64,000 nucleotides of DNA, taken from positions 2,232,001 through 2,296,000 of the forward strand of contig NC_087252.1 in NCBI RefSeq assembly GCF_037042905.1. Direction: 5' to 3'. The notes below the pieces were generated by a model. The model had not been told where the DNA came from. It worked only from the letters and a program-made list of their open reading frames with translations, and made no database searches. The position numbers were made by a program, and so were the translations under genes. This DNA is from Lytechinus pictus (lineage: Eukaryota). Of this stretch, positions 1 to 64,000 are shown piece by piece (the first letter of the stretch is position 1; the number at the start of each line of letters is the position of its first letter).

Positions 1-343
1 CAGTGCGCCACGAGGGGATTCGTTAATTTTGGGAATTCTTTCTAGATATTTCCATTGTTGATGAGGCCTATTATCGATTGGTCTAATGCCAACTCGTCAT
101 TTGGTCTACCATCAGTTTGTCAAATATTCACATGGTATAAGTGCCATTTCGTCCACTCACCGTTTTGTATAATAACCAGTTGGTCCAATAGCCATTTGGT
201 CTAATTAATTGGACTAAGTGTTACTTGGGCGAAATGAAATGGATATTAGACCGATTGGTTATGAGACGAAATGGTCACAGACGAAATGATAAGTGGACCA
301 AATGTTTATTGGACCATATGGCTGTAGGACGAATTAAAAAGAA

Positions 344-1120
344 GGTAGACCGTGTAATGAGTGGACGATTTAGCAATAGACGAATTGGCAATTCACCTTG
401 ATAAGGGGCCGATGGGGTTTTTCAAAGGTTCATTGAGGTTGAGGTTATGGTCTTTACATTTTTTTTTATAGAGGAAGGCAACTGCTCTCCGTAGATGGCA
501 TTATATGGCGGCAGAGTGTCATTAGTGCAACAAAATATATATTTGTACTAGGAAGAATGGGCCTATAAAAATCCGTTTAAATACTTTTGTTATAGGAGAA
601 CAATGTTAGTCAATTGAAAATAATTTGATCTAACATGTTAAAACAAGAATCAATTGCAATTCAATTCAGAGCCATTAAAAGCAAATTGCAATACATCATC
701 GTGAATGATGCATTGATGTCATAAAGATAAAGCGAAGTTCCTGTGCAATGCTATATTGTGCGAAGTTTCCAAGCCAAACATAATTCGTAGTTATTTATGA
801 TTATTCGGTACTCACGCATTTTATTTGCATTAAAAATCAACTCTTATCAAAATATGGTAATACAAACATTGATCTTGGTTCTGTATACATGATTTATAGA
901 TATTTGTGTTTGCTTCCTATTACAAACACTAATGGCACGCTACCTTATCATAATGCTATCTACGGATAGCAGTTGCCTTCCTCTAAAAACATATTAGACG
1001 TATAGAACAGAACACCATAACTCATACCTCAATGAACCTTAAATAGAACTCATCGGCCCTCATCAAAGTAAATTGCCAGTTCATCTATTGCCAACTCGTC
1101 CACTCATCACACTGTCTACC
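344..1120. repeat. Degenerate inverted repeat (arms ~344-527 and ~927-1120)
   Basis: ggtagaccgtgtaatgagtggacg...gaggaaggcaactgct...cattagtg is the reverse complement of cactaatg...agcagttgccttcctc...gtccactcatcacactgtctacc, with mismatches. Confidence 0.7.
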
Positions 1121-4100
1121 GTTATCAAATGCCATTTCTTTTGAAAATGTTATCTAAGCTGTGCTAGATATTGGGTCAAATGCATAAAAAGTAGCAATTG
1201 CTGGAAATAAATTGCTTCAAGCACAAGCCATTGGCTAGCCAAGCAAAATATCAGGCCTTAGCAATTGCTTTTTTTTTTCGTATATGTAACCATTTGTTGG
1301 TACTTAAAAACCTTACTTGCCTTCAGAAAGCAATTGCTAGCGGTTCGAGCAATAGCGACGTCACGCTGGTGCGAACGCGACTCGCACACTTTTAACGTTT
1401 TTTAATTAATGAATTTATAAAGTTTGCATTCGGTTTGCACTTCTTCAGAAGAAAAAAAATGTTGCTGTAGGCTACTGCACACCTTGGTCAGAGTTATCTT
1501 TTATGAGCATAAACATAATCATAAAACGAGAACGCCATGATCAAGCAATCGCTCAAGCTGCTCTGCTCTGAAAAAACCCTAAGCAAATACTTAAACTCAC
1601 AAGCAAAATATTCACTTTATGTACTACGCTTTTTAGAAATAGCTTTATCGTCAAGCAAGTGCTACCAACCTGTTAGCGATTACTTGAGCATACTACTTGA
1701 GCAAAACCATTTGATCGTTCATTTTTATGCATACTGAATCAAAGCAAAAGCAACTGCTAATTTGTATGCATCTAAACCAAGGAGTACATTTTATTTTAGT
1801 AATATTTATTAATCAATTTATATATATAATTATAATTTTATAAATATAATTTTAGTAATATTTAATAATCAAGAAATAATTAATGAAGACTTACCCTCCC
1901 CCAAATAAGAGTATGGGGGGGGGGGGTTCTCCAGACTTCACATATCTTGCCAGACAAGAAAAAAAAAAAAGTATAGGGGGTCTACATGTATTGGGCTACT
2001 TTTCAGAATCTATTGGCCACATCTGCCTCATTCTTGGGGAAGTTTTAACATTGAATAGGGAGTTGCCCGCCCGGGGCTCTTTTTAAAATTTCTTACGGGC
2101 AGATTGCACAATAGGTTCTTTGCAAGGGCAGTCTATTTGTGTCGTTGATATGTAATGCTGTGCCGTATGATTCACATTTTTAATATCCATCACATATAAA
2201 TATAAAAAGATATACATGTAAGCCTAAATACATCTATTTTTTAGATTCAATGTGTAGGTCTACTATGCCGGGGGGGGGGGGTACTGAAAGGGGTAGAATA
2301 CCTGAACAAGAACCAGACTTCAGACAGGATAGTTTTAGAGTCAAACCATAACATAAAAGGCTTTTCCAAAAGTTCCACTCCCCTCCCCTACATGTATCAA
2401 TCAGTCCTCAGTAATATATATGAAAGCTTCAAGTGCAAACAATAATATGTGTATGCCTGTAAACCCTTACACTCTCCCCCATTAAAATAACCCTATGGGT
2501 TTATTTTTATTTTTATTTTTCTTTAACTAATTAGTAACCACAATTAATTAAATGCAATACATACAATATCATGTCTTGTCATTAGTACATGCAACGATAC
2601 TCCACTTATAAGTTCAATAAAACATTCATATATGAACTTGGCGATAGTAATGTAACAAATATTTTTACCCTTTGTTTCTTCAGCGTAAAATACTCATTTG
2701 ACTGAATAAACACAATGGACTAAATGCAATACATTAACATGTCCTATCAATAATTCATGTGACAAGACTCCACCAATAAATCAGATATAACATGCATGTA
2801 TAGTATGAAACTGCAAACAGCAATTTAACAAGTCTGGAGATGTCATATCCTTAAGACCGTCCAAAAGCTAACAAACATTAATAGGCAATAAAACTCCTTA
2901 AAACATCCCAGCGCAGCTGGAGGATGAGACAGCAAAATAACATTTAACACCAATCAGAATTTATCCAAACAAACTGGAAACAAAACTGCTGGCTAATAAC
3001 AAAATATCAACAACAAACAGTATCAACATAATTTTTTTACATGGTAATAATGTAGCTTCGCAGTGACATATTTGTACATCTACTCAGTTTTCAAAACTTT
3101 AGTATCTAAATTCTAATGAAGTATGCAGTTGGAAATATTAAAAAGATTTCCATGAAGTATTTTCAACTTGAAACAATTTATGGTAAAATGCTTACAATCA
3201 TACTTTCAACACAATATACACATTTTTTGGGGGGTTGTTTGATGTTTTGATGAGATCAGGAATGGTTTTCAATTAGTTGAAACCATATGTTTGGTACATG
3301 ATGTAATCATACAGTAAACACAGTTAAATATGCATGCAAGTTTATTTGGTAAATTTGATGAAGATCTAGTTCATGCCGAATTTTTTTGGTTTAGTATAAT
3401 GCCTTTATTTCATAACTGAGTTCTCAGGAATAACTCGACCAATGATGCACAATAGTTTTCACAATGTTCAGAGTCCATTGTCAATGAAGTCATGGGCACA
3501 GTTTTAGCTGGTCCACATGGACAATGCGATTTTTTTCCTTATTCTTTTCATTCACAATCTCAAAGTTTACAGGAGTCAGTTGCTTTTTAAAAACCGCTTG
3601 CTCGCTACGCTGTCTCGCTTAGAAAACCTAAATCAAAATATCTATCTTATCAATTAGAAATCACTTAAAAAAAAGGCTTTGCTCAACTTAATTTCTACAA
3701 AACACACATCTACTTCACGCAGTTGATAATCTCACTTTGAAAATACATGTATCTGTTTGTACCAAAATGTCCATTTTGATATATAAGTGCCTTTTTGGCT
3801 TTGACCCCCCCCCCCCCATAGAAATAGGATCTGCCGCCCCTGTCTCAGGGAGTGTAGAAAAACATACGTTGAGAATGGGCATGTCAGGATCAGACTACCG
3901 TGGTAATAATAATTATTGCAATTATGTAAATCGCCTAGAAAAATTGTGTATTAAATGTCCAAAGGTAACTATATTATTATTTTAATATCATGTCTAAATC
4001 TATCATGAAATTATTTTTGTTTTGAATGTACAAGGGCGAAAATATATTCTCGCTCAGTCCGCTCGCTCACATACATTTTGCCATGTGTGATGTCTGCCAC

Positions 4101-4698
4101 CTAAGCATTGTTAGCTCATTGTTCTGTATATTGTAAGTTTGAAATGCCTTGGCCTTGAAGTTTTCAGGCCTTGGCATTGGTCTTGGTCTTCCATGCCTTG
4201 GCCTTGGCCTTGGAGGTTTGAGCCTTGACCACAACACTGCTTAACATCGTGCCTGAGTTTCAGGTTACATGATCAAGTTCAAATGTTATTATTTTAAGGT
4301 AAACGAACTTTTGACATGTTAGGGTTATTTGTTGAATGGCCATCATAAATTTAAATACAGTAGTGCGATGGAATGTACTTATGATTAGTGCTCTCGAATT
4401 ATAAGAATTGCAGAGCCTGGCCCAGTGGTCCAGCACTAACAAGAGATCTAAAAGCAAACATTGTACATGTACGTACTTTGAGTAAATGAGACACTGGCGC
4501 ATATTATGTGTAATGGCTATGTATCTGTTTTTATTTCAACTTTTCTGTCGTTTTATCAAGGATCGTAAACGCAACCTTTAATCTTGAAGTGATTGAATAA
4601 ACAGAAAATCATACATACATAATTCAAACGCTATGTTAACAAGAAAGAAATGAACTCGACAGAGGATGGCTTAGTACAAGACAAGTACAGCGATACAA

Positions 4699-4765
4699 AT
4701 GGCGGCCAAACGAATGCATCTCTCTCTGTGGGTCGTATATGCTTTTGTTTTCTACTTCTTTTTAG
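4699..4765 (+). CDS. Copy A exon 1, signal peptide (MAAKRMHLSLWVVYAFVFYFFL)
   Basis: ATG, basic N-region, hydrophobic core, donor G|GTATGT; conserved at 41574-41640. Confidence 0.8.
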
Positions 4766-7700
4766 GTATGTAGTGATTTATTTATTTGCAGTGATTTATT
4801 ATTTGCAGTATTTTGGGGATGTCTAGTGACCGAGGCGTGACTAGGCTGAACGATGTTACGTATAAGCCTAAAGCAGACACATTCATATCAAGGAAGTTTG
4901 GCAAAATTTACGTTGTCACGCCCCACCCATTATATACCTATAAAGCCTCGTTTTGCCTCTATCAAATTCGAAAGGGGAGGGGAGAGGGGGGTCTTTTCTA
5001 GGTTAATGTATTTACTTGTGCTTCTTTTTTCGTCTTGTCCTATAATTTTTATTTCGCTCCAACTGTCAAAGCATGCACGCTAAAGAGTATGAACTAAAAA
5101 AAGTTTTGAAATCTGAATTTGAACGATAACTTCTCCATTTTTTGTGTGGATATTAATGTATGATTAATACAAATGAATAGACCATTTAATTTTCTTTAAA
5201 ATGATGCCCTACTTCATTGATATTGTTTTTCCTACAAGATATATAGGGGATGTACTCGCATGTGACGTCACAAATGAAAAGACAAAATTATCGTAATCTA
5301 AGTATTATCTCTGATTCATTTTCCTAAAAATCTCCAATATAGTTCATGATTTTTCTGCTAATTTCTACAATAAAGTCTAGGTGACCTTTCCCTTTAAAGT
5401 TTCCCTGGCGCTTTTGGTAAATATAATAGATATAACAGGCATTGTTGTTTCTAGAGGCTCTAAAGAATCGCAACTCAACTTAACATTTTACTTACCATTA
5501 CTACATGCCTTAACTGATATAGTGAAATGAACTGAAACACATAATACTGAAAAAACAGTAGCTTATAAACGTTTCCTGTGTCATTTAGGGATACGTGGTG
5601 ACGTTCCTGATGATACTGTCTACACCGAGTTGCACAAAGATGTTAGAATAGGAGACAGTGCAGTATTGACATGCCATTTTCGAGGTTCACCGTTGGCTGT
5701 CTATTGGAAGAAAGGTGATGACCCAAGAAGCGCACCAAACCTTGTATCATGGATTCCTTCTGATGACGTCACCGGTTTATGTGAAGGTCAAAGACCATGT
5801 GAGATCATGGAGATGAATGAAAATCGCTCCTTGGTCATCAAAGAAGTCAGTATGGCCGAACAAGGTCGATACATCTGCAGAGTTTCTAACTACAAGGGAA
5901 TTCTAATACACAACTTCACAGATATCAGACTGTTTTGTAAGTATTTTGATTTCCGACCTGATCATGTCCTCTGCGTTTTACTGCGTAACATCTTAGATTT
6001 AAACATTTTTAACGAGTGCTTTCATATAAGAGTAAACAGTCCCGAATTCAGAACCCTTAGACCCCCACTAAGAACTTAACATGAAGGGGGGGGGGGTCAC
6101 TCAGGTCTGGAAATAAAATGATTTGACCAGATACAGTTGAATAAGAAATACGAGTCAAGAAGATTATGATATTTTAAGAACTCAATCTGTGTTTTTGGAT
6201 GAAACAGCACTGGTTAATGTTGTTGAATTAATTTTCATTCAAATGGTATCCTGCAGCAATGTGAAAATAGGATTGACTATACTGATTTAGCATGTAAGAT
6301 AACCATTGCTGCAATTTAGCAGTGCATGGGAGATTTATCATATACACGTGTGTGAAAATATAAAGTAATCAAGATTTAATGCAGTAACGTAGTAAACTTT
6401 TAGAGGGGACATGGTATCATGGGCCTTTCTATTGCATAGATATGAAATGAGAGAAATAAATTGAATTGAATTCATCTCCATGACAGCGTGAATAAAACGG
6501 TTTAAACAAAAGATTGCTAACCTTTAAAATTTAATGACTCTACTATTAATTTTGATCAGATTCATTTTATATATGTATAGCTGAGCAATGAATAATACAT
6601 TACAATCTCTTCTATTGTAGCTCCTCCTGTAGAACCCTACCCAATCATCAACCAGTGTCAGAGAAAGGAAGGTTCTATGAAATCTACTTCTCCTTCAAAG
6701 GGTTGCAGGATTTCAACCGACACGCCTGTAAACATCACATGCTCAGTCTTCGGATTCTACCCGGATATCAACCTGTTCTTCCTTCATGGGTCTTCAAAGG
6801 TAACCAATTTTAAGAGTATTGAGTGGGAAAATGAAGACGGTTCTAAGAACCAAACCATATTGATAGAAGCTAGAGTCAGTGACCGGCCATATGTATGCAT
6901 TGCGTCAGATGTACCTGGTTCAACAGAGGAGAGAGCCTGGGAGATATTCCTAGATCGAGTCCCTTCAGATGAGACAACGTCAGCCAATCCCGAGAAAGGT
7001 GATATAAGTAGTGCCACAAATCCCGCGAAGATTGGTAAGCAAGCATTAATTAATCGGTATAGAAATGCATTCTTATGTTTTTATTCATTATAGAAACGTT
7101 GCATGTAATTTTAGCAATGATTTTTCCCCATTCAAATTATAACTTTTTAAAAGCCCCCTAATGTGATACAAACTCAGGCACTGACGTTTAAGATGAGATA
7201 ATATTATTATGACATCAACAAAAACTTTGCTCTCACAATCTCTGAAATCGGTGTGAATCGGGTTCCAACTGCTAATTTCAGGTTTAAGATGAATTTGCCA
7301 GTAGAGTTTGAATTTGATTAAAATGTTTCAATGGTTAACAGATATAACATGATTACCTGCAAATCAAAACAAGTGAATATACCTTGTAAGCAATGTGACT
7401 ACACAAGATAAATAGTGTTTAGATGAAACACTAATCTGATAATCACATTATTTAGTAATGATATAAATATACATGAATATAAAACTAAATATAGAATAAT
7501 CTGAATTATTAACCGAACATGTGAATAAAAAAACACGAATCCTTGCACTGAATCTAATAACTGACGGTTGTAGGTAGACCCGATGTCAACTCTGTAAATG
7601 CAAAGGAGCTAATCTGGTCAGTAATCGTTTATTTTCTGTATTATGCATTCATATTGAATATATTTTGTTTATTTTCAACTTATCATTTGATTACAATTCG

Positions 7701-8975
7701 TAATTATTTGTATAAACTTACCTTTTTTGTCTTATCACCTGTTAATAATTACGATTATTATGTTTTATGTGTAATTCATGTATACTAAAATTGGGTGTCT
7801 TTTACTTTGTTCATTTTATTCACGACACGGCCCCAATGCAAATCAGACTCTGTATCTGTTTGGGTTTTTTACCGTGTGAAAATAAAATTTATCTATCAAT
7901 CTTCTCAGAGTGAGATAAGGGACCAGTCCTGTTGGAATGAAATTTCAATATCTCAAATGTAAATTGTAAAAAGATGCACACTTTCTTTAAACTCTCTGTT
8001 GAAAGATTGAAATCTCATTCGATCATGACTAGTCCTTTATCTCACTCTGAAAGGAGTGTGACTATGGACCAGATTAGCTCAACAGCATCTAGAGAATACC
8101 TTTAAATCTAGAACTCTTTACCGCTTTAGAACGAGCTAGGTCTATATGTCATATATACAGTGCGTCCCAGAAAACCGAAACCGAGATTTATCGATTATTT
8201 AGCATTACTTAATCACAAAAACAATAGACAAGTGACCTATTATTGTAAAGCTTAAAATCTCCTCTTTCATCTGAAATTACTTACCTTAGTTTTCATTCAC
8301 TCATGAGTGAGCAAAAACAATTTGAAAAAGGGATACCAAAAAGTCACTTGGCGGGCTGTATCTGGGTTTCGAAGGGAAAACCACATGTTTAAAAAGTTCA
8401 ATATCTGCTCCTTAATTTGATACCTCAATTACAGAAAATGATAGAGAAATAAAAAAGTTCTGGTTACTTGAAATAAGGCTTCAATTTCATAAAATGAAGA
8501 GGTTTTTACGGGCTAGCGTTCAGACTCACTAGACACACCGTTTTGTTGACGATAAGCCATGCATTAAGTATTTTGTTAACCCGTGCGATAGCTTCTGTGG
8601 GAAACCGATGAAAACACGTTTATTTAATGAAATTATGGAAATACAAGCATTGTTTCGATGAAACAGAACTTTTTTACTTCTCGACCATTTTCTGTGATTA
8701 AGGTATCAAATACAAGAGCAGATATTGAACTTTTTAGGCAAGTGATTTTCTTTTTGAAATTCAGATACCCCCTTCAAATGAGTTTTTGGTTTCCTTTCTA
8801 CAAATGTTTTTTGCTCACTCATGCGTGAATAAGAAATAATCTTAGTAATTTCAATTGAAAGAGGAGATTCTAAGCTTTACAATGGTAGGTCACTTGTCTA
8901 TTGTATTTGTGATTAAGTTATGATAAATCATCGATAAGTCTCGGTTTCTGGGACGCACTGTATTTATATATACTG

Positions 8976-9007
<32 letters not shown>

Positions 9008-12000
9008 AGGGTGTGAGGGTGTGTGTGTGTGTGTGTGTGATTTGGTGTGCGGGTGTGTGTATACACATTTGTAAGGAGTAGAGTAGAATTAAGGATGGAT
9101 CAAAGTATACACTATGTTGTAAAACTTTTCGGCCCTGGCCTTCTTCATGTTTTATTTGCTAAACAAAGCAAATAAAGCAAACCATAGAATAAACAACAGA
9201 ACGAACATAATGGTAAATAATACCAAATTAAAGGAAAACCAAAACACATATGAGAAATGTTAAGGTAATAACACGAAATAAGGATCATACTCAACAGAAA
9301 GAAAAAGTAAAGTGAACTAGTATATATATACACACACATACATATATATATAATCCTTCAATTGTTCAAGTTCTAGGAGTAAATTATATTCCGACATTCA
9401 TCATACATGTAACCAAATAAGAGCTGTAATAAAGATATTATAAAGTTCAAAACCTATTTTACCCACACAGTGGTACCAATCCTACTGATACTTGCAGTCG
9501 CCACGGCATGCATGGTATTCTTGTGGCGGAGATCAAGGAAACGGCAGGCCAGACGTCACATAGGTAAGAATTGTAATTCATTCTGCACATTTATGTAATC
9601 TCGGTTTATTGTTATGTAGTATGTATTTAACTCCCTGTTATCCTTTCAGTCATTCCCCTTCACTTGTTTATAAACTCCCCCAATGTCATCTAAGAATCCC
9701 AAAACCCCCAATACCATTTAACTCCTAAACCTTGACCATAAAAATACCAACCCCCATTGACGTCAGCTAACTTCAAGGAACAAAAATTCTAAGAAGTATG
9801 ACTCACACTTCCAGCCCCAGTCACTTGCACAGAGCATCACCACACCCCTTTTACCAGAGAAAGTTTGATAGACAGTTACCTGTAGACCCAGAACAAGTTT
9901 AGATCACTCCCACCTTAAATTGTTATACCCCCAAAACTAATGTAAGACTTTTGATTAGAAGGAGAGAGAGAGAATACTAGATCCACACTCATCGATGTAT
10001 AGACTGACTGACTTCAAGACTTAGACGGCCATCAAATATTATCTTAACTTCACAATCTCAATCTTATACTTCGAAATTAATCATATTCATCGTCTCCTAT
10101 AATATCTGAATCTTCATGTACATCGAACTGTAGCTGAATATTGATGATTAAATACCCAGTGATTTTGAACTGTATAACTTTCTCCAAAGTTTCTTCACTA
10201 CGCTTCCCTTTTAAATTATTATTACCGATCCCAACACGACATTATTACCACAATCGTTTAGTAGTCACCACTTGCATACGGATGGGGAAGGGGATTCTGG
10301 CTTCCAAAATGCTCTATAACATAGGGGGGGGGGGGTTACAATTAATATGTTGCCTATTATGTGAAAATCTGTAACAGAATTCATTTTCCATATAAAAGAC
10401 GCAAATATTTCGCTTGCTCTTTGCACTCGCTCACGACATGTTTGAAAATATATATTATTCAGGGTGTTGCGCCGTTTAAAAATATTTGTTATATTATGCA
10501 ACCGGTACCACTACATCATTGTAATCAATTGGTTTGATACTGATTGGCTAGACTTCCAATATAACACCAGACTATGGAAATAAATTGTAATATCTGAAAA
10601 GGATTCAATTCAGAATAAATCAATTTGCCATGTTTTACACTGTAGGTAGACGTGATGTCGAGGAGTCAGAGTTATTGGTGCAGAAAATGAAGGTACAAGG
10701 TAAGTGAAGCACGAAAACACATTAGCTAAGCATTAAATACGACAGGGAAGGAACTTGTCTTAAAGGACAAGTCCACCCCAACAAAAACTTGATTTGAATA
10801 AAAAGAGAAAAATTCAACAAGCATAACACTGAAAATTTCATCAAAATCGGATGTAAAATAAGAAAGTTATGACATTTTAAAGTTTCGCTTCATTTCACAA
10901 AACAGTTATATGCACATCTTGGTCGGTATGTAAATGAGGGAACTGATGACATCACTCACTCACTATTTCTTTTGTATTTTATTATATGAAATATGAAATA
11001 TTTTGATTTTCTCGTCATTGTCATGTGAAATAAAGTTTCATTCCTCCCTGAATACGTGGAATTCTATTATTTTAAAATGTTGTGCTTCAGGCAAGGAGGT
11101 CATAATTGTCAAATTCGTAAAAAATCAAATATTGTATAATTCAAACAATAAAAAACAAAAGAAATAGTGAGTGAGTGACATCATCAACTCTTTCATTTGG
11201 ATGTATCTGGCTCGTTCATATAACTATTTTGTTAAAAATAAGCGAATCTTTGAAATGTCATAACTTTCTTATTTTACATCCGATTTTGATGAAATTTTCA
11301 GCATTGTGCTTGTCTGATTTTTCTCTATTGATTCAAATCAACATTTTTCTGAAGTGGACTTGACCTTTAAACCTGATTCTTCATCACCATATTATCCAAA
11401 TATATGGCACCACGCCGACGCGCTTGGTGTAAAACAAACAACGTAATCAAATAATAAAAAAAATATAGTGGAAATAACTTAAAACAAAAAAGGGTATTAA
11501 GTTCGACAAAATAGCTTAATTATCATATATCTGTCCAAGCGTTCAAAAAGACAACAGGCCCTTTTTTACACGTTCAGTAATGAACTGCGATAAAAGGAAC
11601 GAAAATGCATGTTCTATCTTAATTGATAGGGAATTATTGTATGAAAATCAAGCGCAGTATAAATCATAGCAAGTTAATGTTTTGAACTAGTTTTTTTTTA
11701 CACATTTCCCATTAACAGGGGTTGTCTCTTTTTATGAACTGTGGCTACTGGCTTATGACACTCCGAATGATGAGATGGCAAAGGTATACGCTGCTCTTGT
11801 TAAGCTTGGTATTACCAATATCAAGGGACAAATGGGTAGAGGATTTGTGTATGATGCTCTTTGTGAATGGAAAGAGAGATCATATGCACCTGACCAACCA
11901 CAGATGTTAAGAGATGCCTTAGAGGAAGTGGGCCTTGAGAGTACATGGCAAGTTATTTATGGTATGTATTTTCATTTCTTCCATTCAATATTAACAAACA

Positions 12001-15000
12001 TAGTTCTTATTCCTATTTACTTGCCATTTTCCTTTGGGTTTTACACCATAGTCTGAATGGGGTTTCCAAAGTTTCCCTTTACATCTACACATTCCCCCCG
12101 AATTACCATTTTAACACCATTATTTAGACATTATTAACACATGTTCTTTCATGGTTCCTTTCCTACTTTTTTCACAATACAGACCAAGTGCGACAGGTCA
12201 ATTATTCTACCAAAGTACCAGAAGGAACATTCGAACAAATCCTGCTTGACCTAAAAGAAAAAAAAGCAATTAAAAAATTCCTTAATAACTTGTGTCAACG
12301 AGAAAATGTAGTCACAGAAATTGAGACAATCAATGACTCAAATGACTCTGAAGAGGGCAATATGGACGTGGAAAAGTCAGCTCCCGCCAAAGCAATCAGT
12401 GCTACCCACGACGGTCAAGAAAACAGAGAAAACACAGCTCCCGCCAAAGCAATCAGTGACACGCATGACGGTAAAGAAAACAAGGAAAACATAGCTCCCG
12501 CCAAAGAAGTCAGTGATATCCATGACGTTGACCAGAACAAGGAAAAGTCAGCTTCCGGCATGCGAAAGTTAAAGGAATGGAATAAAGGTCCTTTCAAACA
12601 GAATCCGTTTGTTCTAGTCAGTCTTGCTCTAGAGAGAGCAGGTTATGTCCATATCTCCAAGACCTTCTTTGACGGTGGGTATCTTTCTATTTGACATAAC
12701 TGTTACACCAGAACGGTTTACTGACATCATTGTGATTGATGTGATGACTTGAGAATGAGTTTTCACAATTATGGTACTTCACTTTAATAAGTTGGTTAGT
12801 TTACACCTGCGGTCCTTTAAAAAAAAAACCTCAAAAATAGTACTTTGTGATTGAGGAAAAAGAACGTTTAAAAAGAATAACTTAAGCCCCGTAACAAAAA
12901 GGTTAGCGATGAATCGCTAATTTGAAAGTACAATTTCGATTTGTTCCTCGTCAGTCTAATCAGCAAAATGCGCATGCAACGATGATCTTGATAGGCCGTT
13001 TCATTTAACAATTCTTCGCTAATCTTTGTGTTACGGGGCCAAGGTTTATCTTCATCAATAGCGTCTCATTATTTTCATGACTGCAGTATTAGTGTTTGCA
13101 TATTTATGCCATTTTACTACCAGAAAAGATTTACGGTATCTGATGATTTTTCGGGAGCACCAAAATATGGCAGGATATATTTGCTTGATCATGTTGAAGG
13201 TACAGCAGAATAACACCTTTTGATAATTTGAAAGTGCAATGCTACCTAATGGTCAGAAAAAAAGGTATACAATCTATCGTTTTAATAATACTATATGAGT
13301 CATGTTGTATATATGCATTTGTGATGAGTAAACAAGGTAAAATGTATTGAATTACGTTTGTCATTATTCGACTGTGAATTACACACTTTAGACATAAATA
13401 AATGTATATTTAATTTTGTTATTTTTTGTTAAATGTATTGATAAATCTACAAAAGAGGCGCAGATATTAACAATCGTCCAAAACATTCCCTTGCAGGCCC
13501 TGTATCCTATTACGAGCTTAGATCATTGATGCACGACCTACATACACCTAGCCTAGAGAAGTTAAGAAAAACAATTTGCGAGCTAGGAATCGACGAGACA
13601 AGTGCAAATAACTTTGGTCCGCAACAAATCTACGACTATCTGTGTCAGTGGAAAGACGGACACCCCCAGGTAGATCAAGGAAAATTATTACATGACGCGC
13701 TTTTAAGAGCCGGTCATGAGGAAGCCTGGTCGAAAGTCTTAGGTAAGTAAAGTAGCAATATTTCGTTTTAACTAATTGAACGTTACATGAACACGAAAAT
13801 CTCATATGCCTAAATAATAATGATAATTCTAATAATAATGATAATAATTATTATTATTATATACCTAAATCTATATTTTACAATTGTACAAGATACCAGT
13901 TTAGTATGCTGCCCTTTCCATATGCAAACTTGAAAACGCAATGTTGACCAAATTACTCCATCATGAGAGAAGGTTTCATTACTAAAATTCCATCTACTCC
14001 CCCTCAAAAAAAAAATTAAAATAAAACATGAAGAAAACAAAACAGGCAAGTATAATGCAAATAAAACAACAAGTTTTGATCATGATCCAGGTGCCGTTTT
14101 AACGAACGAAACAGTTTAATACGCCATTATGTTACAACTGACCTTCTAGCATGTTAATAACGATGGTTGTCATTACTTGCACGCTGTACATGCTGTAAGC
14201 AATCTTTTACATTTGCACAACGCATTTTACCATTACAACAATGCACCCTGGAATACACCAGACGGTGCCCTGTACTCTTTCTAGAAGAGTAAGAAGTAAT
14301 AATGAAAATGATAATAATACTAAAAAACGTATTATTACTTTCATACAAAATGACGATCTACATAAAGACATAAATTATGTTGTTTCCCAAATAGAGATTC
14401 GTTTTGTTACAAATATATAAAACAAAAAGTGAATTTACTATGTGTTGAACCTTCCCCCTTAAGAACAAAGGAAGAAAAAATCAGATGTATGTGAAAGTAC
14501 GTTCAAGAAGATACTCTGTAACGTCACAGCCCCAGCAGTGATACAGCAGCTCCTGAAAAGGCTAGACCCAGACATAGCTAAAGATTTGGATACCTCACTT
14601 GAGACAGATTTTACGCCAAAAGCCTTGGAAGCAATGAAGGAATGGAATGAAAGACCTCTCAATGAAAATAGAATGATCTTGTTAAGCCGTGCCTTGGAGA
14701 AAGCTAAATGCAGGCCGATTGACATGACTTTTCTCTACGGTAAGAGGTGGAGTGAATTTTCTTACACCCATTTTATTTTCGTCTCGCCGGCATAGCAGGT
14801 CGTGACATAGGCGCCGCTTTTCCGACGACGGCGGCGGCGTCGTCGACATTGAAATCTTAACCTGACGTTTTTGAAATGTCATCTTAAATTAAAAGGTATA
14901 AGGACCCATTTCATGAAACATAAACGTAGTGGTAATCAAGTATTACTGAACATCCTGCTTAGCTTTCAGGTAACATGATCAATGTCAAAGGACATTTAGG

Positions 15001-18000
15001 GTCAATGGACCATAAATGACATTTGACCATGTTTGGGTATTTGTTGAATAATCATAACTTTGAAAGTCACAAGATATGGATCTAGTTCATGACAATTGGC
15101 CATACTTGTAAGAGTAATAAAGTATCCCTGAAAACTCTGTGCGAGTTTCAGGTCAGATGACGAATGTTAAATTATTGTTTATGGTTAATGAACTTAAATT
15201 ATATGGGAGGATTAAAAAACAAATCTTAACAGAGGTTAAGTTTTTTTAAATGTCATAACTTTGAAAATATATGAATGTAGTACCTGAACTTTAGACACTA
15301 GACCAATCAACTATCAGCAAATACCCTGCATGAGTTTCAAGTCACATGACCAAGGTCAAACCGTCAAAGGTCATTTAGGGTCAGTGAACTTAGACCATGT
15401 TGGGAAAACATTACAATTTTAACCTAAGGTCAAGTTTTTGAAATGTCTTAACAGAAGGGTATACATTCTTCATGAAACTTTGGCATAACTGCAATCAAGC
15501 ATTACTAAAAATCCTGCCCAAATCTTAGGTCTCATAGTCAAGGTCAAAAGTCATTAAGGGTCAATAAACATAGCATTTTTATTATCATATGAATGGTGCT
15601 TTTGTGAATATGTCGTTTCCAGAGTCAGCACTGCTTTTATTTTGAATTCCCGAATACAGTCAAGACTGCCGTAGGCGTTCCACTTGTTTTAATAAGGATG
15701 GCCTTATACAGTTTACAATTAATAATTTAGCTTATCATGTACGATATTTTTTCTTGATAAATGGAATAACGTCCTTACACCACCTGGAGACTGGCAAATG
15801 ATAAATATGAACATTCATCATTTCATCAATTTCAAAGATTTGATCTATATTGCATTTTACCACGTTTACATTGCACATTCGTTGATATATATAAAACCTG
15901 AAATCTAAAATGGTTAATCCCTGAAATCTATATTTTCACTTTCTCCAAATCAGAAACTATGTCATATTTTGAGCTGTGGTCAATGGTTCATTTCGACTTT
16001 GATACTAATGTGATAATGTTACCATTACGTGATGCTTTGAAGGCGATGGGAGTACTAGGTATAGATGAGACAATTAGTCGGCATGAGCTTTATCATCTTC
16101 TTTGTAAATGGAAGGAAGAACACTCTAATTGCGACCAACGTCTGGTGTTCAAAGTTCACTTGCTTAACGAAGGACTTCACAAAGAATGGGAAAATCTCAG
16201 TGGTAAGTGAAATGGATTTATTTCAATTCTAATGAAGAAAACATAAATATTTTTTTATACATTCTTTAAAGGAATTTATTCTAATAACGGCAGGGAGGAG
16301 GGTGGGAGGTACGAAAGATAAGAAATTATAGGTGTAAAGTTAATTTTCCCACCACGCACATCGTCGGTGCTCTAATTAGTAATAGACACCAGGTCTTAGT
16401 GGAATTTGCGTAACGCGCGCGTGTGTTTATGGTGATTATGTGGAAGGTTCCATGACATTTGTTCAGGCGACAATTTCTCTGTTCTATATTCCCCACACTA
16501 TTCAAATGGCGAACTTTTAATCTATGTTTAACACTTTATCCTACCCTAACCCTAAACATAACATAAAACCATATTGCAACCCTAACCCTACATCTTTGAC
16601 GAAATTAATGTAAAGCCTTGAGCAATTGTCCCATAAACAAATGTGTCACCGTGGGGAAAGGGGATAGGCGGTAGTCCCCTTTCCCCACGGTGACCGCGTT
16701 ACATTTTTTTTAATTAGACTTCTTTTATAATTTGTGTCTATTCTGTAATTGAAATCGGCTGAAGATTTATGAATGACATGGACGCCACCTCCTTATTTCA
16801 GATCTGAGGCTTGGAACAGACCGGATCATTTCTGATGAAACACTGGAACATATTTTGTGGCACTTGAAAACTCCAGGAAAGATCCAACATTTTATTCATA
16901 AGCTGACCAATACCGACCAAGAATCAATACCTGAAGATTCAAATCTACCAGAGAGCATCAGGATTGCTCTGACTAGATTGGAGTTGTGGAAGAAGGGCCC
17001 CATCAATATACATCCTGTGATTCTATTAAGCGAAGCGCTGGAATCAGCAAAATGCTCTAACGTTGCCATGACCTTCTTTCAAGGTAATTATATGAAAGAA
17101 CGAAGGTTCAGTCTTGTCTTTTTATTCAAGCATGCATAGATGATATCAGATATCACATTTGCAAAAAACAAACAAACACAAAAAACGCCTACCGGAGGTG
17201 TGGTCAAGGAATATTATATATGAAAAAAAATATCAGAAAGTTAAATGAGCAACTAGACCAAAAGCTTCAGTCTCTGTATTTTGGTTGTTCCGCTGAACTG
17301 CGTTGGCTTCTCTCTCCAGTACATAGACTGAAGTATTGTTGGCTCATACGTAAAGACAACGTTTTATCAGTAACGTTAGATCTGAAATTCGGCGGAAACC
17401 CGATTTTCGGATCGTTTTTTGTACATCTACATAAAATTTCACATTAAAAAAAATAATTTCATCCAACCAAGAAAATATATAAAATTAAGAAATGTTTGTA
17501 CCTTAGACCGCATTTACCGCAAATTCCTTTCAAATGCTGATCAAAACATAATCATCCTCAGTGGCGGATCCAGGGGGGTGGCGCAGGGGGCGCGCCCCCC
17601 CCCCTAATATTTGAGCGGCGCCGAAGATACACAAACACAAAACCGTTTTCCCTGACTCACTCCAATTCTTGTGTTGCATTTCTCTTGTGGCTCTATTTGT
17701 TACATTTTTACTAGCTTTTATTTGGTTTACCTGGTTAACTCAAATGTTACCACCCTCCATCCCTTTAACGAAATAGACTGTAAATTCATTTAATGTGTTT
17801 TTAAGAAAACTCTCTAAACAGGTGAGGTATACGATGTAAACTTTTTTTTTTCTATCTCTCTCATATTTTTGGCGTTTATGTTCAGTCATTTCTCTCCTTA
17901 TTTTTGGAATGGTGAAACAAAAATGATTTCGTTGTCATTAAACAGGATTGACCGTCGTTTCTTGGGATTTATTTAATAATTTTTTACAGTTTACGACAAT

Positions 18001-21000
18001 CCCCATTCACTGACGTTAGTAAGAGCCCGCATGTGCGCGCGCCCTCCCCCCCCCCTAATATTTGAGTGGCGCCGAAGGCGCCGCTCAAAAAAAATAAAAG
18101 TAAAGTAAAAGAAAGAAAAGGTGCTGCTTGAAAAAATAAAAATAAAGGAAAGAAAAGAAAAGGCGCCGCCTAAAAAAATTATACACTGATATAATATTAG
18201 CAACAGTAAGGAAAGACTATCCCCCAGCAAAGCACAATCATATCATCTTCCTTATCTTTTCTTTTAACTACCCTTTTCCCAACAACTTCGCCGGTTAAAA
18301 ATAATCAGCAGTGCGCTGCCTGCATATAACTGGCGCCAATCAAGAATAATCAGCGCCACCTTAATCTAAATCGGCGCCGGGCAAGAATAATCAGCGCCAT
18401 TTGGTTACAAATCGGCGCCAGTCGAGAAAAATCGGCACTGTCAGAGTCTTAACCGGCGCCGATCAAGGATAATCTGCGCCACCTAAATCTAAATCGGCAC
18501 TAGATAAAAATAATCGGCGCCATCTGGTTATAAATCGGCACCGGTACAGAAAAATCGACGCTGCCTGAGTTCTTAACCGGCGCCGATCAAGGATAATCAG
18601 CGCCACCTAAATCTAAATCGGGGCCGGACAAGAATAATTAGCGCCATCTGGTTATAAATCGCCGCTGCCAGAGTCTTAACCGGCGCCGATCAAGGATAAT
18701 CAGCGCCACCTATATCTAAATCGGTGCTGGTCAAGAATAATCAGCGCCATCTGGTTATAAATCGGCGCTACCTGAGTCTTAACCGGCGCCGATCAAGAAT
18801 AATCAGCTCCACCTAAATCTAAATCGGCGCCGGACAAGAATAATCAGCACCACCTGGTTAAAAATCGGCTCCAGTCAAGAATAATCGGTGCCTTCTGGTT
18901 CTAAATCGGCGCCAGTCAATTATGAATTGCCGCTGCCTGAATCTTACGTGACGTCGGTAAAAATAATCAGCACTACTTGTTCTAAATCGGCGCCGGTCAA
19001 GAATAATCAGCGTCCCCTGGTTCCAATAAATAGGCGCCGGTAGAATAATGAAAAAGGGCCTATTGCCAACCAAATCTAGATCGGCGCCGGTCAAGAATGA
19101 TCAGCGGCACCTGGTTATACATTTTATTGTTGAATGGTCATAACAAAGCTTATCGCATGCACCTTACAGAGTGGACTCGGGCGGGGCAGTTGCCAAAAGA
19201 ATGACAGATGTCATGAAATCTTTAATTTATTTAAAAAATCCCAGAATCATACAAAAGCGTAGAGCAAATCCTTTAATTTTGATCTTATTTTCCGATGCTT
19301 TAATAAAAAGAAGGTCAGTCACTTTTCTTCTTTACACATTCCACATTGTGCCACCTCTATGGCCTTTAGTTTAAGACAGCTACTATAGTGTTTATGAAGA
19401 TGATTCGATATTTTAGCCCAAAACTTTGCTAAAACCCGTTGCTAGTACCGGGAGTGTAAAATTACGCAACCAGTCGTATATTGAGATTGAGCTACACAAC
19501 TCGTTCTTTATTTAAAATCGTGCTTAAATTATCCGCTTCTCAGATTGGAATATACAAATTTTCACCTCGCGCTTCGCGCTCGCATCATTTCTGTAGCAAA
19601 ACCCCATACTTTTCATGATTAAATAGGTGAATAGAATGTCCCTTTTTCAGGAATAAACGTCAAAAGAACTCCCGCTTCGATTTGCAATAATCTTTTGCTG
19701 GATATAATCTTGTTCTTTATTACAAACGTCCATTAAACTGTCATTTTTTTCAGATCGAAATATCAAAGTTTTAAGCTCGCGCTTCACGCTCGCATCTATT
19801 GTTTTTTCAGATACCCATCTTAATCATTGGTATACCAAAAATGCATAGAATATCAAGCTTTACTGGTCAGAATATAAAGAAATTTCAGCTCGCCCTCGGC
19901 ACTCGCATTATCTGTGTAGTGAGATATGTATCCTCCTCATGAGTTACTACAAACAGTCCTAAACAGGCACCTTTTTCCTGTTTTCAGGTCAGTATACTAA
20001 AAAATTTCAGCTCGCGCTTCGCGCTCGCATTAATTTGTTGGTGAGATATGTGTTTCTATCTCATGAGTCATATAAATATATATATATATATGCATATGTG
20101 TGTGTGTGTGTGTTTGTGTGAGTTTGTTTGTTTTGTGTGATATCGAGCGCCCTTGGAAAGTTGATTCATGATTTTGCCCCCCAAATCTTAAAAAAAGGAT
20201 CGACGCCCCTATGTATATATATATATACATATAGTAAAAAAAACTTGTATCTCTATTAATATACAAAAGTATTGGCCTCATCGCAATAAAAGGGTTAATA
20301 CACGAGATTTTGAAATCGCACATAACATGCATAATTTGTGTTACTTTTTGCTTGTTTCTTTCTTTAAAAAGTTTTTCAATCTCTCTCTATATATGTTTTA
20401 AAAAGATTATATGTTTAAATTGATGTATATTTCTGTTATAATGAGATATGTTTAAGTGGACTTCAGGGAATGGTCGTACGCAGAAAGGGGGAAGGGGGCA
20501 CATTCGCGATCTGCTGTTGTGAAAATGTTTTTTTTTTCCTTAACATTTCATGAAAACTATGAAAAATGTGCACCAAATTTTCGAGTCTTGCCCCCCCCCC
20601 CCCCCCGGAAATATTATCTGCGTATGGTCATGCAAAATGGCATGACTGGAAGTCCCACATTTTGAAAAGAGCATTTGACAGGGTCACACTTTAACCCTTT
20701 TTCAACATTTTCTTTTATGGCGCCGGTGAAGTGCAAAAATATGTGCGCTGCTCGCCAAAAGCTGGATCCGCCTATGATCCTCATCCTTTCGTTAGCCATG
20801 GTAAATTGCCATCTTGAATGACGTCATCATACCTACAGACGTCCTTACCAGTCGCCATATATCGCGATTCGTGCCGCTGCGTTGCGCTTGTCTATATATC
20901 GCTAATTTTTGTGTGCGTGCGTTCGGAACTTGTCGCATGCATTGACCGGCCAGGATATCGAACATTTTAATCGGAAAGCCTTGATGTTGTTGTTGTTGTT

Positions 21001-21444
21001 GTTGAATATGATGGCGCCCTTCAATCTCTCCAGATTATACGCGCCAGTCACTTTCGTAAGTAGGACGTCGTCGGCAAAGGAGATCCATACGACGTTAAAC
21101 CATTGGTGACGATTATATGACATATTAATATAGATTAGTCACCCATCCACCTATTATATTAGTAGGTCCTACAAGATTAAACATCTTCGAGGAATAATAC
21201 TTCAATACAAATAGAGAAATTAAATATCGCGCGTGCTAAATGATTGTTCGTGAAAAAGGGCACACCAGCTAACCAATCGGCTACTAGTTATATATTTATA
21301 GAATTTCTTAAAATATTCGTCAAATAACAATTCAAATGTGATATCACATAAAATTACACGTCCTTCTTATTCTTTTGTCTCGTCTTTTCTTAGTTTCTTA
21401 TTAATACAATTTTTAAATCATTCTTGTGTTTGAAAGAAAGAAAG

Positions 21445-21479
<35 letters not shown>

Positions 21480-24400
21480 ACACACACCTAACTGTAAAAA
21501 CGGTTAGTGGCATATATAAAACATAGTAGTTCCCGTGTATAATCGGGATTAATTAACAATTGTTTAAGATTCGGGTCATTCATCTTAAGTTTATTAAACA
21601 TAATGCATCTCTCCTTTACATATTTTAAACAAAATAAAACATAATGTTCAATAGTCTCAAATTCTTTGCACACCTCACAGAGGCCGGAAGAGTGCTGTTT
21701 AATTTGAAACATATAATAGTTTAATTTGCACTTACCTACTGTGATTTGATGAAGGAGGCATTCCTCTTTCCGAGAAAAACCTTTTCTATATGCCTGCTTA
21801 AAAACATTATCATGAATAGCATATAAAAATCGACCATTTCTAGACGCATTCCAATCTGCTTGCCAGATACTTTTATAAAATGTCATGCGTGAGCATGTGA
21901 GTTCGTTTATAGTGTTTGGTAAAACGATGTCTACAAAATTTTTCGCGGCTCCTTTCTTGGCAGCTTTATCGACGATCTCATTGCCGTTAACATCACAATG
22001 TGAGGGAATCCATTCAAAATTAATACAGATATCATTCATACTGAGTTTATGAATTTTAAATAAAATTTCATTAACAATGGTGCATTTTATGAAATATGAA
22101 TCAATCACATTCAGCGCTGACAAAGAGTCGCAAAAAATTACAACTGAACATGGTTTATCAAAGGATTCTAACCACTCAAGTGCCATTAAAATGGCCAGGA
22201 GTTCCGCTCTCATGATACTTACATTGGATAACCTGAAATACTTTTTTATTTTATATTGAGGAACATAAAATGCTGCCCCCGTTCTAAAATTTTCCTGTTT
22301 GGATCCATCAGTATATATATGTAAATAACCATTCCACACAATTCCAATTCTTTCTAGAACGATAGCTTTCATCTCGGCCGTTAGCATATCCTTTTTTCTA
22401 ATTATACGATGAGCACAAAACGACACAGGAGGGCGGGACAAACGCCATTCCGGGATTCTTGTTAATAAGTTGTCTTGCTTCTCTACAAGTACCTCATCAC
22501 TACAGGCTCGAAGTTTGAAAGGTCTTTCCCCTTCCTTCCATTCGTGTCTGTTCGTATGTTCAATGAAAATTTCTCTACTTGGATGGCATAAAGTGCTAAA
22601 CAACAAATAATATCTAAATTTATCATTAAACAGTTTTCTCCGAAGATACAACGGTAATTCACCGGTCAAAACTTGTAAAGACTCTAATGATACATTGTAT
22701 ATCGTTCCTGTGATGATTTTCAAAGCTCTATATTGTATAGAGTCAAGCTTTTTCTTATGAGATGTACAGGCAGAATCATACATTTCACTTCCATAGTCTA
22801 AAACAGATAAAATAAGACCTTTGTATATCATCATCAAAATGTCATACCTATTCCCCCAGGACGTACCCGAAACGCAACGTAATAAATTTAATCTTTTCTT
22901 ACATTTATCAATAATTGCATTAATGTGGCTAGACCAAGTTAGTTTTGAGTCTAACCACATACCAAGAAATTTGAACTGCTCACAATGAGGCAAAACATGC
23001 CCATTTATTTTCAAAGTAATATCTTTCTTTTGATTATTGGTAAAAACTAAAACTACAGACTTTGTGTGAGAAATATTTAATTTCCATCTCCAGCACCAGA
23101 TTTCGATTTCATGGAGGGCTTCTTGCAGCTTTTGGCGAACCAGATCTAAGTTTGAGCTAGTAAACCAAATCGCGATATCATCTGCATAACATGATAGCTT
23201 TACTCCACTTTCTTTAATATTTAAGTCATTTAACATCAATGTAAAAATGACAGGACTTAATGAGCTCCCTTGCGGGATTCCGTGCTCTAATACATACTTG
23301 TCTGACATACTATTGTTAACTTTCACGTTACAATATCTATTTCTTAAGAAAGCTCTAATAAAGAAAAATAATTTTCCACTAATATCTAACATTGACAATT
23401 TTTTCAAGAGACCTCCTTTCCATAACGAATCATACGCCTTTTCCAAGTCTAGAAAAACTGCCACGGTATATTTTTTCTCCTTCAATGCTAAATGAACATC
23501 TGTTTCAATCCTGACTAAATGATCTTTGACGCTACGATATTTGCGGAATCCTGATTGAAGTGGGTTTAACTTCTTCTTATTATCTAAAAACCAATTCAGA
23601 CGGTTTTTAATCATTTTCTCCATGACTTTAAACAGGGTTGATAATAAAGAAATAGGTCTATAGGACGACACTAAACTAGGATCCTTTCCAGGTTTCAAAA
23701 TAGGTATTTGAACAACTTCATACCACTGACAAGGGAAATGTGAAGTTTTCCATATGTCGTTGTACATATCTAATATGACATCAAGCGCTATTTGGGGTAA
23801 GTTTTTTAACATAATCGCATGAATATCATCCTTACCTGGCGCTGAGTTATTCAAATCTTGTAAAACATTCTTCATTTCATTCATGTTAAAATCGTCATTA
23901 ATGCAGTCATCATTCGACATTTCTTTACATAAATTATCTTCATTTTCACCATCATCATGATCATTATTATAAAAAGATCTGTCAATAGACTTGAAAAAAC
24001 GGGCGACCGCATTAGCCTTATCTTTAGATTCACTAATGATATTGCCGTCAACGATTAAATTGTGGAAAATATGAGTGTTCATTGCGCTATCTCTCATTCC
24101 TTTTACTTGTTTCCATACTTTTCCGATATCTGTAAATTTATTCATTTTACCGCAGTATTTAGACCAATAGTCATATCGTGCTCGCCGTTGCACCTTCTGA
24201 GCAAATGCTTTCTTTTTCAAGTATAGTTGAACATCATTTTTATCATAATATCTTCGTAATCTGTTTTTAATATGATTTCTCTCCGCCACCGCTTTTTGAC
24301 ATGCTTCGTTCCACCAGGGAGTTATTTTACCTCTGTTTTCTCCTCCTATTCGCACTCGACGAATACACCTCTTCGAAGCATTCAAGATTACCTTAACTAT

Positions 24401-27400
24401 CATATCATATCGTCCTTGAATATCCAAATTACATGCCGAGTAATGTCTCTTGTAATTTAGATTAAGTAATTCATTTGTAATTGCTTTTCTATACTCTTCC
24501 CAGTTTACGTTTCTAAAACTCCATCTAAAACCTATAGTTGCGTTTTCTTTAATATTTACGTTATTTGTCTGTATTAATTTGATCACGATTGCATTGTGGT
24601 CGCTGCCAAAGTTATTGGTCAATACTTGCCACTCCATACTACAAGCTAGTTCCTTGGAGACTATAGATAAATCCAACATGGAATAAGAACCAAAGTGCGG
24701 GTCTAGTCTTGTTGGTGATCCGTCATTGAGTAATGCTAGATCATTAACCTCCATGAAAGATTCAACAGTTCTTCCGTTGGAATCGAGCTTGCTGCTCCCC
24801 CATAGAGGATTGTGGCTATTAAAGTCACCTAAAATAATAAGCTTCCCTGGCACGTTTCTAATCATGAAGTTTAATTCTTCTAGTTCAATCTTTTTACAGG
24901 GATTATAATAGTTGATAATGGAAATAATGCATTTCTTTGAAAAAATATCTACCCTTTGATATTCGATTAACTCTTGAACTTTCATAACCTGGAAAGCGAT
25001 GTCCTTTTTAAAATACATAGCCAGACCACCTCTCCTACCATCCTGTCTGTTTCTACAAACACAAAAATAATTAGGAATGAACGACACATTAAAATCATTA
25101 AACCATGTTTCCTGAATACAAATAATGTCTGGGTTGGAACCCAATAAATCATTATCAAAAAGAGAAGTTAGAAAGTCCGACCCATGCGAAACCATGCCTT
25201 GAGCATTCCACTGGACTATTACTAGATCAGAGACAGACTGTTTTATTTAAGGTGGCACTTGACCATTTCCAATGGTATGTCTGTCTTTAAGAAATTACGA
25301 CTAGCATGTACAACATATTCCAAAAACTGATCATCGTTTTCAGACTGTGGTAACTTACGTATCACAAATAGAATAAACATAATGAAATCCAGGGGTGCTA
25401 CACTCATTAATGTGTTGACAGTATCTTTCTTTTGGTTATTCGACTCAGTTCCTTGCCCTGACTCCTTATCTCTTTCCCGCCTTCCTTCATTGTTCCTTTG
25501 TACTCGGATTGGGCGCGGAATCTTTGATTGTTGGATTGATTCGTGGTCAGATGCCATTGAATTTGAAATGGGACCAACATTCTTTAGTTTCCTTTGAGTG
25601 TTTTCTTTAGTGTCGCTAGTTCTAATGGTCTTACTTTCCTCTTCCACTATTTCATTTTTTTGAGTGCGATACACCCTAGTCGCTTGTGCGTATGTAATGT
25701 TTTCCTTCAATTTAACCTTTTGTATTTGTTTTGCCTCTATGTAAATTTTGCAACCTTGATACGCCGCCGAGTGTTTATCTCCACATCTAAAGCATTTTCG
25801 ATTTTCCTTTTGTGGGCACTCTTCAAAATCATGTTCCCCTCCACATCTCACACAGCGCAATTTACCCTTGCAGTTTTCCTTCATGTGCCCAAAAAGTTGA
25901 CATTTGTGACACCTTGGCACCGGTGGACTAAAGTTGTCCACACGTTTAAGCTCATACAGAAAGTTTACTGTCTCGGGTTTATCCTTGCCTTTGAAGGTGA
26001 TGAGAACTGATGGGGTTGGTACTATTTCACCATCGATCTTCTTCATAAAACGCTTAGCATGAATTACCTTCTGATCTTTCAATACTTCTGCAATTTCCTC
26101 ATTACTTATCTGTGTATCTATTCTATGAATAACACCTTTCGTTGTAAAATCATGATTATCTTCATAACGCGTTGCTTTAACGTCTACACCAGCAAGCTTG
26201 GTTAGTTCCAACAATTTCATGACTTGTATGTCATTCTCACATTTCAAAATCATCATATTTTTCACTTTCTCTTTCCCATTCAGATTGCCTACCAGATTAT
26301 GAATTTCTTTGAACACCTGTACTGGGTTTGCTCTGCAAATATTCTTATTTTCAAGACCAACAATGACTACCCTCCTGCTTGAATGCGTGGGAGTAGAGAA
26401 TTTAGGCATTTTACTGTGCTTCGTATTTAGAGTACTATCGCTATTGCTCCTAACCCTTGCCCTTTTCTTAGCCGATCGGATAGAATTTCTATTGATCGCC
26501 GTTTTCCAAGAACAATTCGATTCATCATAACTGTCCTCACCATGGACAGTATGATCATCGGAAGATACCACTAATTCATCTGGCGCTTGCCTAAATCTAT
26601 TACTCGCTGCTGCTAAATAATCCTCTTCGCCCGAGGATATCGAAAGGTTATTCGCCATAATTACTTATTTTACAAGAACATAATAATCTGTAGGCCTATT
26701 GATAAATTGAAATTAGTCTCTTACCCGGTAACGTAGTGTTAATAAGGTGAGTATGAATGAAAATGAGTGCATGTCACCATGGGAACGGCTATATGGTAAC
26801 CCAAGCCTCCAACTCCGCTCACTACGGCAACTGGACTGTTCAATCCTCGATCTACTACAACTGGAGATCAATCAGAAATCAATTCCATTCAACAGAAAAG
26901 GGGGAGCAGGCCGATGGACTGGAGGTGGCTAGGAAGCGGCACAGATGCCGGTGAGGAGCCGGGTGTAGCCGACTTGAATTTCCCGCCAAAACGTCTATGT
27001 GAAAACAACACTGCTGCAGAGCTCCTGTCAAAAGCGTCCGCTCTGCTCTGCTCTGCTCTGCTCTTGATATAAGCCTAACTTCAGGAACGTAGAGAGCAGC
27101 AATACACGGCTGCCAGTGTTTTCTCGCAAAAAAAATGAATTAAATAAAAAAAATAAGGAATATTTCATCGGTAACGTATATTTCCGATATTTTACTTAAA
27201 AATGCGTTTTATCAAAAGAGAGATTAGAGTTCAAGATGATATAACGTCATTTAGACCTAAACAAAATCAAATCTAGACAAAACACTATAGGCCCAAATTG
27301 GGTAAAAATGATTACACATGCGGGCTCGTACTAACGTACTACCGTCAGTGAATGGGGATTGTCGTAAACTGTCAAAAATTATTAAATAAATCCCAAGAAA

Positions 27401-30400
27401 CGACGGTCAATCCTGTTTAATGACAACGAAATCATTTTTGTTTCACCATTCCAAAAATAAGGAGAGAAATGACTGAACATAAACGCCAAAAATATGAGAG
27501 AGATAGAAAAAAAAAAGTTTACATCGTATACCTCACCTGTTTAGAGAGTTTTCTTAAAAACACATTAAATGAATTTACAGTCTATTTCGTTAAAGGGATG
27601 GAGGGTGGTAACATTTGAGTTAACCAGGTAAACCAAATAAAAGGTAGTAAAAATGTAACAAATAGAGCCACAAGAGAAATGCAACACAAGAATTGGAGTG
27701 AGTCAGGGAAAACGGTTTTGTGTTTGTGTATCTTCGGCGCCGCTCAAATATTAGGGGGGGGGGCGCGCGCCCCCTGCGCCACCCCCTGGATCCGCCACTG
27801 AGGATGATTATGTTTTGATCAGCATTTGAAAGGAATTTGCGGTAAATGCGGTCTAAGGTACAACCATTTCTTAATTTTATATATTTTCTTGGTTGTCTTA
27901 GAATCACCTTTGAATCATAGAATAATCAGTAGAAAATATATTTTCAAAGACATCCTATTAAAGATTTGCAAAGTGACCTTTCAATTTGAGATTTTTTTTT
28001 TGTATGTATATTATAGATATTATTAAAAAAAAAAAAAAAACATAAACAGATGGACTATCACGGGCAAAGCTTTTATTGTAAGATCTTTACAGTGACATTT
28101 TTTTTAAAATGAGTTTTAATTTAAGTCCTTCTTATCCCCATGTAGTCCCAGTTCAACTCCAAAAGACCATTGGAAATGAAGAAGTAAGTGAATTCGTCCG
28201 TAGACTTACAGGAAGGCATCGCAAGCGATTGGCAAACGAGACACCGGCGACTGAAGACAAGAAAATATCCAACTTTGCAGAAGAAAACAATGAAATGTTG
28301 TTTGATGCAAAATCTATGGTTCGAGACTGGATTGAAAGTGAGCAATGCAGTAATTATGAGAAGAGATGTAAACTGGATGACACTCTGATTAAAATTGGTC
28401 GACATGATATGACAGGTAAACATACGATAAAAAATATTGTGATTGACGTATCATATCTCTATTTGTATTTACTTGAAAAGTCTGTTCTTAAAAAAAGGTA
28501 TATAATTTCATTCAACATTAAATATTTCCCCGTTATTGTGAGTCATTTACATGCACATTATATTTAAAAATATGTAAATTTACACATTTGTTTATTTTAG
28601 TAAATTATTTTTTATGTGAGAGTTTAGATGAAACTCTCACATAAAAAGTAGTTTTCTTCCCCATAGTTCCATATACAGGATATTGTATTGTTGTAGGCAT
28701 ATACTTGAAATTTGTGAACATAATCGTCCTGTTTAAAAAAAATGCACGTTCATAGTTCAGAGTTTAAACACTTAAAATAATGATAATAAATAATGATCAC
28801 GATGACGACGACGATGATAATAGTAATAACAACAATTATAATAACAGTAATAATTAAAATTATTGTACAATATACATGCATTTACGTAGCGAAACATCTG
28901 TCTTTACATGTTCTATTGAGCTGCAGGAGATCACTAGACGCTCTACGTACATGTACTACCAATTTAGAGCACTTAAAGCATCAATCGTCCTGATTTCATA
29001 AAATGAGAAGGAAATCTAAATTACTGTTTGTCTTTCTGAAAACTCTCGTTATCGGCAGATTTTTTCAGCACAATTCAGTTTCGGCGAAATACAGATCCCG
29101 AACTCTCGGCAAAATTGCATCCGGAGTCAAAAACATTCCGTAAGTGTTTATTCCATATCTTTCTTCATAACCCTATTCATTCAGGAACTATTATTACTTC
29201 TAAGAAATATCACATTTATAATTTTCGTTACCGTTTTGCAGCGTCCTTTGTTTATTAGTTTTATAACCGAAAGGGCTTTCCTAAATAAAACTGAAATTTA
29301 TAAGTACATATTATTCTTTTTAAATTGTACACATCATTTTTACGTCCTTTGTAGAACACATTTATCGCGTCTATAACAACTATGCCATATATCTAGAAAA
29401 AACCCCTTAAACTTTACACTTTTGAAATGGCTGTAAAATGAAGACGAAACACAATTCTGAGAAGAAAGTTTACATGCGTGAATAATACAACTCACCTTTC
29501 ATATGACGTCAATTTCGTTCAAACAGTAGATCGCCTAAGCTTAATCATTCATTTTTATCAAAGCAGTGAAAATGAGGTTAGGCAGAAATCGATCAGGATT
29601 TCAACATGAACAATTTTTTCGACCATTTGGTAACAAGTGGAAATTAAGTCCATGAGCTATCGATATATTTAAACATCTCCCAGAACCGCATGTTTGTTTT
29701 TTGGCAGTGATTTTAAAGTGTAGAGGGTTACATTTTACACACACGTATTTGTCCTACACCTCGTGTAAACTTTCGATTTTTTAAATTATAATTATGGGAA
29801 CAACTGTGGATCTTGTACTACTACATGATTATAGATCTTGCGACGATCTTCGACGATGATTTAATCAGGCTAAGAATGCTAATGACTTGCCTTGACGAAG
29901 ACATGATGGAAGAGTTCTGCAGGAAAGTAGGTATACCTCTTAAAGTAGAAGGACCGAAAAGGAAGGGTCCAGACATGATTGATATTCGACAATGGAGAGA
30001 CAGTCACATACAGTATACAGTGAAAGAATTCTTCTCAGAAATATCTGGATTCATGACGAATAAAACGAAAGGTAAGGACCGATAGGTGTGTGAGATAGCA
30101 ACTCCAGCCTATTTTTTGCGAATAATTATCTTTCCAGAAGAATTGAACGATGTGCTTCATCATTTGGAGAAATATCTAATTAGGCTTCAAGAAATCAAAC
30201 GTTTTTTCAACTCCTAATTACAACGATGTACAATCAGTACTGTAACACTTTTTTTCTATATCCATTTTTATTATACAGTTTACACGTATAATTGAAGCAC
30301 GTGGCTTATAACTTTTTTTCGCAAATACATACCTGTTCAGATGCACCCTCTTTTGATAAGCTTAAAGATTACGAAGTAAAATCAAAATAATACAAAAATT

Positions 30401-33400
30401 ACTTTACACAACTATTGTAAAAGTTTTATAATTACGTTTCTTAACGACCTAAATTTAAACATTAAAGAGATAATAATGTGTTGTTTTTTCGATGGAAACC
30501 CACATTTTCAGTAAACTTTGTAACGGATCAAGAACTTGATTGGCTGGTTTCTCAAGCGACAATCGATGACAAGTTGGAAAAGTTTACCGATATGAAAAAA
30601 ATCCACTGGAGGAGGTCAAAAAGGATTGCAGGAAAACTTAGGGGTAAGCTAATAGCTGTGACATTCTCGTTATGATGTTAACTATCATCTATACTTTTTA
30701 AGTTAAATTTGACGTTTAAGTTTGAACTAAAATGAAAAATGCCCGAAGAGGAACTTTTTAATAGATATATGAAAATCGAAGTCCTGTTTCGTGTTAAATT
30801 CCAGATGTCAAAACTAAACTAAAATATCTTCTAAATGTACAGTTATACGTAATTGTATTAATTTTTACATTGAATTGTCATGATTATCATTAAATGAAGC
30901 TACACTCAGCTTATTGTCTGAAGACCACGATGAAAAATATCAACCTAAGTTTGAGCGATCACTCTCACAAGAAGGAACAGGCGAAGAAAAGGTCGGTTAT
31001 CATGAAGAATCGCAGGAAGAAGATATATCTTCGTCTGATCCGTGGCAACAACTGAGATTATGGAGAAGAGAGCATGTAGACAAATCTTGTCGAAAGTCAT
31101 TGAGATCCGCTTTCAAATATGTAGGGCTAGAAGGTAATTATACACCATGAAATCCCATTGAAACATCGTTGACTGAGTATTTTTTCTTCATAAGGTGCAC
31201 ACTTATTCATTTCCTTCTTGTCATCATCGGCCACTGGATTCCATGACGAACGAAATATGTAAGATATGAATAAATAAATTGTGATATCGGCTATTTGAGA
31301 GTTTTTATATATTGAGGGAATTGTTGTGGTTCCGGATAAGGCACAGAGAATTAATATTATTTTGTTTGACACGATTTCCCTGTCTTTTGTATTATTTATT
31401 GGCTTTTAGTGATATTTCATTTCATTTATCTCACATTAAATACCCCACAGAAAATTAAAGAAATCCCTTTTTTTAATATGAATGGTATGTTATGTTTTTA
31501 AAGTATATTATTATCCTCATGTTTTTTAAGTAAAACTCAATTTGGCATAATATTTTGACAAATCTGGATTTGTCCAGTNNNNNNNNNNNNNNNNNNNNNN
31601 NNNNNNNNNNNNNNNNNNNNNNNNNNNNNNNNNNNNNNNNNNNNNNNNNNNNNNNNNNNNNNNNNNNNNNNNNNNNNNNNNNNNNNNNNNNNNNNNNNNN
31701 NNNNNNNNNNNNNNTTGTGAATGAACTTCTCAAGGGTGGGGGGGGGGGGGCACTTCCGAGCGGATGTCATGCGCGACCATGGAGTCTCGAAAAGCACCCT
31801 TAACAAGTACTTTCCATATTCTGAAAATGCACCCCTTAAGAAGTATTGGCGTGTAAAACCCTACCCTTATCAAGTATTAGAAACAAAACACTCTTGGCAA
31901 GTATTCCCTGAATCATTGAACCCCTAAACAAGTACATCGATATTCGAATTGATATATGTCACGGACGTCGGTTTTACCTTTACCTACATGTACATCATTG
32001 GGTTTATAACGGCCCCACCTCCCACACCTCCCACAGTGTTGACTGTTGGGGCAATCCTTTATAAAAACATTTTAGTCTTTTTTATACCCTCGCAAATTTG
32101 ACCCTAAACACGTAGCTTTCCTAGCGAAATAGATACCCTTTTTTAATTATTTCAGTTTTTTTGACACCCTTATTACGTTACGTACGCAACGTGCCCTATC
32201 TTGAAAAAGACATCCTGTTTACGTGTTTTGGGGGTCGCGCATGGTATCCACTAGTCAATGTAAATGCCACCCGGGGAACTTCTATGATCAGTTAAAGCTG
32301 AATGAAAGTAGTTGCAGTAAAACACTGATTTCGGGAGAAAGTCTGTAAAACCAAGGTTAAGTATTAATATATCATCGTGGATCTAGATCTGGTACAGTTA
32401 CATAAACTGAACTTTGTGAAATCACAATATATAGCTAAAAACGATCACACTGAAGATCGCCAACACATATAGGCACACGTGGGACAGTGTATTATTGTTG
32501 CTGGAGTAAAGACCCGACGGAAGTGACCGAATCCGCGCTTATTTTGCTTATTTCTCAGCAATTATACAATTTCTTCAAGAATTATTTGGCACATATTTTT
32601 TATTCATAGAAACAGACACTTTGGTGATCATTATATTAAAATCCTGTAAAAAGCCATTTTGAGATCATTCCCACAAATGGAATTTATCTTTAAATGAGAA
32701 AAATGTATTTCTAGTTCGCAAATAAAGATCCTTTATGGACATTTGATTGATTCCAATAGAATGCATCGTAAACAAGACGCCACGGGAAAAGGTGTATGCA
32801 GTTGAAATTGTACAAGCAGCCTTTCACATATTGATGACAGACGTTTATCCGATCATAGAGACACTGGATTTTTACCAGAAGACGATTTCGAAGTACATGA
32901 GGCAGTGCCCTGTTCTAGACAAAGGATCGGTGGATCTTCTGTTTCAGATCTGCAAATATCTTGAGTTGAAGAACAAATCTGAGAGCTACGATCGTCTTGA
33001 TTTCTGTATGAAGCTTACAAATATGGGTTATGTCGATGTTGCAAGATCTATATATCTAGGTAGGTTGTCTCTTCATGATAGGTTATTATGTTGTTTAGGA
33101 ATATATTCAGACTTTGGAAGCCAGAGGAAGGATGTTTTCCGATATAGGGTAGGCCTATCGACCTTTCTCAGAAGTTGAGTCTTTATGGATCGTTATAGAT
33201 ATTGAAAGAAGCAGGAAGTTGGAGGAACAGGGATGTAAAACAACACCTATTGAAAGTAGCTTTTTTTGTTTAACCAAAAAATGTCGACTTATTTATTGCG
33301 TGTCAAAAGTTACAGAAGTCTACTTTCTATTTTTTCTATTTCCCATTTGTTAAAGGAATTGATTTCTCTATGCAGAAGTTAAGGCAATGATTTCTTTTAA

Positions 33401-34830
33401 CAAAGGCCATTCATTAGAAAATTAAAAAAATACAATCCCATTAGATCGTAATTAATCTGACTTAATGTCTAGATAAAAGTTTACATGTACATCAACGAAG
33501 ATAGGGATATTTTGTAATCAAAGATTACAAAGAAGCATTTTCTTCACGCTATGTTCTAAAGAAGTCATGTTGACCCCTACCATATTTTATGGCCCCATAT
33601 TTATAAACACTGCTCGATTGAGGGCGTTGCAGACTAAACTGTCCGTCCCGCGCATGACAGTTTTTTTATTATGTTAAACAATAGGGTGCTACCTTTTTAT
33701 TCATCTAAATATAGATTACGAAATGAGTATTAGTGAGCTTGCTAGAATTGCCTCTGAACTGAACAAGCGTGACCAAACAATGTTCAAACCTCTTATTGAT
33801 CAACTGGATTTGAGACCTGGTGAACTTCCGGAATATCAGGGAGTACAATTTGAGACATACTGTTCGGAGGTGCTAAGGACTTGGAAGGAAAAGATCAGAC
33901 CTGTTCCGTATCACTACCGAAGGCACATCGTTGATGGTCTCCAAGCAGTTGGATATTCTAATCTTGCTGATGATGTTCTGAAAGGTAGGCCTTCCCAATT
34001 TATTCAGGACATTTAGAGGCTTTCTATCAGGGAGGGGCATTACTCAAATTTCTTGCAACAAAATTTCAAATTCAAACACAAAATCGCTACTCATCTGTAG
34101 TTAGCCTGATTTCAATTGGAACTTGACTTTGTTGCAACGCCCCGCACTTGAAGTATAGCAACGCCCAATTAGTCTGTAAAGTATGGATTCTATAAACTTA
34201 ATTCCTAGATTTCGATTTGTTGTACCTACCTTTACATGTATCTCCCCGTTTGTTTATGTGATGATTGTCAATTGATCGATCATTAAGCTATTTCCATCTG
34301 CATGCACCAAACGTGCCCAGTACAGGTTGACGTAGTTGAATATTCAACCTTGTAATTTGTGAAGGATGTGAGATTTTCATAACACATACCGTATATCAAC
34401 TTTTCCTTCAATATGATTCCTTCCTTATCCTTCGTGAATAGTGATACTGGAAAGATAGCTTTCCAGTTTGTTTTGGCCATTTATTTCACCAATGTTAATA
34501 GTTTGCTTTAAATCATTGTTTCATACTTTCAAAGGCCTTCATCGACATGAATCTCCCGACGAAGATGTCATTGAAGATATCTGCAGTAGACTCGATGACA
34601 CTCAGATACTGAATCTTGTTCGAATCCTGAAACTTACGCCTGATCATGATGAACAAGATCGGAAAAAATCAACCAAATTGATTGTCAGCTGGGCTGATAA
34701 GTGGATGAGAAAGTATGATTCCTCGGCTATATCATTTAAAGAGAGAAGATCAGTAAATGATGAGCTTGTTAAAGAGGGGTTTTACGAGTTAGCCCATGAA
34801 ATAATGATACTAGAATATTCGAAGTTCTAA
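4699..34830 (+). CDS. Gene copy A (18 exons, ~1500 aa): Ig V + C1-like ectodomain, single TM, ~12 tandem cytoplasmic death-fold-like domains
   Basis: Manual splice model with AG/GT boundaries: 4699-4765, 5589-5936, 6621-7034, 9471-9563, 10646-10699, 11719-11961, 12183-12674, 13497-13742, 14464-14739, 15954-16202, 16802-17083, 28146-28415, 29835-30071, 30512-30643, 30900-31133, 32760-33059, 33715-33984, 34535-34830. Total 4503 nt, open throughout. Every internal exon length is divisible by 3 and all introns are phase 1. Exons 1-11 are conserved in copy B. Confidence 0.8.
5589..5936 (+). CDS. Copy A exon 2, V-set Ig domain
   Basis: G-D-S-A-V-L-T-C, YWKK, SLVIKEV, EQGRYICRV motifs; acceptor tcatttAG, donor T|GTAAGT. 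Confidence 0.9.
6621..7034 (+). CDS. Copy A exon 3, C1-like Ig domain plus S/T-rich stalk
   Basis: ITCSVFGFYP (CxxxGFYP), NEDGS, YVC motifs; ttgtAG / G|GTAAGC. Confidence 0.85.
7590..8094. mobile_element. Hairpin MITE shared by both copies (copy B 44488-48461), interrupted by different retro-insertions
   Basis: Inverted arms gagctaatctggtc...agagtgagataagggaccagtc / gactagtcctttatctcactct...gaccagattagctc. Confidence 0.65.
7627..7897 (+). mobile_element. 5'-truncated LINE 3'-end fragment (copy A only)
   Basis: Absent in copy B; terminal stem-loop cacgg...ccgtg, AATAAA, short (TATC) tail. Confidence 0.5.
8158..8960. mobile_element. Non-autonomous Tc1/mariner-type MITE with long TIRs (copy A only)
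   Basis: TA|CAGTGCGTCCCAGAAA...TTTCTGGGACGCACTG|TA; arms inverted over roughly 300 bp; absent from copy B. Confidence 0.85.
8982..9060. repeat. (GT)n microsatellite
   Basis: Directly visible. Confidence 0.9.
9471..9563 (+). CDS. Copy A exon 4, transmembrane helix and basic stop-transfer (VVPILLILAVATACMVFLW-RRSRKRQARR)
   Basis: 19 hydrophobic residues then an Arg/Lys cluster; cacAG / G|GTAAGA; conserved at 48689-48781 while the flanks diverge. Confidence 0.85.
10646..10699 (+). CDS. Copy A exon 5, 54-nt juxtamembrane micro-exon (GRRDVEESELLVQKMKVQ)
   Basis: ctgtAG / G|GTAAGT; conserved in frame at 49244-49297. Confidence 0.75.
10764..11366. mobile_element. TTAA-target MITE (Kolobok/piggyBac-like; copy A only)
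   Basis: TTAA|AGGACAAGTCCAC...GTGGACTTGACCT|TTAA, long internal palindrome; empty TTAA site in copy B near 49343. Confidence 0.85.
11719..11961 (+). CDS. Copy A exon 6, death-fold-like unit 1 (alpha type)
   Basis: VSFYELWLLA...LG...YDALCEWKE...LRDALEEVGL pattern; AG/GT boundaries. Confidence 0.75.
12183..12674 (+). CDS. Copy A exon 7, death-fold-like unit 2 (beta type) with 3x 19-aa repeat insertion
   Basis: VPEGTFEQIL...LKEWNKGP...LALERAGY; three APAK-x15 repeats; AG / G|GTGGGT. Confidence 0.75.
12379..12549 (+). repeat. Coding 57-bp tandem repeat x3
   Basis: gctcccgccaaag(c/a)a(a/g)tcagtg... units. Confidence 0.9.
13497..13742 (+). CDS. Copy A exon 8, death-fold-like unit 3 (alpha type)
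   Basis: VSYYELRSL...ELGI...YDYLCQWKD...LHDALLRAGHEEAW; ttgcAG / G|GTAAGT. Confidence 0.75.
14464..14739 (+). CDS. Copy A exon 9, death-fold-like unit 4 (beta type)
   Basis: VCESTFKKIL...MKEWNERP...LSRALEKAKC; acceptor cccttaAG (in-frame alternative at 14485), donor G|GTAAGA. Confidence 0.7.
14775..15690 (+). mobile_element. Helentron-associated (DINE/Tsp-like) non-autonomous repeat, shared with copy B (~53290-54195)
   Basis: TTTT start, short subterminal inverted motif, (GGC/GTC) microsatellite, internal tandem units rich in AGGTCA, ends ...ccacttgtt; related fragments near 4245-4330 and 40950-41200. Confidence 0.5.
15954..16202 (+). CDS. Copy A exon 10, death-fold-like unit 5 (alpha type)
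   Basis: MSYFELWSM...MG...YHLLCKWKE...LLNEGLHKEW; tcAG / G|GTAAGT. Confidence 0.75.
16453..16648. mobile_element. Small MITE-like repeat with internal CCCTAA motifs (also ~55113-55308)
   Basis: Imperfect TIRs tgacatttgtt..gacaatt / aattgtc..aacaaatgtgtca. Confidence 0.5.
16645..16694 (+). other. Perfect 20-bp GC-rich hairpin in intron 10 (copy B 55305-55354)
   Basis: gtcaccgtggggaaagggga-taggcggtag-tcccctttccccacggtgac. Confidence 0.85.
16802..17083 (+). CDS. Copy A exon 11, death-fold-like unit 6 (beta type)
   Basis: ISDETLEHIL...LELWKKGP...LSEALESAKC...TFF; tttcAG / G|GTAATT. Confidence 0.75.
17464..18035 (+). repeat. Left arm of a ~570-bp near-identical inverted repeat in intron 11
   Basis: Reverse complement of 27315-27895. 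Confidence 0.9.
18290..19118. repeat. GGCGCC-rich minisatellite (~20/41-bp units)
   Basis: Repeated aagaataatcagcgcc / taaatcggcgccgg units. Confidence 0.9.
19545..20045. repeat. Tandem units carrying ctcgcgcttcgcgctcgca motifs (interspersed repeat interior; copy B ~57880-58380)
   Basis: Motif recurs 4x at about 19566, 19777, 19889 and 20011. Confidence 0.6.
21488..25195 (-). CDS. LINE ORF2: APE endonuclease, reverse transcriptase, RNase H, C-terminal CCHC
   Basis: IQETW, GDFNSH, SDH; YRPISL, PQGS, YADD; YTDGSK, WIPSHC..GNE; CEVC..HYVLFC. The frame is open up to 25246 and includes IVQWNAQG. Confidence 0.95.
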   Translation of the reverse strand: MVSHGSDFLTSLFDNDLLGSNPDIICIQETWFNDFNVSFIPNYFCVCRNRQDGRRGGLAMYFKKDIAFQVMKVQELIEYQRVDIFSKKCIISIINYYNPCKKIELEELNFMIRNVPGKLIILGDFNSHNPLWGSSKLDSNGRTVESFMEVNDLALLNDGSPTRLDPHFGSYSMLDLSIVSKELACSMEWQVLTNNFGSDHNAIVIKLIQTNNVNIKENATIGFRWSFRNVNWEEYRKAITNELLNLNYKRHYSACNLDIQGRYDMIVKVILNASKRCIRRVRIGGENRGKITPWWNEACQKAVAERNHIKNRLRRYYDKNDVQLYLKKKAFAQKVQRRARYDYWSKYCGKMNKFTDIGKVWKQVKGMRDSAMNTHIFHNLIVDGNIISESKDKANAVARFFKSIDRSFYNNDHDDGENEDNLCKEMSNDDCINDDFNMNEMKNVLQDLNNSAPGKDDIHAIMLKNLPQIALDVILDMYNDIWKTSHFPCQWYEVVQIPILKPGKDPSLVSSYRPISLLSTLFKVMEKMIKNRLNWFLDNKKKLNPLQSGFRKYRSVKDHLVRIETDVHLALKEKKYTVAVFLDLEKAYDSLWKGGLLKKLSMLDISGKLFFFIRAFLRNRYCNVKVNNSMSDKYVLEHGIPQGSSLSPVIFTLMLNDLNIKESGVKLSCYADDIAIWFTSSNLDLVRQKLQEALHEIEIWCWRWKLNISHTKSVVLVFTNNQKKDITLKINGHVLPHCEQFKFLGMWLDSKLTWSSHINAIIDKCKKRLNLLRCVSGTSWGNRYDILMMIYKGLILSVLDYGSEMYDSACTSHKKKLDSIQYRALKIITGTIYNVSLESLQVLTGELPLYLRRKLFNDKFRYYLLFSTLCHPSREIFIEHTNRHEWKEGERPFKLRACSDEVLVEKQDNLLTRIPEWRLSRPPVSFCAHRIIRKKDMLTAEMKAIVLERIGIVWNGYLHIYTDGSKQENFRTGAAFYVPQYKIKKYFRLSNVSIMRAELLAILMALEWLESFDKPCSVVIFCDSLSALNVIDSYFIKCTIVNEILFKIHKLSMNDICINFEWIPSHCDVNGNEIVDKAAKKGAAKNFVDIVLPNTINELTCSRMTFYKSIWQADWNASRNGRFLYAIHDNVFKQAYRKGFSRKEECLLHQITVGKCKLNYYMFQIKQHSSGLCEVCKEFETIEHYVLFCLKYVKERCIMFNKLKMNDPNLKQLLINPDYTRELLCFIYATNRFYS
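25243..26658 (-). CDS. LINE ORF1 gag-like protein with three CCHC zinc knuckles
   Basis: CHKCQLFGHMKENC, CVRCGGEHDFEEC, CFRCGDKHSAAYQGC. Confidence 0.93.
   Translation of the reverse strand: MANNLSISSGEEDYLAAASNRFRQAPDELVVSSDDHTVHGEDSYDESNCSWKTAINRNSIRSAKKRARVRSNSDSTLNTKHSKMPKFSTPTHSSRRVVIVGLENKNICRANPVQVFKEIHNLVGNLNGKEKVKNMMILKCENDIQVMKLLELTKLAGVDVKATRYEDNHDFTTKGVIHRIDTQISNEEIAEVLKDQKVIHAKRFMKKIDGEIVPTPSVLITFKGKDKPETVNFLYELKRVDNFSPPVPRCHKCQLFGHMKENCKGKLRCVRCGGEHDFEECPQKENRKCFRCGDKHSAAYQGCKIYIEAKQIQKVKLKENITYAQATRVYRTQKNEIVEEESKTIRTSDTKENTQRKLKNVGPISNSMASDHESIQQSKIPRPIRVQRNNEGRRERDKESGQGTESNNQKKDTVNTLMSVAPLDFIMFILFVIRKLPQSENDDQFLEYVVHASRNFLKTDIPLEMVKCHLK
27315..27895 (-). repeat. Right arm of the ~570-bp inverted repeat in intron 11
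   Basis: Reverse complement of 17464-18035. Confidence 0.9.
28146..28415 (+). CDS. Copy A exon 12, death-fold-like unit 7
   Basis: AKSMVRDW...KLDDTLIKIGRHDM matches the death-domain helix 4-6 signature; tgtAG / G|GTAAAC. Confidence 0.75.
29835..30071 (+). CDS. Copy A exon 13, degenerate death-fold-like unit 8
   Basis: DDDLIRL...EFCRKVGI...IRQWRD; atAG / G|GTAAGG; 237 nt, phase 1-1. Confidence 0.6.
30512..30643 (+). CDS. Copy A exon 14, N-terminal half of split death-fold-like unit 9 (VTDQELDWLV)
   Basis: ttttcAG / G|GTAAGC; 132 nt, phase 1-1. Confidence 0.6.
30900..31133 (+). CDS. Copy A exon 15, acidic linker plus C-terminal half of unit 9 (WQQLRLWRR...LRSAFKYVGLE)
   Basis: In-frame acceptor gaAG at 30898-30899 (weak pyrimidine tract, so the start is uncertain); donor G|GTAATT. 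Confidence 0.55.
31579..31714. other. Assembly gap (136 N) in copy A intron 15
   Basis: Run of N. Confidence 1.
32296..32689. mobile_element. TTAA-target MITE-like element
   Basis: TTAA|AG...CT|TTAA with weak TIRs. Confidence 0.45.
32760..33059 (+). CDS. Copy A exon 16, divergent death-fold-like unit 10
   Basis: EIVQAAFHI...FCMKLTNMGYVDVARSI; caatAG / G|GTAGGT; 300 nt. Confidence 0.65.
33715..33984 (+). CDS. Copy A exon 17, death domain unit 11 (most canonical)
   Basis: MSISELARIASEL...QLDL...EVLRTWKEK...IVDGLQAVGYSNLADDV; atAG / G|GTAGGC. Confidence 0.8.
34535..34830 (+). CDS. Copy A exon 18 (terminal), death-fold-like unit 12 ending LEYSKF*
   Basis: IEDICSRL...LVRILKL...KW...ELVKEGFYELAHEI; acceptor tttcaaAG; stop TAA 34828-34830. 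Confidence 0.7.
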
Positions 34831-36539
34831 TATAGGAATCTCATGCAAGTGTATTGTTTTTATTGTTAGATATTGATTGGTTCTGTATCATCTGTAAACG
34901 ATGTAAAATCTACCTTTGATGTATGAATTTGATATGTGTTTCATTTGTTATTACTCATCAAGTGTTGGCTAGCGTTGTTCTGTTCAAAATGCAGAATGGA
35001 CGTGCACCAAGCAAACAAATATATCGATATTATTCCAAGCCATTGTACAATTGTGTGTAGACAGAAACAAATAGATTGATTCTTTGTAAACTTTTGAAAG
35101 AAATTTGATGAGTCTTATTTTTCATGAAAACAAGAATACATCAAATGATGAGTCCAGAACTTCTCTAGGTAACATTAATCTCTCCATCCATTTGAGCATG
35201 AGTAAACATTAATGATCTAATGACAGCTTTAGTACCTTAAATCATGTAAAAAGCGTTCGAAATTTAACCAAAAGAATGGTAAAACTAAGTTGCATTATTT
35301 TCACTTAGTTGTTATCCCAGTTTTAACCGCAGCCGATCCTAAAATGTGATGGGAATGAGGACGGAAAGATAAGTTGTAGCAGCAGTAGTAGTAGCTAAGT
35401 AGCGGATGTAATAACATGTGCTTTTATAAGAGAATGGTGTATATGTATAAATGTGTCATCAAAGTTGTTGTTGCCAAAAAAAAAATGTTATCGCAGCTTT
35501 CATAAAAGAATGCAAGATACTAAAGCGCATTAATCATTCGAATGTTTAGATTAAGGGTAGGCGTAATATGATTTCAATCAGTATGACTTCACCATTGTTG
35601 ATTTATTCTCACCACTCTCTTGCCTTATTTCTTTATACATATTGTGTAAAAGACGGTGAGCGATGATGACTGTGTAATGTAAGAATATGTTTTGTGCATA
35701 CAAAATATCCGTAATTTTATTTTAAAACAGGCAATTGTGTATCTCTAAAATAGTGAAAAGGCTGCTTCTTTAACTAAACGTATATTCTCCGATTAAAAAG
35801 TAGGTAAAGTGGTTAGATTAAAATTTTCTCACCATAATAATAGAGCAAGCCCATGGGATCACTTATTCTAAACAGTTTTTTTTTCAAACTGTTCGATTAT
35901 TTTCCATTGTGGTTAAACCAACTAGAATTCCAGTTTCTTCTTTACAGACATTTGGAATCTAATACGGGATTCCGTCTCAGATAATACAAATGCCTACTCT
36001 TTGAGCGATGGTTAAGGCATGGTCTAAGTCTGTGCATAAATTATGGAAGGCAAAACATGTCAAAACTTTGCTGATTGTTTCTTCTCATGACGAATGAGGA
36101 AGAAAATAAATGTGATTGCATTTTTTTTTCACAATACGTTTATGGGGCACCTTTTTGCTATACACACCAAACTGTAAGATACATACCGAAGAGTTAGACT
36201 GCGGTGTAAGATTGAACTCAGGTCAAAGGCAAAAGATGTATACCTATTTGTTGTACATTTTTGGTGTGTGTGGGGTGCGTCTGCATGGATGCATGTTATT
36301 TTTATTTCAATGAATGTCTAAATATTACGTTGTATTAACATCGTATTTTGCAAAGATTGCAGAATCGTTTTTTGCAAAATGGTTATGGGAGGATAATTCT
36401 TTATGTTTTATTTTTTTAAACAAGTGGACACCTAGTTACCAGTAATGCATTGCTGACAAAATCGATCAAAATCAAGTTGGTAATATAAGAAATTTGTATA
36501 TATGTCATTATCTTATCGGATTACTACCTGCTGTATACG

Positions 36540-37881
36540 GTAACGCTGAAAAGCCTCTCTCTGTATCTACAATTTTTTTGACTGATTTCTCGAAAGCTTT
36601 TAATTGAATTAATCATAATTTTCTCGTCAATAAATTATTAAACCTTCATGGTCAACCATGTGTAATCTCTTTGGTAATTGATTTCCTCCCTCGATAGTCG
36701 TCAGCAGGTTATAAAGTACAGAGGCCAATTATCCGATCTTAAACATAATGGTGTAGGTGTGCCACAAGGGACTAAACTTGGCCCTATTCTGTTTCTAGAT
36801 ATGAAACGATGACTGTAGAGATTCTAGTACGTCATATTTCAAATATGTAGACGATATGACGGCTAGTAGAATGTAGATTAAGATCACAAACACCACAGTT
36901 GCAAGTTCAGTTACAATGTCTTCATTCATGGACCTTGGCAAATAGTATGAAATTAACCCCACTGAAATGCTGTTCAATGTCATCTTCTTTTTCTAAGCGA
37001 CCTTTACAACCATAGGTTTCTTATATTGATGGCATCCCATTGCTTTCTGTTAATGTAGTCAAGATACTTTGTGTCATGATCCAAGCAGAACTAAAATTTA
37101 ATGCTCATGTTTAAGAAATTATCAAAAAATGTAACAAAAAACTATTCATGTTACGTAAATTTAAAAATCTACAACCTTCCTGTTTGTGATCTAGTCACCG
37201 TTTATACTGGCTACGTAAGACCCATTTTGGAGTACTGTGTACCTCTCTTTACGTCGGGTCTTACTAGCAGACAGATTAATGATTTGGAATCTATACAAAA
37301 AAGAGCTTGTCGAATTATTCTTGGATAATCAAAATACAGTTCATATGATGATGCATTGGTTGAGCTAGGATTAACAACTCTATTATCCCGAAGAGAAGAA
37401 CTTACTCAAGATTTTGCTATTTGTTTTGAAAAAAATAGCTTATGTCAGTCTTGGTTACCTCCTCAAATAAATAATAATTTTCTTCGAAATGCAAGAAAAT
37501 ATACAGAATTCAAATACAAGACAAACAGATTTAAAAACAGTGCCCTCCCTAATCTTGAACGTGTGTTTAACAAATACTACAAATCATAACTGAAATGATT
37601 TAAAAATTCTTAAACCTTTGATATATATATATATATATGCGCAGAAATTGTGAATTATTTTCAATAACCATTGACTTATTGTGCTTTTAAAAGTTTTATT
37701 ATGAATGATTTTATCAATCTATCGTACGCATTTTCCTTACTGTGCAAATGTATGTAAATAATTTTACCTGTCTGTATCTTAATATGTATTTTTAATTGAT
37801 ACCCTGTGAAGCATGTGTAATTCAGTTTTTACTGCGAATCATGTCTATTGAATAAACCATTAAATGAATGAATGAATGAAT
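36540..37881 (+). mobile_element. Decayed 5'-truncated CR1/L2-group LINE (RT pseudogene)
   Basis: Frameshifted VPQGTKLGPILF, KYVDD, YVRPILEYC, LESIQKRACRIILG; AATAAA and (GAAT)n tail. Confidence 0.85.
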
Positions 37882-39320
37882 ATACTGTATGATAAGGTTA
37901 TGGCATAATTAATTGGTGACGTGATGATTTAAATATTTTCTGAGTTGACATTAACCAAAATAATTGCATGACAATCTGCTCTAAAATAATAATATACGTC
38001 TATCAGTAATATTCATCAATTATCAATGTCTCTGTAGAGTTCAGTGTTGAAACACAATAAAGAGAAATTCATGCGGTATTATTTTGTTTCACGAAGTTGT
38101 AATTTTATCGAGTATTACCTTGTGTGAATAAGATCTTTGGGATGAAAGTACCAAATGCAAATTTGCGATGCAATATACTCTAATGAATTCTTGTAAATGG
38201 CATTATGACACGTGATTTATCGTCTGGTCTCCCTAATAGCGACTAATCGTGCATCGTCGTTATAGTTCAAGTTGACCACTTGACATTCGGCTAAAATTCA
38301 TTGAAAAGGAAGAAATATTTTGTAATACTTTGTATCAAATCGTGAATCAAATCATGATTCTTTATCAATATTGTGATCGGCACATTAAAAATAAATGTTA
38401 GCATTCATACTTGCAATTCAATTCAGAGCCATTAAAAGCAAATTGCAATACATCATCGTGAATGATGCATTGATGTCATAAAGAGAAAGCGAAGTTCCTG
38501 TGCAATGCTATATTGTGCGAAGTTTCCAAGCCAAACATAATTCGTAGTTATTTATGATTATTCGGTAATCACGCATTTTATTTGCATCAAAAATTTACTG
38601 TTATCAAAATATGATAATACAAACATTGATCTTGGTTCTGTATGATTTATAGATATTTGTGTTTGATTTCTATTACAAACACTAATGGCACGCTACCTTA
38701 TTATAATGTTATCTACGGATAGCAGTTGCCTTCCTCTAAAAACAAATATGTATTTATATTAGACGTATAGAACAGAACACCATAACCCATACCTCAATGA
38801 ACCTTAAATAGAACTCATCGGCCCTCATCAAAGTAAACTGCCAGTTCGTCTATTGCCAACCCGTCCACTCATCACACTGTCTACCATTATCAAATGCCAT
38901 TTCTTTTAAAAATGTTATCTAAGCTGTGCTAGATATTGGGTCAGATGCATACAAAGTAGCCATTGGCTAGCCAAGCAAAGGATCAGGCCTTAGCAATTGC
39001 TTTTTTTCGTATGTGTAACCATTTGTTGGTACTTACACGCCTTACTTGCCGTCAGAAAGCAATTGCTAGCGGTTCGAGCAATAGAGACGTCAAGTCGCGT
39101 TCGCACCAGCGAGCTGGTGCGAACGCGACTCACACAACAAAGGCTGGACTCGAATGCAGAGATGTAGCAGTGCAAAAACTGTTTCTCTCACATAACATCT
39201 TTTTCTTACACGTGGCGTCAAACTATTCTTTTAACGTTTTTTAATTAATGAATTTATAAAGTTTGCATTCGGTTTGCACTTCTCCAGAAGAAAAAATGTT
39301 CCTGTAGGATACTGCACACC

Positions 39321-39590
39321 CACGGGTCTTGTGGTCCAGTGGTTAGAGCATTGGACTCATAATTGCAAGGTTGTGAGTTCAAATCCCTACTCTGTCATTG
39401 TCTCTACTTTGATAAAAAGGCCCGAGAGTAATATCTGTCGTCTATAAGGACAGCCACTATGACTGATTAACCTAGACGTAAAATGTTTCCTATAGGTAAT
39501 TGGTCATATACCAGCTTGGCGTCTACCAGCAAAAATGCTGTGCTGTCGAGTTCATGCGGGAGTTACCATAAACAGAAACAGAAACAGAAA
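39321..39590 (+). mobile_element. tRNA-derived SINE (copy B only)
   Basis: A box tggtccagtgg, B box gagttcaaatcc, (ACAGAA)n tail; empty site tgcacaccttggtcag at ~1476-1491. Confidence 0.85.
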
Positions 39591-40154
39591 CCTTGGTCAG
39601 AGTTCTCTTTTATGAGCATAAACATAATCATAAAAAGGAGAACGCCATGATCAAGCAATCGCTCAAGCTGCTCTGCCGGAGCTTGAAAAAACCCAAGCAA
39701 ATACTTAAACTCACAAGCAAAATATTCGCTTTATGTACTACGCTTTTTAGAAATAGCTTGATCGTCAAGCAAGTGCTACCTACCTGTTAGCGATTACTTA
39801 AGCTTACTAGCAAAACCATTTGCTCGTTCATTTTTTTTATGCATACTGAATCAAGCAAAAGCCTAGCAAAAGCTTCAAAGCAAAAGCAACTGCTAATTTT
39901 CATGCATCTGAACCAAAGAGTACATTAGCCTACATGTATATTGTTTTCTTCCTAGTAAGTGCATATTAAATGCCAAATATAAAATGTAAGTTTGACACGT
40001 CTAAGAAAAAAGATGATATATGAAAGAAACGGTAGGTCTAATCTGCACTGTACACGTTGCTTTCGAGTCCTGCCTTTTCTGTGAGTCGTGTTCGCACCAG
40101 CTCGCTGCAGCGCGACGTCGCTATTGTTCAAACCGCTAGCAACTGCTTTCTGAC

Positions 40155-40463
40155 GTGCACGTCGTGATCTAGTGGTTCTGACTCTCGCCTTTCAAACAGA
40201 GGGTCGTGGGTTCGAATCCTAGCCATGGCATGTTTCCTTCAGCAAACAAATTATCTACACTGTGCTGCACTCGACCCAGGTGAGGTAAATGGGTACCGGC
40301 AGGAAGTAATTCCTCAAAAAACTGTGCACACCAGAATCGGTAGAATAGCTGAGCCGGGGTAATATAGGAGCGCCTTGAGCACCTAGCAAGGTGGATACGT
40401 GCGCTCTACGAATCCTACATTAGTATAATAATAATAATAATAATATCATTATTATTATTATTA
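40155..40463 (+). mobile_element. tRNA-derived SINE with conserved core and (TAA)n tail
   Basis: A box tgatctagtgg, B box ggttcgaatcc, core cactcgacccaggtg..aaatgggtacc. Confidence 0.8.
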
Positions 40464-41573
40464 CTCTGAATTCAAGAAAAGGATTCAAACACTAGCAAAA
40501 GTTTATGCATATGAAATAAAGCAACTTATGAGGCATGATCTTTTACTTGGCTTGCTTGTGCTTGAAGCGATTGCTTGCAGCAATTGCTACTTTTTATGCA
40601 TCTGACCTATTCTCTTTTAACCACATAAGCAAGACAATGTAAATTTACAAAACATCATTTTAGGAGCTTCTGTGTAAGACTGTTATACATGTATTTCGAA
40701 CATGCAATCTGATATCAATAAAATATGAGCACAGTAATCATAAATGTTTATCACCTGGGCCATGGTGGGTATCAAGTTCAAGTGTCTAGATATTTGAGTC
40801 ACAAAAATAACGATGATAAGAACGATTGGAGATTTGAAGTTCACCCCTCTCTAATTAGTTTATTTACCACGTTCACGAAGACGAATTCGACATTATATTA
40901 ACGACTGACGTCTAACGAATGAAGAACTAGCTTCAACAGCTTCAATAGTTTTTGTCTCTCCCTTTTAGCAAAACAAGACTATAGGCGCCGCTTTTTGGTG
41001 GAGGCGGCGCCGTCAACATTGAAATCTTAACCAAGCGGTAGTCTTTGAAATATCATATCTTTGAAAGTATATATACCTAGTTCATGAAGCTTGGACATAA
41101 GGGTAATCAAATATTACTGAACATCCTTCCTGAGTTTCAGGTTACATGATCAAATTCAAAGGTTATTATTTTAAGGTAAGCGAACTTTTAGCATGTTAGG
41201 GGTATTTATTGAATGGCCATCATAAATTTAAATAAAGTAGTGCGATGGAATGTACTTATGATTAGTGCTCTCGAATTATAAGCAGAGCCTTGCCCGGTGG
41301 TCCTGCACTAACAAGAGATCTAAAAGCAAAAATTTTACATGTTGTACGTACTTTGAGTAAATGAGACAATGATGCATATTATGTGTAATGGCTATGTACC
41401 TGTTTTTATTTCAGCTTTTCTGTCGTTTTATTAACAATTGCAAACGCAACCTTTAATCGTGACGTGATTGAATAAATAGAAAATCATACATACATAATCC
41501 AAACTTTATGTTAATAAGATAGAAATGAGCTCGACAGAGGATGGCTGAGTACAAGACAAGTAAAGCTATACAA

Positions 41574-41640
41574 ATGGCGGTCAAACGAACACACCTCTCT
41601 TTGTGGATCGTATCTGCTTTTGTTTTCTACTTCTTTTCAG
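41574..41640 (+). CDS. Copy B exon 1, signal peptide
   Basis: MAVKRTHLSLWIVSAFVFYFFS, donor G|GTATGT. Confidence 0.8.
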
Positions 41641-44600
41641 GTATGTAGTGATTTATTTATTTGTAGTATTCTTGGGATGTCTAGTGACCGAGACGTGACT
41701 AGGCTTAACGATGTTACGTATAAGCCGAGAGCAGAAACATTCATATCAAGGTAGTTTGGCCAAAATTACGTTGTCTCGCTCCACCCACACATACATATAA
41801 AGCTTCGTTTGTCAAATTCGAAAGGGGAGGGAGATTTTTTCAAGGTTAATGTATTTACTTGTGCGTCTTTTTTTCGTCTTGTCCTCTAATTTTTATTTCG
41901 CTCCAACTGTCAAAGCATGCACGCTGGAGAATATAAACTAAACAAAAGTTTGGAAATCTGAATTTGATCGATTGTCCTACCATTTTTACTGGATATTAAT
42001 GTACAATTAATTCCAATGAATAGACCATTAAATTATCTTTAAAATGATGCCTTACTTCATTGATATTGTTTTTCCTACAAGATATATAGGGGAGGTACTC
42101 GCATGTGACGTCACAAATGAAAAGACAAAATTCTCGTAACCTAAGTATTATCTTTGATTCATTTTCCTAAAAATCTTCTCCAATATATTTCATGATTTTT
42201 CTGCTAATTTCTACAATAAAGTTTAGGTGACCTCTCCGTTTAAAGTTTACCTGACGCTTTGGTAAATAGAATAGATATAACAGGCATTGTTGTTTCTAGA
42301 GGCTCAAAAGGACCGCAACTCGACTTAACTTTTTACCTACCATTACTACATGCCTTAACCGATATAGTGAAATGAACTGAAACACATAATACTGAAACAA
42401 AAATAGTAGCTTATAAACGTTTCCTGTGTCATTTAGGGATACGTGGTGAGGTTCCTGATGATACTGTCTACACCGAGTTGCACAAAGATGTTAGAATAGG
42501 AGACAGTGCAGTATTGACATGCCATTTTCGAGGTTCACCATTGGCTGTCTATTGGAAGAAAGGTGATAACCCAAGAAGCGCACCAAACCTTGTATCATGG
42601 ATTCCTTCTGATGACGTCACCGGTTTATGTGAAGGTCAAAGACCATGTGAGATCATGGAGATGAATGAAAATCGCTCCTTGGTCATCAAAGAAGTCAGTA
42701 TGGCCGAACAAGGTCGATACATCTGCAGAGTTTCTAACTACAAGGGAATTCTTATACACAACTTCACAGACATCAGACTGTTTTGTAAGTATTTTGATTT
42801 CCGAGCTGATCATGTCCTTTGCGTTTTACTGCGTAACATCTCAGATTTAAACATTTTATTTTAAAGTGCTTTCATATAAGAGTAAACAGTCCGAATTCAG
42901 AACACTTAGACCTCCACCAAGAGCTAAACAGTAAGGTGGGGGGGGGGGGCGGGTGTTACTCAAGGCTGGAAATAAAATGATTTGACCAGATACAGTTTAA
43001 TAAGAAAAATGGGTCAGAAAGGTTTATTATTGTTGTTTGGTTATTTGTATGAAACAGCCCTATGCATGTTTTTGAAGTAATTTTCATTCAATTTGTATCC
43101 TGCAACAATGTGAGTATAGGATTGACTATACTGATTTAACATGTTTAACATGTAAGATAATTATTGCTGCAATTCAGTTTGTTGCATGGGAGATATATCA
43201 TATACACGTGTATGAAAATATGAAGTAATCAACATTCCATGCGGCAACCCGGGAGACAGTAAAAGTTTAAAGGGGAATAAGCGTCATGAGCGTTTTTATT
43301 GCATCTCCATGACAGCGTGAATATAACGGTTTTAACGAAATATTGCTAACCCTTAAGATTCAATGACTCTGCTATTAGTTTTCACCAGAATCATTTTATG
43401 TTGGTATAGCAGAGCAATTATTGATAATTTACAATCTATTATATTGTAGCTCCTCCTATAGAACCCTACCCAATCATCAACCAGTGTCAGAGAAAGGAAG
43501 GTTCTTTGAATTCTACTTCTCCAAAGGGTTGTAGGATTTCAACCAACGCCACGATTGTAACCATCACCTGCTCGGCCTTCGGATTCTACCCAGATATAAA
43601 TCTCTTCTTCCTTCATGGGTTTTCAAAGGTGACCAATTTTAAGAGTATTGAGTGGGAAAATAAAGACGGTTCTAAGAACAAAACCATATTGATTGAAGCT
43701 ACAGTCAGTGACAGGCCATATGTATGTATTGCGTCAGATATACCCGGTTCAAAAGAGGAGAGAGCGGGGGAGATATTCATAGATCCATTCCGTTCAGATG
43801 AGACAACCTCAGCCAATCCCGAGAAGGATGATGGAAGTAGTGGCACAAATCCAGCGAAGATTGGTAAGCAAGCATTAATTAATTGGTAAAGAAATGCATT
43901 TTCATGTTTTTATTCATTATAGAAACGTTGCATTTGATTTTAGCAATGATTTTTCCCCATTCAAATTATAACTTTTTCAAATCCCCCTAATGTGATACAA
44001 ACTCAGGCACTGACGTTTAAAATGAGATAATATTATTATAACATCAACAAAAACTTTGCTCTCACAATCTCTGAAATCGATGGTTAGCGGGTTCCAACTG
44101 CTAATTGCAGGTGTTAGAAAACATGGCCAGTAGAGTTTGAATCTGATTAAAATGTTTCAAGTTTTTAAAGTTTGCTTTATTTTATTTCGGCTCAACTCAA
44201 TCATACAAGATAGGAAACTATCACAAAGATGTAACATGATTACCTTGAAAATAAAAAACAAGTGAATTTACATGTACATTGAATCAATGCGACTACACAA
44301 GATAAATAAGTGTTTATGGTAAACACTAAACAATATGATAAACACATAAATTAACAATGATATATATACATGTACATTGGAAATAAAACTAAATGTAGAT
44401 AATTCTGAATAAAAAACCGAACATGTTAAAAAAAACACCGAATCATTGCACTGAATCTATGACGGTTGTAGGTAGACCCGATGTCAACTCTCTAAATGCA
44501 AAGGAGCTAATCTGGTCGCTAATCACAATCCTCTCAGGGTGACTTTCTCTCTCTTTCTCTCTCTCTCACCCCACTCTATTTACTCGGTATCTACCCATTT

Positions 44601-47600
44601 TCTCTCTAATGCTCTCCCTCTCCCTTTCTCTCTCTCCCTCTTTTCTTCTCAGAAACAGCTGTGGGTGTTGATGGTTATTAAATAATCTCTGATGGAGGGG
44701 TCTTACATGTGAACCTCTCTTTCTTTTGAAATCTTTTGAAGTATGAACTCTTTGTGTGAGTGCCTTTTTGTGTTTTGGTGTCTGTTTAATATGTGTATAA
44801 GCCATGTGTGTTTGTATGGTAGATCAACTCTGAGAAGTATCATAACAGATTCAGATATGTACAAAATATTTAATGTGTCATCGATTTTCTTTAATGATTG
44901 CTAGTGGATACCATTGTTGAAGAAGATGTAAACATAATATTAAGAAGTTGTGATTATATTGATTGTGAGGTATTTGATCAGAATAAAGAGGGAAATTTTG
45001 ATCTTATGCATTTGAATGCCAGAAGTTTATGTAAAAATTATGATGATCTGTTACATTTACTGTCATGCTTAAAACATGATTTCTCAGTAATAGGTGTTAC
45101 CGAAACTTGGTTTAAAGATGCTACTGATATCCGACTGTTTCAGATACCTGGCTATTCTTGTGTTCATAAATGTAGGGCAGGAAAAAACGGGGGTGGGACA
45201 TGCTTGTATGTAAAAGATGACTTAGATTTTGAATTACGTGAAGATTTATCTGGTTCTAAGACAGGGTATGAAGTAGTCTTTGTTGAAACAACAATGCACT
45301 CTAAAAAGGTTATTATTGGTTGTGTATATAGGGCACCAAACTATGATAGTATGTCTTTTATTGAGGATTTTGAACATCAGCTACAGGTTGTGAGTAGAGA
45401 GAACAAGGAGATCTATTTGATGGGTGATTTTAACATAAATCTATTGAATTATGATAATGATCAATGTGTTAAAAGTTTTGTTGATTTTATGTACTCCTTT
45501 GGAATGTTCTCTCTTATCACAAAACCTACTCGTGTAACAGAAAACAGTGCAACCCTGATAGATACTATTTTCACTAATTGCATTAAAAATGAGTTTTGCT
45601 CTGGTGTAATTTACTCAGATATTTCAGATCATATGCCCATATTTTGTGTAAGAAAGAATTCCTTAGTAACTCCTATTAAGAAAGGTGAGAAAGATATGAA
45701 ACGGCTTATTAATGATGAAAGAATATCAAGGTTCAAACACCACTTAGCAGAAATTGATTGGCAGGCTCTTCCCTCAGTGGAAGGCGTTAATGATTTTTAC
45801 GAAGCTTTTCTACAAAGGTTTCTCGGCCTATACAACTTTTGTTTTCCACTAGTTAAGGTAGCAACTAGAAAAAAATGTAAGAAGCCCTGGGTAACTCATA
45901 GTTTACTTAAGTCGATAAATCGTAAACACAAGCTTTATAGTACTTACATCAAGAGACCTACAGCTGAAAGTAAAAAGAAGTATATTGATTATAAGAATGT
46001 ATTGATTAATGTTCTTCGCTCAGCCAAGAAAGATTATTACAATGATTTGTTCAACGATGTTAAAGGTGATATCAGGAAGACTTGGACTCACATTAATGAA
46101 TTGCTTGGCCGTTCAAATAGGCATTCTATTCCACAAGAGATGAATTTTAATGGTATACTTTTATCATCGGCCAAGGATAAGGCTGAAAGCTTTAACAAAT
46201 ATTTCATTGGATTGCCCCAGAAAATATCTACAGAAATTCCTCACGTACCACAATCTCCTCGTGACTATATGAAACGATGTAAAGATAATGCTTCTCTGTT
46301 TTTAAACCCTGCTACAAAAGCTGAGATAATTAATATTGTATCGTCTTTAAAACCTTCTAAATCGAGTGGTTCTGATGATATTTCACCTCGAATTGTAAAG
46401 GAGAGTATTCACATTTTTGTTGAACCTTTATGTAAAATCATTAATATGTCATTATCTCAGGGGGTCGTTCCAGATAAACTAAAGGTAGCTAAAGTTGTGC
46501 CAGTGTATAAAAAATCTGATCGTAAGAATGTCGTAAATTATAGGCCGATAGCATTGTTACCAATATTTTCAAAGATTCTCGAGAAAATAATTTATAAACG
46601 TTTAAATGAGTTTTTATCTAAAAAGAACATATTGATTCCTCAGCAGTGCGGATTTCGTAGAAACTTCTCCACACAAATGGGTGTTTTTAACTTATTGAGT
46701 AATATCATAAAGGCTATTGATGAAAACAAATATTGTCTGGGGATATTTTTAGATCTGTCAAAGGCATTTGATACCATTGACCATGATATCCTTCTCAAGA
46801 AACTTGAACACTATGGAATTCGTGGTGTAGCATTGTCATGGTTCCGAAGCTATTTGTGTGATAGGACACAATTTGTTATGATAGATAGATCTAGATCCAA
46901 ACATGCTACGATTAACTATGGTGTACCTCAGGGTTCTGTTCTTGGTCCCCTGTTGTTTCTGATCTATATAAACGATATAATACATTCATCAACATTATTC
47001 TCATACTCCCTGTTTGCTGATGATACCAGTCTGATGCTCTCTGATAAGTCAGTAGAAAATTTGTTACTGGTTGCAAATCAAGAAATTAAGAAGCTGTATT
47101 CATGGTTTTGTTGCAATAAGTTATTGTTGAACATTAAAAAAACCAAGTGCATAATTTTCCGCTCTAAGGGTAAAAAGCTTCCAGGGAGTATAACTTGTCT
47201 TCATATAGGGGGTCATGATGTTGAACCAAGTGCAAATATTTTGTTTCTTGGGTTATATATCGATGAGCACCTATCCTGGAAAAATCATCTAGATGCTGTC
47301 TGCACAAAGGTGTCTCGCAGTGTAGGTGTTATTTATAGGTTAAAATCAATTTTACCTGAAATGATACTGATAACAATATACAATAGTATTGTTCTACCTT
47401 ATCTGACATATTGTAATGTTGCCTGGGGAAACACTTTTAAGTCTTATCTTGATAAATTGAGAGTATTGCAGAAAAGGGCGATACGACTTATAACAAATTC
47501 TAATTATATACATCCAAGTACTCCGTTATTTCTTCGTCTGAAAATGCTACCACTTAGTGAACTTGTGTCGTTCAATTGTGCATTGTTCATGTTCAAACTA

Positions 47601-50600
47601 CAATCGATGCCCCAAGAATGTACTTTAAAAAAATTATTTCTTCAGAATTCACAAATACATAGTTATAATACACGTCAAAAGGATCTTATTCGTCAGCCAT
47701 TTGCGAGAACAAATGTCACTCTGACCTCCTTTCATATATCATGTATTAAAGAGTGGAACAATTTACCTGTTGATATAAAAAATAGTAAAACTCTTTTCAT
47801 GATCAAAAGATTATCCAAAACTTACTTTCTTGACAGATTATGATTATTTTCCTTCAATGTGTATTTTAAGTTGATGTATTTGCATTTAACATGTTTAATT
47901 TGATGACCTACTCAGAATTTATGTTTAGTATGTGCATATGTTGGTGAATGTGGTTGTGTGTGGGTGTGTGTGTGTGTGTATATATGTGTGTCTGTAACAG
48001 TTTCCATTCTATTTTTAGCATCTTAACCTTATATATATATTTTTTGTCTCTCCTTTTGTATCTTGTAGATTAGTATATATCCTATGTTGTATGTTAATAA
48101 TCATAAGTATTTCAGGGCCCTACTCACAAGCTTTGCTTTTAAAGGGGTCCTAAAACCAATTCGTCTATGCTATAATCTAATTGATGTATGTTTATGTACT
48201 CATTTAAATTGTATGTATATCCATTTTGATTATGATGTGATGTTTTTGGTTTTGAATAAATAAACTTGAACTTGAAATAAACTCCTATTGGAATTAAATT
48301 TCAATCTCTCAAATGAAAAGCGTAAGAAGATGCACACTTTCTCTCCAAAAAGTAGAAACTCACTCTTGAAAGATTGAAATTTAATTCTATCAGGACTGGT
48401 CCCTCATCTCACTCTAAGAGGAGTGTGATAAGGGACCAGATTAGCTCCACAGCATATAGAGAATACCTTTAAATCTACACGTATAACTCTTTACCGCTTT
48501 GAACGAGCTAGGTCTATGTGTTAGAAAGTATTAAATACGTGTAGGCCTATGTATAAAATAAAATCCTTCAATTGTCTGACTACGAATTCAAATTCTAGGA
48601 GTAAATGATATTCCGACATTCATACATATAACCAAATAAGAGCTGCAATAAAGATATTATAGAGTCTGAAACCCTTTTTCCCCCACAGTGGTACCAATCC
48701 TACTGATACTCGCAGTCGCCACGACAGGCATGGTATTCTTGTGGTGGAGATCAAGGAAACGGCTAGCAAGAAGTCACATAGGTAAGCACTACCATTTATT
48801 CTGCAATAAATGTAATCTCAGTTTTTTTATTACCACACTCTTTTAGTAGTCACGACTGTCATACGGATGGGAGGAAGGGATTATGGCTTCCAAAATGCTC
48901 ACTAACTTAGGGGGGGGGGGAGGAAAGAAATGAAAGGAAATGGGGAAATATGATTTAATCTGTTGAATATTATGTCAAAATCTATAACAAAATTCAATTT
49001 CCATATAAAAGAGGCAATATTTCGCTTGCTCTTTTCACTCGCTCGCGACGTCTTAGAAAATGTCCAATATTTGGTGTATGATTAATACTGAATACTGACG
49101 GACCAGACTCTCCCATTAATACCATACTATATATTGAAATTAATTGTATTAGCTGAAATGGATTCCATTCATCCATTACAATCTAATGGCCAATGATAAT
49201 TTGTAGCAGTCTGAATAAATAAATTTGCCATTTTACACTGTAGGTAAACGTGATGTCGAGGAGGCAGAGCTATTAATGCAAAAACTGAAGGTACAGGGTA
49301 AGTGTTGCACGAAAACACATTCTTTATTTGAAGGAACCTCTTTTAATCACGATTCTACATCACCATTATCGAAATAGATGGCACCACGCCGACGCACTTG
49401 TTGTAAAGCACACATCGTAGTCTAAGAATTCTATAATTTCAAGAGGATACACTCTAAAAACACTGAGTAAAATTTTACCCAAATTGGGTAGAAAGGGAAC
49501 ATGCATTGCGTAAAATTTACATCATATTGGGTATCGTTCTACCCAACCAACATGCATGTTCCCATTTTACCCAATATTGGGTAAACCTTTTTTTAGAGTG
49601 TTTAACATGAAATTGAAAAAAATGTGTTAAATTCACCACAATATTGCTCAAAGGTGACATATCTATCAAAGCTTTCCAAAAGATCAATACTTCTGTATCA
49701 TGAGTTCCGTAATGTATGCGATACAAGAAACGAAAATGCACGTATATGGAATTATTGTATTAAGAAACAAGCGCAGTGTAAATCATAACTAGTTAATGTT
49801 TTGAACTACTATTTTACAAATTTCGTATTGACAGGGGTTGTCTCTTTTTATGAACTGTGGCTACTGGCTTATGACACTCCGAATGATGAGATGGCAAATG
49901 TATACGCTGCTCTTGTTAAGCTTGGTATTACCAATATCAAGGGACAAATGGGTAGAAGACTTGTGTATGATACTCTTTGTAAATGGAAAGAGAGATCATA
50001 TGCACCTGACCAACCACAGATGTTAAGAGATGCCTTAGAGGAAGTGGGCCTTGATGGTACATGGCAAGTTATTTATGGTATGTATTTTCATTTCTTCCAT
50101 TCAATATTAACAAACATAGTTCTTATTCCTATTTACTTGCCATTTTTCTTTGGGTTTTACACCATAGCATGAATGGGGTTTCCAAAGTTTCCCTTTACTT
50201 CTACACATTCTCCGAGAATTACCATTTTAACACCATTATTTAGACATTATTAACACATGTTCTTTCATGGTTCCTTTCCTACTTTTTTCACAACACAGAA
50301 CAAGTGCGACAGGTCAATTATTCTACCAAAGTACCTGAAGGAACATTCGAACAAATCCTGCTTGACCTAAAAGAAAAAAAAGGAATAAATAAATTCCTAA
50401 ATAACTTGTTTCCACGAGAAAATATAGTCACAGAAATTGAGACAATCAATGACTCCAATCACTCTGAAGAGGGCAATAAGAACGTGGAAAACTCAGCTCC
50501 CGCCAAAGAAGTCAGTGACACCCATGACGGTCAAGAAAAGAAGAAAAACACAGCTCCGGCCAAAGCAATCAGTGCTACCCATGACGGTCCAGAAAACAAG

Positions 50601-52301
50601 GAAAACACAGCTCCGGCCAAAGCAATCAGTGACACCCATGACGGTCCAGAAAAGAAGGAAAACACTGCTCCCGCCAAAGAAGTCAGTGACACCCATGACG
50701 GTCCAGTAAACAAGGAAAACACAGCTCCGGCCAAAGCAATCAGTGACACCCATGACGGTCAAGAGAACAAGGAAAACACAGCTCCGGCCAAAGCAATCAG
50801 TAACACCCATGACAGTCAAGAGAACAAGGAAAACACAGCTCCCGCCAAAGCAATCAGTGCTACCCACGACGATCAAGAAAACAGAGAAAACACAGCTCCC
50901 GCCAAAGCAATCAGTGACACCCATGACCTTCAAGAGAACAAGGAAAACACAGCTCCCTCCAAAGCAATCAGTGACACGCATGACGGTAAAGAAAACAAGG
51001 AAAACATAGCTCCCGCCAAAGAAGTCAGTGATATCCATGACGTTGACCAGAACAAGGAAAAGTCAGCTTCCGGCATGCGAAAGTTAAAGGAATGGAATAA
51101 AGGTCCTTTCAAACAGAATCCGTTTGTTCTAGTCAGTCTTGCTCTGGAGAGAGCAGGTTATCTCCATATCTCCCAGACCTTCTTTGACGGTGGGTATCTT
51201 TCTATTCGGCATAACTGATACACCAAAACGGTTTACTGACATCATTGTGATTGATGTGATGACTTGAGAATGAGTTTTCACAATTATGGTACTTCACTTT
51301 AATAAGTTGGTTAGTTTACACCTGCGGTCCTTTAAAAAAAACCCTCAAAAATAGTACTTTGTGATTGGGGAAAAAGAAAAACTTAAGCCACGTAACAAAA
51401 AGGTTAGCGATGAATCGCTAATTTAAATGTACAATTTCAATTTGTTCCTCGTCAGTCTAATCAGTAAAATGTGCATGCAACGATGATCTTGATAGGCCGT
51501 TTCACAATTCATTGCTAATCTTTGTGTTACGGGGCCAAGGTTTATCTTCATCAATAACGTCTCATTATTTTCATGACTACAGTATTAGTGTTTGCATTTT
51601 TATGCCATTTTACTACCAGAAAAGATTTACGGTATCTGATGATTTTACGGGAGCATCAAAATATGGCGGGATATATTGACTGGACGGTACAGCAGTATAA
51701 CACCTTGTGAAGATTTGAAAAGTGCGATGCTACCTAATGGTCAGAAGAAAGCTATATAATCTATCGTTTTAATAATTCTCTACGAGTCCTGTTGTATATA
51801 TGCATTTGTGATGAGTAAACAAGGTAAAATGTATTTAATTACGTTTGTCATTATTCGACGGTGAATTACGCACCCTAGACATATAAATAGATGTATATTT
51901 CATTTTGTTATTTTTTGTTAAATGTATTGACAAATCTACAAAAGAGGCGCAGATATTAACAATAGTCCAAAACATTCCCTTGCAGGCCCTGTATCATTTT
52001 ACGAGCTTAGATCATTGATGTACGACGTAAATACACCTAGCCTAGAAAAGTTAAGAAAAACAATTTGCGAGCTAGGAATCGACGAGACAAGTGCAAATAA
52101 CTTTGGTCCACAACAAATCTACGACTATCTGTGTCAGTGGAAAGATGGACACCCCCAGGTAGATCAAGGAAAACTATTACATGACGCGCTTTTAAGAGCC
52201 GGTCATGAGGAAGCCTGGTCGAAAGTCTTAGGTAAGTAATGTAGCAATATTTCGTTTTAAATAATTGAACGTTACATGAGCTCGAAAATCTCATATGCCT
52301 A

Positions 52302-52354
<53 letters not shown>

Positions 52355-55300
52355 TAATTATTATTATTATTATTATTATATACCTAAATATGTCTTTTAC
52401 AATTGCATAAGACACCAGTTTAGTATGCTGCTCTTACCATATGAAAACTTGAAAACGCAATGCTGACCAAAATACTCCATCATCAGAGAAGGTTTCATTA
52501 CTAAAATTCCATCTACTCCCCCTCAAAAAGAAGAAAATGAAATACATGAAGAAAACAAAACAGGCAAATATAATGCAAATACAACAAGTTTTGATCATGA
52601 TCCAGGTGCCGTTTTAACGAACGAAACACTTTAATACGCCATTAGGTTACAACTGACCTTCTAGCATGTTAATAACGGTGGTTGTCATTACTTGCACGCT
52701 GTACATGCTGTAAGCAATCTTTAACATTTGCACAACGCATTTTACCATTACAAAATGCACCCCGGAATACACCAGACGGTACCCTGTACTCTTTCTAGAA
52801 GAATAAGAAGTAATAATAAAAATGATGATAATAATAAAAAACGTATTATTACTTCCATACAAAATGACGATCTACATAAAGGTATAAATTATGTTGTTTC
52901 CCAAATAGAGATTTCGTTTTGTTACAAATATATAAAACAAAAAGTTAATTTACTATGTGTTGAACCTTCCCCCTAAAGAACAAAGGAAGGAAAGATCAGA
53001 TGTATCTGAAAGTACGTTCAAGAAGATACTCTGTAATGTCACAGCCCCAGCAGTGATACAGCAGCTCCTGAAAAGGCTAGACCCAGACATAGCTGGAGAT
53101 TTGGATACCTCACTGGAGACAGATGTTACGCCAAAAGCCTTGGAAGCAATGAAGGAATGGAATGAAAGACCTCTCAATGAAAATAGAATGATCGTGTTAA
53201 GCCGTGCCTTGGAGAAAGCTAAATGCAGGCCGATTAACAGGACTGTTCTCTACGGTAAGAGGTGGAGTGAATTTTCTTACACCCATTTTATTTTCGTCTC
53301 GCCGGCATAGCAGGTCGAGACATAGGCGCCGCTTTTCCGACGACGGCGGCGGCGTCGTCGACATTCAAATCTTAACCTGACGTTTTTTAAATGTCATCTT
53401 AAATTAAAAGGTATATGGACCCATTTCATGAAACATAAACGTAATGGTAATCAAGTATTACTGCACAACCTGCTTAGCTTTCAGGGAACATGATCAATGT
53501 CAAAGGACATTTAGGGTCAATGGACCATAAATGACATTTGACCATGTTTGGGTATTTGTTGAATAACCATAACTTTGAAGGTCACAAGGTATGGATCTAG
53601 TTCATGACAATTGGCCATACATGTAAGAGTAATAAAATATCCCTGAAAACCCTGTGCGAGTTTCAGGTCAGATGACGAATGTTAAATTATTGTTAATGGT
53701 CAATGAACTTAAATTATATGGGAGGAATCAAATACAAAACTTAACAGAGGTTAATTTTTTTTAAATGTCATAACTTTGAAAATAAATGAATGTAGTACCT
53801 GAACTTTGGACACTAGACCAATCAACTATCAGCAAATACCCTGCATGTGTTTCAGGTCACATGACCAAGATCAAAGGTCATTTAGGGTCAGTGAACTTAG
53901 ACCATGTTGGGAAAATATTACAATTTTAACCTAAGGTCAAGTTTTTGAAATGTCTTAACAGAAGGGTATACATTCTTTATGAAACTTTGGCATAACTGCA
54001 ATCAAGCATTACTAAAAATCCTGCCCAAATCTTAGGTCTCATAGTCAAGGTCAAAAGTCATTAAGGGTCAATAAACATAGCATTTTGATTATCATATGAA
54101 TGGTGTTTTGTGAATATGTCGTTTCCAGAGTCAGCACTGCTTTTATTTTGAATTCCCGAATACAGTCAAGACTGCCTTAGGCGTTCCACTTGTTTTAATA
54201 AGGATGGCCTTATACAGTTTACAATTAGTAATTTAGCTTATCATGTACGATATTTTTTTCTTGATAAATGGAATAACGTCCTTACACCACCTGGAGACTG
54301 GCAAATGATAAATATGAACATTCATCATTTCATCAATTTCAAAGATTTTTTTTATATATTACATTTTACATTGCACATTCGTTGATATAGATAAAAAACT
54401 AAGATCTAAAATGGTTAATCCCTGAAATTAATATTTTAACTTTCTCCAAATCAGAAACTATGTCATATTTTGAGCTGTGGTCAATGGTTCATTTCGACTT
54501 TGATACTAATGTGATAACGTTACCATTACGTGATGCTTTGAAGGCGATGGGAGTACTAGGTATAGATGAGACAATAAGTCGGCATGAGGTTTATCATCTT
54601 CTTTGTAAATGGAAGGAAGAACACTCTTATTGCGACCAACGTCTGGTGTTCAAAGTTCACTTGCTTAACGAAGGACTTCACAAAGAATGGGAAAATTTCA
54701 GTGGTAAGTGAAATGGATTTATTTCAATTCTAATGAAGAAAACATAAATATTTTTTATACAGTCTTTAAAGGAATTTATTCTAATAACGGCAGGGAGGAG
54801 GGTGGGAGGTACGAAAGATAAGAAATTATAGGTGTAAAGTTAATTTTCCCACCGCGCACATCGTCGGTGCTCTAATTAGTAATAGACACCTGGGGGGCGT
54901 TTCATCAATATTTTCGTCCGACAAGTTGTCAGATCTGACAACTTTCCTGGATTCTGATTGGTTGAGAAGCACTGTTACTATAGTAACTGTCGGATGAAAT
55001 AGGACTTGTCGGATAAAACGTCCGACAAGTCCTTTCATGAAACGCTCCCCAGGTCTTAGTGGAATTTGCGTAACGCGCGCGTGTGTTTATGGTGATTATG
55101 TGGAAGGTTCCATGACATTTGTTCAGGCGACAATTTCTCTGTTCTATATTCCCCACACTATTCAAATGACGAACTTTTACTCTATGTTTAACACTTTATC
55201 CTACCCTAACCCTAAACATAACATAAAACCATATTGCAACCCTAACCCTACATCTTTGACGAAATTAATGTAAAGCATTGAGCAATTGTCCCATAAACAA

Positions 55301-55743
55301 ATGTGTTACCGTGGGGAAAGGGGATAGGCGGTAGTCCCCTTTCCCCACGGTGACCGCGTAACATTTTTTTTTATTAGACTTCTTTTATAATTTGTGTCTA
55401 TTCTGTAATTGAAATCGGCTGAAGATTTATGAATGACATGGACGCCACCTCCTTATTTCAGATCTGAGGCTTGGAACAGACCGGATCATTTCTGATGAAA
55501 CACTGGAACATATTTTGTGGCACTTGAAAACTCCAGGAAAGATCCAACATTTTATTCATAAGCTGACCAATACCGACCAAGAATCAATACCTGAAGATTC
55601 AAATCTACCAGAGAGCATCAGGATTGCTCTGACTAGATTGGAGTTGTGGAAGAAGGGCCCCATCAATATACATCCGGTGATTCTATTAAGCGAAGCGCTG
55701 GAATCAGCAAAATGCTCTAACGTTGCCATGACCTTTTTTCAAG
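41574..55743 (+). CDS. Gene copy B, exons 1-11 (3' part outside the window): paralogous Ig-Ig-TM-multi-death-fold receptor
   Basis: Exons 41574-41640, 42437-42784, 43450-43863, 48689-48781, 49244-49297, 49835-50077, 50299-51189, 51986-52231, 52979-53254, 54455-54703, 55462-55743. Lengths match copy A except exon 7 (+399 nt = 7x57). Splice sites are intact and no stops were seen. Confidence 0.8.
42437..42784 (+). CDS. Copy B exon 2, V-set Ig domain
   Basis: Two aa differences from copy A exon 2. Confidence 0.9.
43450..43863 (+). CDS. Copy B exon 3, C1-like Ig domain plus stalk
   Basis: ITCSAFGFYP...YVC; same length as copy A exon 3. Confidence 0.85.
44543..48282 (+). mobile_element. CR1/L2-group (Crack-like) LINE lacking ORF1, in copy B intron 3
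   Basis: Absent in copy A; intact ORF2; 3' stem-loop, AATAAA, (ACTTGA) tail. Confidence 0.88.
44898..47843 (+). CDS. LINE ORF2 endonuclease-reverse transcriptase
   Basis: HLNARS, VTETW, GDFN, SDH; NYRPI, DLSKAFD, VPQGSVLGPLLF, FADD. Confidence 0.95.
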   Translation: MLVDTIVEEDVNIILRSCDYIDCEVFDQNKEGNFDLMHLNARSLCKNYDDLLHLLSCLKHDFSVIGVTETWFKDATDIRLFQIPGYSCVHKCRAGKNGGGTCLYVKDDLDFELREDLSGSKTGYEVVFVETTMHSKKVIIGCVYRAPNYDSMSFIEDFEHQLQVVSRENKEIYLMGDFNINLLNYDNDQCVKSFVDFMYSFGMFSLITKPTRVTENSATLIDTIFTNCIKNEFCSGVIYSDISDHMPIFCVRKNSLVTPIKKGEKDMKRLINDERISRFKHHLAEIDWQALPSVEGVNDFYEAFLQRFLGLYNFCFPLVKVATRKKCKKPWVTHSLLKSINRKHKLYSTYIKRPTAESKKKYIDYKNVLINVLRSAKKDYYNDLFNDVKGDIRKTWTHINELLGRSNRHSIPQEMNFNGILLSSAKDKAESFNKYFIGLPQKISTEIPHVPQSPRDYMKRCKDNASLFLNPATKAEIINIVSSLKPSKSSGSDDISPRIVKESIHIFVEPLCKIINMSLSQGVVPDKLKVAKVVPVYKKSDRKNVVNYRPIALLPIFSKILEKIIYKRLNEFLSKKNILIPQQCGFRRNFSTQMGVFNLLSNIIKAIDENKYCLGIFLDLSKAFDTIDHDILLKKLEHYGIRGVALSWFRSYLCDRTQFVMIDRSRSKHATINYGVPQGSVLGPLLFLIYINDIIHSSTLFSYSLFADDTSLMLSDKSVENLLLVANQEIKKLYSWFCCNKLLLNIKKTKCIIFRSKGKKLPGSITCLHIGGHDVEPSANILFLGLYIDEHLSWKNHLDAVCTKVSRSVGVIYRLKSILPEMILITIYNSIVLPYLTYCNVAWGNTFKSYLDKLRVLQKRAIRLITNSNYIHPSTPLFLRLKMLPLSELVSFNCALFMFKLQSMPQECTLKKLFLQNSQIHSYNTRQKDLIRQPFARTNVTLTSFHISCIKEWNNLPVDIKNSKTLFMIKRLSKTYFLDRL
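48689..48781 (+). CDS. Copy B exon 4, transmembrane
   Basis: VVPILLILAVATTGMVFLWW-RSRKR. Confidence 0.85.
49244..49297 (+). CDS. Copy B exon 5, micro-exon (GKRDVEEAELLMQKLKVQ)
   Basis: AG/GT boundaries, homologous to 10646-10699. Confidence 0.75.
49450..49600. mobile_element. Small CACT-terminated MITE (copy B only)
   Basis: CACTCTAAAAA...TTTTTAGAGTG with internal palindrome. Confidence 0.7.
49835..50077 (+). CDS. Copy B exon 6, death-fold-like unit 1
   Basis: Homologous to 11719-11961. Confidence 0.75.
50299..51189 (+). CDS. Copy B exon 7, death-fold-like unit 2 with 10x 19-aa repeat
   Basis: Homologous to 12183-12674 plus seven extra 57-bp units. Confidence 0.75.
50496..51065 (+). repeat. 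Coding 57-bp tandem repeat x10
   Basis: Ten APAKAISDTHDGQENKENT-like units. Confidence 0.92.
51986..52231 (+). CDS. Copy B exon 8, death-fold-like unit 3
   Basis: Homologous to 13497-13742. Confidence 0.75.
52979..53254 (+). CDS. Copy B exon 9, death-fold-like unit 4
   Basis: Homologous to 14464-14739. Confidence 0.7.
54455..54703 (+). CDS. Copy B exon 10, death-fold-like unit 5
   Basis: Homologous to 15954-16202. Confidence 0.75.
54893..55049. mobile_element. PIF/Harbinger-like MITE (copy B only)
   Basis: CTG|GGGGGCGTTTCAT...ATGAAACGCTCCC|CAG; empty site gacacCAGgtc at ~16385-16395. Confidence 0.75.
55462..55743 (+). CDS. Copy B exon 11, death-fold-like unit 6
   Basis: Protein identical to 16802-17083. 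Confidence 0.75.
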
Positions 55744-56500
55744 GTAATTATATGAAAGAACGAAGGTTCAGTCTTGTCCTTTTATTCAAGCATGCATAGA
55801 TGATATCAGATATCACATTTGCAAAAAACAAACAAACACAAAAAACGCCTACCGGAGGTGTGGTCCAGGAATATTATATATGAAAAAAAATATCAGAAAG
55901 TTAAATGAGCAACTAGACCAAAAGCTTCAGTCTCTGTATTTTGGTTGTTCCGCTGAACTGCGTTGGCTTCTCTCTCCAGTACATAGACTGAAGTATTGTT
56001 GGCTCATACGTAAAGACAACGTTTTAGCAGTAACGTTAGATCTGAAATTCGGCGGAAACCCGATTTTCGGATCGTTTTTTGTACATCGACATAAAATTTC
56101 ACATTAAAAAAATAAATTTCATCCAACCAAGAAAATATATAAAATTAAGAAATTTTTGTACCTTAGACCGCATTTACCGCAAATTCCTTTCAAATGCTGA
56201 TCAAAACATAATCAACCTCAGTGGCGGATCCAGGGGGTGGCGCAGGGGGCGCGCGCCCCCCTCTAATATTTGAGCGGCGCCGAAGGCGCCGCTCAAAAAA
56301 AAAAAAGTAAAGTAAAAGAAAGAAAAGGTGCTGCTTGAAAAAATTAAAATCAAGGAAAGAGAAGAAAAGAAAAGGCGCCGCTTAAAAAAATTATACACTG
56401 ATAAAATATTAGCAACAGTAAGGAAAGACTATTCCCCAGCAAAGCACAATCATATCATCTTCCTTATCTTTTCTTTTAACTACCCTTTTCCCAACAACTT

Positions 56501-57454
56501 CGCCGGTTAAAAATAATCAGCAGTGCGCTGCCTGCATATAACTGGCGCCAATCAAGAATAATCAGCGCCACCTTAATCTAAATCGGCGCCGGACAAGAAT
56601 AATCAGCGCCATTTGGTTACAAATCGGCGCCAGTCGAGAAAAATCGGCACTGTCAGAGTCTTAACCGGCGCCGATCAAGGATAATCTGCGCCACCTAAAT
56701 CTAAATCGGCACTAGATAAAAATAATCGGCGCCATCTGGTTATAAATCGGCGCCGGTACAGAAAAATCGACGCTGCCTGAGTTCTTAACCGGCGCCGATC
56801 AAGGATAATCAGCGCCACCTAAATCTAAATCGGGGCCGGACAAGAATAATCAGCGCCATCTGGTTATAAATCGCCGCTGCCAGAGTCTTAACCGGCGCCG
56901 ATCAAGAATAATCAGCTCCACCTAAATCTAAATCGGCGCCGGGCAAGAATAAACGGCGCCATCTGGTTATAAATCGGCGCCGGTAAAGAAAAATCGGCGC
57001 TGCCTGAGTTCGTAACCGGCGCCGAGCAAGGATAATCAGCGCCACCTATATCTAAATCGGTGCTGGTCAAGAATAATCAGCGCCATCTGGTTATAAATCG
57101 GCGCTGCCTGAGTCTTAACCGGTGCCGATCAAGAATAATCAGCTCCACCTAAATCTAAATCGGCGCCGGACAAGAATAATCAGCACCACCTGGTTAAAAA
57201 TCGGCTCCAGTCAAGAATAATTGGCGCCTCCTTGTTCTAAATCGGCGCCAGTCAATTATGAATTGCCGCTGCCTGAATCTTACGTGACGTCGGTAAAAAT
57301 AATCAGCACTACTTGTTCTAAATCGGCGCCGGTCAAGAATAATCAGCGTCCCCTGGTTCCAATAAATAGGCGCCGGTAGAATAATGAAGAAGGGCCTATT
57401 GCCAACCAAATCTAGATCGGCGCCGGTCAAGAATGATCAGCGGCACCTGGTTAT
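56501..57454. repeat. GGCGCC-rich minisatellite, copy B (~124 bp longer)
   Basis: Same units as 18290-19118; A-B coordinate offset rises from 38212 to 38336 across the array. Confidence 0.9.
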
Positions 57455-58878
57455 ACATTTTATTGTTGAATGGTCATAACAAAGCTTATCGCATGCACCT
57501 TACAGAGTGGACTCGGGCGGGGCAGTTGCCCAAAGAATGACAGATGTCATGAAATCTTTAATTTATTTTAAAAATCCCAGAATCATACACAAGCGTAGAG
57601 CAAATCCTTTAATTTTGATCTTATTTTCCAATGCTTTAATAAAAAGAAGGTCAGTCACTTTTCTTCTTTACACATTCCACATTGTGCCACCTCTATGGCC
57701 TTTAGTTTAAGACAGCTACTATAGTGTTTATGAAGATGATTCGATATTTTACCCCAAAACTTTGCTAAAACCCGTTGCTAGTACCGGGAGTGTATAATTA
57801 CGCAACCAGTCGTATATTGAGATTGAGCTACACAACTCGTTCTTTATTTAAAATCGTGCTTAAATTATCCGCTTCTCAGATTGGAATATACAAATTTTCA
57901 CCTCGCGCTTCGCGCTCGCATCATTTCTGTAGCAAAACCCCGTACTTTTCATGATTAAATAGGTGAATAGAATGTCCCTTTTTCAGGAATAAACGTCAAA
58001 AGAACTCCCGCTTCGATTTGCAATAATCTTTTGCTGGATATAATCTTGTTCTTTATTACAAACGTCCATTAAACTGTCATTTTGTTCAGATCGAAATATC
58101 AAAGTTTTAAGCTCGCGCTTCACGCTCGCATCTATTGTTTTTTTAGATACCCATCTTAATCATTGGTATACCAAAAATGCATAGAATATCAAGCTTTCTG
58201 GTCAGAATATAAAGAAATTTCAGCTCGCCCTCGGCACTCGCATTATCTGTGTAGTGAGATATGTATCCTCCTCATGAGTTACTACAAACAGTCCTAAACA
58301 GGCAACTTTTTCCTGTTTTCAGATCAGTATACTAAAAAATTTCAGCTCGCGCTTCGCGCTCGCATTAATTTGTTGGTGAGATATGTGTTTCTATCTCATG
58401 AGTCATATAAATATATATATATATATGCATATGTGTGTGTGTGTTTGTGTGAGTTTGTTTGTTTTGTGTGATATCGAGCGCCCTTGGAAAGTTGATTCAT
58501 GATTTTGCCCCCCAAATCTTAAAAAAAGGATCGACGCCCCTATGTATATATATATATACATATAGTAAAAAAAAACTTGTATCTCTATTAATATACAAAA
58601 GTATTGGCCTCATCGCAATAAAAGGGTTATTACACGAGATTTTGAAATCGCACATAACATGCATAATTTGTGTTATTTTTTGCTTGTTTCTTTCTTTAAT
58701 AAGTCTTTCAATCTCTCTCTATATATGTTTTAGAAAGATTATATGTTTAAATTCATGTATATTTCTGTTATAATGAGATATGTTTAAGTGGACTTCAGGG
58801 AATGGTCGTACGCAGCAAGGGGGAGGGGGGGGGGGCACATTCGCGATCTGCTGTTGTGAAAATATTTTTTTTCCCTTA

Positions 58879-59135
58879 TGTGACGAGATAATAATACACG
58901 TTTAAGTCTGGAGGACAGACTAAAAAAAGGATAACGCTATGTGAACAACGGACTTGTGAATCTGAATCGTCATGTGTACATTTTGTAAATAAACTGTTTT
59001 TAAACGATTTGACACGGCGTGGCTTGTTTGCTAATTCAGGAGTGTCTGGATGGAGAACAAGATTCAGGAGGTTTACGTTGGTGTTTGTCCAGGACAGGTA
59101 ACAATAAGAGCTTGTATGGATCAGCAAACGTAACA
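58879..59135 (+). repeat. 5' LTR (257 bp)
   Basis: TGTGACG...CGTAACA termini, AATAAA at 58988, followed directly by the PBS. Confidence 0.8.
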
Positions 59136-59220
59136 GTGGGGGCTTGTCCGTGAATCAATCCTCTGCCTAACAGTGGGGGCTTGTCCGTGAATCAATCCTC
59201 CGCGTAACAGTGGGGGCTTG
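59131..59220 (+). promoter_or_regulatory. Primer-binding site (tRNA-Pro type TGGGGGCT(T)GTCCG), present in three tandem copies
   Basis: 37-bp unit at 59131 and 59168, partial unit at 59205. Confidence 0.8.
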
Positions 59221-59869
59221 GTGAGAGTCGACCCAGAACTCTCGGCGTAAGTTGTATCGGAGTACCGTATAACGTATAATGCTAGCGCCGGCAAAGTCGC
59301 ATGAACGTATTATCGAAGAGTGTGCAATCGTATTCAACGTGAAGATTGTCATTAGACATTTGCATGGGTGTGTGTACACGTAGATGTAATGCCAGTGTGT
59401 GTGGATATCGCTGTCAGTGTTGTGTATGACGCTGTGTGGTGGCGCACAAGGTTGAGTATGGCGTGCCGTTTGTCCCTTAAGCAATTCCGTGTATTTCAGT
59501 GTGTCTCGCTGTGCGATGTGTTTTGTTCACGTAGTGTTGAATGAACTTTGGGTTGATGATATTTCAACTGGTTAACCATTTTTTTAAGGGTTGCTGTGTC
59601 GGTTGATGGAAACTGACAGTGTCGACTGGAGTCAAGTTGACAGTGTGGTTGGAAAAATTTTCAACTGGGGTGACCGAGTCAGGTTACCGTTTCTGTAGGT
59701 TGAGGTCATATCTACAGGGTCAGCCAGGTCAGGTTGACATTTTCTTATGTGGTTGATATAATTTTCAACTGTGATAACCGTATTGGTTATTGTCTTGGCT
59801 AAGAATTAAAGGTTTCTTTAGCTGTTTCTAGTCTTTTCAGCGTTGAAGATTAGGGGTCTTTTGTTGACC

Positions 59870-62800
59870 ATGGCGGAATTTTCTTTGGACGATTTCGTTG
59901 ATTCTCCCAGTGTTGAGAAGTTGCTGGTTCTGAAGAAGGTTCATCTCTTGGAGATTGCTCACCATTACCAGGTTGCTGAGGTAAGGACTACTTGGCGTAA
60001 ATTAGAAATTCTGAAAGCTGTAATTCAGTGGTTAGTGGAAGAGGAAGATGTCCTTCCACTTGAAGCTTTATCTAAGGTTCCGATTGAGTCTGTGAATGTG
60101 GACTTGACAGAGAAATTGCGTTTGAAAGAGCTGGAACTAGAGATAGCGAAAGTTGCGCTTGAACGAGAACAAGTAGTTTTGAGAAGGGAGCATGAGAATG
60201 CTAGAGAAAGAGAAGAAATTAGGCAAGTAAAGTCTGATTTTGATGTTGCGAAACATGTTCGAATGGTTCCCGTTTTTCAGGAGGGGGAGGAGATAGAGAA
60301 ATATTTCCTTCACTTTGAAAAGGTAGCTGTTAGTTTGAGTTGGCCGCAAGAAAAATGGTCACACTTGTTACAATCTCAGTTGAAGGGTAAAGCTCGAGAT
60401 GCTTATTCAGCTTTGTCAGTTGATGATGCGGGTCGTTATGACGTTGTAAAAGCGGCAGTGTTGCGTGCTTATGAGCTTGTACCGGAAGCGTACCGTCAAC
60501 AATTTCGGAAAACACGCAAAGATGAGACCGAAACTCATCTTGAGTTTGCTAGGTGCAAACAACAGTTGTTTGATAGATGGAGTTCGTCACTCCATGCAGA
60601 TAGCTTTGATAAGCTTAGAGAAATAATTCTTCTCGAAGAGTTTAAGCGTAGTGTGCATTTCGATGTTAGGTTGCATCTTGAAGAGCAGCAAATAGGAACG
60701 CTTAATGAAGCAGCGAAGCTTGCAGATGATTATGCGCTAACGCACAAAATCACAAACAAAAAATCAGATGAGACAAACAAATCTGGAAAGTGGAAAAACA
60801 AAAACAAAAATGGTGCTTCAGCACACAACAAGAAAGAAGTAAAATCACAATCTAAAGATGACGAGCAAGAAAAGAAATGCTATGCATGTCACAAGGTTGG
60901 TCATTTTAAAGCAAAGTGTCCTACACTTAAAGGAAAAACAAGTGAATCAAGTAATGCACATCCAAATGCATTTGTGAAAAATTTGCAAAGTTCAGAGAGT
61001 AGGATTGAGCCAGTTAACTTAGAGAAAGTGAAAAAGCAATATGAACCGTTTGTTTCTGTAGGATATGTTTCCCTAGCTGGTAGTGTCGAAGCAAGAAAAG
61101 TGAAAGTGTTGCGTGATACTGGTGCTTCTCAGTCTTTGATCTTGGAGAGTGTGTTGCCTTTTGGTGAGAAATCTTGTGTTGGAGCTAGTGTTTTGCTCCA
61201 AGGAATAGGAGATGGCTTTGTAAAAGCACCCCTTCATGTGGTAGACTTGAAATCAGACCTTGTTTCTGGTAGTGTGAAAATGGCTGTGAGACCATCACTT
61301 CCGGTGGCAGATGTTTCCATCATTTTAGGGAATGATCTTGCTGGTGATAAAGTTGTGCCATGTCCAGTTGTGAGTGCTATTCCGTGTGAGAGTAGTAAAA
61401 CAGAGCAGTTGGTTGCAGAATTTCCTACTGTGTTTCCGTCTTGTGCTGTAACTCGTTCGATGGCAAAGAAAGTAGAGTCTGAATCGAAGTCTAGTGAGCT
61501 AGATGAGGTTAACTTGGGAGATTCTTTCTTTTGTCGTTTGGTTGATGATGAATGTGAATCAAATGTGAATGAGGGTGCAGGAGAAACTCAAAGTACAGAA
61601 GAGAAAAGTAAATGTGAACCAATGCCGATAAGTAAGAGTAAGTTGTTGGAGGAGCAACAAAAAGATCCTCAGTTAGTATCCATGTTTGAGAGAGCGATCT
61701 CTGAAGAGGAGGCATTGACCGTGCCTGTTTGTTATTATATGAAGTCAGGTGTTTTGATGAGAAAGTGGAGGCCGATAGATGTTCCTGCTGATGAAGTTTG
61801 GAAAGAGGTCCACCAGATTGTAGTTCCTTCTACTTATAGGCCGGAAATACTTAGTCTTGCTCATGAAGCACCACTTGCAGGTCACTTGGGAGTCTATAAG
61901 ACTCGGGAAAAAATCCTTTCTCATTTCTTTTGGCCGGGTTTACAAAAGGATGTTGCAAACCATTGCAGAAGTTGTCATGTATGTCAGGTAGTAGGTAAAC
62001 CGAATCAGAAAATACCAGTCGCGCCATTAAAACCAGTGCCAGCGTTCGATGAACCGTTTGCAAGAATTATCATAGATTGCGTAGGTCCGCTTCCGAGGAC
62101 AAAAGCGGGTAATGAATTCCTGTTTACCATTATGTGCGCAAGTACCAGGTATGTCGAAGCGATTCCACTTAGACGCATCACCGCAAACAATGTGAGCAAG
62201 GCGCTGATCAAGTTTTTCACGACTGTAGGATTACCGCGTACCGTTCAGTCTGATCAAGGATCAAACTTTATGTCGAAAGTCTTTAAGCAAGTGCTAGGGC
62301 AGTTAGGGATTGAACATGTAGTTTCTAGTGCATACCATCCTGAATCGCAAGGAGCACTTGAGAGATGTCATCAGACACTCAAGAACATGCTCAAAACATA
62401 TTGTTTGGAGACAGAGAAACAATGGGATGAGGGAATTCCATTGTTGCTATTTGCTTTGAGAGAATCTGTTCAAGAATCTCTTGGTTTCAGCCCATTTCAG
62501 CTCGTGTATGGACATGAAGTCCGTGGACCCCTCAGGTTGTTGAGTGAAAGGTTGTTGTCAGATGAGGAAGATGTGAATATGTTAGACTACGTATCGTCTT
62601 TCCGTGAGAGATTGCATCGTGCTTGTGAAGTTGCTAGGAAGAATTTGTCTGATTCTCAGGAGAAAATGAAGTCTTGGTATGACAAGAAGTCCAAGGAAAG
62701 GAATTTCAAGGCAGGTGATGAAGTTTTGGTTTTGTTACCAGTAGTTGGTAATGCTTTGCAGGCTAGATTTTCTGGACCGTATACCATTCTGAAGAAAGTT

Positions 62801-64000
62801 GGTGATGTTGACTATGTCGTCAAAACTCCAGATAGACGAAAGAAAAAGCGTGTATGTCATGTGAATATGATAAAAGCCTATGTTCGAAGAGATGATGAAA
62901 AGAGAGCACAACCAGTGTTGAGTGCTGTAGAATCTGAGCTGAATGATGAAAGTGAAGAGATGTGTAAAATTGAGAGAGATGAACCATGTGTGAAATTGAA
63001 AAATTCAGAAGTTCTAACACACATCAATGACAAACTAACCCACTTGTCTGAGAAGGAGAGGAGGGATGTGAAGGAGCTGTTGAATGAGTATCCGCAGTTA
63101 TTTGCAGATATTCCATCTCGTACTGATGTTGTTGAACATGATGTTTGTGTGGGAGATACCACCCCAATCAAGCAGGCACCTTATCGTGTTAACCCAGTAA
63201 AGATGAAGAATCTTGAAAAAGAAATAGAGTACATGCTGCAGAATGGCATCATTGAGCCAAGTAGCAGCGCATGGTCGTCACCATGCATCTTAGTTCCGAA
63301 ACCGGATAAGTCGTATCGTTTCTGTACCGACTACAGAAAAGTCAATTCGAGTACAAAGACCGATTCTTTCCCCATACCGCGCGTAGATGACTGTATTGAC
63401 CGTATAGGCAAGGCGAAGTATGTGAGCAAATTCGATATGCTTAAAGGCTATTGGCAGATTCCGTTGACTAAGAGAGCGCAAGAAATATCCGCATTTGCTA
63501 CACCTCAAGGCCTATTCCATTACACTGTGATGCCATTCGGTATGAAAAACGCGCCGGCTACATTCCAAAGACTTGTGAATAGTCTTGTCTCTGGTCTTGA
63601 AGGCTGTGAAGCTTACATAGATGACTTGATTGTGTATAGTGAAGATTGGGAAGTTCATGTACAAAGAATCAGAGATTTGTTCAGGAGATTGTCTGATGCC
63701 AAATTGACAGTCAACTTGGCAAAGAGTGAGTTTGGAGGTGCTACTGTTAGTTTCTTGGGTCACGTTGTTGGTTCAGGTCATGTTCGACCACTCTCAGCGA
63801 AGGTAGAAGCTATTCAGGCGTTCCCGACTCCAACCAACCGGAAGGAACTGATGAGGTTTCTTGGCATGGCAGGCTACTACAGACGATTCTGCCATAACTT
63901 CTCTGATGTCGTCGCCCCGCTGACCAATCTACTACGCAAGGAGGTGAAGCTCATCTGGTCCAGTGACTGTCAGAGTGCTTTTGACAAAGTGAAAGCACTC
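59870..64000 (+). CDS. Gag-pol polyprotein: SCAN-like capsid, CCHC, protease, integrase, RT (3' incomplete)
   Basis: Single frame from ATG 59870: YELVPEAYRQQFR, CYACHKVGHFKAKC (60878), LRDTGAS (61115), HHCC plus DCVGP/SDQG/GALE integrase (~61860-62530), GPY motif, YIDD (63614). It is missing from the ORF track, consistent with no stop before the window end. Confidence 0.93.
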   Translation, partial: MAEFSLDDFVDSPSVEKLLVLKKVHLLEIAHHYQVAEVRTTWRKLEILKAVIQWLVEEEDVLPLEALSKVPIESVNVDLTEKLRLKELELEIAKVALEREQVVLRREHENAREREEIRQVKSDFDVAKHVRMVPVFQEGEEIEKYFLHFEKVAVSLSWPQEKWSHLLQSQLKGKARDAYSALSVDDAGRYDVVKAAVLRAYELVPEAYRQQFRKTRKDETETHLEFARCKQQLFDRWSSSLHADSFDKLREIILLEEFKRSVHFDVRLHLEEQQIGTLNEAAKLADDYALTHKITNKKSDETNKSGKWKNKNKNGASAHNKKEVKSQSKDDEQEKKCYACHKVGHFKAKCPTLKGKTSESSNAHPNAFVKNLQSSESRIEPVNLEKVKKQYEPFVSVGYVSLAGSVEARKVKVLRDTGASQSLILESVLPFGEKSCVGASVLLQGIGDGFVKAPLHVVDLKSDLVSGSVKMAVRPSLPVADVSIILGNDLAGDKVVPCPVVSAIPCESSKTEQLVAEFPTVFPSCAVTRSMAKKVESESKSSELDEVNLGDSFFCRLVDDECESNVNEGAGETQSTEEKSKCEPMPISKSKLLEEQQKDPQLVSMFERAISEEEALTVPVCYYMKSGVLMRKWRPIDVPADEVWKEVHQIVVPSTYRPEILSLAHEAPLAGHLGVYKTREKILSHFFWPGLQKDVANHCRSCHVCQVVGKPNQKIPVAPLKPVPAFDEPFARIIIDCVGPLPRTKAGNEFLFTIMCASTRYVEAIPLRRITANNVSKALIKFFTTVGLPRTVQSDQGSNFMSKVFKQVLGQLGIEHVVSSAYHPESQGALERCHQTLKNMLKTYCLETEKQWDEGIPLLLFALRESVQESLGFSPFQLVYGHEVRGPLRLLSERLLSDEEDVNMLDYVSSFRERLHRACEVARKNLSDSQEKMKSWYDKKSKERNFKAGDEVLVLLPVVGNALQARFSGPYTILKKVGDVDYVVKTPDRRKKKRVCHVNMIKAYVRRDDEKRAQPVLSAVESELNDESEEMCKIERDEPCVKLKNSEVLTHINDKLTHLSEKERRDVKELLNEYPQLFADIPSRTDVVEHDVCVGDTTPIKQAPYRVNPVKMKNLEKEIEYMLQNGIIEPSSSAWSSPCILVPKPDKSYRFCTDYRKVNSSTKTDSFPIPRVDDCIDRIGKAKYVSKFDMLKGYWQIPLTKRAQEISAFATPQGLFHYTVMPFGMKNAPATFQRLVNSLVSGLEGCEAYIDDLIVYSEDWEVHVQRIRDLFRRLSDAKLTVNLAKSEFGGATVSFLGHVVGSGHVRPLSAKVEAIQAFPTPTNRKELMRFLGMAGYYRRFCHNFSDVVAPLTNLLRKEVKLIWSSDCQSAFDKVKAL

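What the first reader, a model, noticed from the sequence alone, without database searches (positions are those of the whole stretch)
4699..34830. Ig-superfamily membrane receptor with a cytoplasmic chain of about 12 death-fold domains
Seen: 18 exons splice in frame into ~1500 aa (SP, IgV, IgC1-like, TM, then twelve ~80-100 aa helical units). Most units share 'EL..(L/I)A ... LG ... L..W ... L..AL...G' spacing, clearest in exons 12 and 17. No kinase, TIR, NACHT or caspase motif was seen. Established: known death receptors (Fas/TNFR1, UNC5, p75) carry one death domain. Death-domain signalling uses helical oligomers of roughly 10-14 domains (PIDDosome 12, Myddosome 14). Inference: this may be an undescribed receptor class that carries a covalently pre-linked death-fold scaffold, acting either as a ready-made signalosome seed or as a multivalent decoy for adaptors. 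I do not recognise this architecture in any characterised protein.
Basis: partly seen in the sequence, partly recalled or inferred. Interest (0 to 1): 0.92.

Follow-up and report, generated by a model that had tools for sequence, protein, structure and literature searches.

The report
Urchin Ig receptor, twelve death domains
This sea urchin (Lytechinus pictus) locus encodes a membrane protein with two antibody-like outer domains and an inner chain of about twelve divergent death domains; it belongs to an uncharacterised sea-urchin-only gene family, and current annotation cuts the gene in two.

Summary
Nineteen exons (4699-34830, + strand) join in frame into 1527 aa. Every intron is phase 1 with AG/GT borders. 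The N gap lies inside intron 14 and touches no codon.

Residues 1-921 are identical to RefSeq XP_063959102.1 (LOC135154841). Residues 922-1527 are identical to residues 13-618 of the product of LOC135154972. RefSeq therefore models head and tail as two genes. Only the junction E10 (17083) to E11 (28146) lacks a model here, but at least eight related RefSeq models use the same junction.

The twelve cytoplasmic units are divergent death domains:
- Profile-profile matches to a validated death-domain profile give 82-96% probability (36% for one unit type).
- AlphaFold2 predicts two six-helix bundles for one unit pair.
- Foldseek's only compact matches are RAIDD, RIPK1, PIDD and FADD death domains.
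- Pfam on single exons stays below threshold.

The family ground plan is Ig-Ig-TM plus about eight units. Twelve arises from a recent triplication of a two-exon pair, so the link to 12-14-mer signalosomes is not supported. Other tandem death-domain proteins exist in echinoderms. Function is untested.

Verdict: a real, uncharacterised new variant of a known kind, of moderate interest.

The parts
4699..4765 (+). E1: start codon and signal peptide (MAAKRMHLSLWVVYAFVFYFFL)
   Evidence: identical to the RefSeq XP_063959102.1 N-terminus
5589..5936 (+). E2: N-terminal Ig domain (V/I-type), phase 1-1 exon
   Evidence: Pfam Ig_3 4.6e-9, I-set 1.3e-8, V-set 2e-5; PDB sequence hits to LRIG1, CD276 and TCR alpha V
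6621..7034 (+). E3: second Ig-like domain, subtype unresolved
   Evidence: Pfam C1-set only E=0.074. The paralog P0061 has a second Pfam 'ig' stretch at the equivalent place.
9471..9563 (+). E4: transmembrane helix plus basic stop-transfer RRSRKRQARRH
10646..10699 (+). E4b: 18-codon juxtamembrane linker exon (RRDVEESELLVQKMKVQ)
   Evidence: present in the RefSeq head model
11719..11961 (+). E5: death-domain unit A1
   Evidence: Unit A profile vs validated DD profile: hhalign 87%; shuffle control
12183..12674 (+). E6: death-domain unit B1, with a 57-nt (19-aa) tandem repeat (12370-12557) inserted in a loop
13497..13742 (+). E7: death-domain unit A2
   Evidence: AF2 six-helix bundle, pLDDT 88.6 for the A2-B2 pair; Foldseek compact hits to RAIDD, RIPK1, PIDD and FADD DDs; Pfam Death E=0.071
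14464..14739 (+). E8: death-domain unit B2
   Evidence: AF2 six-helix bundle; hhalign 91%, 85 columns
15954..16202 (+). E9: death-domain unit A3
16802..17083 (+). E10: death-domain unit B3. Strong donor AAG|GTAATT. The RefSeq head model reads through it to a stop whose last base is 17139 (last sense codon ends 17136).
20986..27059 (-). Copy-1-specific non-LTR retrotransposon in intron 10. It has intact ORF1 (25243-26658) and ORF2 (21488-25195: endonuclease, RT, RNase H) and a CTTGAT target-site duplication. It is not part of the protein but probably causes the annotation split.
26914..26950 (+). First exon of the RefSeq 'tail gene' LOC135154972 (MDWRWLGSGTDA). It lies inside the retrotransposon, antisense to it.
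28146..28415 (+). E11: death-domain unit, the most conserved unit type in the family
   Evidence: hhalign 95.7%, 83 columns, E 1e-8. Pfam Death E=0.042 here. The whole-protein Death score passes the cut-off in S. purpuratus members, with the best stretch on this unit.
29059..29139 (+). E11b: 27-codon linker exon
29835..30071 (+). E12: short death-like unit, the weakest assignment
   Evidence: hhalign 36%, score 24.6 vs shuffled maximum 13.4
30512..30643 (+). E13: first half of a death-like unit
30900..31133 (+). E14: acidic loop and second half of the same unit
   Evidence: hhalign 82%, 68 columns
31579..31714 (.). Assembly gap (N), inside intron 14; not coding in this model
32760..33059 (+). 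E15: death-domain unit
   Evidence: hhalign 94.7%
33715..33984 (+). E16: death-domain unit
   Evidence: hhalign 95.0%
34535..34830 (+). E17: last death-domain unit and stop codon
   Evidence: hhalign 91.4%
41574..55796 (+). Head of the tandem duplicate gene (LOC135154842, P0050). Its tail (LOC135155022, P0002) starts about 3.2 kb beyond the window end.

Best explanation
The span 4699-34830 is most likely one gene of Lytechinus pictus. It would encode a 1527-aa type I membrane protein with this order: signal peptide, Ig (V/I-type), second Ig-like domain, transmembrane helix, then twelve divergent death domains (A-B-A-B-A-B, E11, E12, E13/14, E15, E16, E17). Almost every domain sits on its own phase-1/phase-1 exon.

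The gene belongs to a sea-urchin-restricted, tandemly clustered family. The family ground plan is Ig-Ig-TM-A-B-E11...E17. In this gene, its tandem twin and one neighbour, the A-B pair is triplicated.

Shown: the exon structure, the Ig domain, the TM segment, the death-domain homology and fold of the units, family membership, the tandem duplication, and purifying selection on both head and tail.

Inferred: a single transcript spans the TE-filled 11-kb intron 10.

Inferred mechanism (speculative). The Ig ectodomain binds an extracellular or cell-surface ligand. The catalytically inert tail works as a multivalent death-domain scaffold. Its neighbouring units pack on one another: pTM is 0.83 for an A-B pair and 0.70 for the paralogous tail. 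The scaffold would recruit death-domain adaptors or kinases by homotypic contacts to start, or to buffer, immune or cell-death signalling. Because all exons share one phase, units can be added, lost or skipped without breaking the frame. That explains the variable unit number among paralogs.
For: Gene model:
- In-frame 19-exon model, all introns phase 1.
- Head identical to RefSeq XP_063959102.1; tail identical to residues 13-618 of the LOC135154972 product.

One gene rather than two:
- The predicted E10/E11 junction TFFQ-V-PVQLQKTIG matches junctions in models that join unit B directly to E11: P0051 (TFFQ-I-PVYLQKTIG), P0052, P0007, P0008, P0058, P0059 and Diadema P0003. P0054 also carries both units, with about 40 intervening residues.
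- Full head+tail models exist in paralogs and orthologs: P0061, P0059, P0054, P0058, P0004/P0048.
- RefSeq cuts three neighbouring paralogs at three different places. The window's 'tail gene' starts inside a young, copy-specific LINE.
- The locus is a tandem repeat of head-tail-head-tail.
- dN/dS is 0.49 for the head and 0.45 for the tail, with no stop in any exon of either copy.

Death domains:
- The profile of the 12 units hits P0019 at E 1.6e-9 on the residues Pfam calls Death.
- hhalign against reference A7 gives 82-96% for seven unit types. Scores are 25-47 against a shuffled maximum of 11-18.
- A7 itself hits solved RIPK1, PIDD, ankyrin, TNFR1, CRADD and FADD DDs at 1e-13 to 1e-7.
- AF2 models the A2-B2 pair at pLDDT 88.6 with 6+6 helices.
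- Foldseek's compact hits are all DDs: rmsd 2.8-3.9 A, target-normalised TM (TMt) 0.56-0.66, probability up to 0.92.
- UniProt names the S. purpuratus member A0A7M7ND19 'Death domain-containing protein'.
Against: - No transcript data were available. RefSeq models the head as ending by read-through after E10 and the tail as a separate gene. That could reflect real transcripts, such as premature termination in the TE-laden intron or a LINE antisense promoter.
- Pfam Death is below the gathering cut-off on every window exon (best E=0.042).
- Profiles of the units find solved DDs only at E 0.2-0.8.
- No Foldseek hit reaches E<=0.001. The whole-tail model (pLDDT 70.6) gave no useful match.
- Unit E12 is weakly supported.
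- The alignments fed to AF2 were shallow (22-25 sequences), and the tail model was a 70-97% identical paralog, not the window's own sequence.
- No partner, ligand or expression pattern is known. Nothing here tests the mechanism.
Confidence: 0.6

Rival explanations
1. Two genes, as RefSeq has it. One is a head-only receptor (Ig-Ig-TM plus six death domains) that ends by read-through after E10. The other is a separate cytosolic protein of about six death domains, transcribed from a promoter in intron 10 (in copy 1, the antisense side of the LINE 5' end).
For: - RefSeq models LOC135154841 (939 aa, stops after E10) and LOC135154972 (618 aa, first exon 26914-26950).
- The same split is made in the tandem copy (P0050 and P0002).
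- Intron 10 is 11 kb and full of transposons in both copies.
Against: - The tail 'genes' start at ad hoc places: inside a copy-specific young LINE, at an internal Met of exon E11 even though the whole exon is conserved upstream of it (97% aa), or at E11b in the third paralog.
- The upstream paralog's head model runs B3 to E11.
- At least eight related RefSeq models join unit B directly to E11 (P0004/P0048, P0007, P0008, P0038, P0051, P0052, P0058, P0059).
- The E10 donor and E11 acceptor are intact and in matching phase.
Confidence: 0.22
2. One gene, but the tail acts as a decoy or brake rather than a signalling seed. A membrane-tethered chain of degenerate death domains would soak up adaptors, or occupy its own interfaces intramolecularly, and so damp death-domain signalling.
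For: - The units are strongly diverged from canonical DDs and fall below the Pfam threshold.
- AF2 suggests the units pack against each other (pTM 0.83 and 0.70).
- There is no catalytic or TIR output domain.
Against: - Nothing tests direction of signalling.
- E11 and B units carry strongly conserved family-specific motifs, which suggests specific partners rather than decay.
- dN/dS of about 0.45 shows constraint.
Confidence: 0.2
3. The tail exons are a decaying remnant. The retrotransposon and the inverted repeats in intron 10 have broken the gene, and E11-E17 are no longer expressed as protein.
For: - A young intact LINE (20986-27059) and 560-nt, 98-99% inverted repeats flank most of intron 10.
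- RefSeq ends the head at E10.
Against: - All eight tail exons keep open frames and AG/GT sites in both tandem copies.
- Tail dN/dS is 0.45 at dS 0.21, the same as the head.
- RefSeq does model the tail exons as coding.
Confidence: 0.08
4. The units are generic helical bundles that only mimic the death-domain motif.
For: - Pfam on single exons and PDB sequence-profile searches are not significant.
- Foldseek E-values are all above 0.1.
Against: - Profile-profile matches cover the full length at 82-96% probability and lie far above shuffled and reversed controls.
- The unit profile hits a Pfam Death region at E 1.6e-9 in a library of 1.8 billion proteins.
- Every compact structural match is a death domain.
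Confidence: 0.05

Closest known systems
Echinoid 'uncharacterized' Ig/death-domain family (e.g. L. pictus LOC129267154, L. variegatus LOC121419568, S. purpuratus LOC105437304 and LOC105438791, Diadema XP_071495348.1)
   Same: These share the same unit types in the same order (IgV-Ig2-TM-A-B-E11...E15-E16-E17). They form tandem clusters on one chromosome. The window gene is a member: its head is identical to XP_063959102.1.
   Different: Most members have one A-B pair (about 7-8 units). The window gene, its twin and LOC135154838 have three pairs. None has been studied.
UNC5 netrin receptors
   Same: Type I receptor with two N-terminal Ig domains and a cytoplasmic death domain, and no catalytic domain.
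   Different: UNC5 has thrombospondin repeats and a ZU5-UPA-DD supramodule with a single DD. Here Pfam finds no TSP1, ZU5 or UPA, and there are twelve DDs.
TNFR-superfamily death receptors (Fas, TNFR1, DR3, p75NTR, NRADD)
   Same: Type I membrane proteins whose only cytoplasmic signalling module is a death domain that nucleates helical DD oligomers.
   Different: Those have cysteine-rich TNFR ectodomains and one DD. Here the ectodomain is Ig and the DDs are covalently repeated.
Other echinoderm tandem-DD proteins (Acanthaster LOC110990671: 10 Pfam Death stretches + ZU5, plus a weak sub-threshold UPA match; Patiria LOC119732801: 4; Anneissia Roc-COR + 3)
   Same: Long covalent arrays of death domains in one polypeptide, also uncharacterised.
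   Different: Those have canonical Pfam-positive DDs, no Ig ectodomain and no TM. They belong to different families.
Tandem death-fold modules: caspase-8/cFLIP/vFLIP tandem DEDs and RIG-I/MDA5 tandem CARDs
   Same: Covalently linked death-fold domains that pack against each other and seed or cap helical filaments. This is the nearest mechanistic analogy.
   Different: Those have two domains, not twelve, and belong to the DED/CARD subfamilies. Foldseek superposition of the A-B pair on tandem DEDs is poor (rmsd about 16 A).

Membership tests
Death domain superfamily (Pfam Death PF00531 / death-fold) | Significant match to the family's sequence model | tested here: inconclusive
   Window exons: best Pfam Death E=0.042 (E11) and 0.071 (E7), both below the 22.6-bit cut-off; the other exons give nothing. 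The whole-protein score passes the cut-off in S. purpuratus members P0053 (25.5 bits) and P0055 (26.9 bits), but no single stretch passes on its own.
Death domain superfamily (Pfam Death PF00531 / death-fold) | Profile-profile homology to bona fide death domains | tested here: met
   hhalign against A7 gives: A 87%, B 91%, E11 96%, E13/14 82%, E15 95%, E16 95%, E17 91%, E12 only 36%. A7 is built from Pfam-positive echinoderm DDs and itself hits RIPK1, PIDD, ankyrin, TNFR1, CRADD and FADD at 1e-13 to 1e-7. Shuffled and reversed controls stay at or below 7%.
Death domain superfamily (Pfam Death PF00531 / death-fold) | Six-helix antiparallel bundle fold | tested here: met
   For units A2 and B2 (window E7+E8): AF2 pLDDT 88.6 with six helices each. 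Foldseek compact matches are all DDs (RAIDD 2o71 prob 0.92, TMt 0.65, rmsd 3.5 A; RIPK1, PIDD, FADD, ankyrin-G), although E-values exceed 1. For the tail units, a paralog model shows 4-6 helices per unit, but Foldseek on the whole chain was uninformative.
Death domain superfamily (Pfam Death PF00531 / death-fold) | Homotypic helical oligomerisation through type I/II/III interfaces | not testable with these tools
   No complex prediction or model coordinates were available. Only pTM values (0.83 and 0.70) hint at fixed inter-unit packing.
Immunoglobulin superfamily | Ig domain recognised by the sequence model | tested here: met
   Exon 2: Ig_3 37.1 bits (cut-off 30), I-set 35.3 bits (cut-off 23.7). 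Exon 3 is only weakly Ig-like (C1-set E=0.074), so the 'C1' label is not established.
Type I membrane receptor | N-terminal signal peptide and a single TM helix followed by a basic stop-transfer sequence | tested here: met
   Read directly from the sequence. No dedicated predictor was run.
TNFR-superfamily death receptors | Cysteine-rich TNFR repeats in the ectodomain | tested here: not met
   No TNFR_c6 or related Pfam hit; the ectodomain is Ig.
UNC5 family | TSP1 repeats and a ZU5-UPA-DD cytoplasmic supramodule | tested here: not met
   No TSP1, ZU5 or UPA hit in the window exons or in P0001.
Echinoid Ig/multi-DD family (RefSeq uncharacterised LOCs) | Same ordered unit types, with the conserved B-to-E11 junction | tested here: met
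   Unit maps of about 40 proteins and junction comparison. The profile search found only 47 proteins at E<=1e-3 among 1.84 billion representatives. The true members whose source organism was looked up are all echinoid.

The most novel reading that the evidence does not exclude
The twelve covalently linked death domains fold back on one another into an intramolecular helical assembly. This would be a pre-built, membrane-anchored signalosome platform whose free end is exposed or completed on ligand-driven clustering. Frame-neutral exon skipping (every exon is phase 1-1) could tune the number of units per isoform. That would be a new way to build a death-domain signalling hub, distinct from assembly out of single-domain subunits.
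Probability: 0.15. Interest if true: 0.85.

Novelty: new variant of a known kind. Interest (0 to 1): 0.55.

Why it matters
Death-domain signalling is understood as the assembly of many single-domain proteins into helical oligomers. A receptor that carries 8-12 death domains in one chain, conserved across sea urchins and under purifying selection, offers a natural test of what happens when the oligomer is partly hard-wired.

The finding also adds a defined, tandemly expanding receptor family to the known echinoderm expansion of death-domain proteins (87 in S. purpuratus against 31 in human, PMC2246300).

On the practical side, it shows that current RefSeq annotation splits at least three of these genes at transposon-filled introns. 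Domain-architecture surveys therefore undercount them.

Tried and rejected
- Pfam on each exon: Ig found, Death only sub-threshold, no other signalling domain.
- Profiles of the window units or of each unit family against PDB sequences: only weak death-domain hits (NRADD E=0.25, PIDD1/LRDD 0.2 and 0.79, RIPK1 0.6), mixed with noise such as designed helical repeats.
- Pfam on the 24 isolated E11-type units: only 1 reaches E<=0.01.
- Foldseek on the 553-aa tail model: dominated by long helical-repeat proteins, not informative. No AF2 jobs remained to model single tail units.
- Literature: seven full-text searches plus reading PMC2246300, PMC2575513, PMC8195603, PMC11087794 and PMC3342036 found no description of an Ig-TM-(DD)n receptor and no mention of the LOC identifiers. 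The Dev Biol 2006 sea urchin apoptosis and immune surveys and the Science genome paper are not held, so an earlier mention there cannot be excluded.
- Poly(A) hexamers after E10: present only at background frequency, not informative.
- Rfam: no RNA family in the window.
- Gap flanks are not repeated elsewhere in the window.
- Rejected idea: that '12' mirrors PIDDosome or Myddosome stoichiometry, because unit number varies from about 7 to 12 among paralogs.

Full report
ORGANISM AND ANNOTATION. A profile of the twelve putative units (A1) was searched against 1.84 billion representative proteins. It returned only 47 hits at E<=1e-3. The top hit, P0001, is RefSeq XP_063959102.1, 'uncharacterized protein LOC135154841' of Lytechinus pictus. 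It maps to the window at essentially 100% identity. The window is therefore L. pictus chromosome CM073233.1.

THE GAP. The N run 31579-31714 lies inside intron 14 (31134-32759). No codon crosses it. The E14/E15 junction (GLE-E-CIVNK) equals the junction in the gap-free tandem copy's protein. Relative to copy 2, copy 1 has about 1.4 kb of extra intron sequence around the gap. This suggests an insertion that hampered assembly. I did not look up or fill the letters. Physical continuity across the gap stays unproven, but divergence from copy 2 is similar on both sides.

GENE MODEL. All stop-free + strand segments with suitable AG and GT sites chain into 19 exons. Every intron is phase 1. The CDS is 4584 nt and encodes 1527 aa with no internal stop. 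Two small linker exons, E4b (10646-10699) and E11b (29059-29139), bring the count to 19. Residues 1-921 are identical to the RefSeq head model. Residues 922-1527 are identical to residues 13-618 of P0071, the product of LOC135154972. Every exon border is thus independently used by RefSeq. The only junction without a model at this locus is E10 (17083) to E11 (28146).

ONE GENE OR TWO. RefSeq ends the head by reading through the E10 donor into the intron, to a stop whose last base is 17139. It starts the tail at a 37-nt exon (26914-26950) spliced to the E11 acceptor. That first exon lies inside a non-LTR retrotransposon (20986-27059, minus strand) and is antisense to it. The element has intact ORF1 and ORF2 (endonuclease, RT, RNase H) and a CTTGAT target-site duplication. 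It is absent from the tandem copy, whose empty site is visible. This start therefore cannot be the ancestral start of a tail gene.

- The window holds a second copy of the head (41574-55796, LOC135154842). Locus L001 overlaps the window end at 100% identity. It shows that P0002 (LOC135155022) is that copy's tail, about 11.4 kb after its E10.
- P0002 starts at an internal Met of E11, although the complete E11 exon is conserved upstream of it.
- A third neighbour is cut elsewhere. Its head model (P0051) runs B3 to E11 and then stops. Its tail model (P0072) starts at E11b.

So three paralogs are split at three different points. At least eight other RefSeq models join unit B directly to E11 (P0004/P0048, P0007, P0008, P0038, P0051, P0052, P0058, P0059), and full head+tail models exist (P0061, P0059, P0054, P0058, P0004/P0048). 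The predicted junction residue here (TFFQ-V-PVQLQ) matches those models.

Between the two tandem copies, dN/dS is 0.49 for the head and 0.45 for the tail. No exon of either copy contains a stop. I put about 65-70% on a full-length transcript existing, possibly alongside shorter isoforms.

DOMAINS. The signal peptide and the TM helix with its basic stop-transfer sequence are plain in the sequence. Exon 2 is a confident Ig domain. Its closest solved relatives are generic: LRIG1, CD276, Robo and TCR-alpha V. In three paralogs the Pfam 2B4 (CD2/SLAM-type V) model passes its cut-off. In the window exon it scores only 12.5 bits against a cut-off of 21, so this is only a lead. Exon 3 is Ig-like, and the C1 label is unsupported.

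THE UNITS. E5, E7 and E9 are paralogous (type A), and so are E6, E8 and E10 (type B). They form a triplicated two-exon pair. E11, E12, E13+E14, E15, E16 and E17 are six further unit types.

Direct Pfam evidence is sub-threshold, and unit profiles find solved DDs only weakly. Four stronger lines agree:
- (i) The unit profile hits P0019 at E 1.6e-9, on the residues Pfam calls Death at 6e-19.
- (ii) hhalign of each unit-type alignment against reference A7 gives 82-96% probability over 68-85 columns. Type A matches over 39 columns, and E12 reaches only 36%. Thirty column-shuffled and one reversed reference never exceed 7%. A7 was built from Pfam-positive echinoderm DDs. It finds RIPK1, PIDD, ankyrin, TNFR1, CRADD, FADD, DR3, NRADD and Fas DDs at 1e-13 to 4e-4.
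- (iii) AF2 on the window's A2-B2 pair gives pLDDT 88.6, pTM 0.83 and two six-helix bundles.
- (iv) In Foldseek, every compact match is a death domain: rmsd 2.8-3.9 A, target-normalised TM (TMt) 0.56-0.66, probability 0.6-0.92. The E-values are above 1, as is common for small helical domains.

The paralogous tail model (pLDDT 70.6, pTM 0.70) shows 4-6 helices per unit, but Foldseek gave no useful match for the whole chain.

FAMILY AND EVOLUTION. The true members whose source organism was looked up are all echinoid: L. pictus, L. variegatus, S. purpuratus and Diadema. They form clusters on one chromosome. The ground plan is Ig-Ig-TM-A-B-E11-E12-E13/14-E15-E16-E17, about 8 death domains. Unit numbers range from about 7 to 12. 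One domain per symmetric phase-1 exon explains this plasticity and allows frame-neutral exon skipping. dS between the tandem copies is patchy (0-0.57). The E10 and E11 exons (dS 0.02-0.03) and intron stretches near them (16389-17626 at 98.5%; 27063-27734 at 99%) are nearly identical. This suggests gene conversion.

COMPARISON WITH KNOWN SYSTEMS. Vertebrate death receptors and UNC5 carry one DD. Tandem DEDs and CARDs come in pairs. Echinoderm databases already hold other uncharacterised tandem-DD proteins, with up to 10 in an Acanthaster ZU5-containing protein that also gives a weak UPA match. Expansion of DD proteins in sea urchin is documented (PMC2246300, PMC8195603). I found no paper describing this family. 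The key 2006 surveys are not in the library, so an earlier mention cannot be excluded.

VERDICT. The 'class' is an existing but unstudied echinoid family. The 12-mer numerology is not supported, and the one-transcript claim needs RNA evidence. The mechanism (a multivalent DD scaffold that either activates or acts as a decoy) is inference only.

Noticed in passing
window 41117-58878 (and beyond 64000, via L001): The whole gene is tandemly duplicated as head1-tail1-head2-tail2, with a period of about 37-38 kb and 82-98% nucleotide identity. The head of copy 2 is LOC135154842. Its tail, LOC135155022, begins about 3.2 kb past the window end.
   Followed up: yes
window 12370-12557 vs 50437-51038: A 57-nt (19-aa, NTAPAKAISDTHDGxENKE) tandem repeat sits in a loop of unit B1. 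It has about 3 copies in copy 1 and about 11 in copy 2. P0051 also has an expanded B1. This is a variable, probably disordered insert inside a death domain.
   Followed up: partly
window 20986-27059 (- strand): A young, apparently intact non-LTR retrotransposon lies in intron 10. ORF1 is 471 aa and ORF2 is 1235 aa with endonuclease, RT and RNase H. It has a (GTT)n run on the + strand at the element's 3' end, a CTTGAT target-site duplication, and an empty site in copy 2. The RefSeq 'tail gene' starts inside it on the opposite strand, which may indicate an antisense-promoter chimeric transcript.
   Followed up: partly
window 17464-18021 and 27337-27895: A pair of roughly 560-nt inverted repeats, 98-99% complementary, lies 9.3 kb apart. 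One arm is just inside the E10 end of intron 10 and the other just inside the E11 end. Copy 2 carries part of one arm. The origin (large foldback or TIR element, inversion, or assembly artefact) is unexplained.
   Followed up: partly
window 58879-59135 and L001 8184-8440: A 257-nt direct repeat (99.6% identical) flanks about 6.6-6.9 kb of copy-2-specific, GC-richer and strongly GC-skewed sequence in copy 2's intron 10. It looks like an LTR-type insertion.
   Followed up: no
window 44898-47843 (+ strand): A second, different non-LTR retrotransposon ORF (981 aa, endonuclease + RT) lies in copy 2's intron between the Ig2 and TM exons. It is absent from copy 1.
   Followed up: partly
window 18327-19019: A satellite-like tandem array (41-nt unit with 103/123-nt higher-order periods, about 17 copies) lies in intron 10. 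It is shared with copy 2 (56539-57200).
   Followed up: no
window 16389-17626 and 27063-27734 vs copy 2: Sequence around E10 and just upstream of E11 is 98-99% identical between the tandem copies, while other exons differ by 10-30%. dS ranges from 0 to 0.57 between exons. This patchwork suggests gene conversion.
   Followed up: partly
RefSeq models LOC135154838/-971, -841/-972, -842/135155022: Three neighbouring family members are each annotated as two genes, cut at three different positions. Domain-architecture counts from the current annotation will therefore miss the full Ig-TM-(DD)n proteins.
   Followed up: yes

What the first reader, a model, noticed from the sequence alone, without database searches (positions are those of the whole stretch)
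11719..17083. Alternating (alpha-beta)x3 array of two distinct death-fold subtypes
Seen: exons 6, 8 and 10 share S[FY][YF]EL...G...Y..LC.WK...DQ...G....W. Exons 7, 9 and 11 share TF/LE.IL...I..(F/L)...L...W..(G/R)P....L.S.ALE.A......TF. A two-exon cassette was therefore triplicated long ago, since the units are now very divergent. Established: tandem death-fold pairs (caspase-8 tandem DED, RIG-I 2CARD) act as rigid units that nucleate filaments. Inference: the alpha-beta pair is the functional module, possibly an adaptor-receptor-like heterotypic pair fused in cis.
Basis: partly seen in the sequence, partly recalled or inferred. Interest (0 to 1): 0.72.

Follow-up and report, generated by a model that had tools for sequence, protein, structure and literature searches.

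The report
Alternating death-fold pairs in urchin receptor
Six consecutive exons of a sea-urchin membrane-receptor gene each encode one small "death-fold" signalling domain of two alternating types (A-B-A-B-A-B). The two-exon A-B pair is the unit that this urchin-only gene family has copied one, two or three times, but its function is untested.

Summary
Window 11719-17083 (+) holds six AG/GT-bounded, phase-1 exons, all multiples of 3 nt, that translate exactly to residues 327-921 of Lytechinus pictus XP_063959102.1, an "uncharacterized protein". They alternate between type alpha (29-35% identity among themselves) and type beta (30-34%).

AlphaFold2 models with structure searches show both types are death folds:
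- Alpha is closest to classical death domains (FADD, PIDD, TNFR1; Z 8.2-8.7).
- Beta matches vFLIP DED1 (Z 8.3) and the RIPK1 death domain (Z 7.8) about equally.
- Pfam recognises neither type above threshold.

In this genome alpha is always followed by beta. Paralogues carry 3, 2 or 1 pairs (5, 2 and 9 genes). Units group by position in trees of both types, so a two-exon cassette was triplicated before the five three-pair genes arose.

The "rigid pair" idea has predicted support only. The alpha-beta model has pTM 0.85 and a confident junction. The beta-alpha model has pTM 0.70 and a weak junction. A separate-chain docking test gave no answer.

The gene encodes Ig-Ig-TM-(alpha-beta)x3 plus six more death-like exons, and is duplicated in the window. 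Detectable relatives are echinoid only, and no paper describing the family was found. The scan had noted this gene and the beta1 repeat on this same window. This is a new variant of a known kind, of moderate interest.

The parts
11719..11961 (+). Gene A exon 6 = alpha1 death-fold unit (P0001 residues 327-407)
   Evidence: AG/GT-bounded, 243 nt, phase 1; exact translation match to P0001; alpha HMM E 1e-42
12183..12674 (+). Gene A exon 7 = beta1 unit, with three copies of a 19-aa repeat in the loop before helix 4
   Evidence: the insert lies where the beta2 model has its low-confidence loop
13497..13742 (+). Gene A exon 8 = alpha2 unit. In the alpha2-beta2 model this unit matches death domains (FADD Z 8.6/8.5, PIDD 8.2)
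   Evidence: Pfam Death below threshold (E 0.045); spliced join 13742|14464 in contigs
14464..14739 (+). Gene A exon 9 = beta2 unit, a death fold (vFLIP DED1 Z 8.3, RIPK1 DD Z 7.8)
   Evidence: ESM Atlas structural neighbours are Death-domain clusters, TM 0.66-0.74
15954..16202 (+). Gene A exon 10 = alpha3 unit (TNFR1-DD Z 8.7, PIDD 8.6, FADD 8.3)
   Evidence: spliced join 16202|16802
16802..17083 (+). Gene A exon 11 = beta3 unit. The RefSeq model reads on into the following intron
49835..50077 (+). Gene B alpha1 (duplicate copy)
50299..51189 (+). Gene B beta1, with about ten copies of the 19-aa repeat
51986..52231 (+). Gene B alpha2
52979..53254 (+). Gene B beta2
54455..54703 (+). Gene B alpha3
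55462..55743 (+). Gene B beta3 (protein identical to gene A beta3)
4699..10701 (+). Upstream exons of gene A: signal peptide (4699-4770), Ig (5573-5938), Ig-like (6614-7033), transmembrane (9470-9568), juxtamembrane (10642-10701)
   Evidence: tblastn of P0001; Pfam Ig_3 4.6e-9 on the exon, 3.1e-11 on the protein. Boundaries are approximate
28142..34839 (+). Six further death-like exons, the probable 3' half of gene A (units 7-12)
   Evidence: tblastn of the tail of paralogue P0027; weak Pfam Death E 0.042; language-model neighbours are Death clusters at 0.84-0.86, a lead only

Best explanation
The stretch encodes the membrane-proximal half of the cytoplasmic tail of a type I Ig-superfamily receptor of sea urchins (Lytechinus pictus LOC135154841). 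Its architecture is signal peptide, two Ig domains, a transmembrane helix, then death-fold domains encoded one per phase-1 exon.

The first six domains alternate between two anciently diverged death-fold types. Alpha is death-domain-like. Beta is a death fold whose subfamily cannot be assigned between DED and DD. The alpha-then-beta pair, encoded by two symmetric exons, is the evolutionary cassette. It has been copied in frame to give paralogues with one, two or three pairs, and the three positions were already distinct before the five three-pair genes arose.

Inferred, not shown: alpha and beta pack into a compact two-domain body. After ligand-driven clustering of the Ig ectodomains, the multi-domain tail serves as a multivalent platform that seeds helical death-fold assemblies with cytosolic adaptors, kinases or caspases. 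The number of pairs would set valency or threshold.
For: Gene structure and exact coding match. Ig and TM exons.

Alpha fold: in the alpha2-beta2 model, residues 1-87 match FADD DD at Z 8.6/8.5, PIDD DD 8.2, RIPK1 DD 7.6 and AnkG DD 7.2. Alpha3 in the second model matches TNFR1-DD 8.7, PIDD 8.6 and FADD 8.3.

Beta fold: beta2 residues 1-92 match vFLIP DED1 at Z 8.3 (rmsd 2.2, 74 aligned), RIPK1 DD 7.8, p84 DD 7.2 and MC159 6.7. Nearly all of the top 50 rows are death-fold proteins. The ESM Atlas model of beta2 has TM 0.66-0.74 to Death-domain clusters. Alpha and beta profiles align helix for helix (hhalign 68.6%, E 4.6e-5).

Cassette: strict alpha-then-beta order in 16 loci with 3, 2 or 1 pairs. 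Position-specific starred clades appear in both trees. Alpha1 and beta1 of the three-pair genes are each sister to alpha1 and beta1 of the two-pair genes.

Compact pair: AF2 alpha-beta mean pLDDT 89.1, pTM 0.85, junction above 90, against beta-alpha 86.5, 0.70, junction 61.

Constraint and expression: dN/dS about 0.5 between paralogues with intact frames. Spliced joins at the predicted exon borders appear in public contigs.
Against: Pfam Death is below threshold for alpha (14-19 bits against 22.6) and absent for beta. PDB sequence searches are blank, so fold assignment rests on predicted models with Z 8-9, a range where helical bundles can match by chance.

The pTM contrast is confounded by alignment content, and no PAE or coordinates were available. 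The beta-alpha linker is also short and length-conserved. The whole tail may therefore be semi-rigid rather than built of discrete pairs.

One Diadema protein has an extra beta (alpha-beta-beta-alpha-beta-alpha-beta).

No functional, expression-pattern or interaction data exist. The library type of the run with spliced contigs is not on record.
Confidence: 0.7

Rival explanations
1. The alternation is only a footprint of duplication history. Two neighbouring, already different death-domain exons were copied together by unequal crossing-over between introns. There is no special alpha-beta interface, and the tail is either beads on a string or a uniformly stiff rod in which every junction is equivalent.
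For: All exons are phase 1 and multiples of 3, so any block of exons can duplicate in frame. The beta-alpha junction is as short and length-conserved as alpha-beta. The beta-alpha model still reaches pTM 0.70. The separate-chain test gave no support (uninformative). Diadema has a beta-beta junction.
Against: Across 16 loci the copy number changes only in whole alpha-beta pairs, and single-pair genes keep exactly alpha-beta. AF2 is more confident in alpha-beta than in beta-alpha, both overall and at the junction.
Confidence: 0.25
2. The array is decaying or non-functional: lineage-specific junk exons, a pseudogene, or an assembly artefact in which two haplotypes were placed in tandem.
For: Copies A and B differ by only about 2-12% in nucleotides, with an N gap between them. 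That range is within sea-urchin heterozygosity (my own knowledge). dN/dS is about 0.5, and some single exons lie near or above 1 on very few changes. The RefSeq model ends in an intron. One paralogue has a broken beta2 and another a split alpha1.
Against: All 12 unit exons in the window are open with intact splice sites. Position-specific clades persist across five genes at dS about 0.27. Spliced contigs exist. Homologues occur in four echinoid species. A haplotype artefact would affect only the A/B duplication, not the alpha-beta array itself.
Confidence: 0.05

Closest known systems
Classical death domains of FADD, PIDD, TNFR1, RIPK1 and Fas (Pfam PF00531)
   Same: The alpha units superpose on them at Z 7-8.7, rmsd 2.3-3.6 A over 77-88 residues. 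They share the helix 4-5 pattern (W ... L..AL..G). They sit in the cytoplasmic tail of a type I receptor, as in TNFR1, Fas and p75NTR.
   Different: Sequence is below the Pfam threshold. The helix-3 region is a loop in the model. The ectodomain is Ig rather than TNFR cysteine-rich repeats. The domains occur in an array of up to 12 rather than singly.
Tandem DEDs of caspase-8, cFLIP, vFLIP and MC159
   Same: Two different death-fold domains are fused in cis and predicted to form one compact body. Beta's best single-domain match is vFLIP DED1 (Z 8.3). Tandem-DED entries top the Foldseek list.
   Different: The whole-pair superposition is poor (TM 0.31-0.36, rmsd about 16 A), so the relative orientation differs. 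No RxDL motif is visible in beta helix 6 (the motif itself is my own knowledge) and there is no Pfam DED hit. Here the pair is repeated up to three times and tethered to a membrane receptor.
RIG-I / MDA5 tandem CARDs (2CARD)
   Same: Two death-fold domains in cis.
   Different: Only single-domain matches were found (Z 5.3-6.4). The subfamily, context and copy number all differ.
UNC5 and p75NTR-type receptors, and Ig-TIR receptors (IL-1R family)
   Same: A type I receptor with an extracellular binding module and a cytoplasmic homotypic-interaction domain. UNC5 also combines Ig domains with a death domain (my own knowledge).
   Different: No ZU5/UPA, TSP or TIR was found. There are many death folds instead of one. 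The family is restricted to echinoids as far as HMMER can see.

Membership tests
Death-fold superfamily (DD/DED/CARD/PYD six-helix bundle) | Alpha unit adopts the antiparallel helical death fold | tested here: met
   AF2 models with pLDDT about 90. VIA-align Z 8.6/8.5 (FADD), 8.2 (PIDD) and 8.7 (TNFR1-DD) over 77-88 residues. Most top rows are death-fold proteins. These are predicted models, and the helix-3 region is modelled as a loop.
Death-fold superfamily (DD/DED/CARD/PYD six-helix bundle) | Beta unit adopts the death fold | tested here: met
   Model residues 1-92 of the beta-alpha model match vFLIP DED1 Z 8.3, RIPK1-DD 7.8, p84 DD 7.2, MC159 6.7 and CARDs about 6. ESM Atlas model TM 0.66-0.74 to Death clusters. 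hhalign to the alpha profile 68.6%, E 4.6e-5.
Pfam Death (PF00531) by sequence | Score at or above the gathering threshold (22.6 bits) | tested here: not met
   Alpha scores 14.3-19 bits (E 0.002-0.045). Beta has no hit.
DED subfamily (PF01335), considered for beta | Pfam DED match and the conserved RxDL / charge-triad motif | tested here: not met
   No Pfam DED hit. Helix 6 of beta reads P-x-D-(R/M)-T-F-F, not RxDL. The structural preference for DED over DD is within 1 Z, a tie. Language-model neighbours include DED clusters at 0.78-0.79, a lead only.
Rigid tandem death-fold unit (tDED / 2CARD type) | A fixed, buried interface between the two domains in cis | tested here: inconclusive
   Alpha-beta pTM 0.85 with junction pLDDT above 90, against beta-alpha pTM 0.70 with junction 61. 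No PAE or coordinates. Complex test: no answer.
Rigid tandem death-fold unit (tDED / 2CARD type) | Same inter-domain geometry as known tandem DEDs | tested here: not met
   Foldseek full-length alignments to 8yd7, 2bbr, 7pdj and 3cl3 give TM 0.31-0.36 and rmsd about 16 A.
Rigid tandem death-fold unit (tDED / 2CARD type) | Nucleates helical filaments or oligomers of partner death folds | not testable with these tools
   Needs biochemistry or cell assays.

The most novel reading that the evidence does not exclude
The (alpha-beta)n tail is a single-chain, pre-organised segment of a helical death-domain assembly. The cis alpha:beta contact would stand in for one of the asymmetric inter-subunit contacts seen in Myddosome- or PIDDosome-type towers. 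A receptor with one, two or three cassettes, plus six more death folds, would then carry a built-in nucleus of graded size. Cassette copy number would be an evolvable dial for signalling threshold in an echinoid-specific immune or recognition receptor family.
Probability: 0.15. Interest if true: 0.8.

Novelty: new variant of a known kind. Interest (0 to 1): 0.55.

Why it matters
Death-fold signalling normally works by bringing single domains, or at most pairs, from different proteins into helical assemblies. Here up to twelve death folds appear to sit in one receptor chain, if the downstream exons join it. Two sequence-invisible subtypes are locked in an alternating cassette whose copy number varies among paralogues.

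If the predicted compact alpha-beta pair is real, it would be a natural heterotypic death-fold pair fused in cis, with a geometry unlike the known tandem DEDs. That would make it a useful object for studying how assemblies are nucleated.

It also adds an unannotated, echinoid-restricted receptor family to the sea-urchin recognition repertoire. Both subtypes are missed by Pfam, so counts of death-domain genes in these genomes are underestimates.

Tried and rejected
- Pfam on single exons gave only one sub-threshold Death hit.
- PDB sequence searches with single units and with shallow or deep profiles gave only designed repeat proteins and noise.
- The Foldseek PDB search of the pair had no hit at E 0.001 or better. 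The list was still dominated by death-fold entries.
- The ESM Atlas shape search of the whole pair returned only a single-domain p75NTR match and noise.
- Complex prediction with alpha2 and beta2 as separate chains gave 'no answer' (score 0.00). The alignments were not used and the partner fold was uncertain. This counts neither for nor against binding.
- The first shallow alpha-versus-beta profile comparison was weak (9%). Deeper alignments raised it to 68.6%.
- Literature searches for an Ig-TM-multi-death-domain receptor in echinoderms found no description. The library lacks many subscription papers, including the 2006 sea-urchin genome companion papers on apoptosis and immunity.
- Rejected: alpha plus beta as one roughly 175-residue domain. 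Each half independently matches a complete death domain.
- Rejected: P0026, an ankyrin-kinase protein at E 1e-4, as a relative. It shows repeat-type weak matches only.
Full report
**What is there**

The window is G000:C8:2232001-2296000 of an 812-Mb genome. The protein encoded here is identical to XP_063959102.1, "uncharacterized protein LOC135154841" of the sea urchin Lytechinus pictus (P0001, 939 aa).

- 11719-11961
- 12183-12674
- 13497-13742
- 14464-14739
- 15954-16202
- 16802-17083

All are bounded by AG and GT. All lengths are multiples of three and all are in phase 1. Joined, they translate exactly to P0001 residues 327-921.

Contigs of one public run carry the joins 13742|14464 and 16202|16802 with GT..AG ends, plus a paralogue-like 11961|12185 join. 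Spliced copies of these exons therefore exist. The library type of that run is not on record.

**The alternation is real**

Exons 6, 8 and 10 (alpha) share 29-35% identity.

HMMs built from the three alpha or three beta units hit only these exons and a second set at 49.8-55.8 kb, at E 1e-37 to 1e-44. The training exons match by construction, so the second set is the independent evidence. Nothing else in the six-frame window scores better than E 0.4.

In a joint tree of 71 units, beta is one side of a branch with 99/99 support. Alpha monophyly is not rejected (p-AU 0.40).

**Both types are death folds**

Sequence methods barely see this. Pfam Death scores 14-19 bits on alpha units against a 22.6-bit cut-off, and gives nothing on beta. 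PDB sequence searches are blank.

Structure prediction does see it. An AlphaFold2 model of alpha2-beta2 from a 12-row alignment of natural pairs (A3) has mean pLDDT 89.1 and pTM 0.85. A model of beta2-alpha3 (A4) has pLDDT 86.5 and pTM 0.70. An exhaustive structural search over PDB representatives gave these matches:

| Unit | Match | Z |
|---|---|---|
| alpha | FADD DD | 8.6 / 8.5 |
| alpha | PIDD DD | 8.2 |
| alpha | TNFR1-DD | 8.7 |
| alpha | RIPK1-DD | 7.6 |
| alpha | ankyrin-G DD | 7.2-7.6 |
| alpha | Fas DD | 7.1-7.2 |
| beta | vFLIP DED1 (rmsd 2.2 A, 74 residues) | 8.3 |
| beta | RIPK1-DD | 7.8 |
| beta | p84 DD | 7.2 |
| beta | MC159 | 6.7 |
| beta | several CARDs | about 6 |

Nearly every one of the 50 rows for the second model is a death-fold protein.

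Further support for beta:
- The ESM Atlas's own model of the beta2 segment has TM 0.66-0.74 to Death-domain clusters.
- Deep alpha and beta profiles (A5, A6) align helix 2 to helix 5 with hhalign probability 68.6%, E 4.6e-5.

I conclude that alpha is a divergent death domain. Beta is a death fold whose subfamily cannot be fixed, because DED and DD matches tie within one Z unit. Beta has no Pfam DED hit, and helix 6 reads P-x-D-(R/M)-T-F-F, which is not the RxDL motif of DEDs. These fold calls rest on predicted models and on Z values of 8-9. That range is not conclusive alone for helical bundles, but the uniformity of the hit lists argues for it.

**The cassette**

Searching the whole genome with both profiles, then extracting units from fetched loci, shows strict alpha-then-beta order at 16 loci:

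| Pairs per gene | Genes | Location |
|---|---|---|
| 3 | 5 | window A and B; C8 2.108, 2.171 and 2.217 Mb |
| 2 | 2 | C8 2.08 and 2.02 Mb |
| 1 | 9 | elsewhere on C8 and C10 |

In separate maximum-likelihood trees, alpha1, alpha2 and alpha3 of the five three-pair genes form clades by position (100/99, 96/94, 95/92). So do beta1, beta2 and beta3 (98/97, 100/99, 100/99). Alpha1 and beta1 of the three-pair genes are each sister to alpha1 and beta1 of the two-pair genes (80/65 and 93/70).

A two-exon cassette was therefore amplified as a pair, and the triplication predates the five-gene expansion. dS between window A and the 2.108-Mb gene is 0.27. The order of origin of the three positions is unresolved.

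A Diadema antillarum protein (P0008) reads alpha-beta-beta-alpha-beta-alpha-beta. Its alpha units group together on long branches. This hints at independent amplification but proves nothing.

dN/dS over the six units is 0.46-0.52, which indicates moderate constraint.

**Is alpha-beta a rigid module?**

The only direct evidence is AlphaFold2 confidence:

| Model | pTM | Junction pLDDT |
|---|---|---|
| alpha-beta | 0.85 | above 90 |
| beta-alpha | 0.70 | about 61 |

- No PAE or coordinates were returned.
- The beta-alpha alignment had only five truly paired rows.
- The beta-alpha linker (TFF-x-G-x-x-S-F-x-E-L-W) is itself short and length-conserved.
- A pTM of 0.70 is not low.

The separate-chain complex test gave no answer. 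The predicted pair does not superpose on known tandem DEDs (TM 0.31-0.36, rmsd about 16 A). If the pair is real, its geometry is its own.

**Context**

Upstream exons encode a signal peptide, an Ig domain (Pfam Ig_3 4.6e-9 on the exon, 3.1e-11 on the protein), a second Ig-like domain, a transmembrane helix and a short juxtamembrane segment.

About 11 kb downstream, at 28142-34839, lie six more death-like exons. They match the C-terminal half of one-pair paralogues such as P0027. Support for their fold is a weak Pfam Death hit at E 0.042 and language-model neighbours at 0.84-0.86, which are leads only. The RefSeq model instead reads into the intron after exon 11.

The whole gene is duplicated about 38 kb downstream. 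Window 654-20542 matches 38411-58878 at 82-98% nucleotide identity in the collinear blocks. Copy B's tail lies beyond the window, in L015.

**Range and literature**

A profile search of 1.84 billion representative proteins found only 27 hits. The named ones come from L. pictus, L. variegatus, Strongylocentrotus purpuratus and Diadema antillarum, and all are "uncharacterized". I found no paper describing this family. The searchable library is incomplete. General death-domain expansion in sea urchins is known (my own recollection of the 2006 genome papers).

**Mechanism**

The architecture is shown. The function is inferred by analogy with death-domain receptors. Ligand-driven clustering of the Ig ectodomains would bring the multi-death-fold tails together. 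The tails would then act as multivalent seeds for helical death-fold assemblies with cytosolic partners. Cassette number would tune valency. None of this is tested.

**Verdict**

This is a new variant of a known kind, with two Pfam-invisible death-fold subtypes in an alternating, copy-number-variable cassette. Interest is moderate.

Noticed in passing
window 654-20542 versus 38411-58878; N gap 31579-31714: The whole receptor gene is present twice in tandem, about 38 kb apart. Nucleotide identity is uneven: about 82-89% in several 5' blocks, 98.5% around beta3, and the beta3 proteins are identical. An assembly gap lies between the copies. This could be a recent duplication with gene conversion, or two haplotypes assembled in tandem.
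   Followed up: partly
window 12330-12560 and 50480-51065: A 19-aa polar repeat sits in the loop before helix 4 of beta1 only. There are three copies in gene A and about ten in gene B. The beta1 exon of the 2.108-Mb paralogue is longer still (347 aa). Beta2 and beta3 lack the repeat.
   Followed up: partly
window 28142-34839: Six further death-like exons of distinct types lie downstream of the array. They match the tails of one-pair paralogues, and copy B's equivalents lie beyond the window (L015:3162-9042). The RefSeq model of gene A stops after beta3 by reading into the intron, so the annotated protein may be truncated or an alternative isoform.
   Followed up: partly
G000:C8:2219872-2220072 (L003:5873-6073) and C8:2168831-2171941 (L002): In the 2.217-Mb paralogue, beta2 is split over two overlapping frames and lacks the helix-4 region. 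In the 2.171-Mb paralogue, alpha1 is in two pieces 2.8 kb apart. These may be decaying copies or extra introns.
   Followed up: no
window 14777-15500 (intron between beta2 and alpha3): Contig depth in the public run is very high here (12,000 to 105,000), with many internal joins. This looks like a high-copy short interspersed repeat inside the intron.
   Followed up: no
P0008 (Diadema antillarum XP_071495348.1): The unit order is alpha-beta-beta-alpha-beta-alpha-beta, with no detectable Ig domain in the model. This is the only case seen of two beta units in a row.
   Followed up: partly
window 27732-27895 versus 56124-56285: A 164-bp inverted match at 96% identity lies between the region downstream of gene A and that downstream of gene B beta3. 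It is probably a shared repeat.
   Followed up: no
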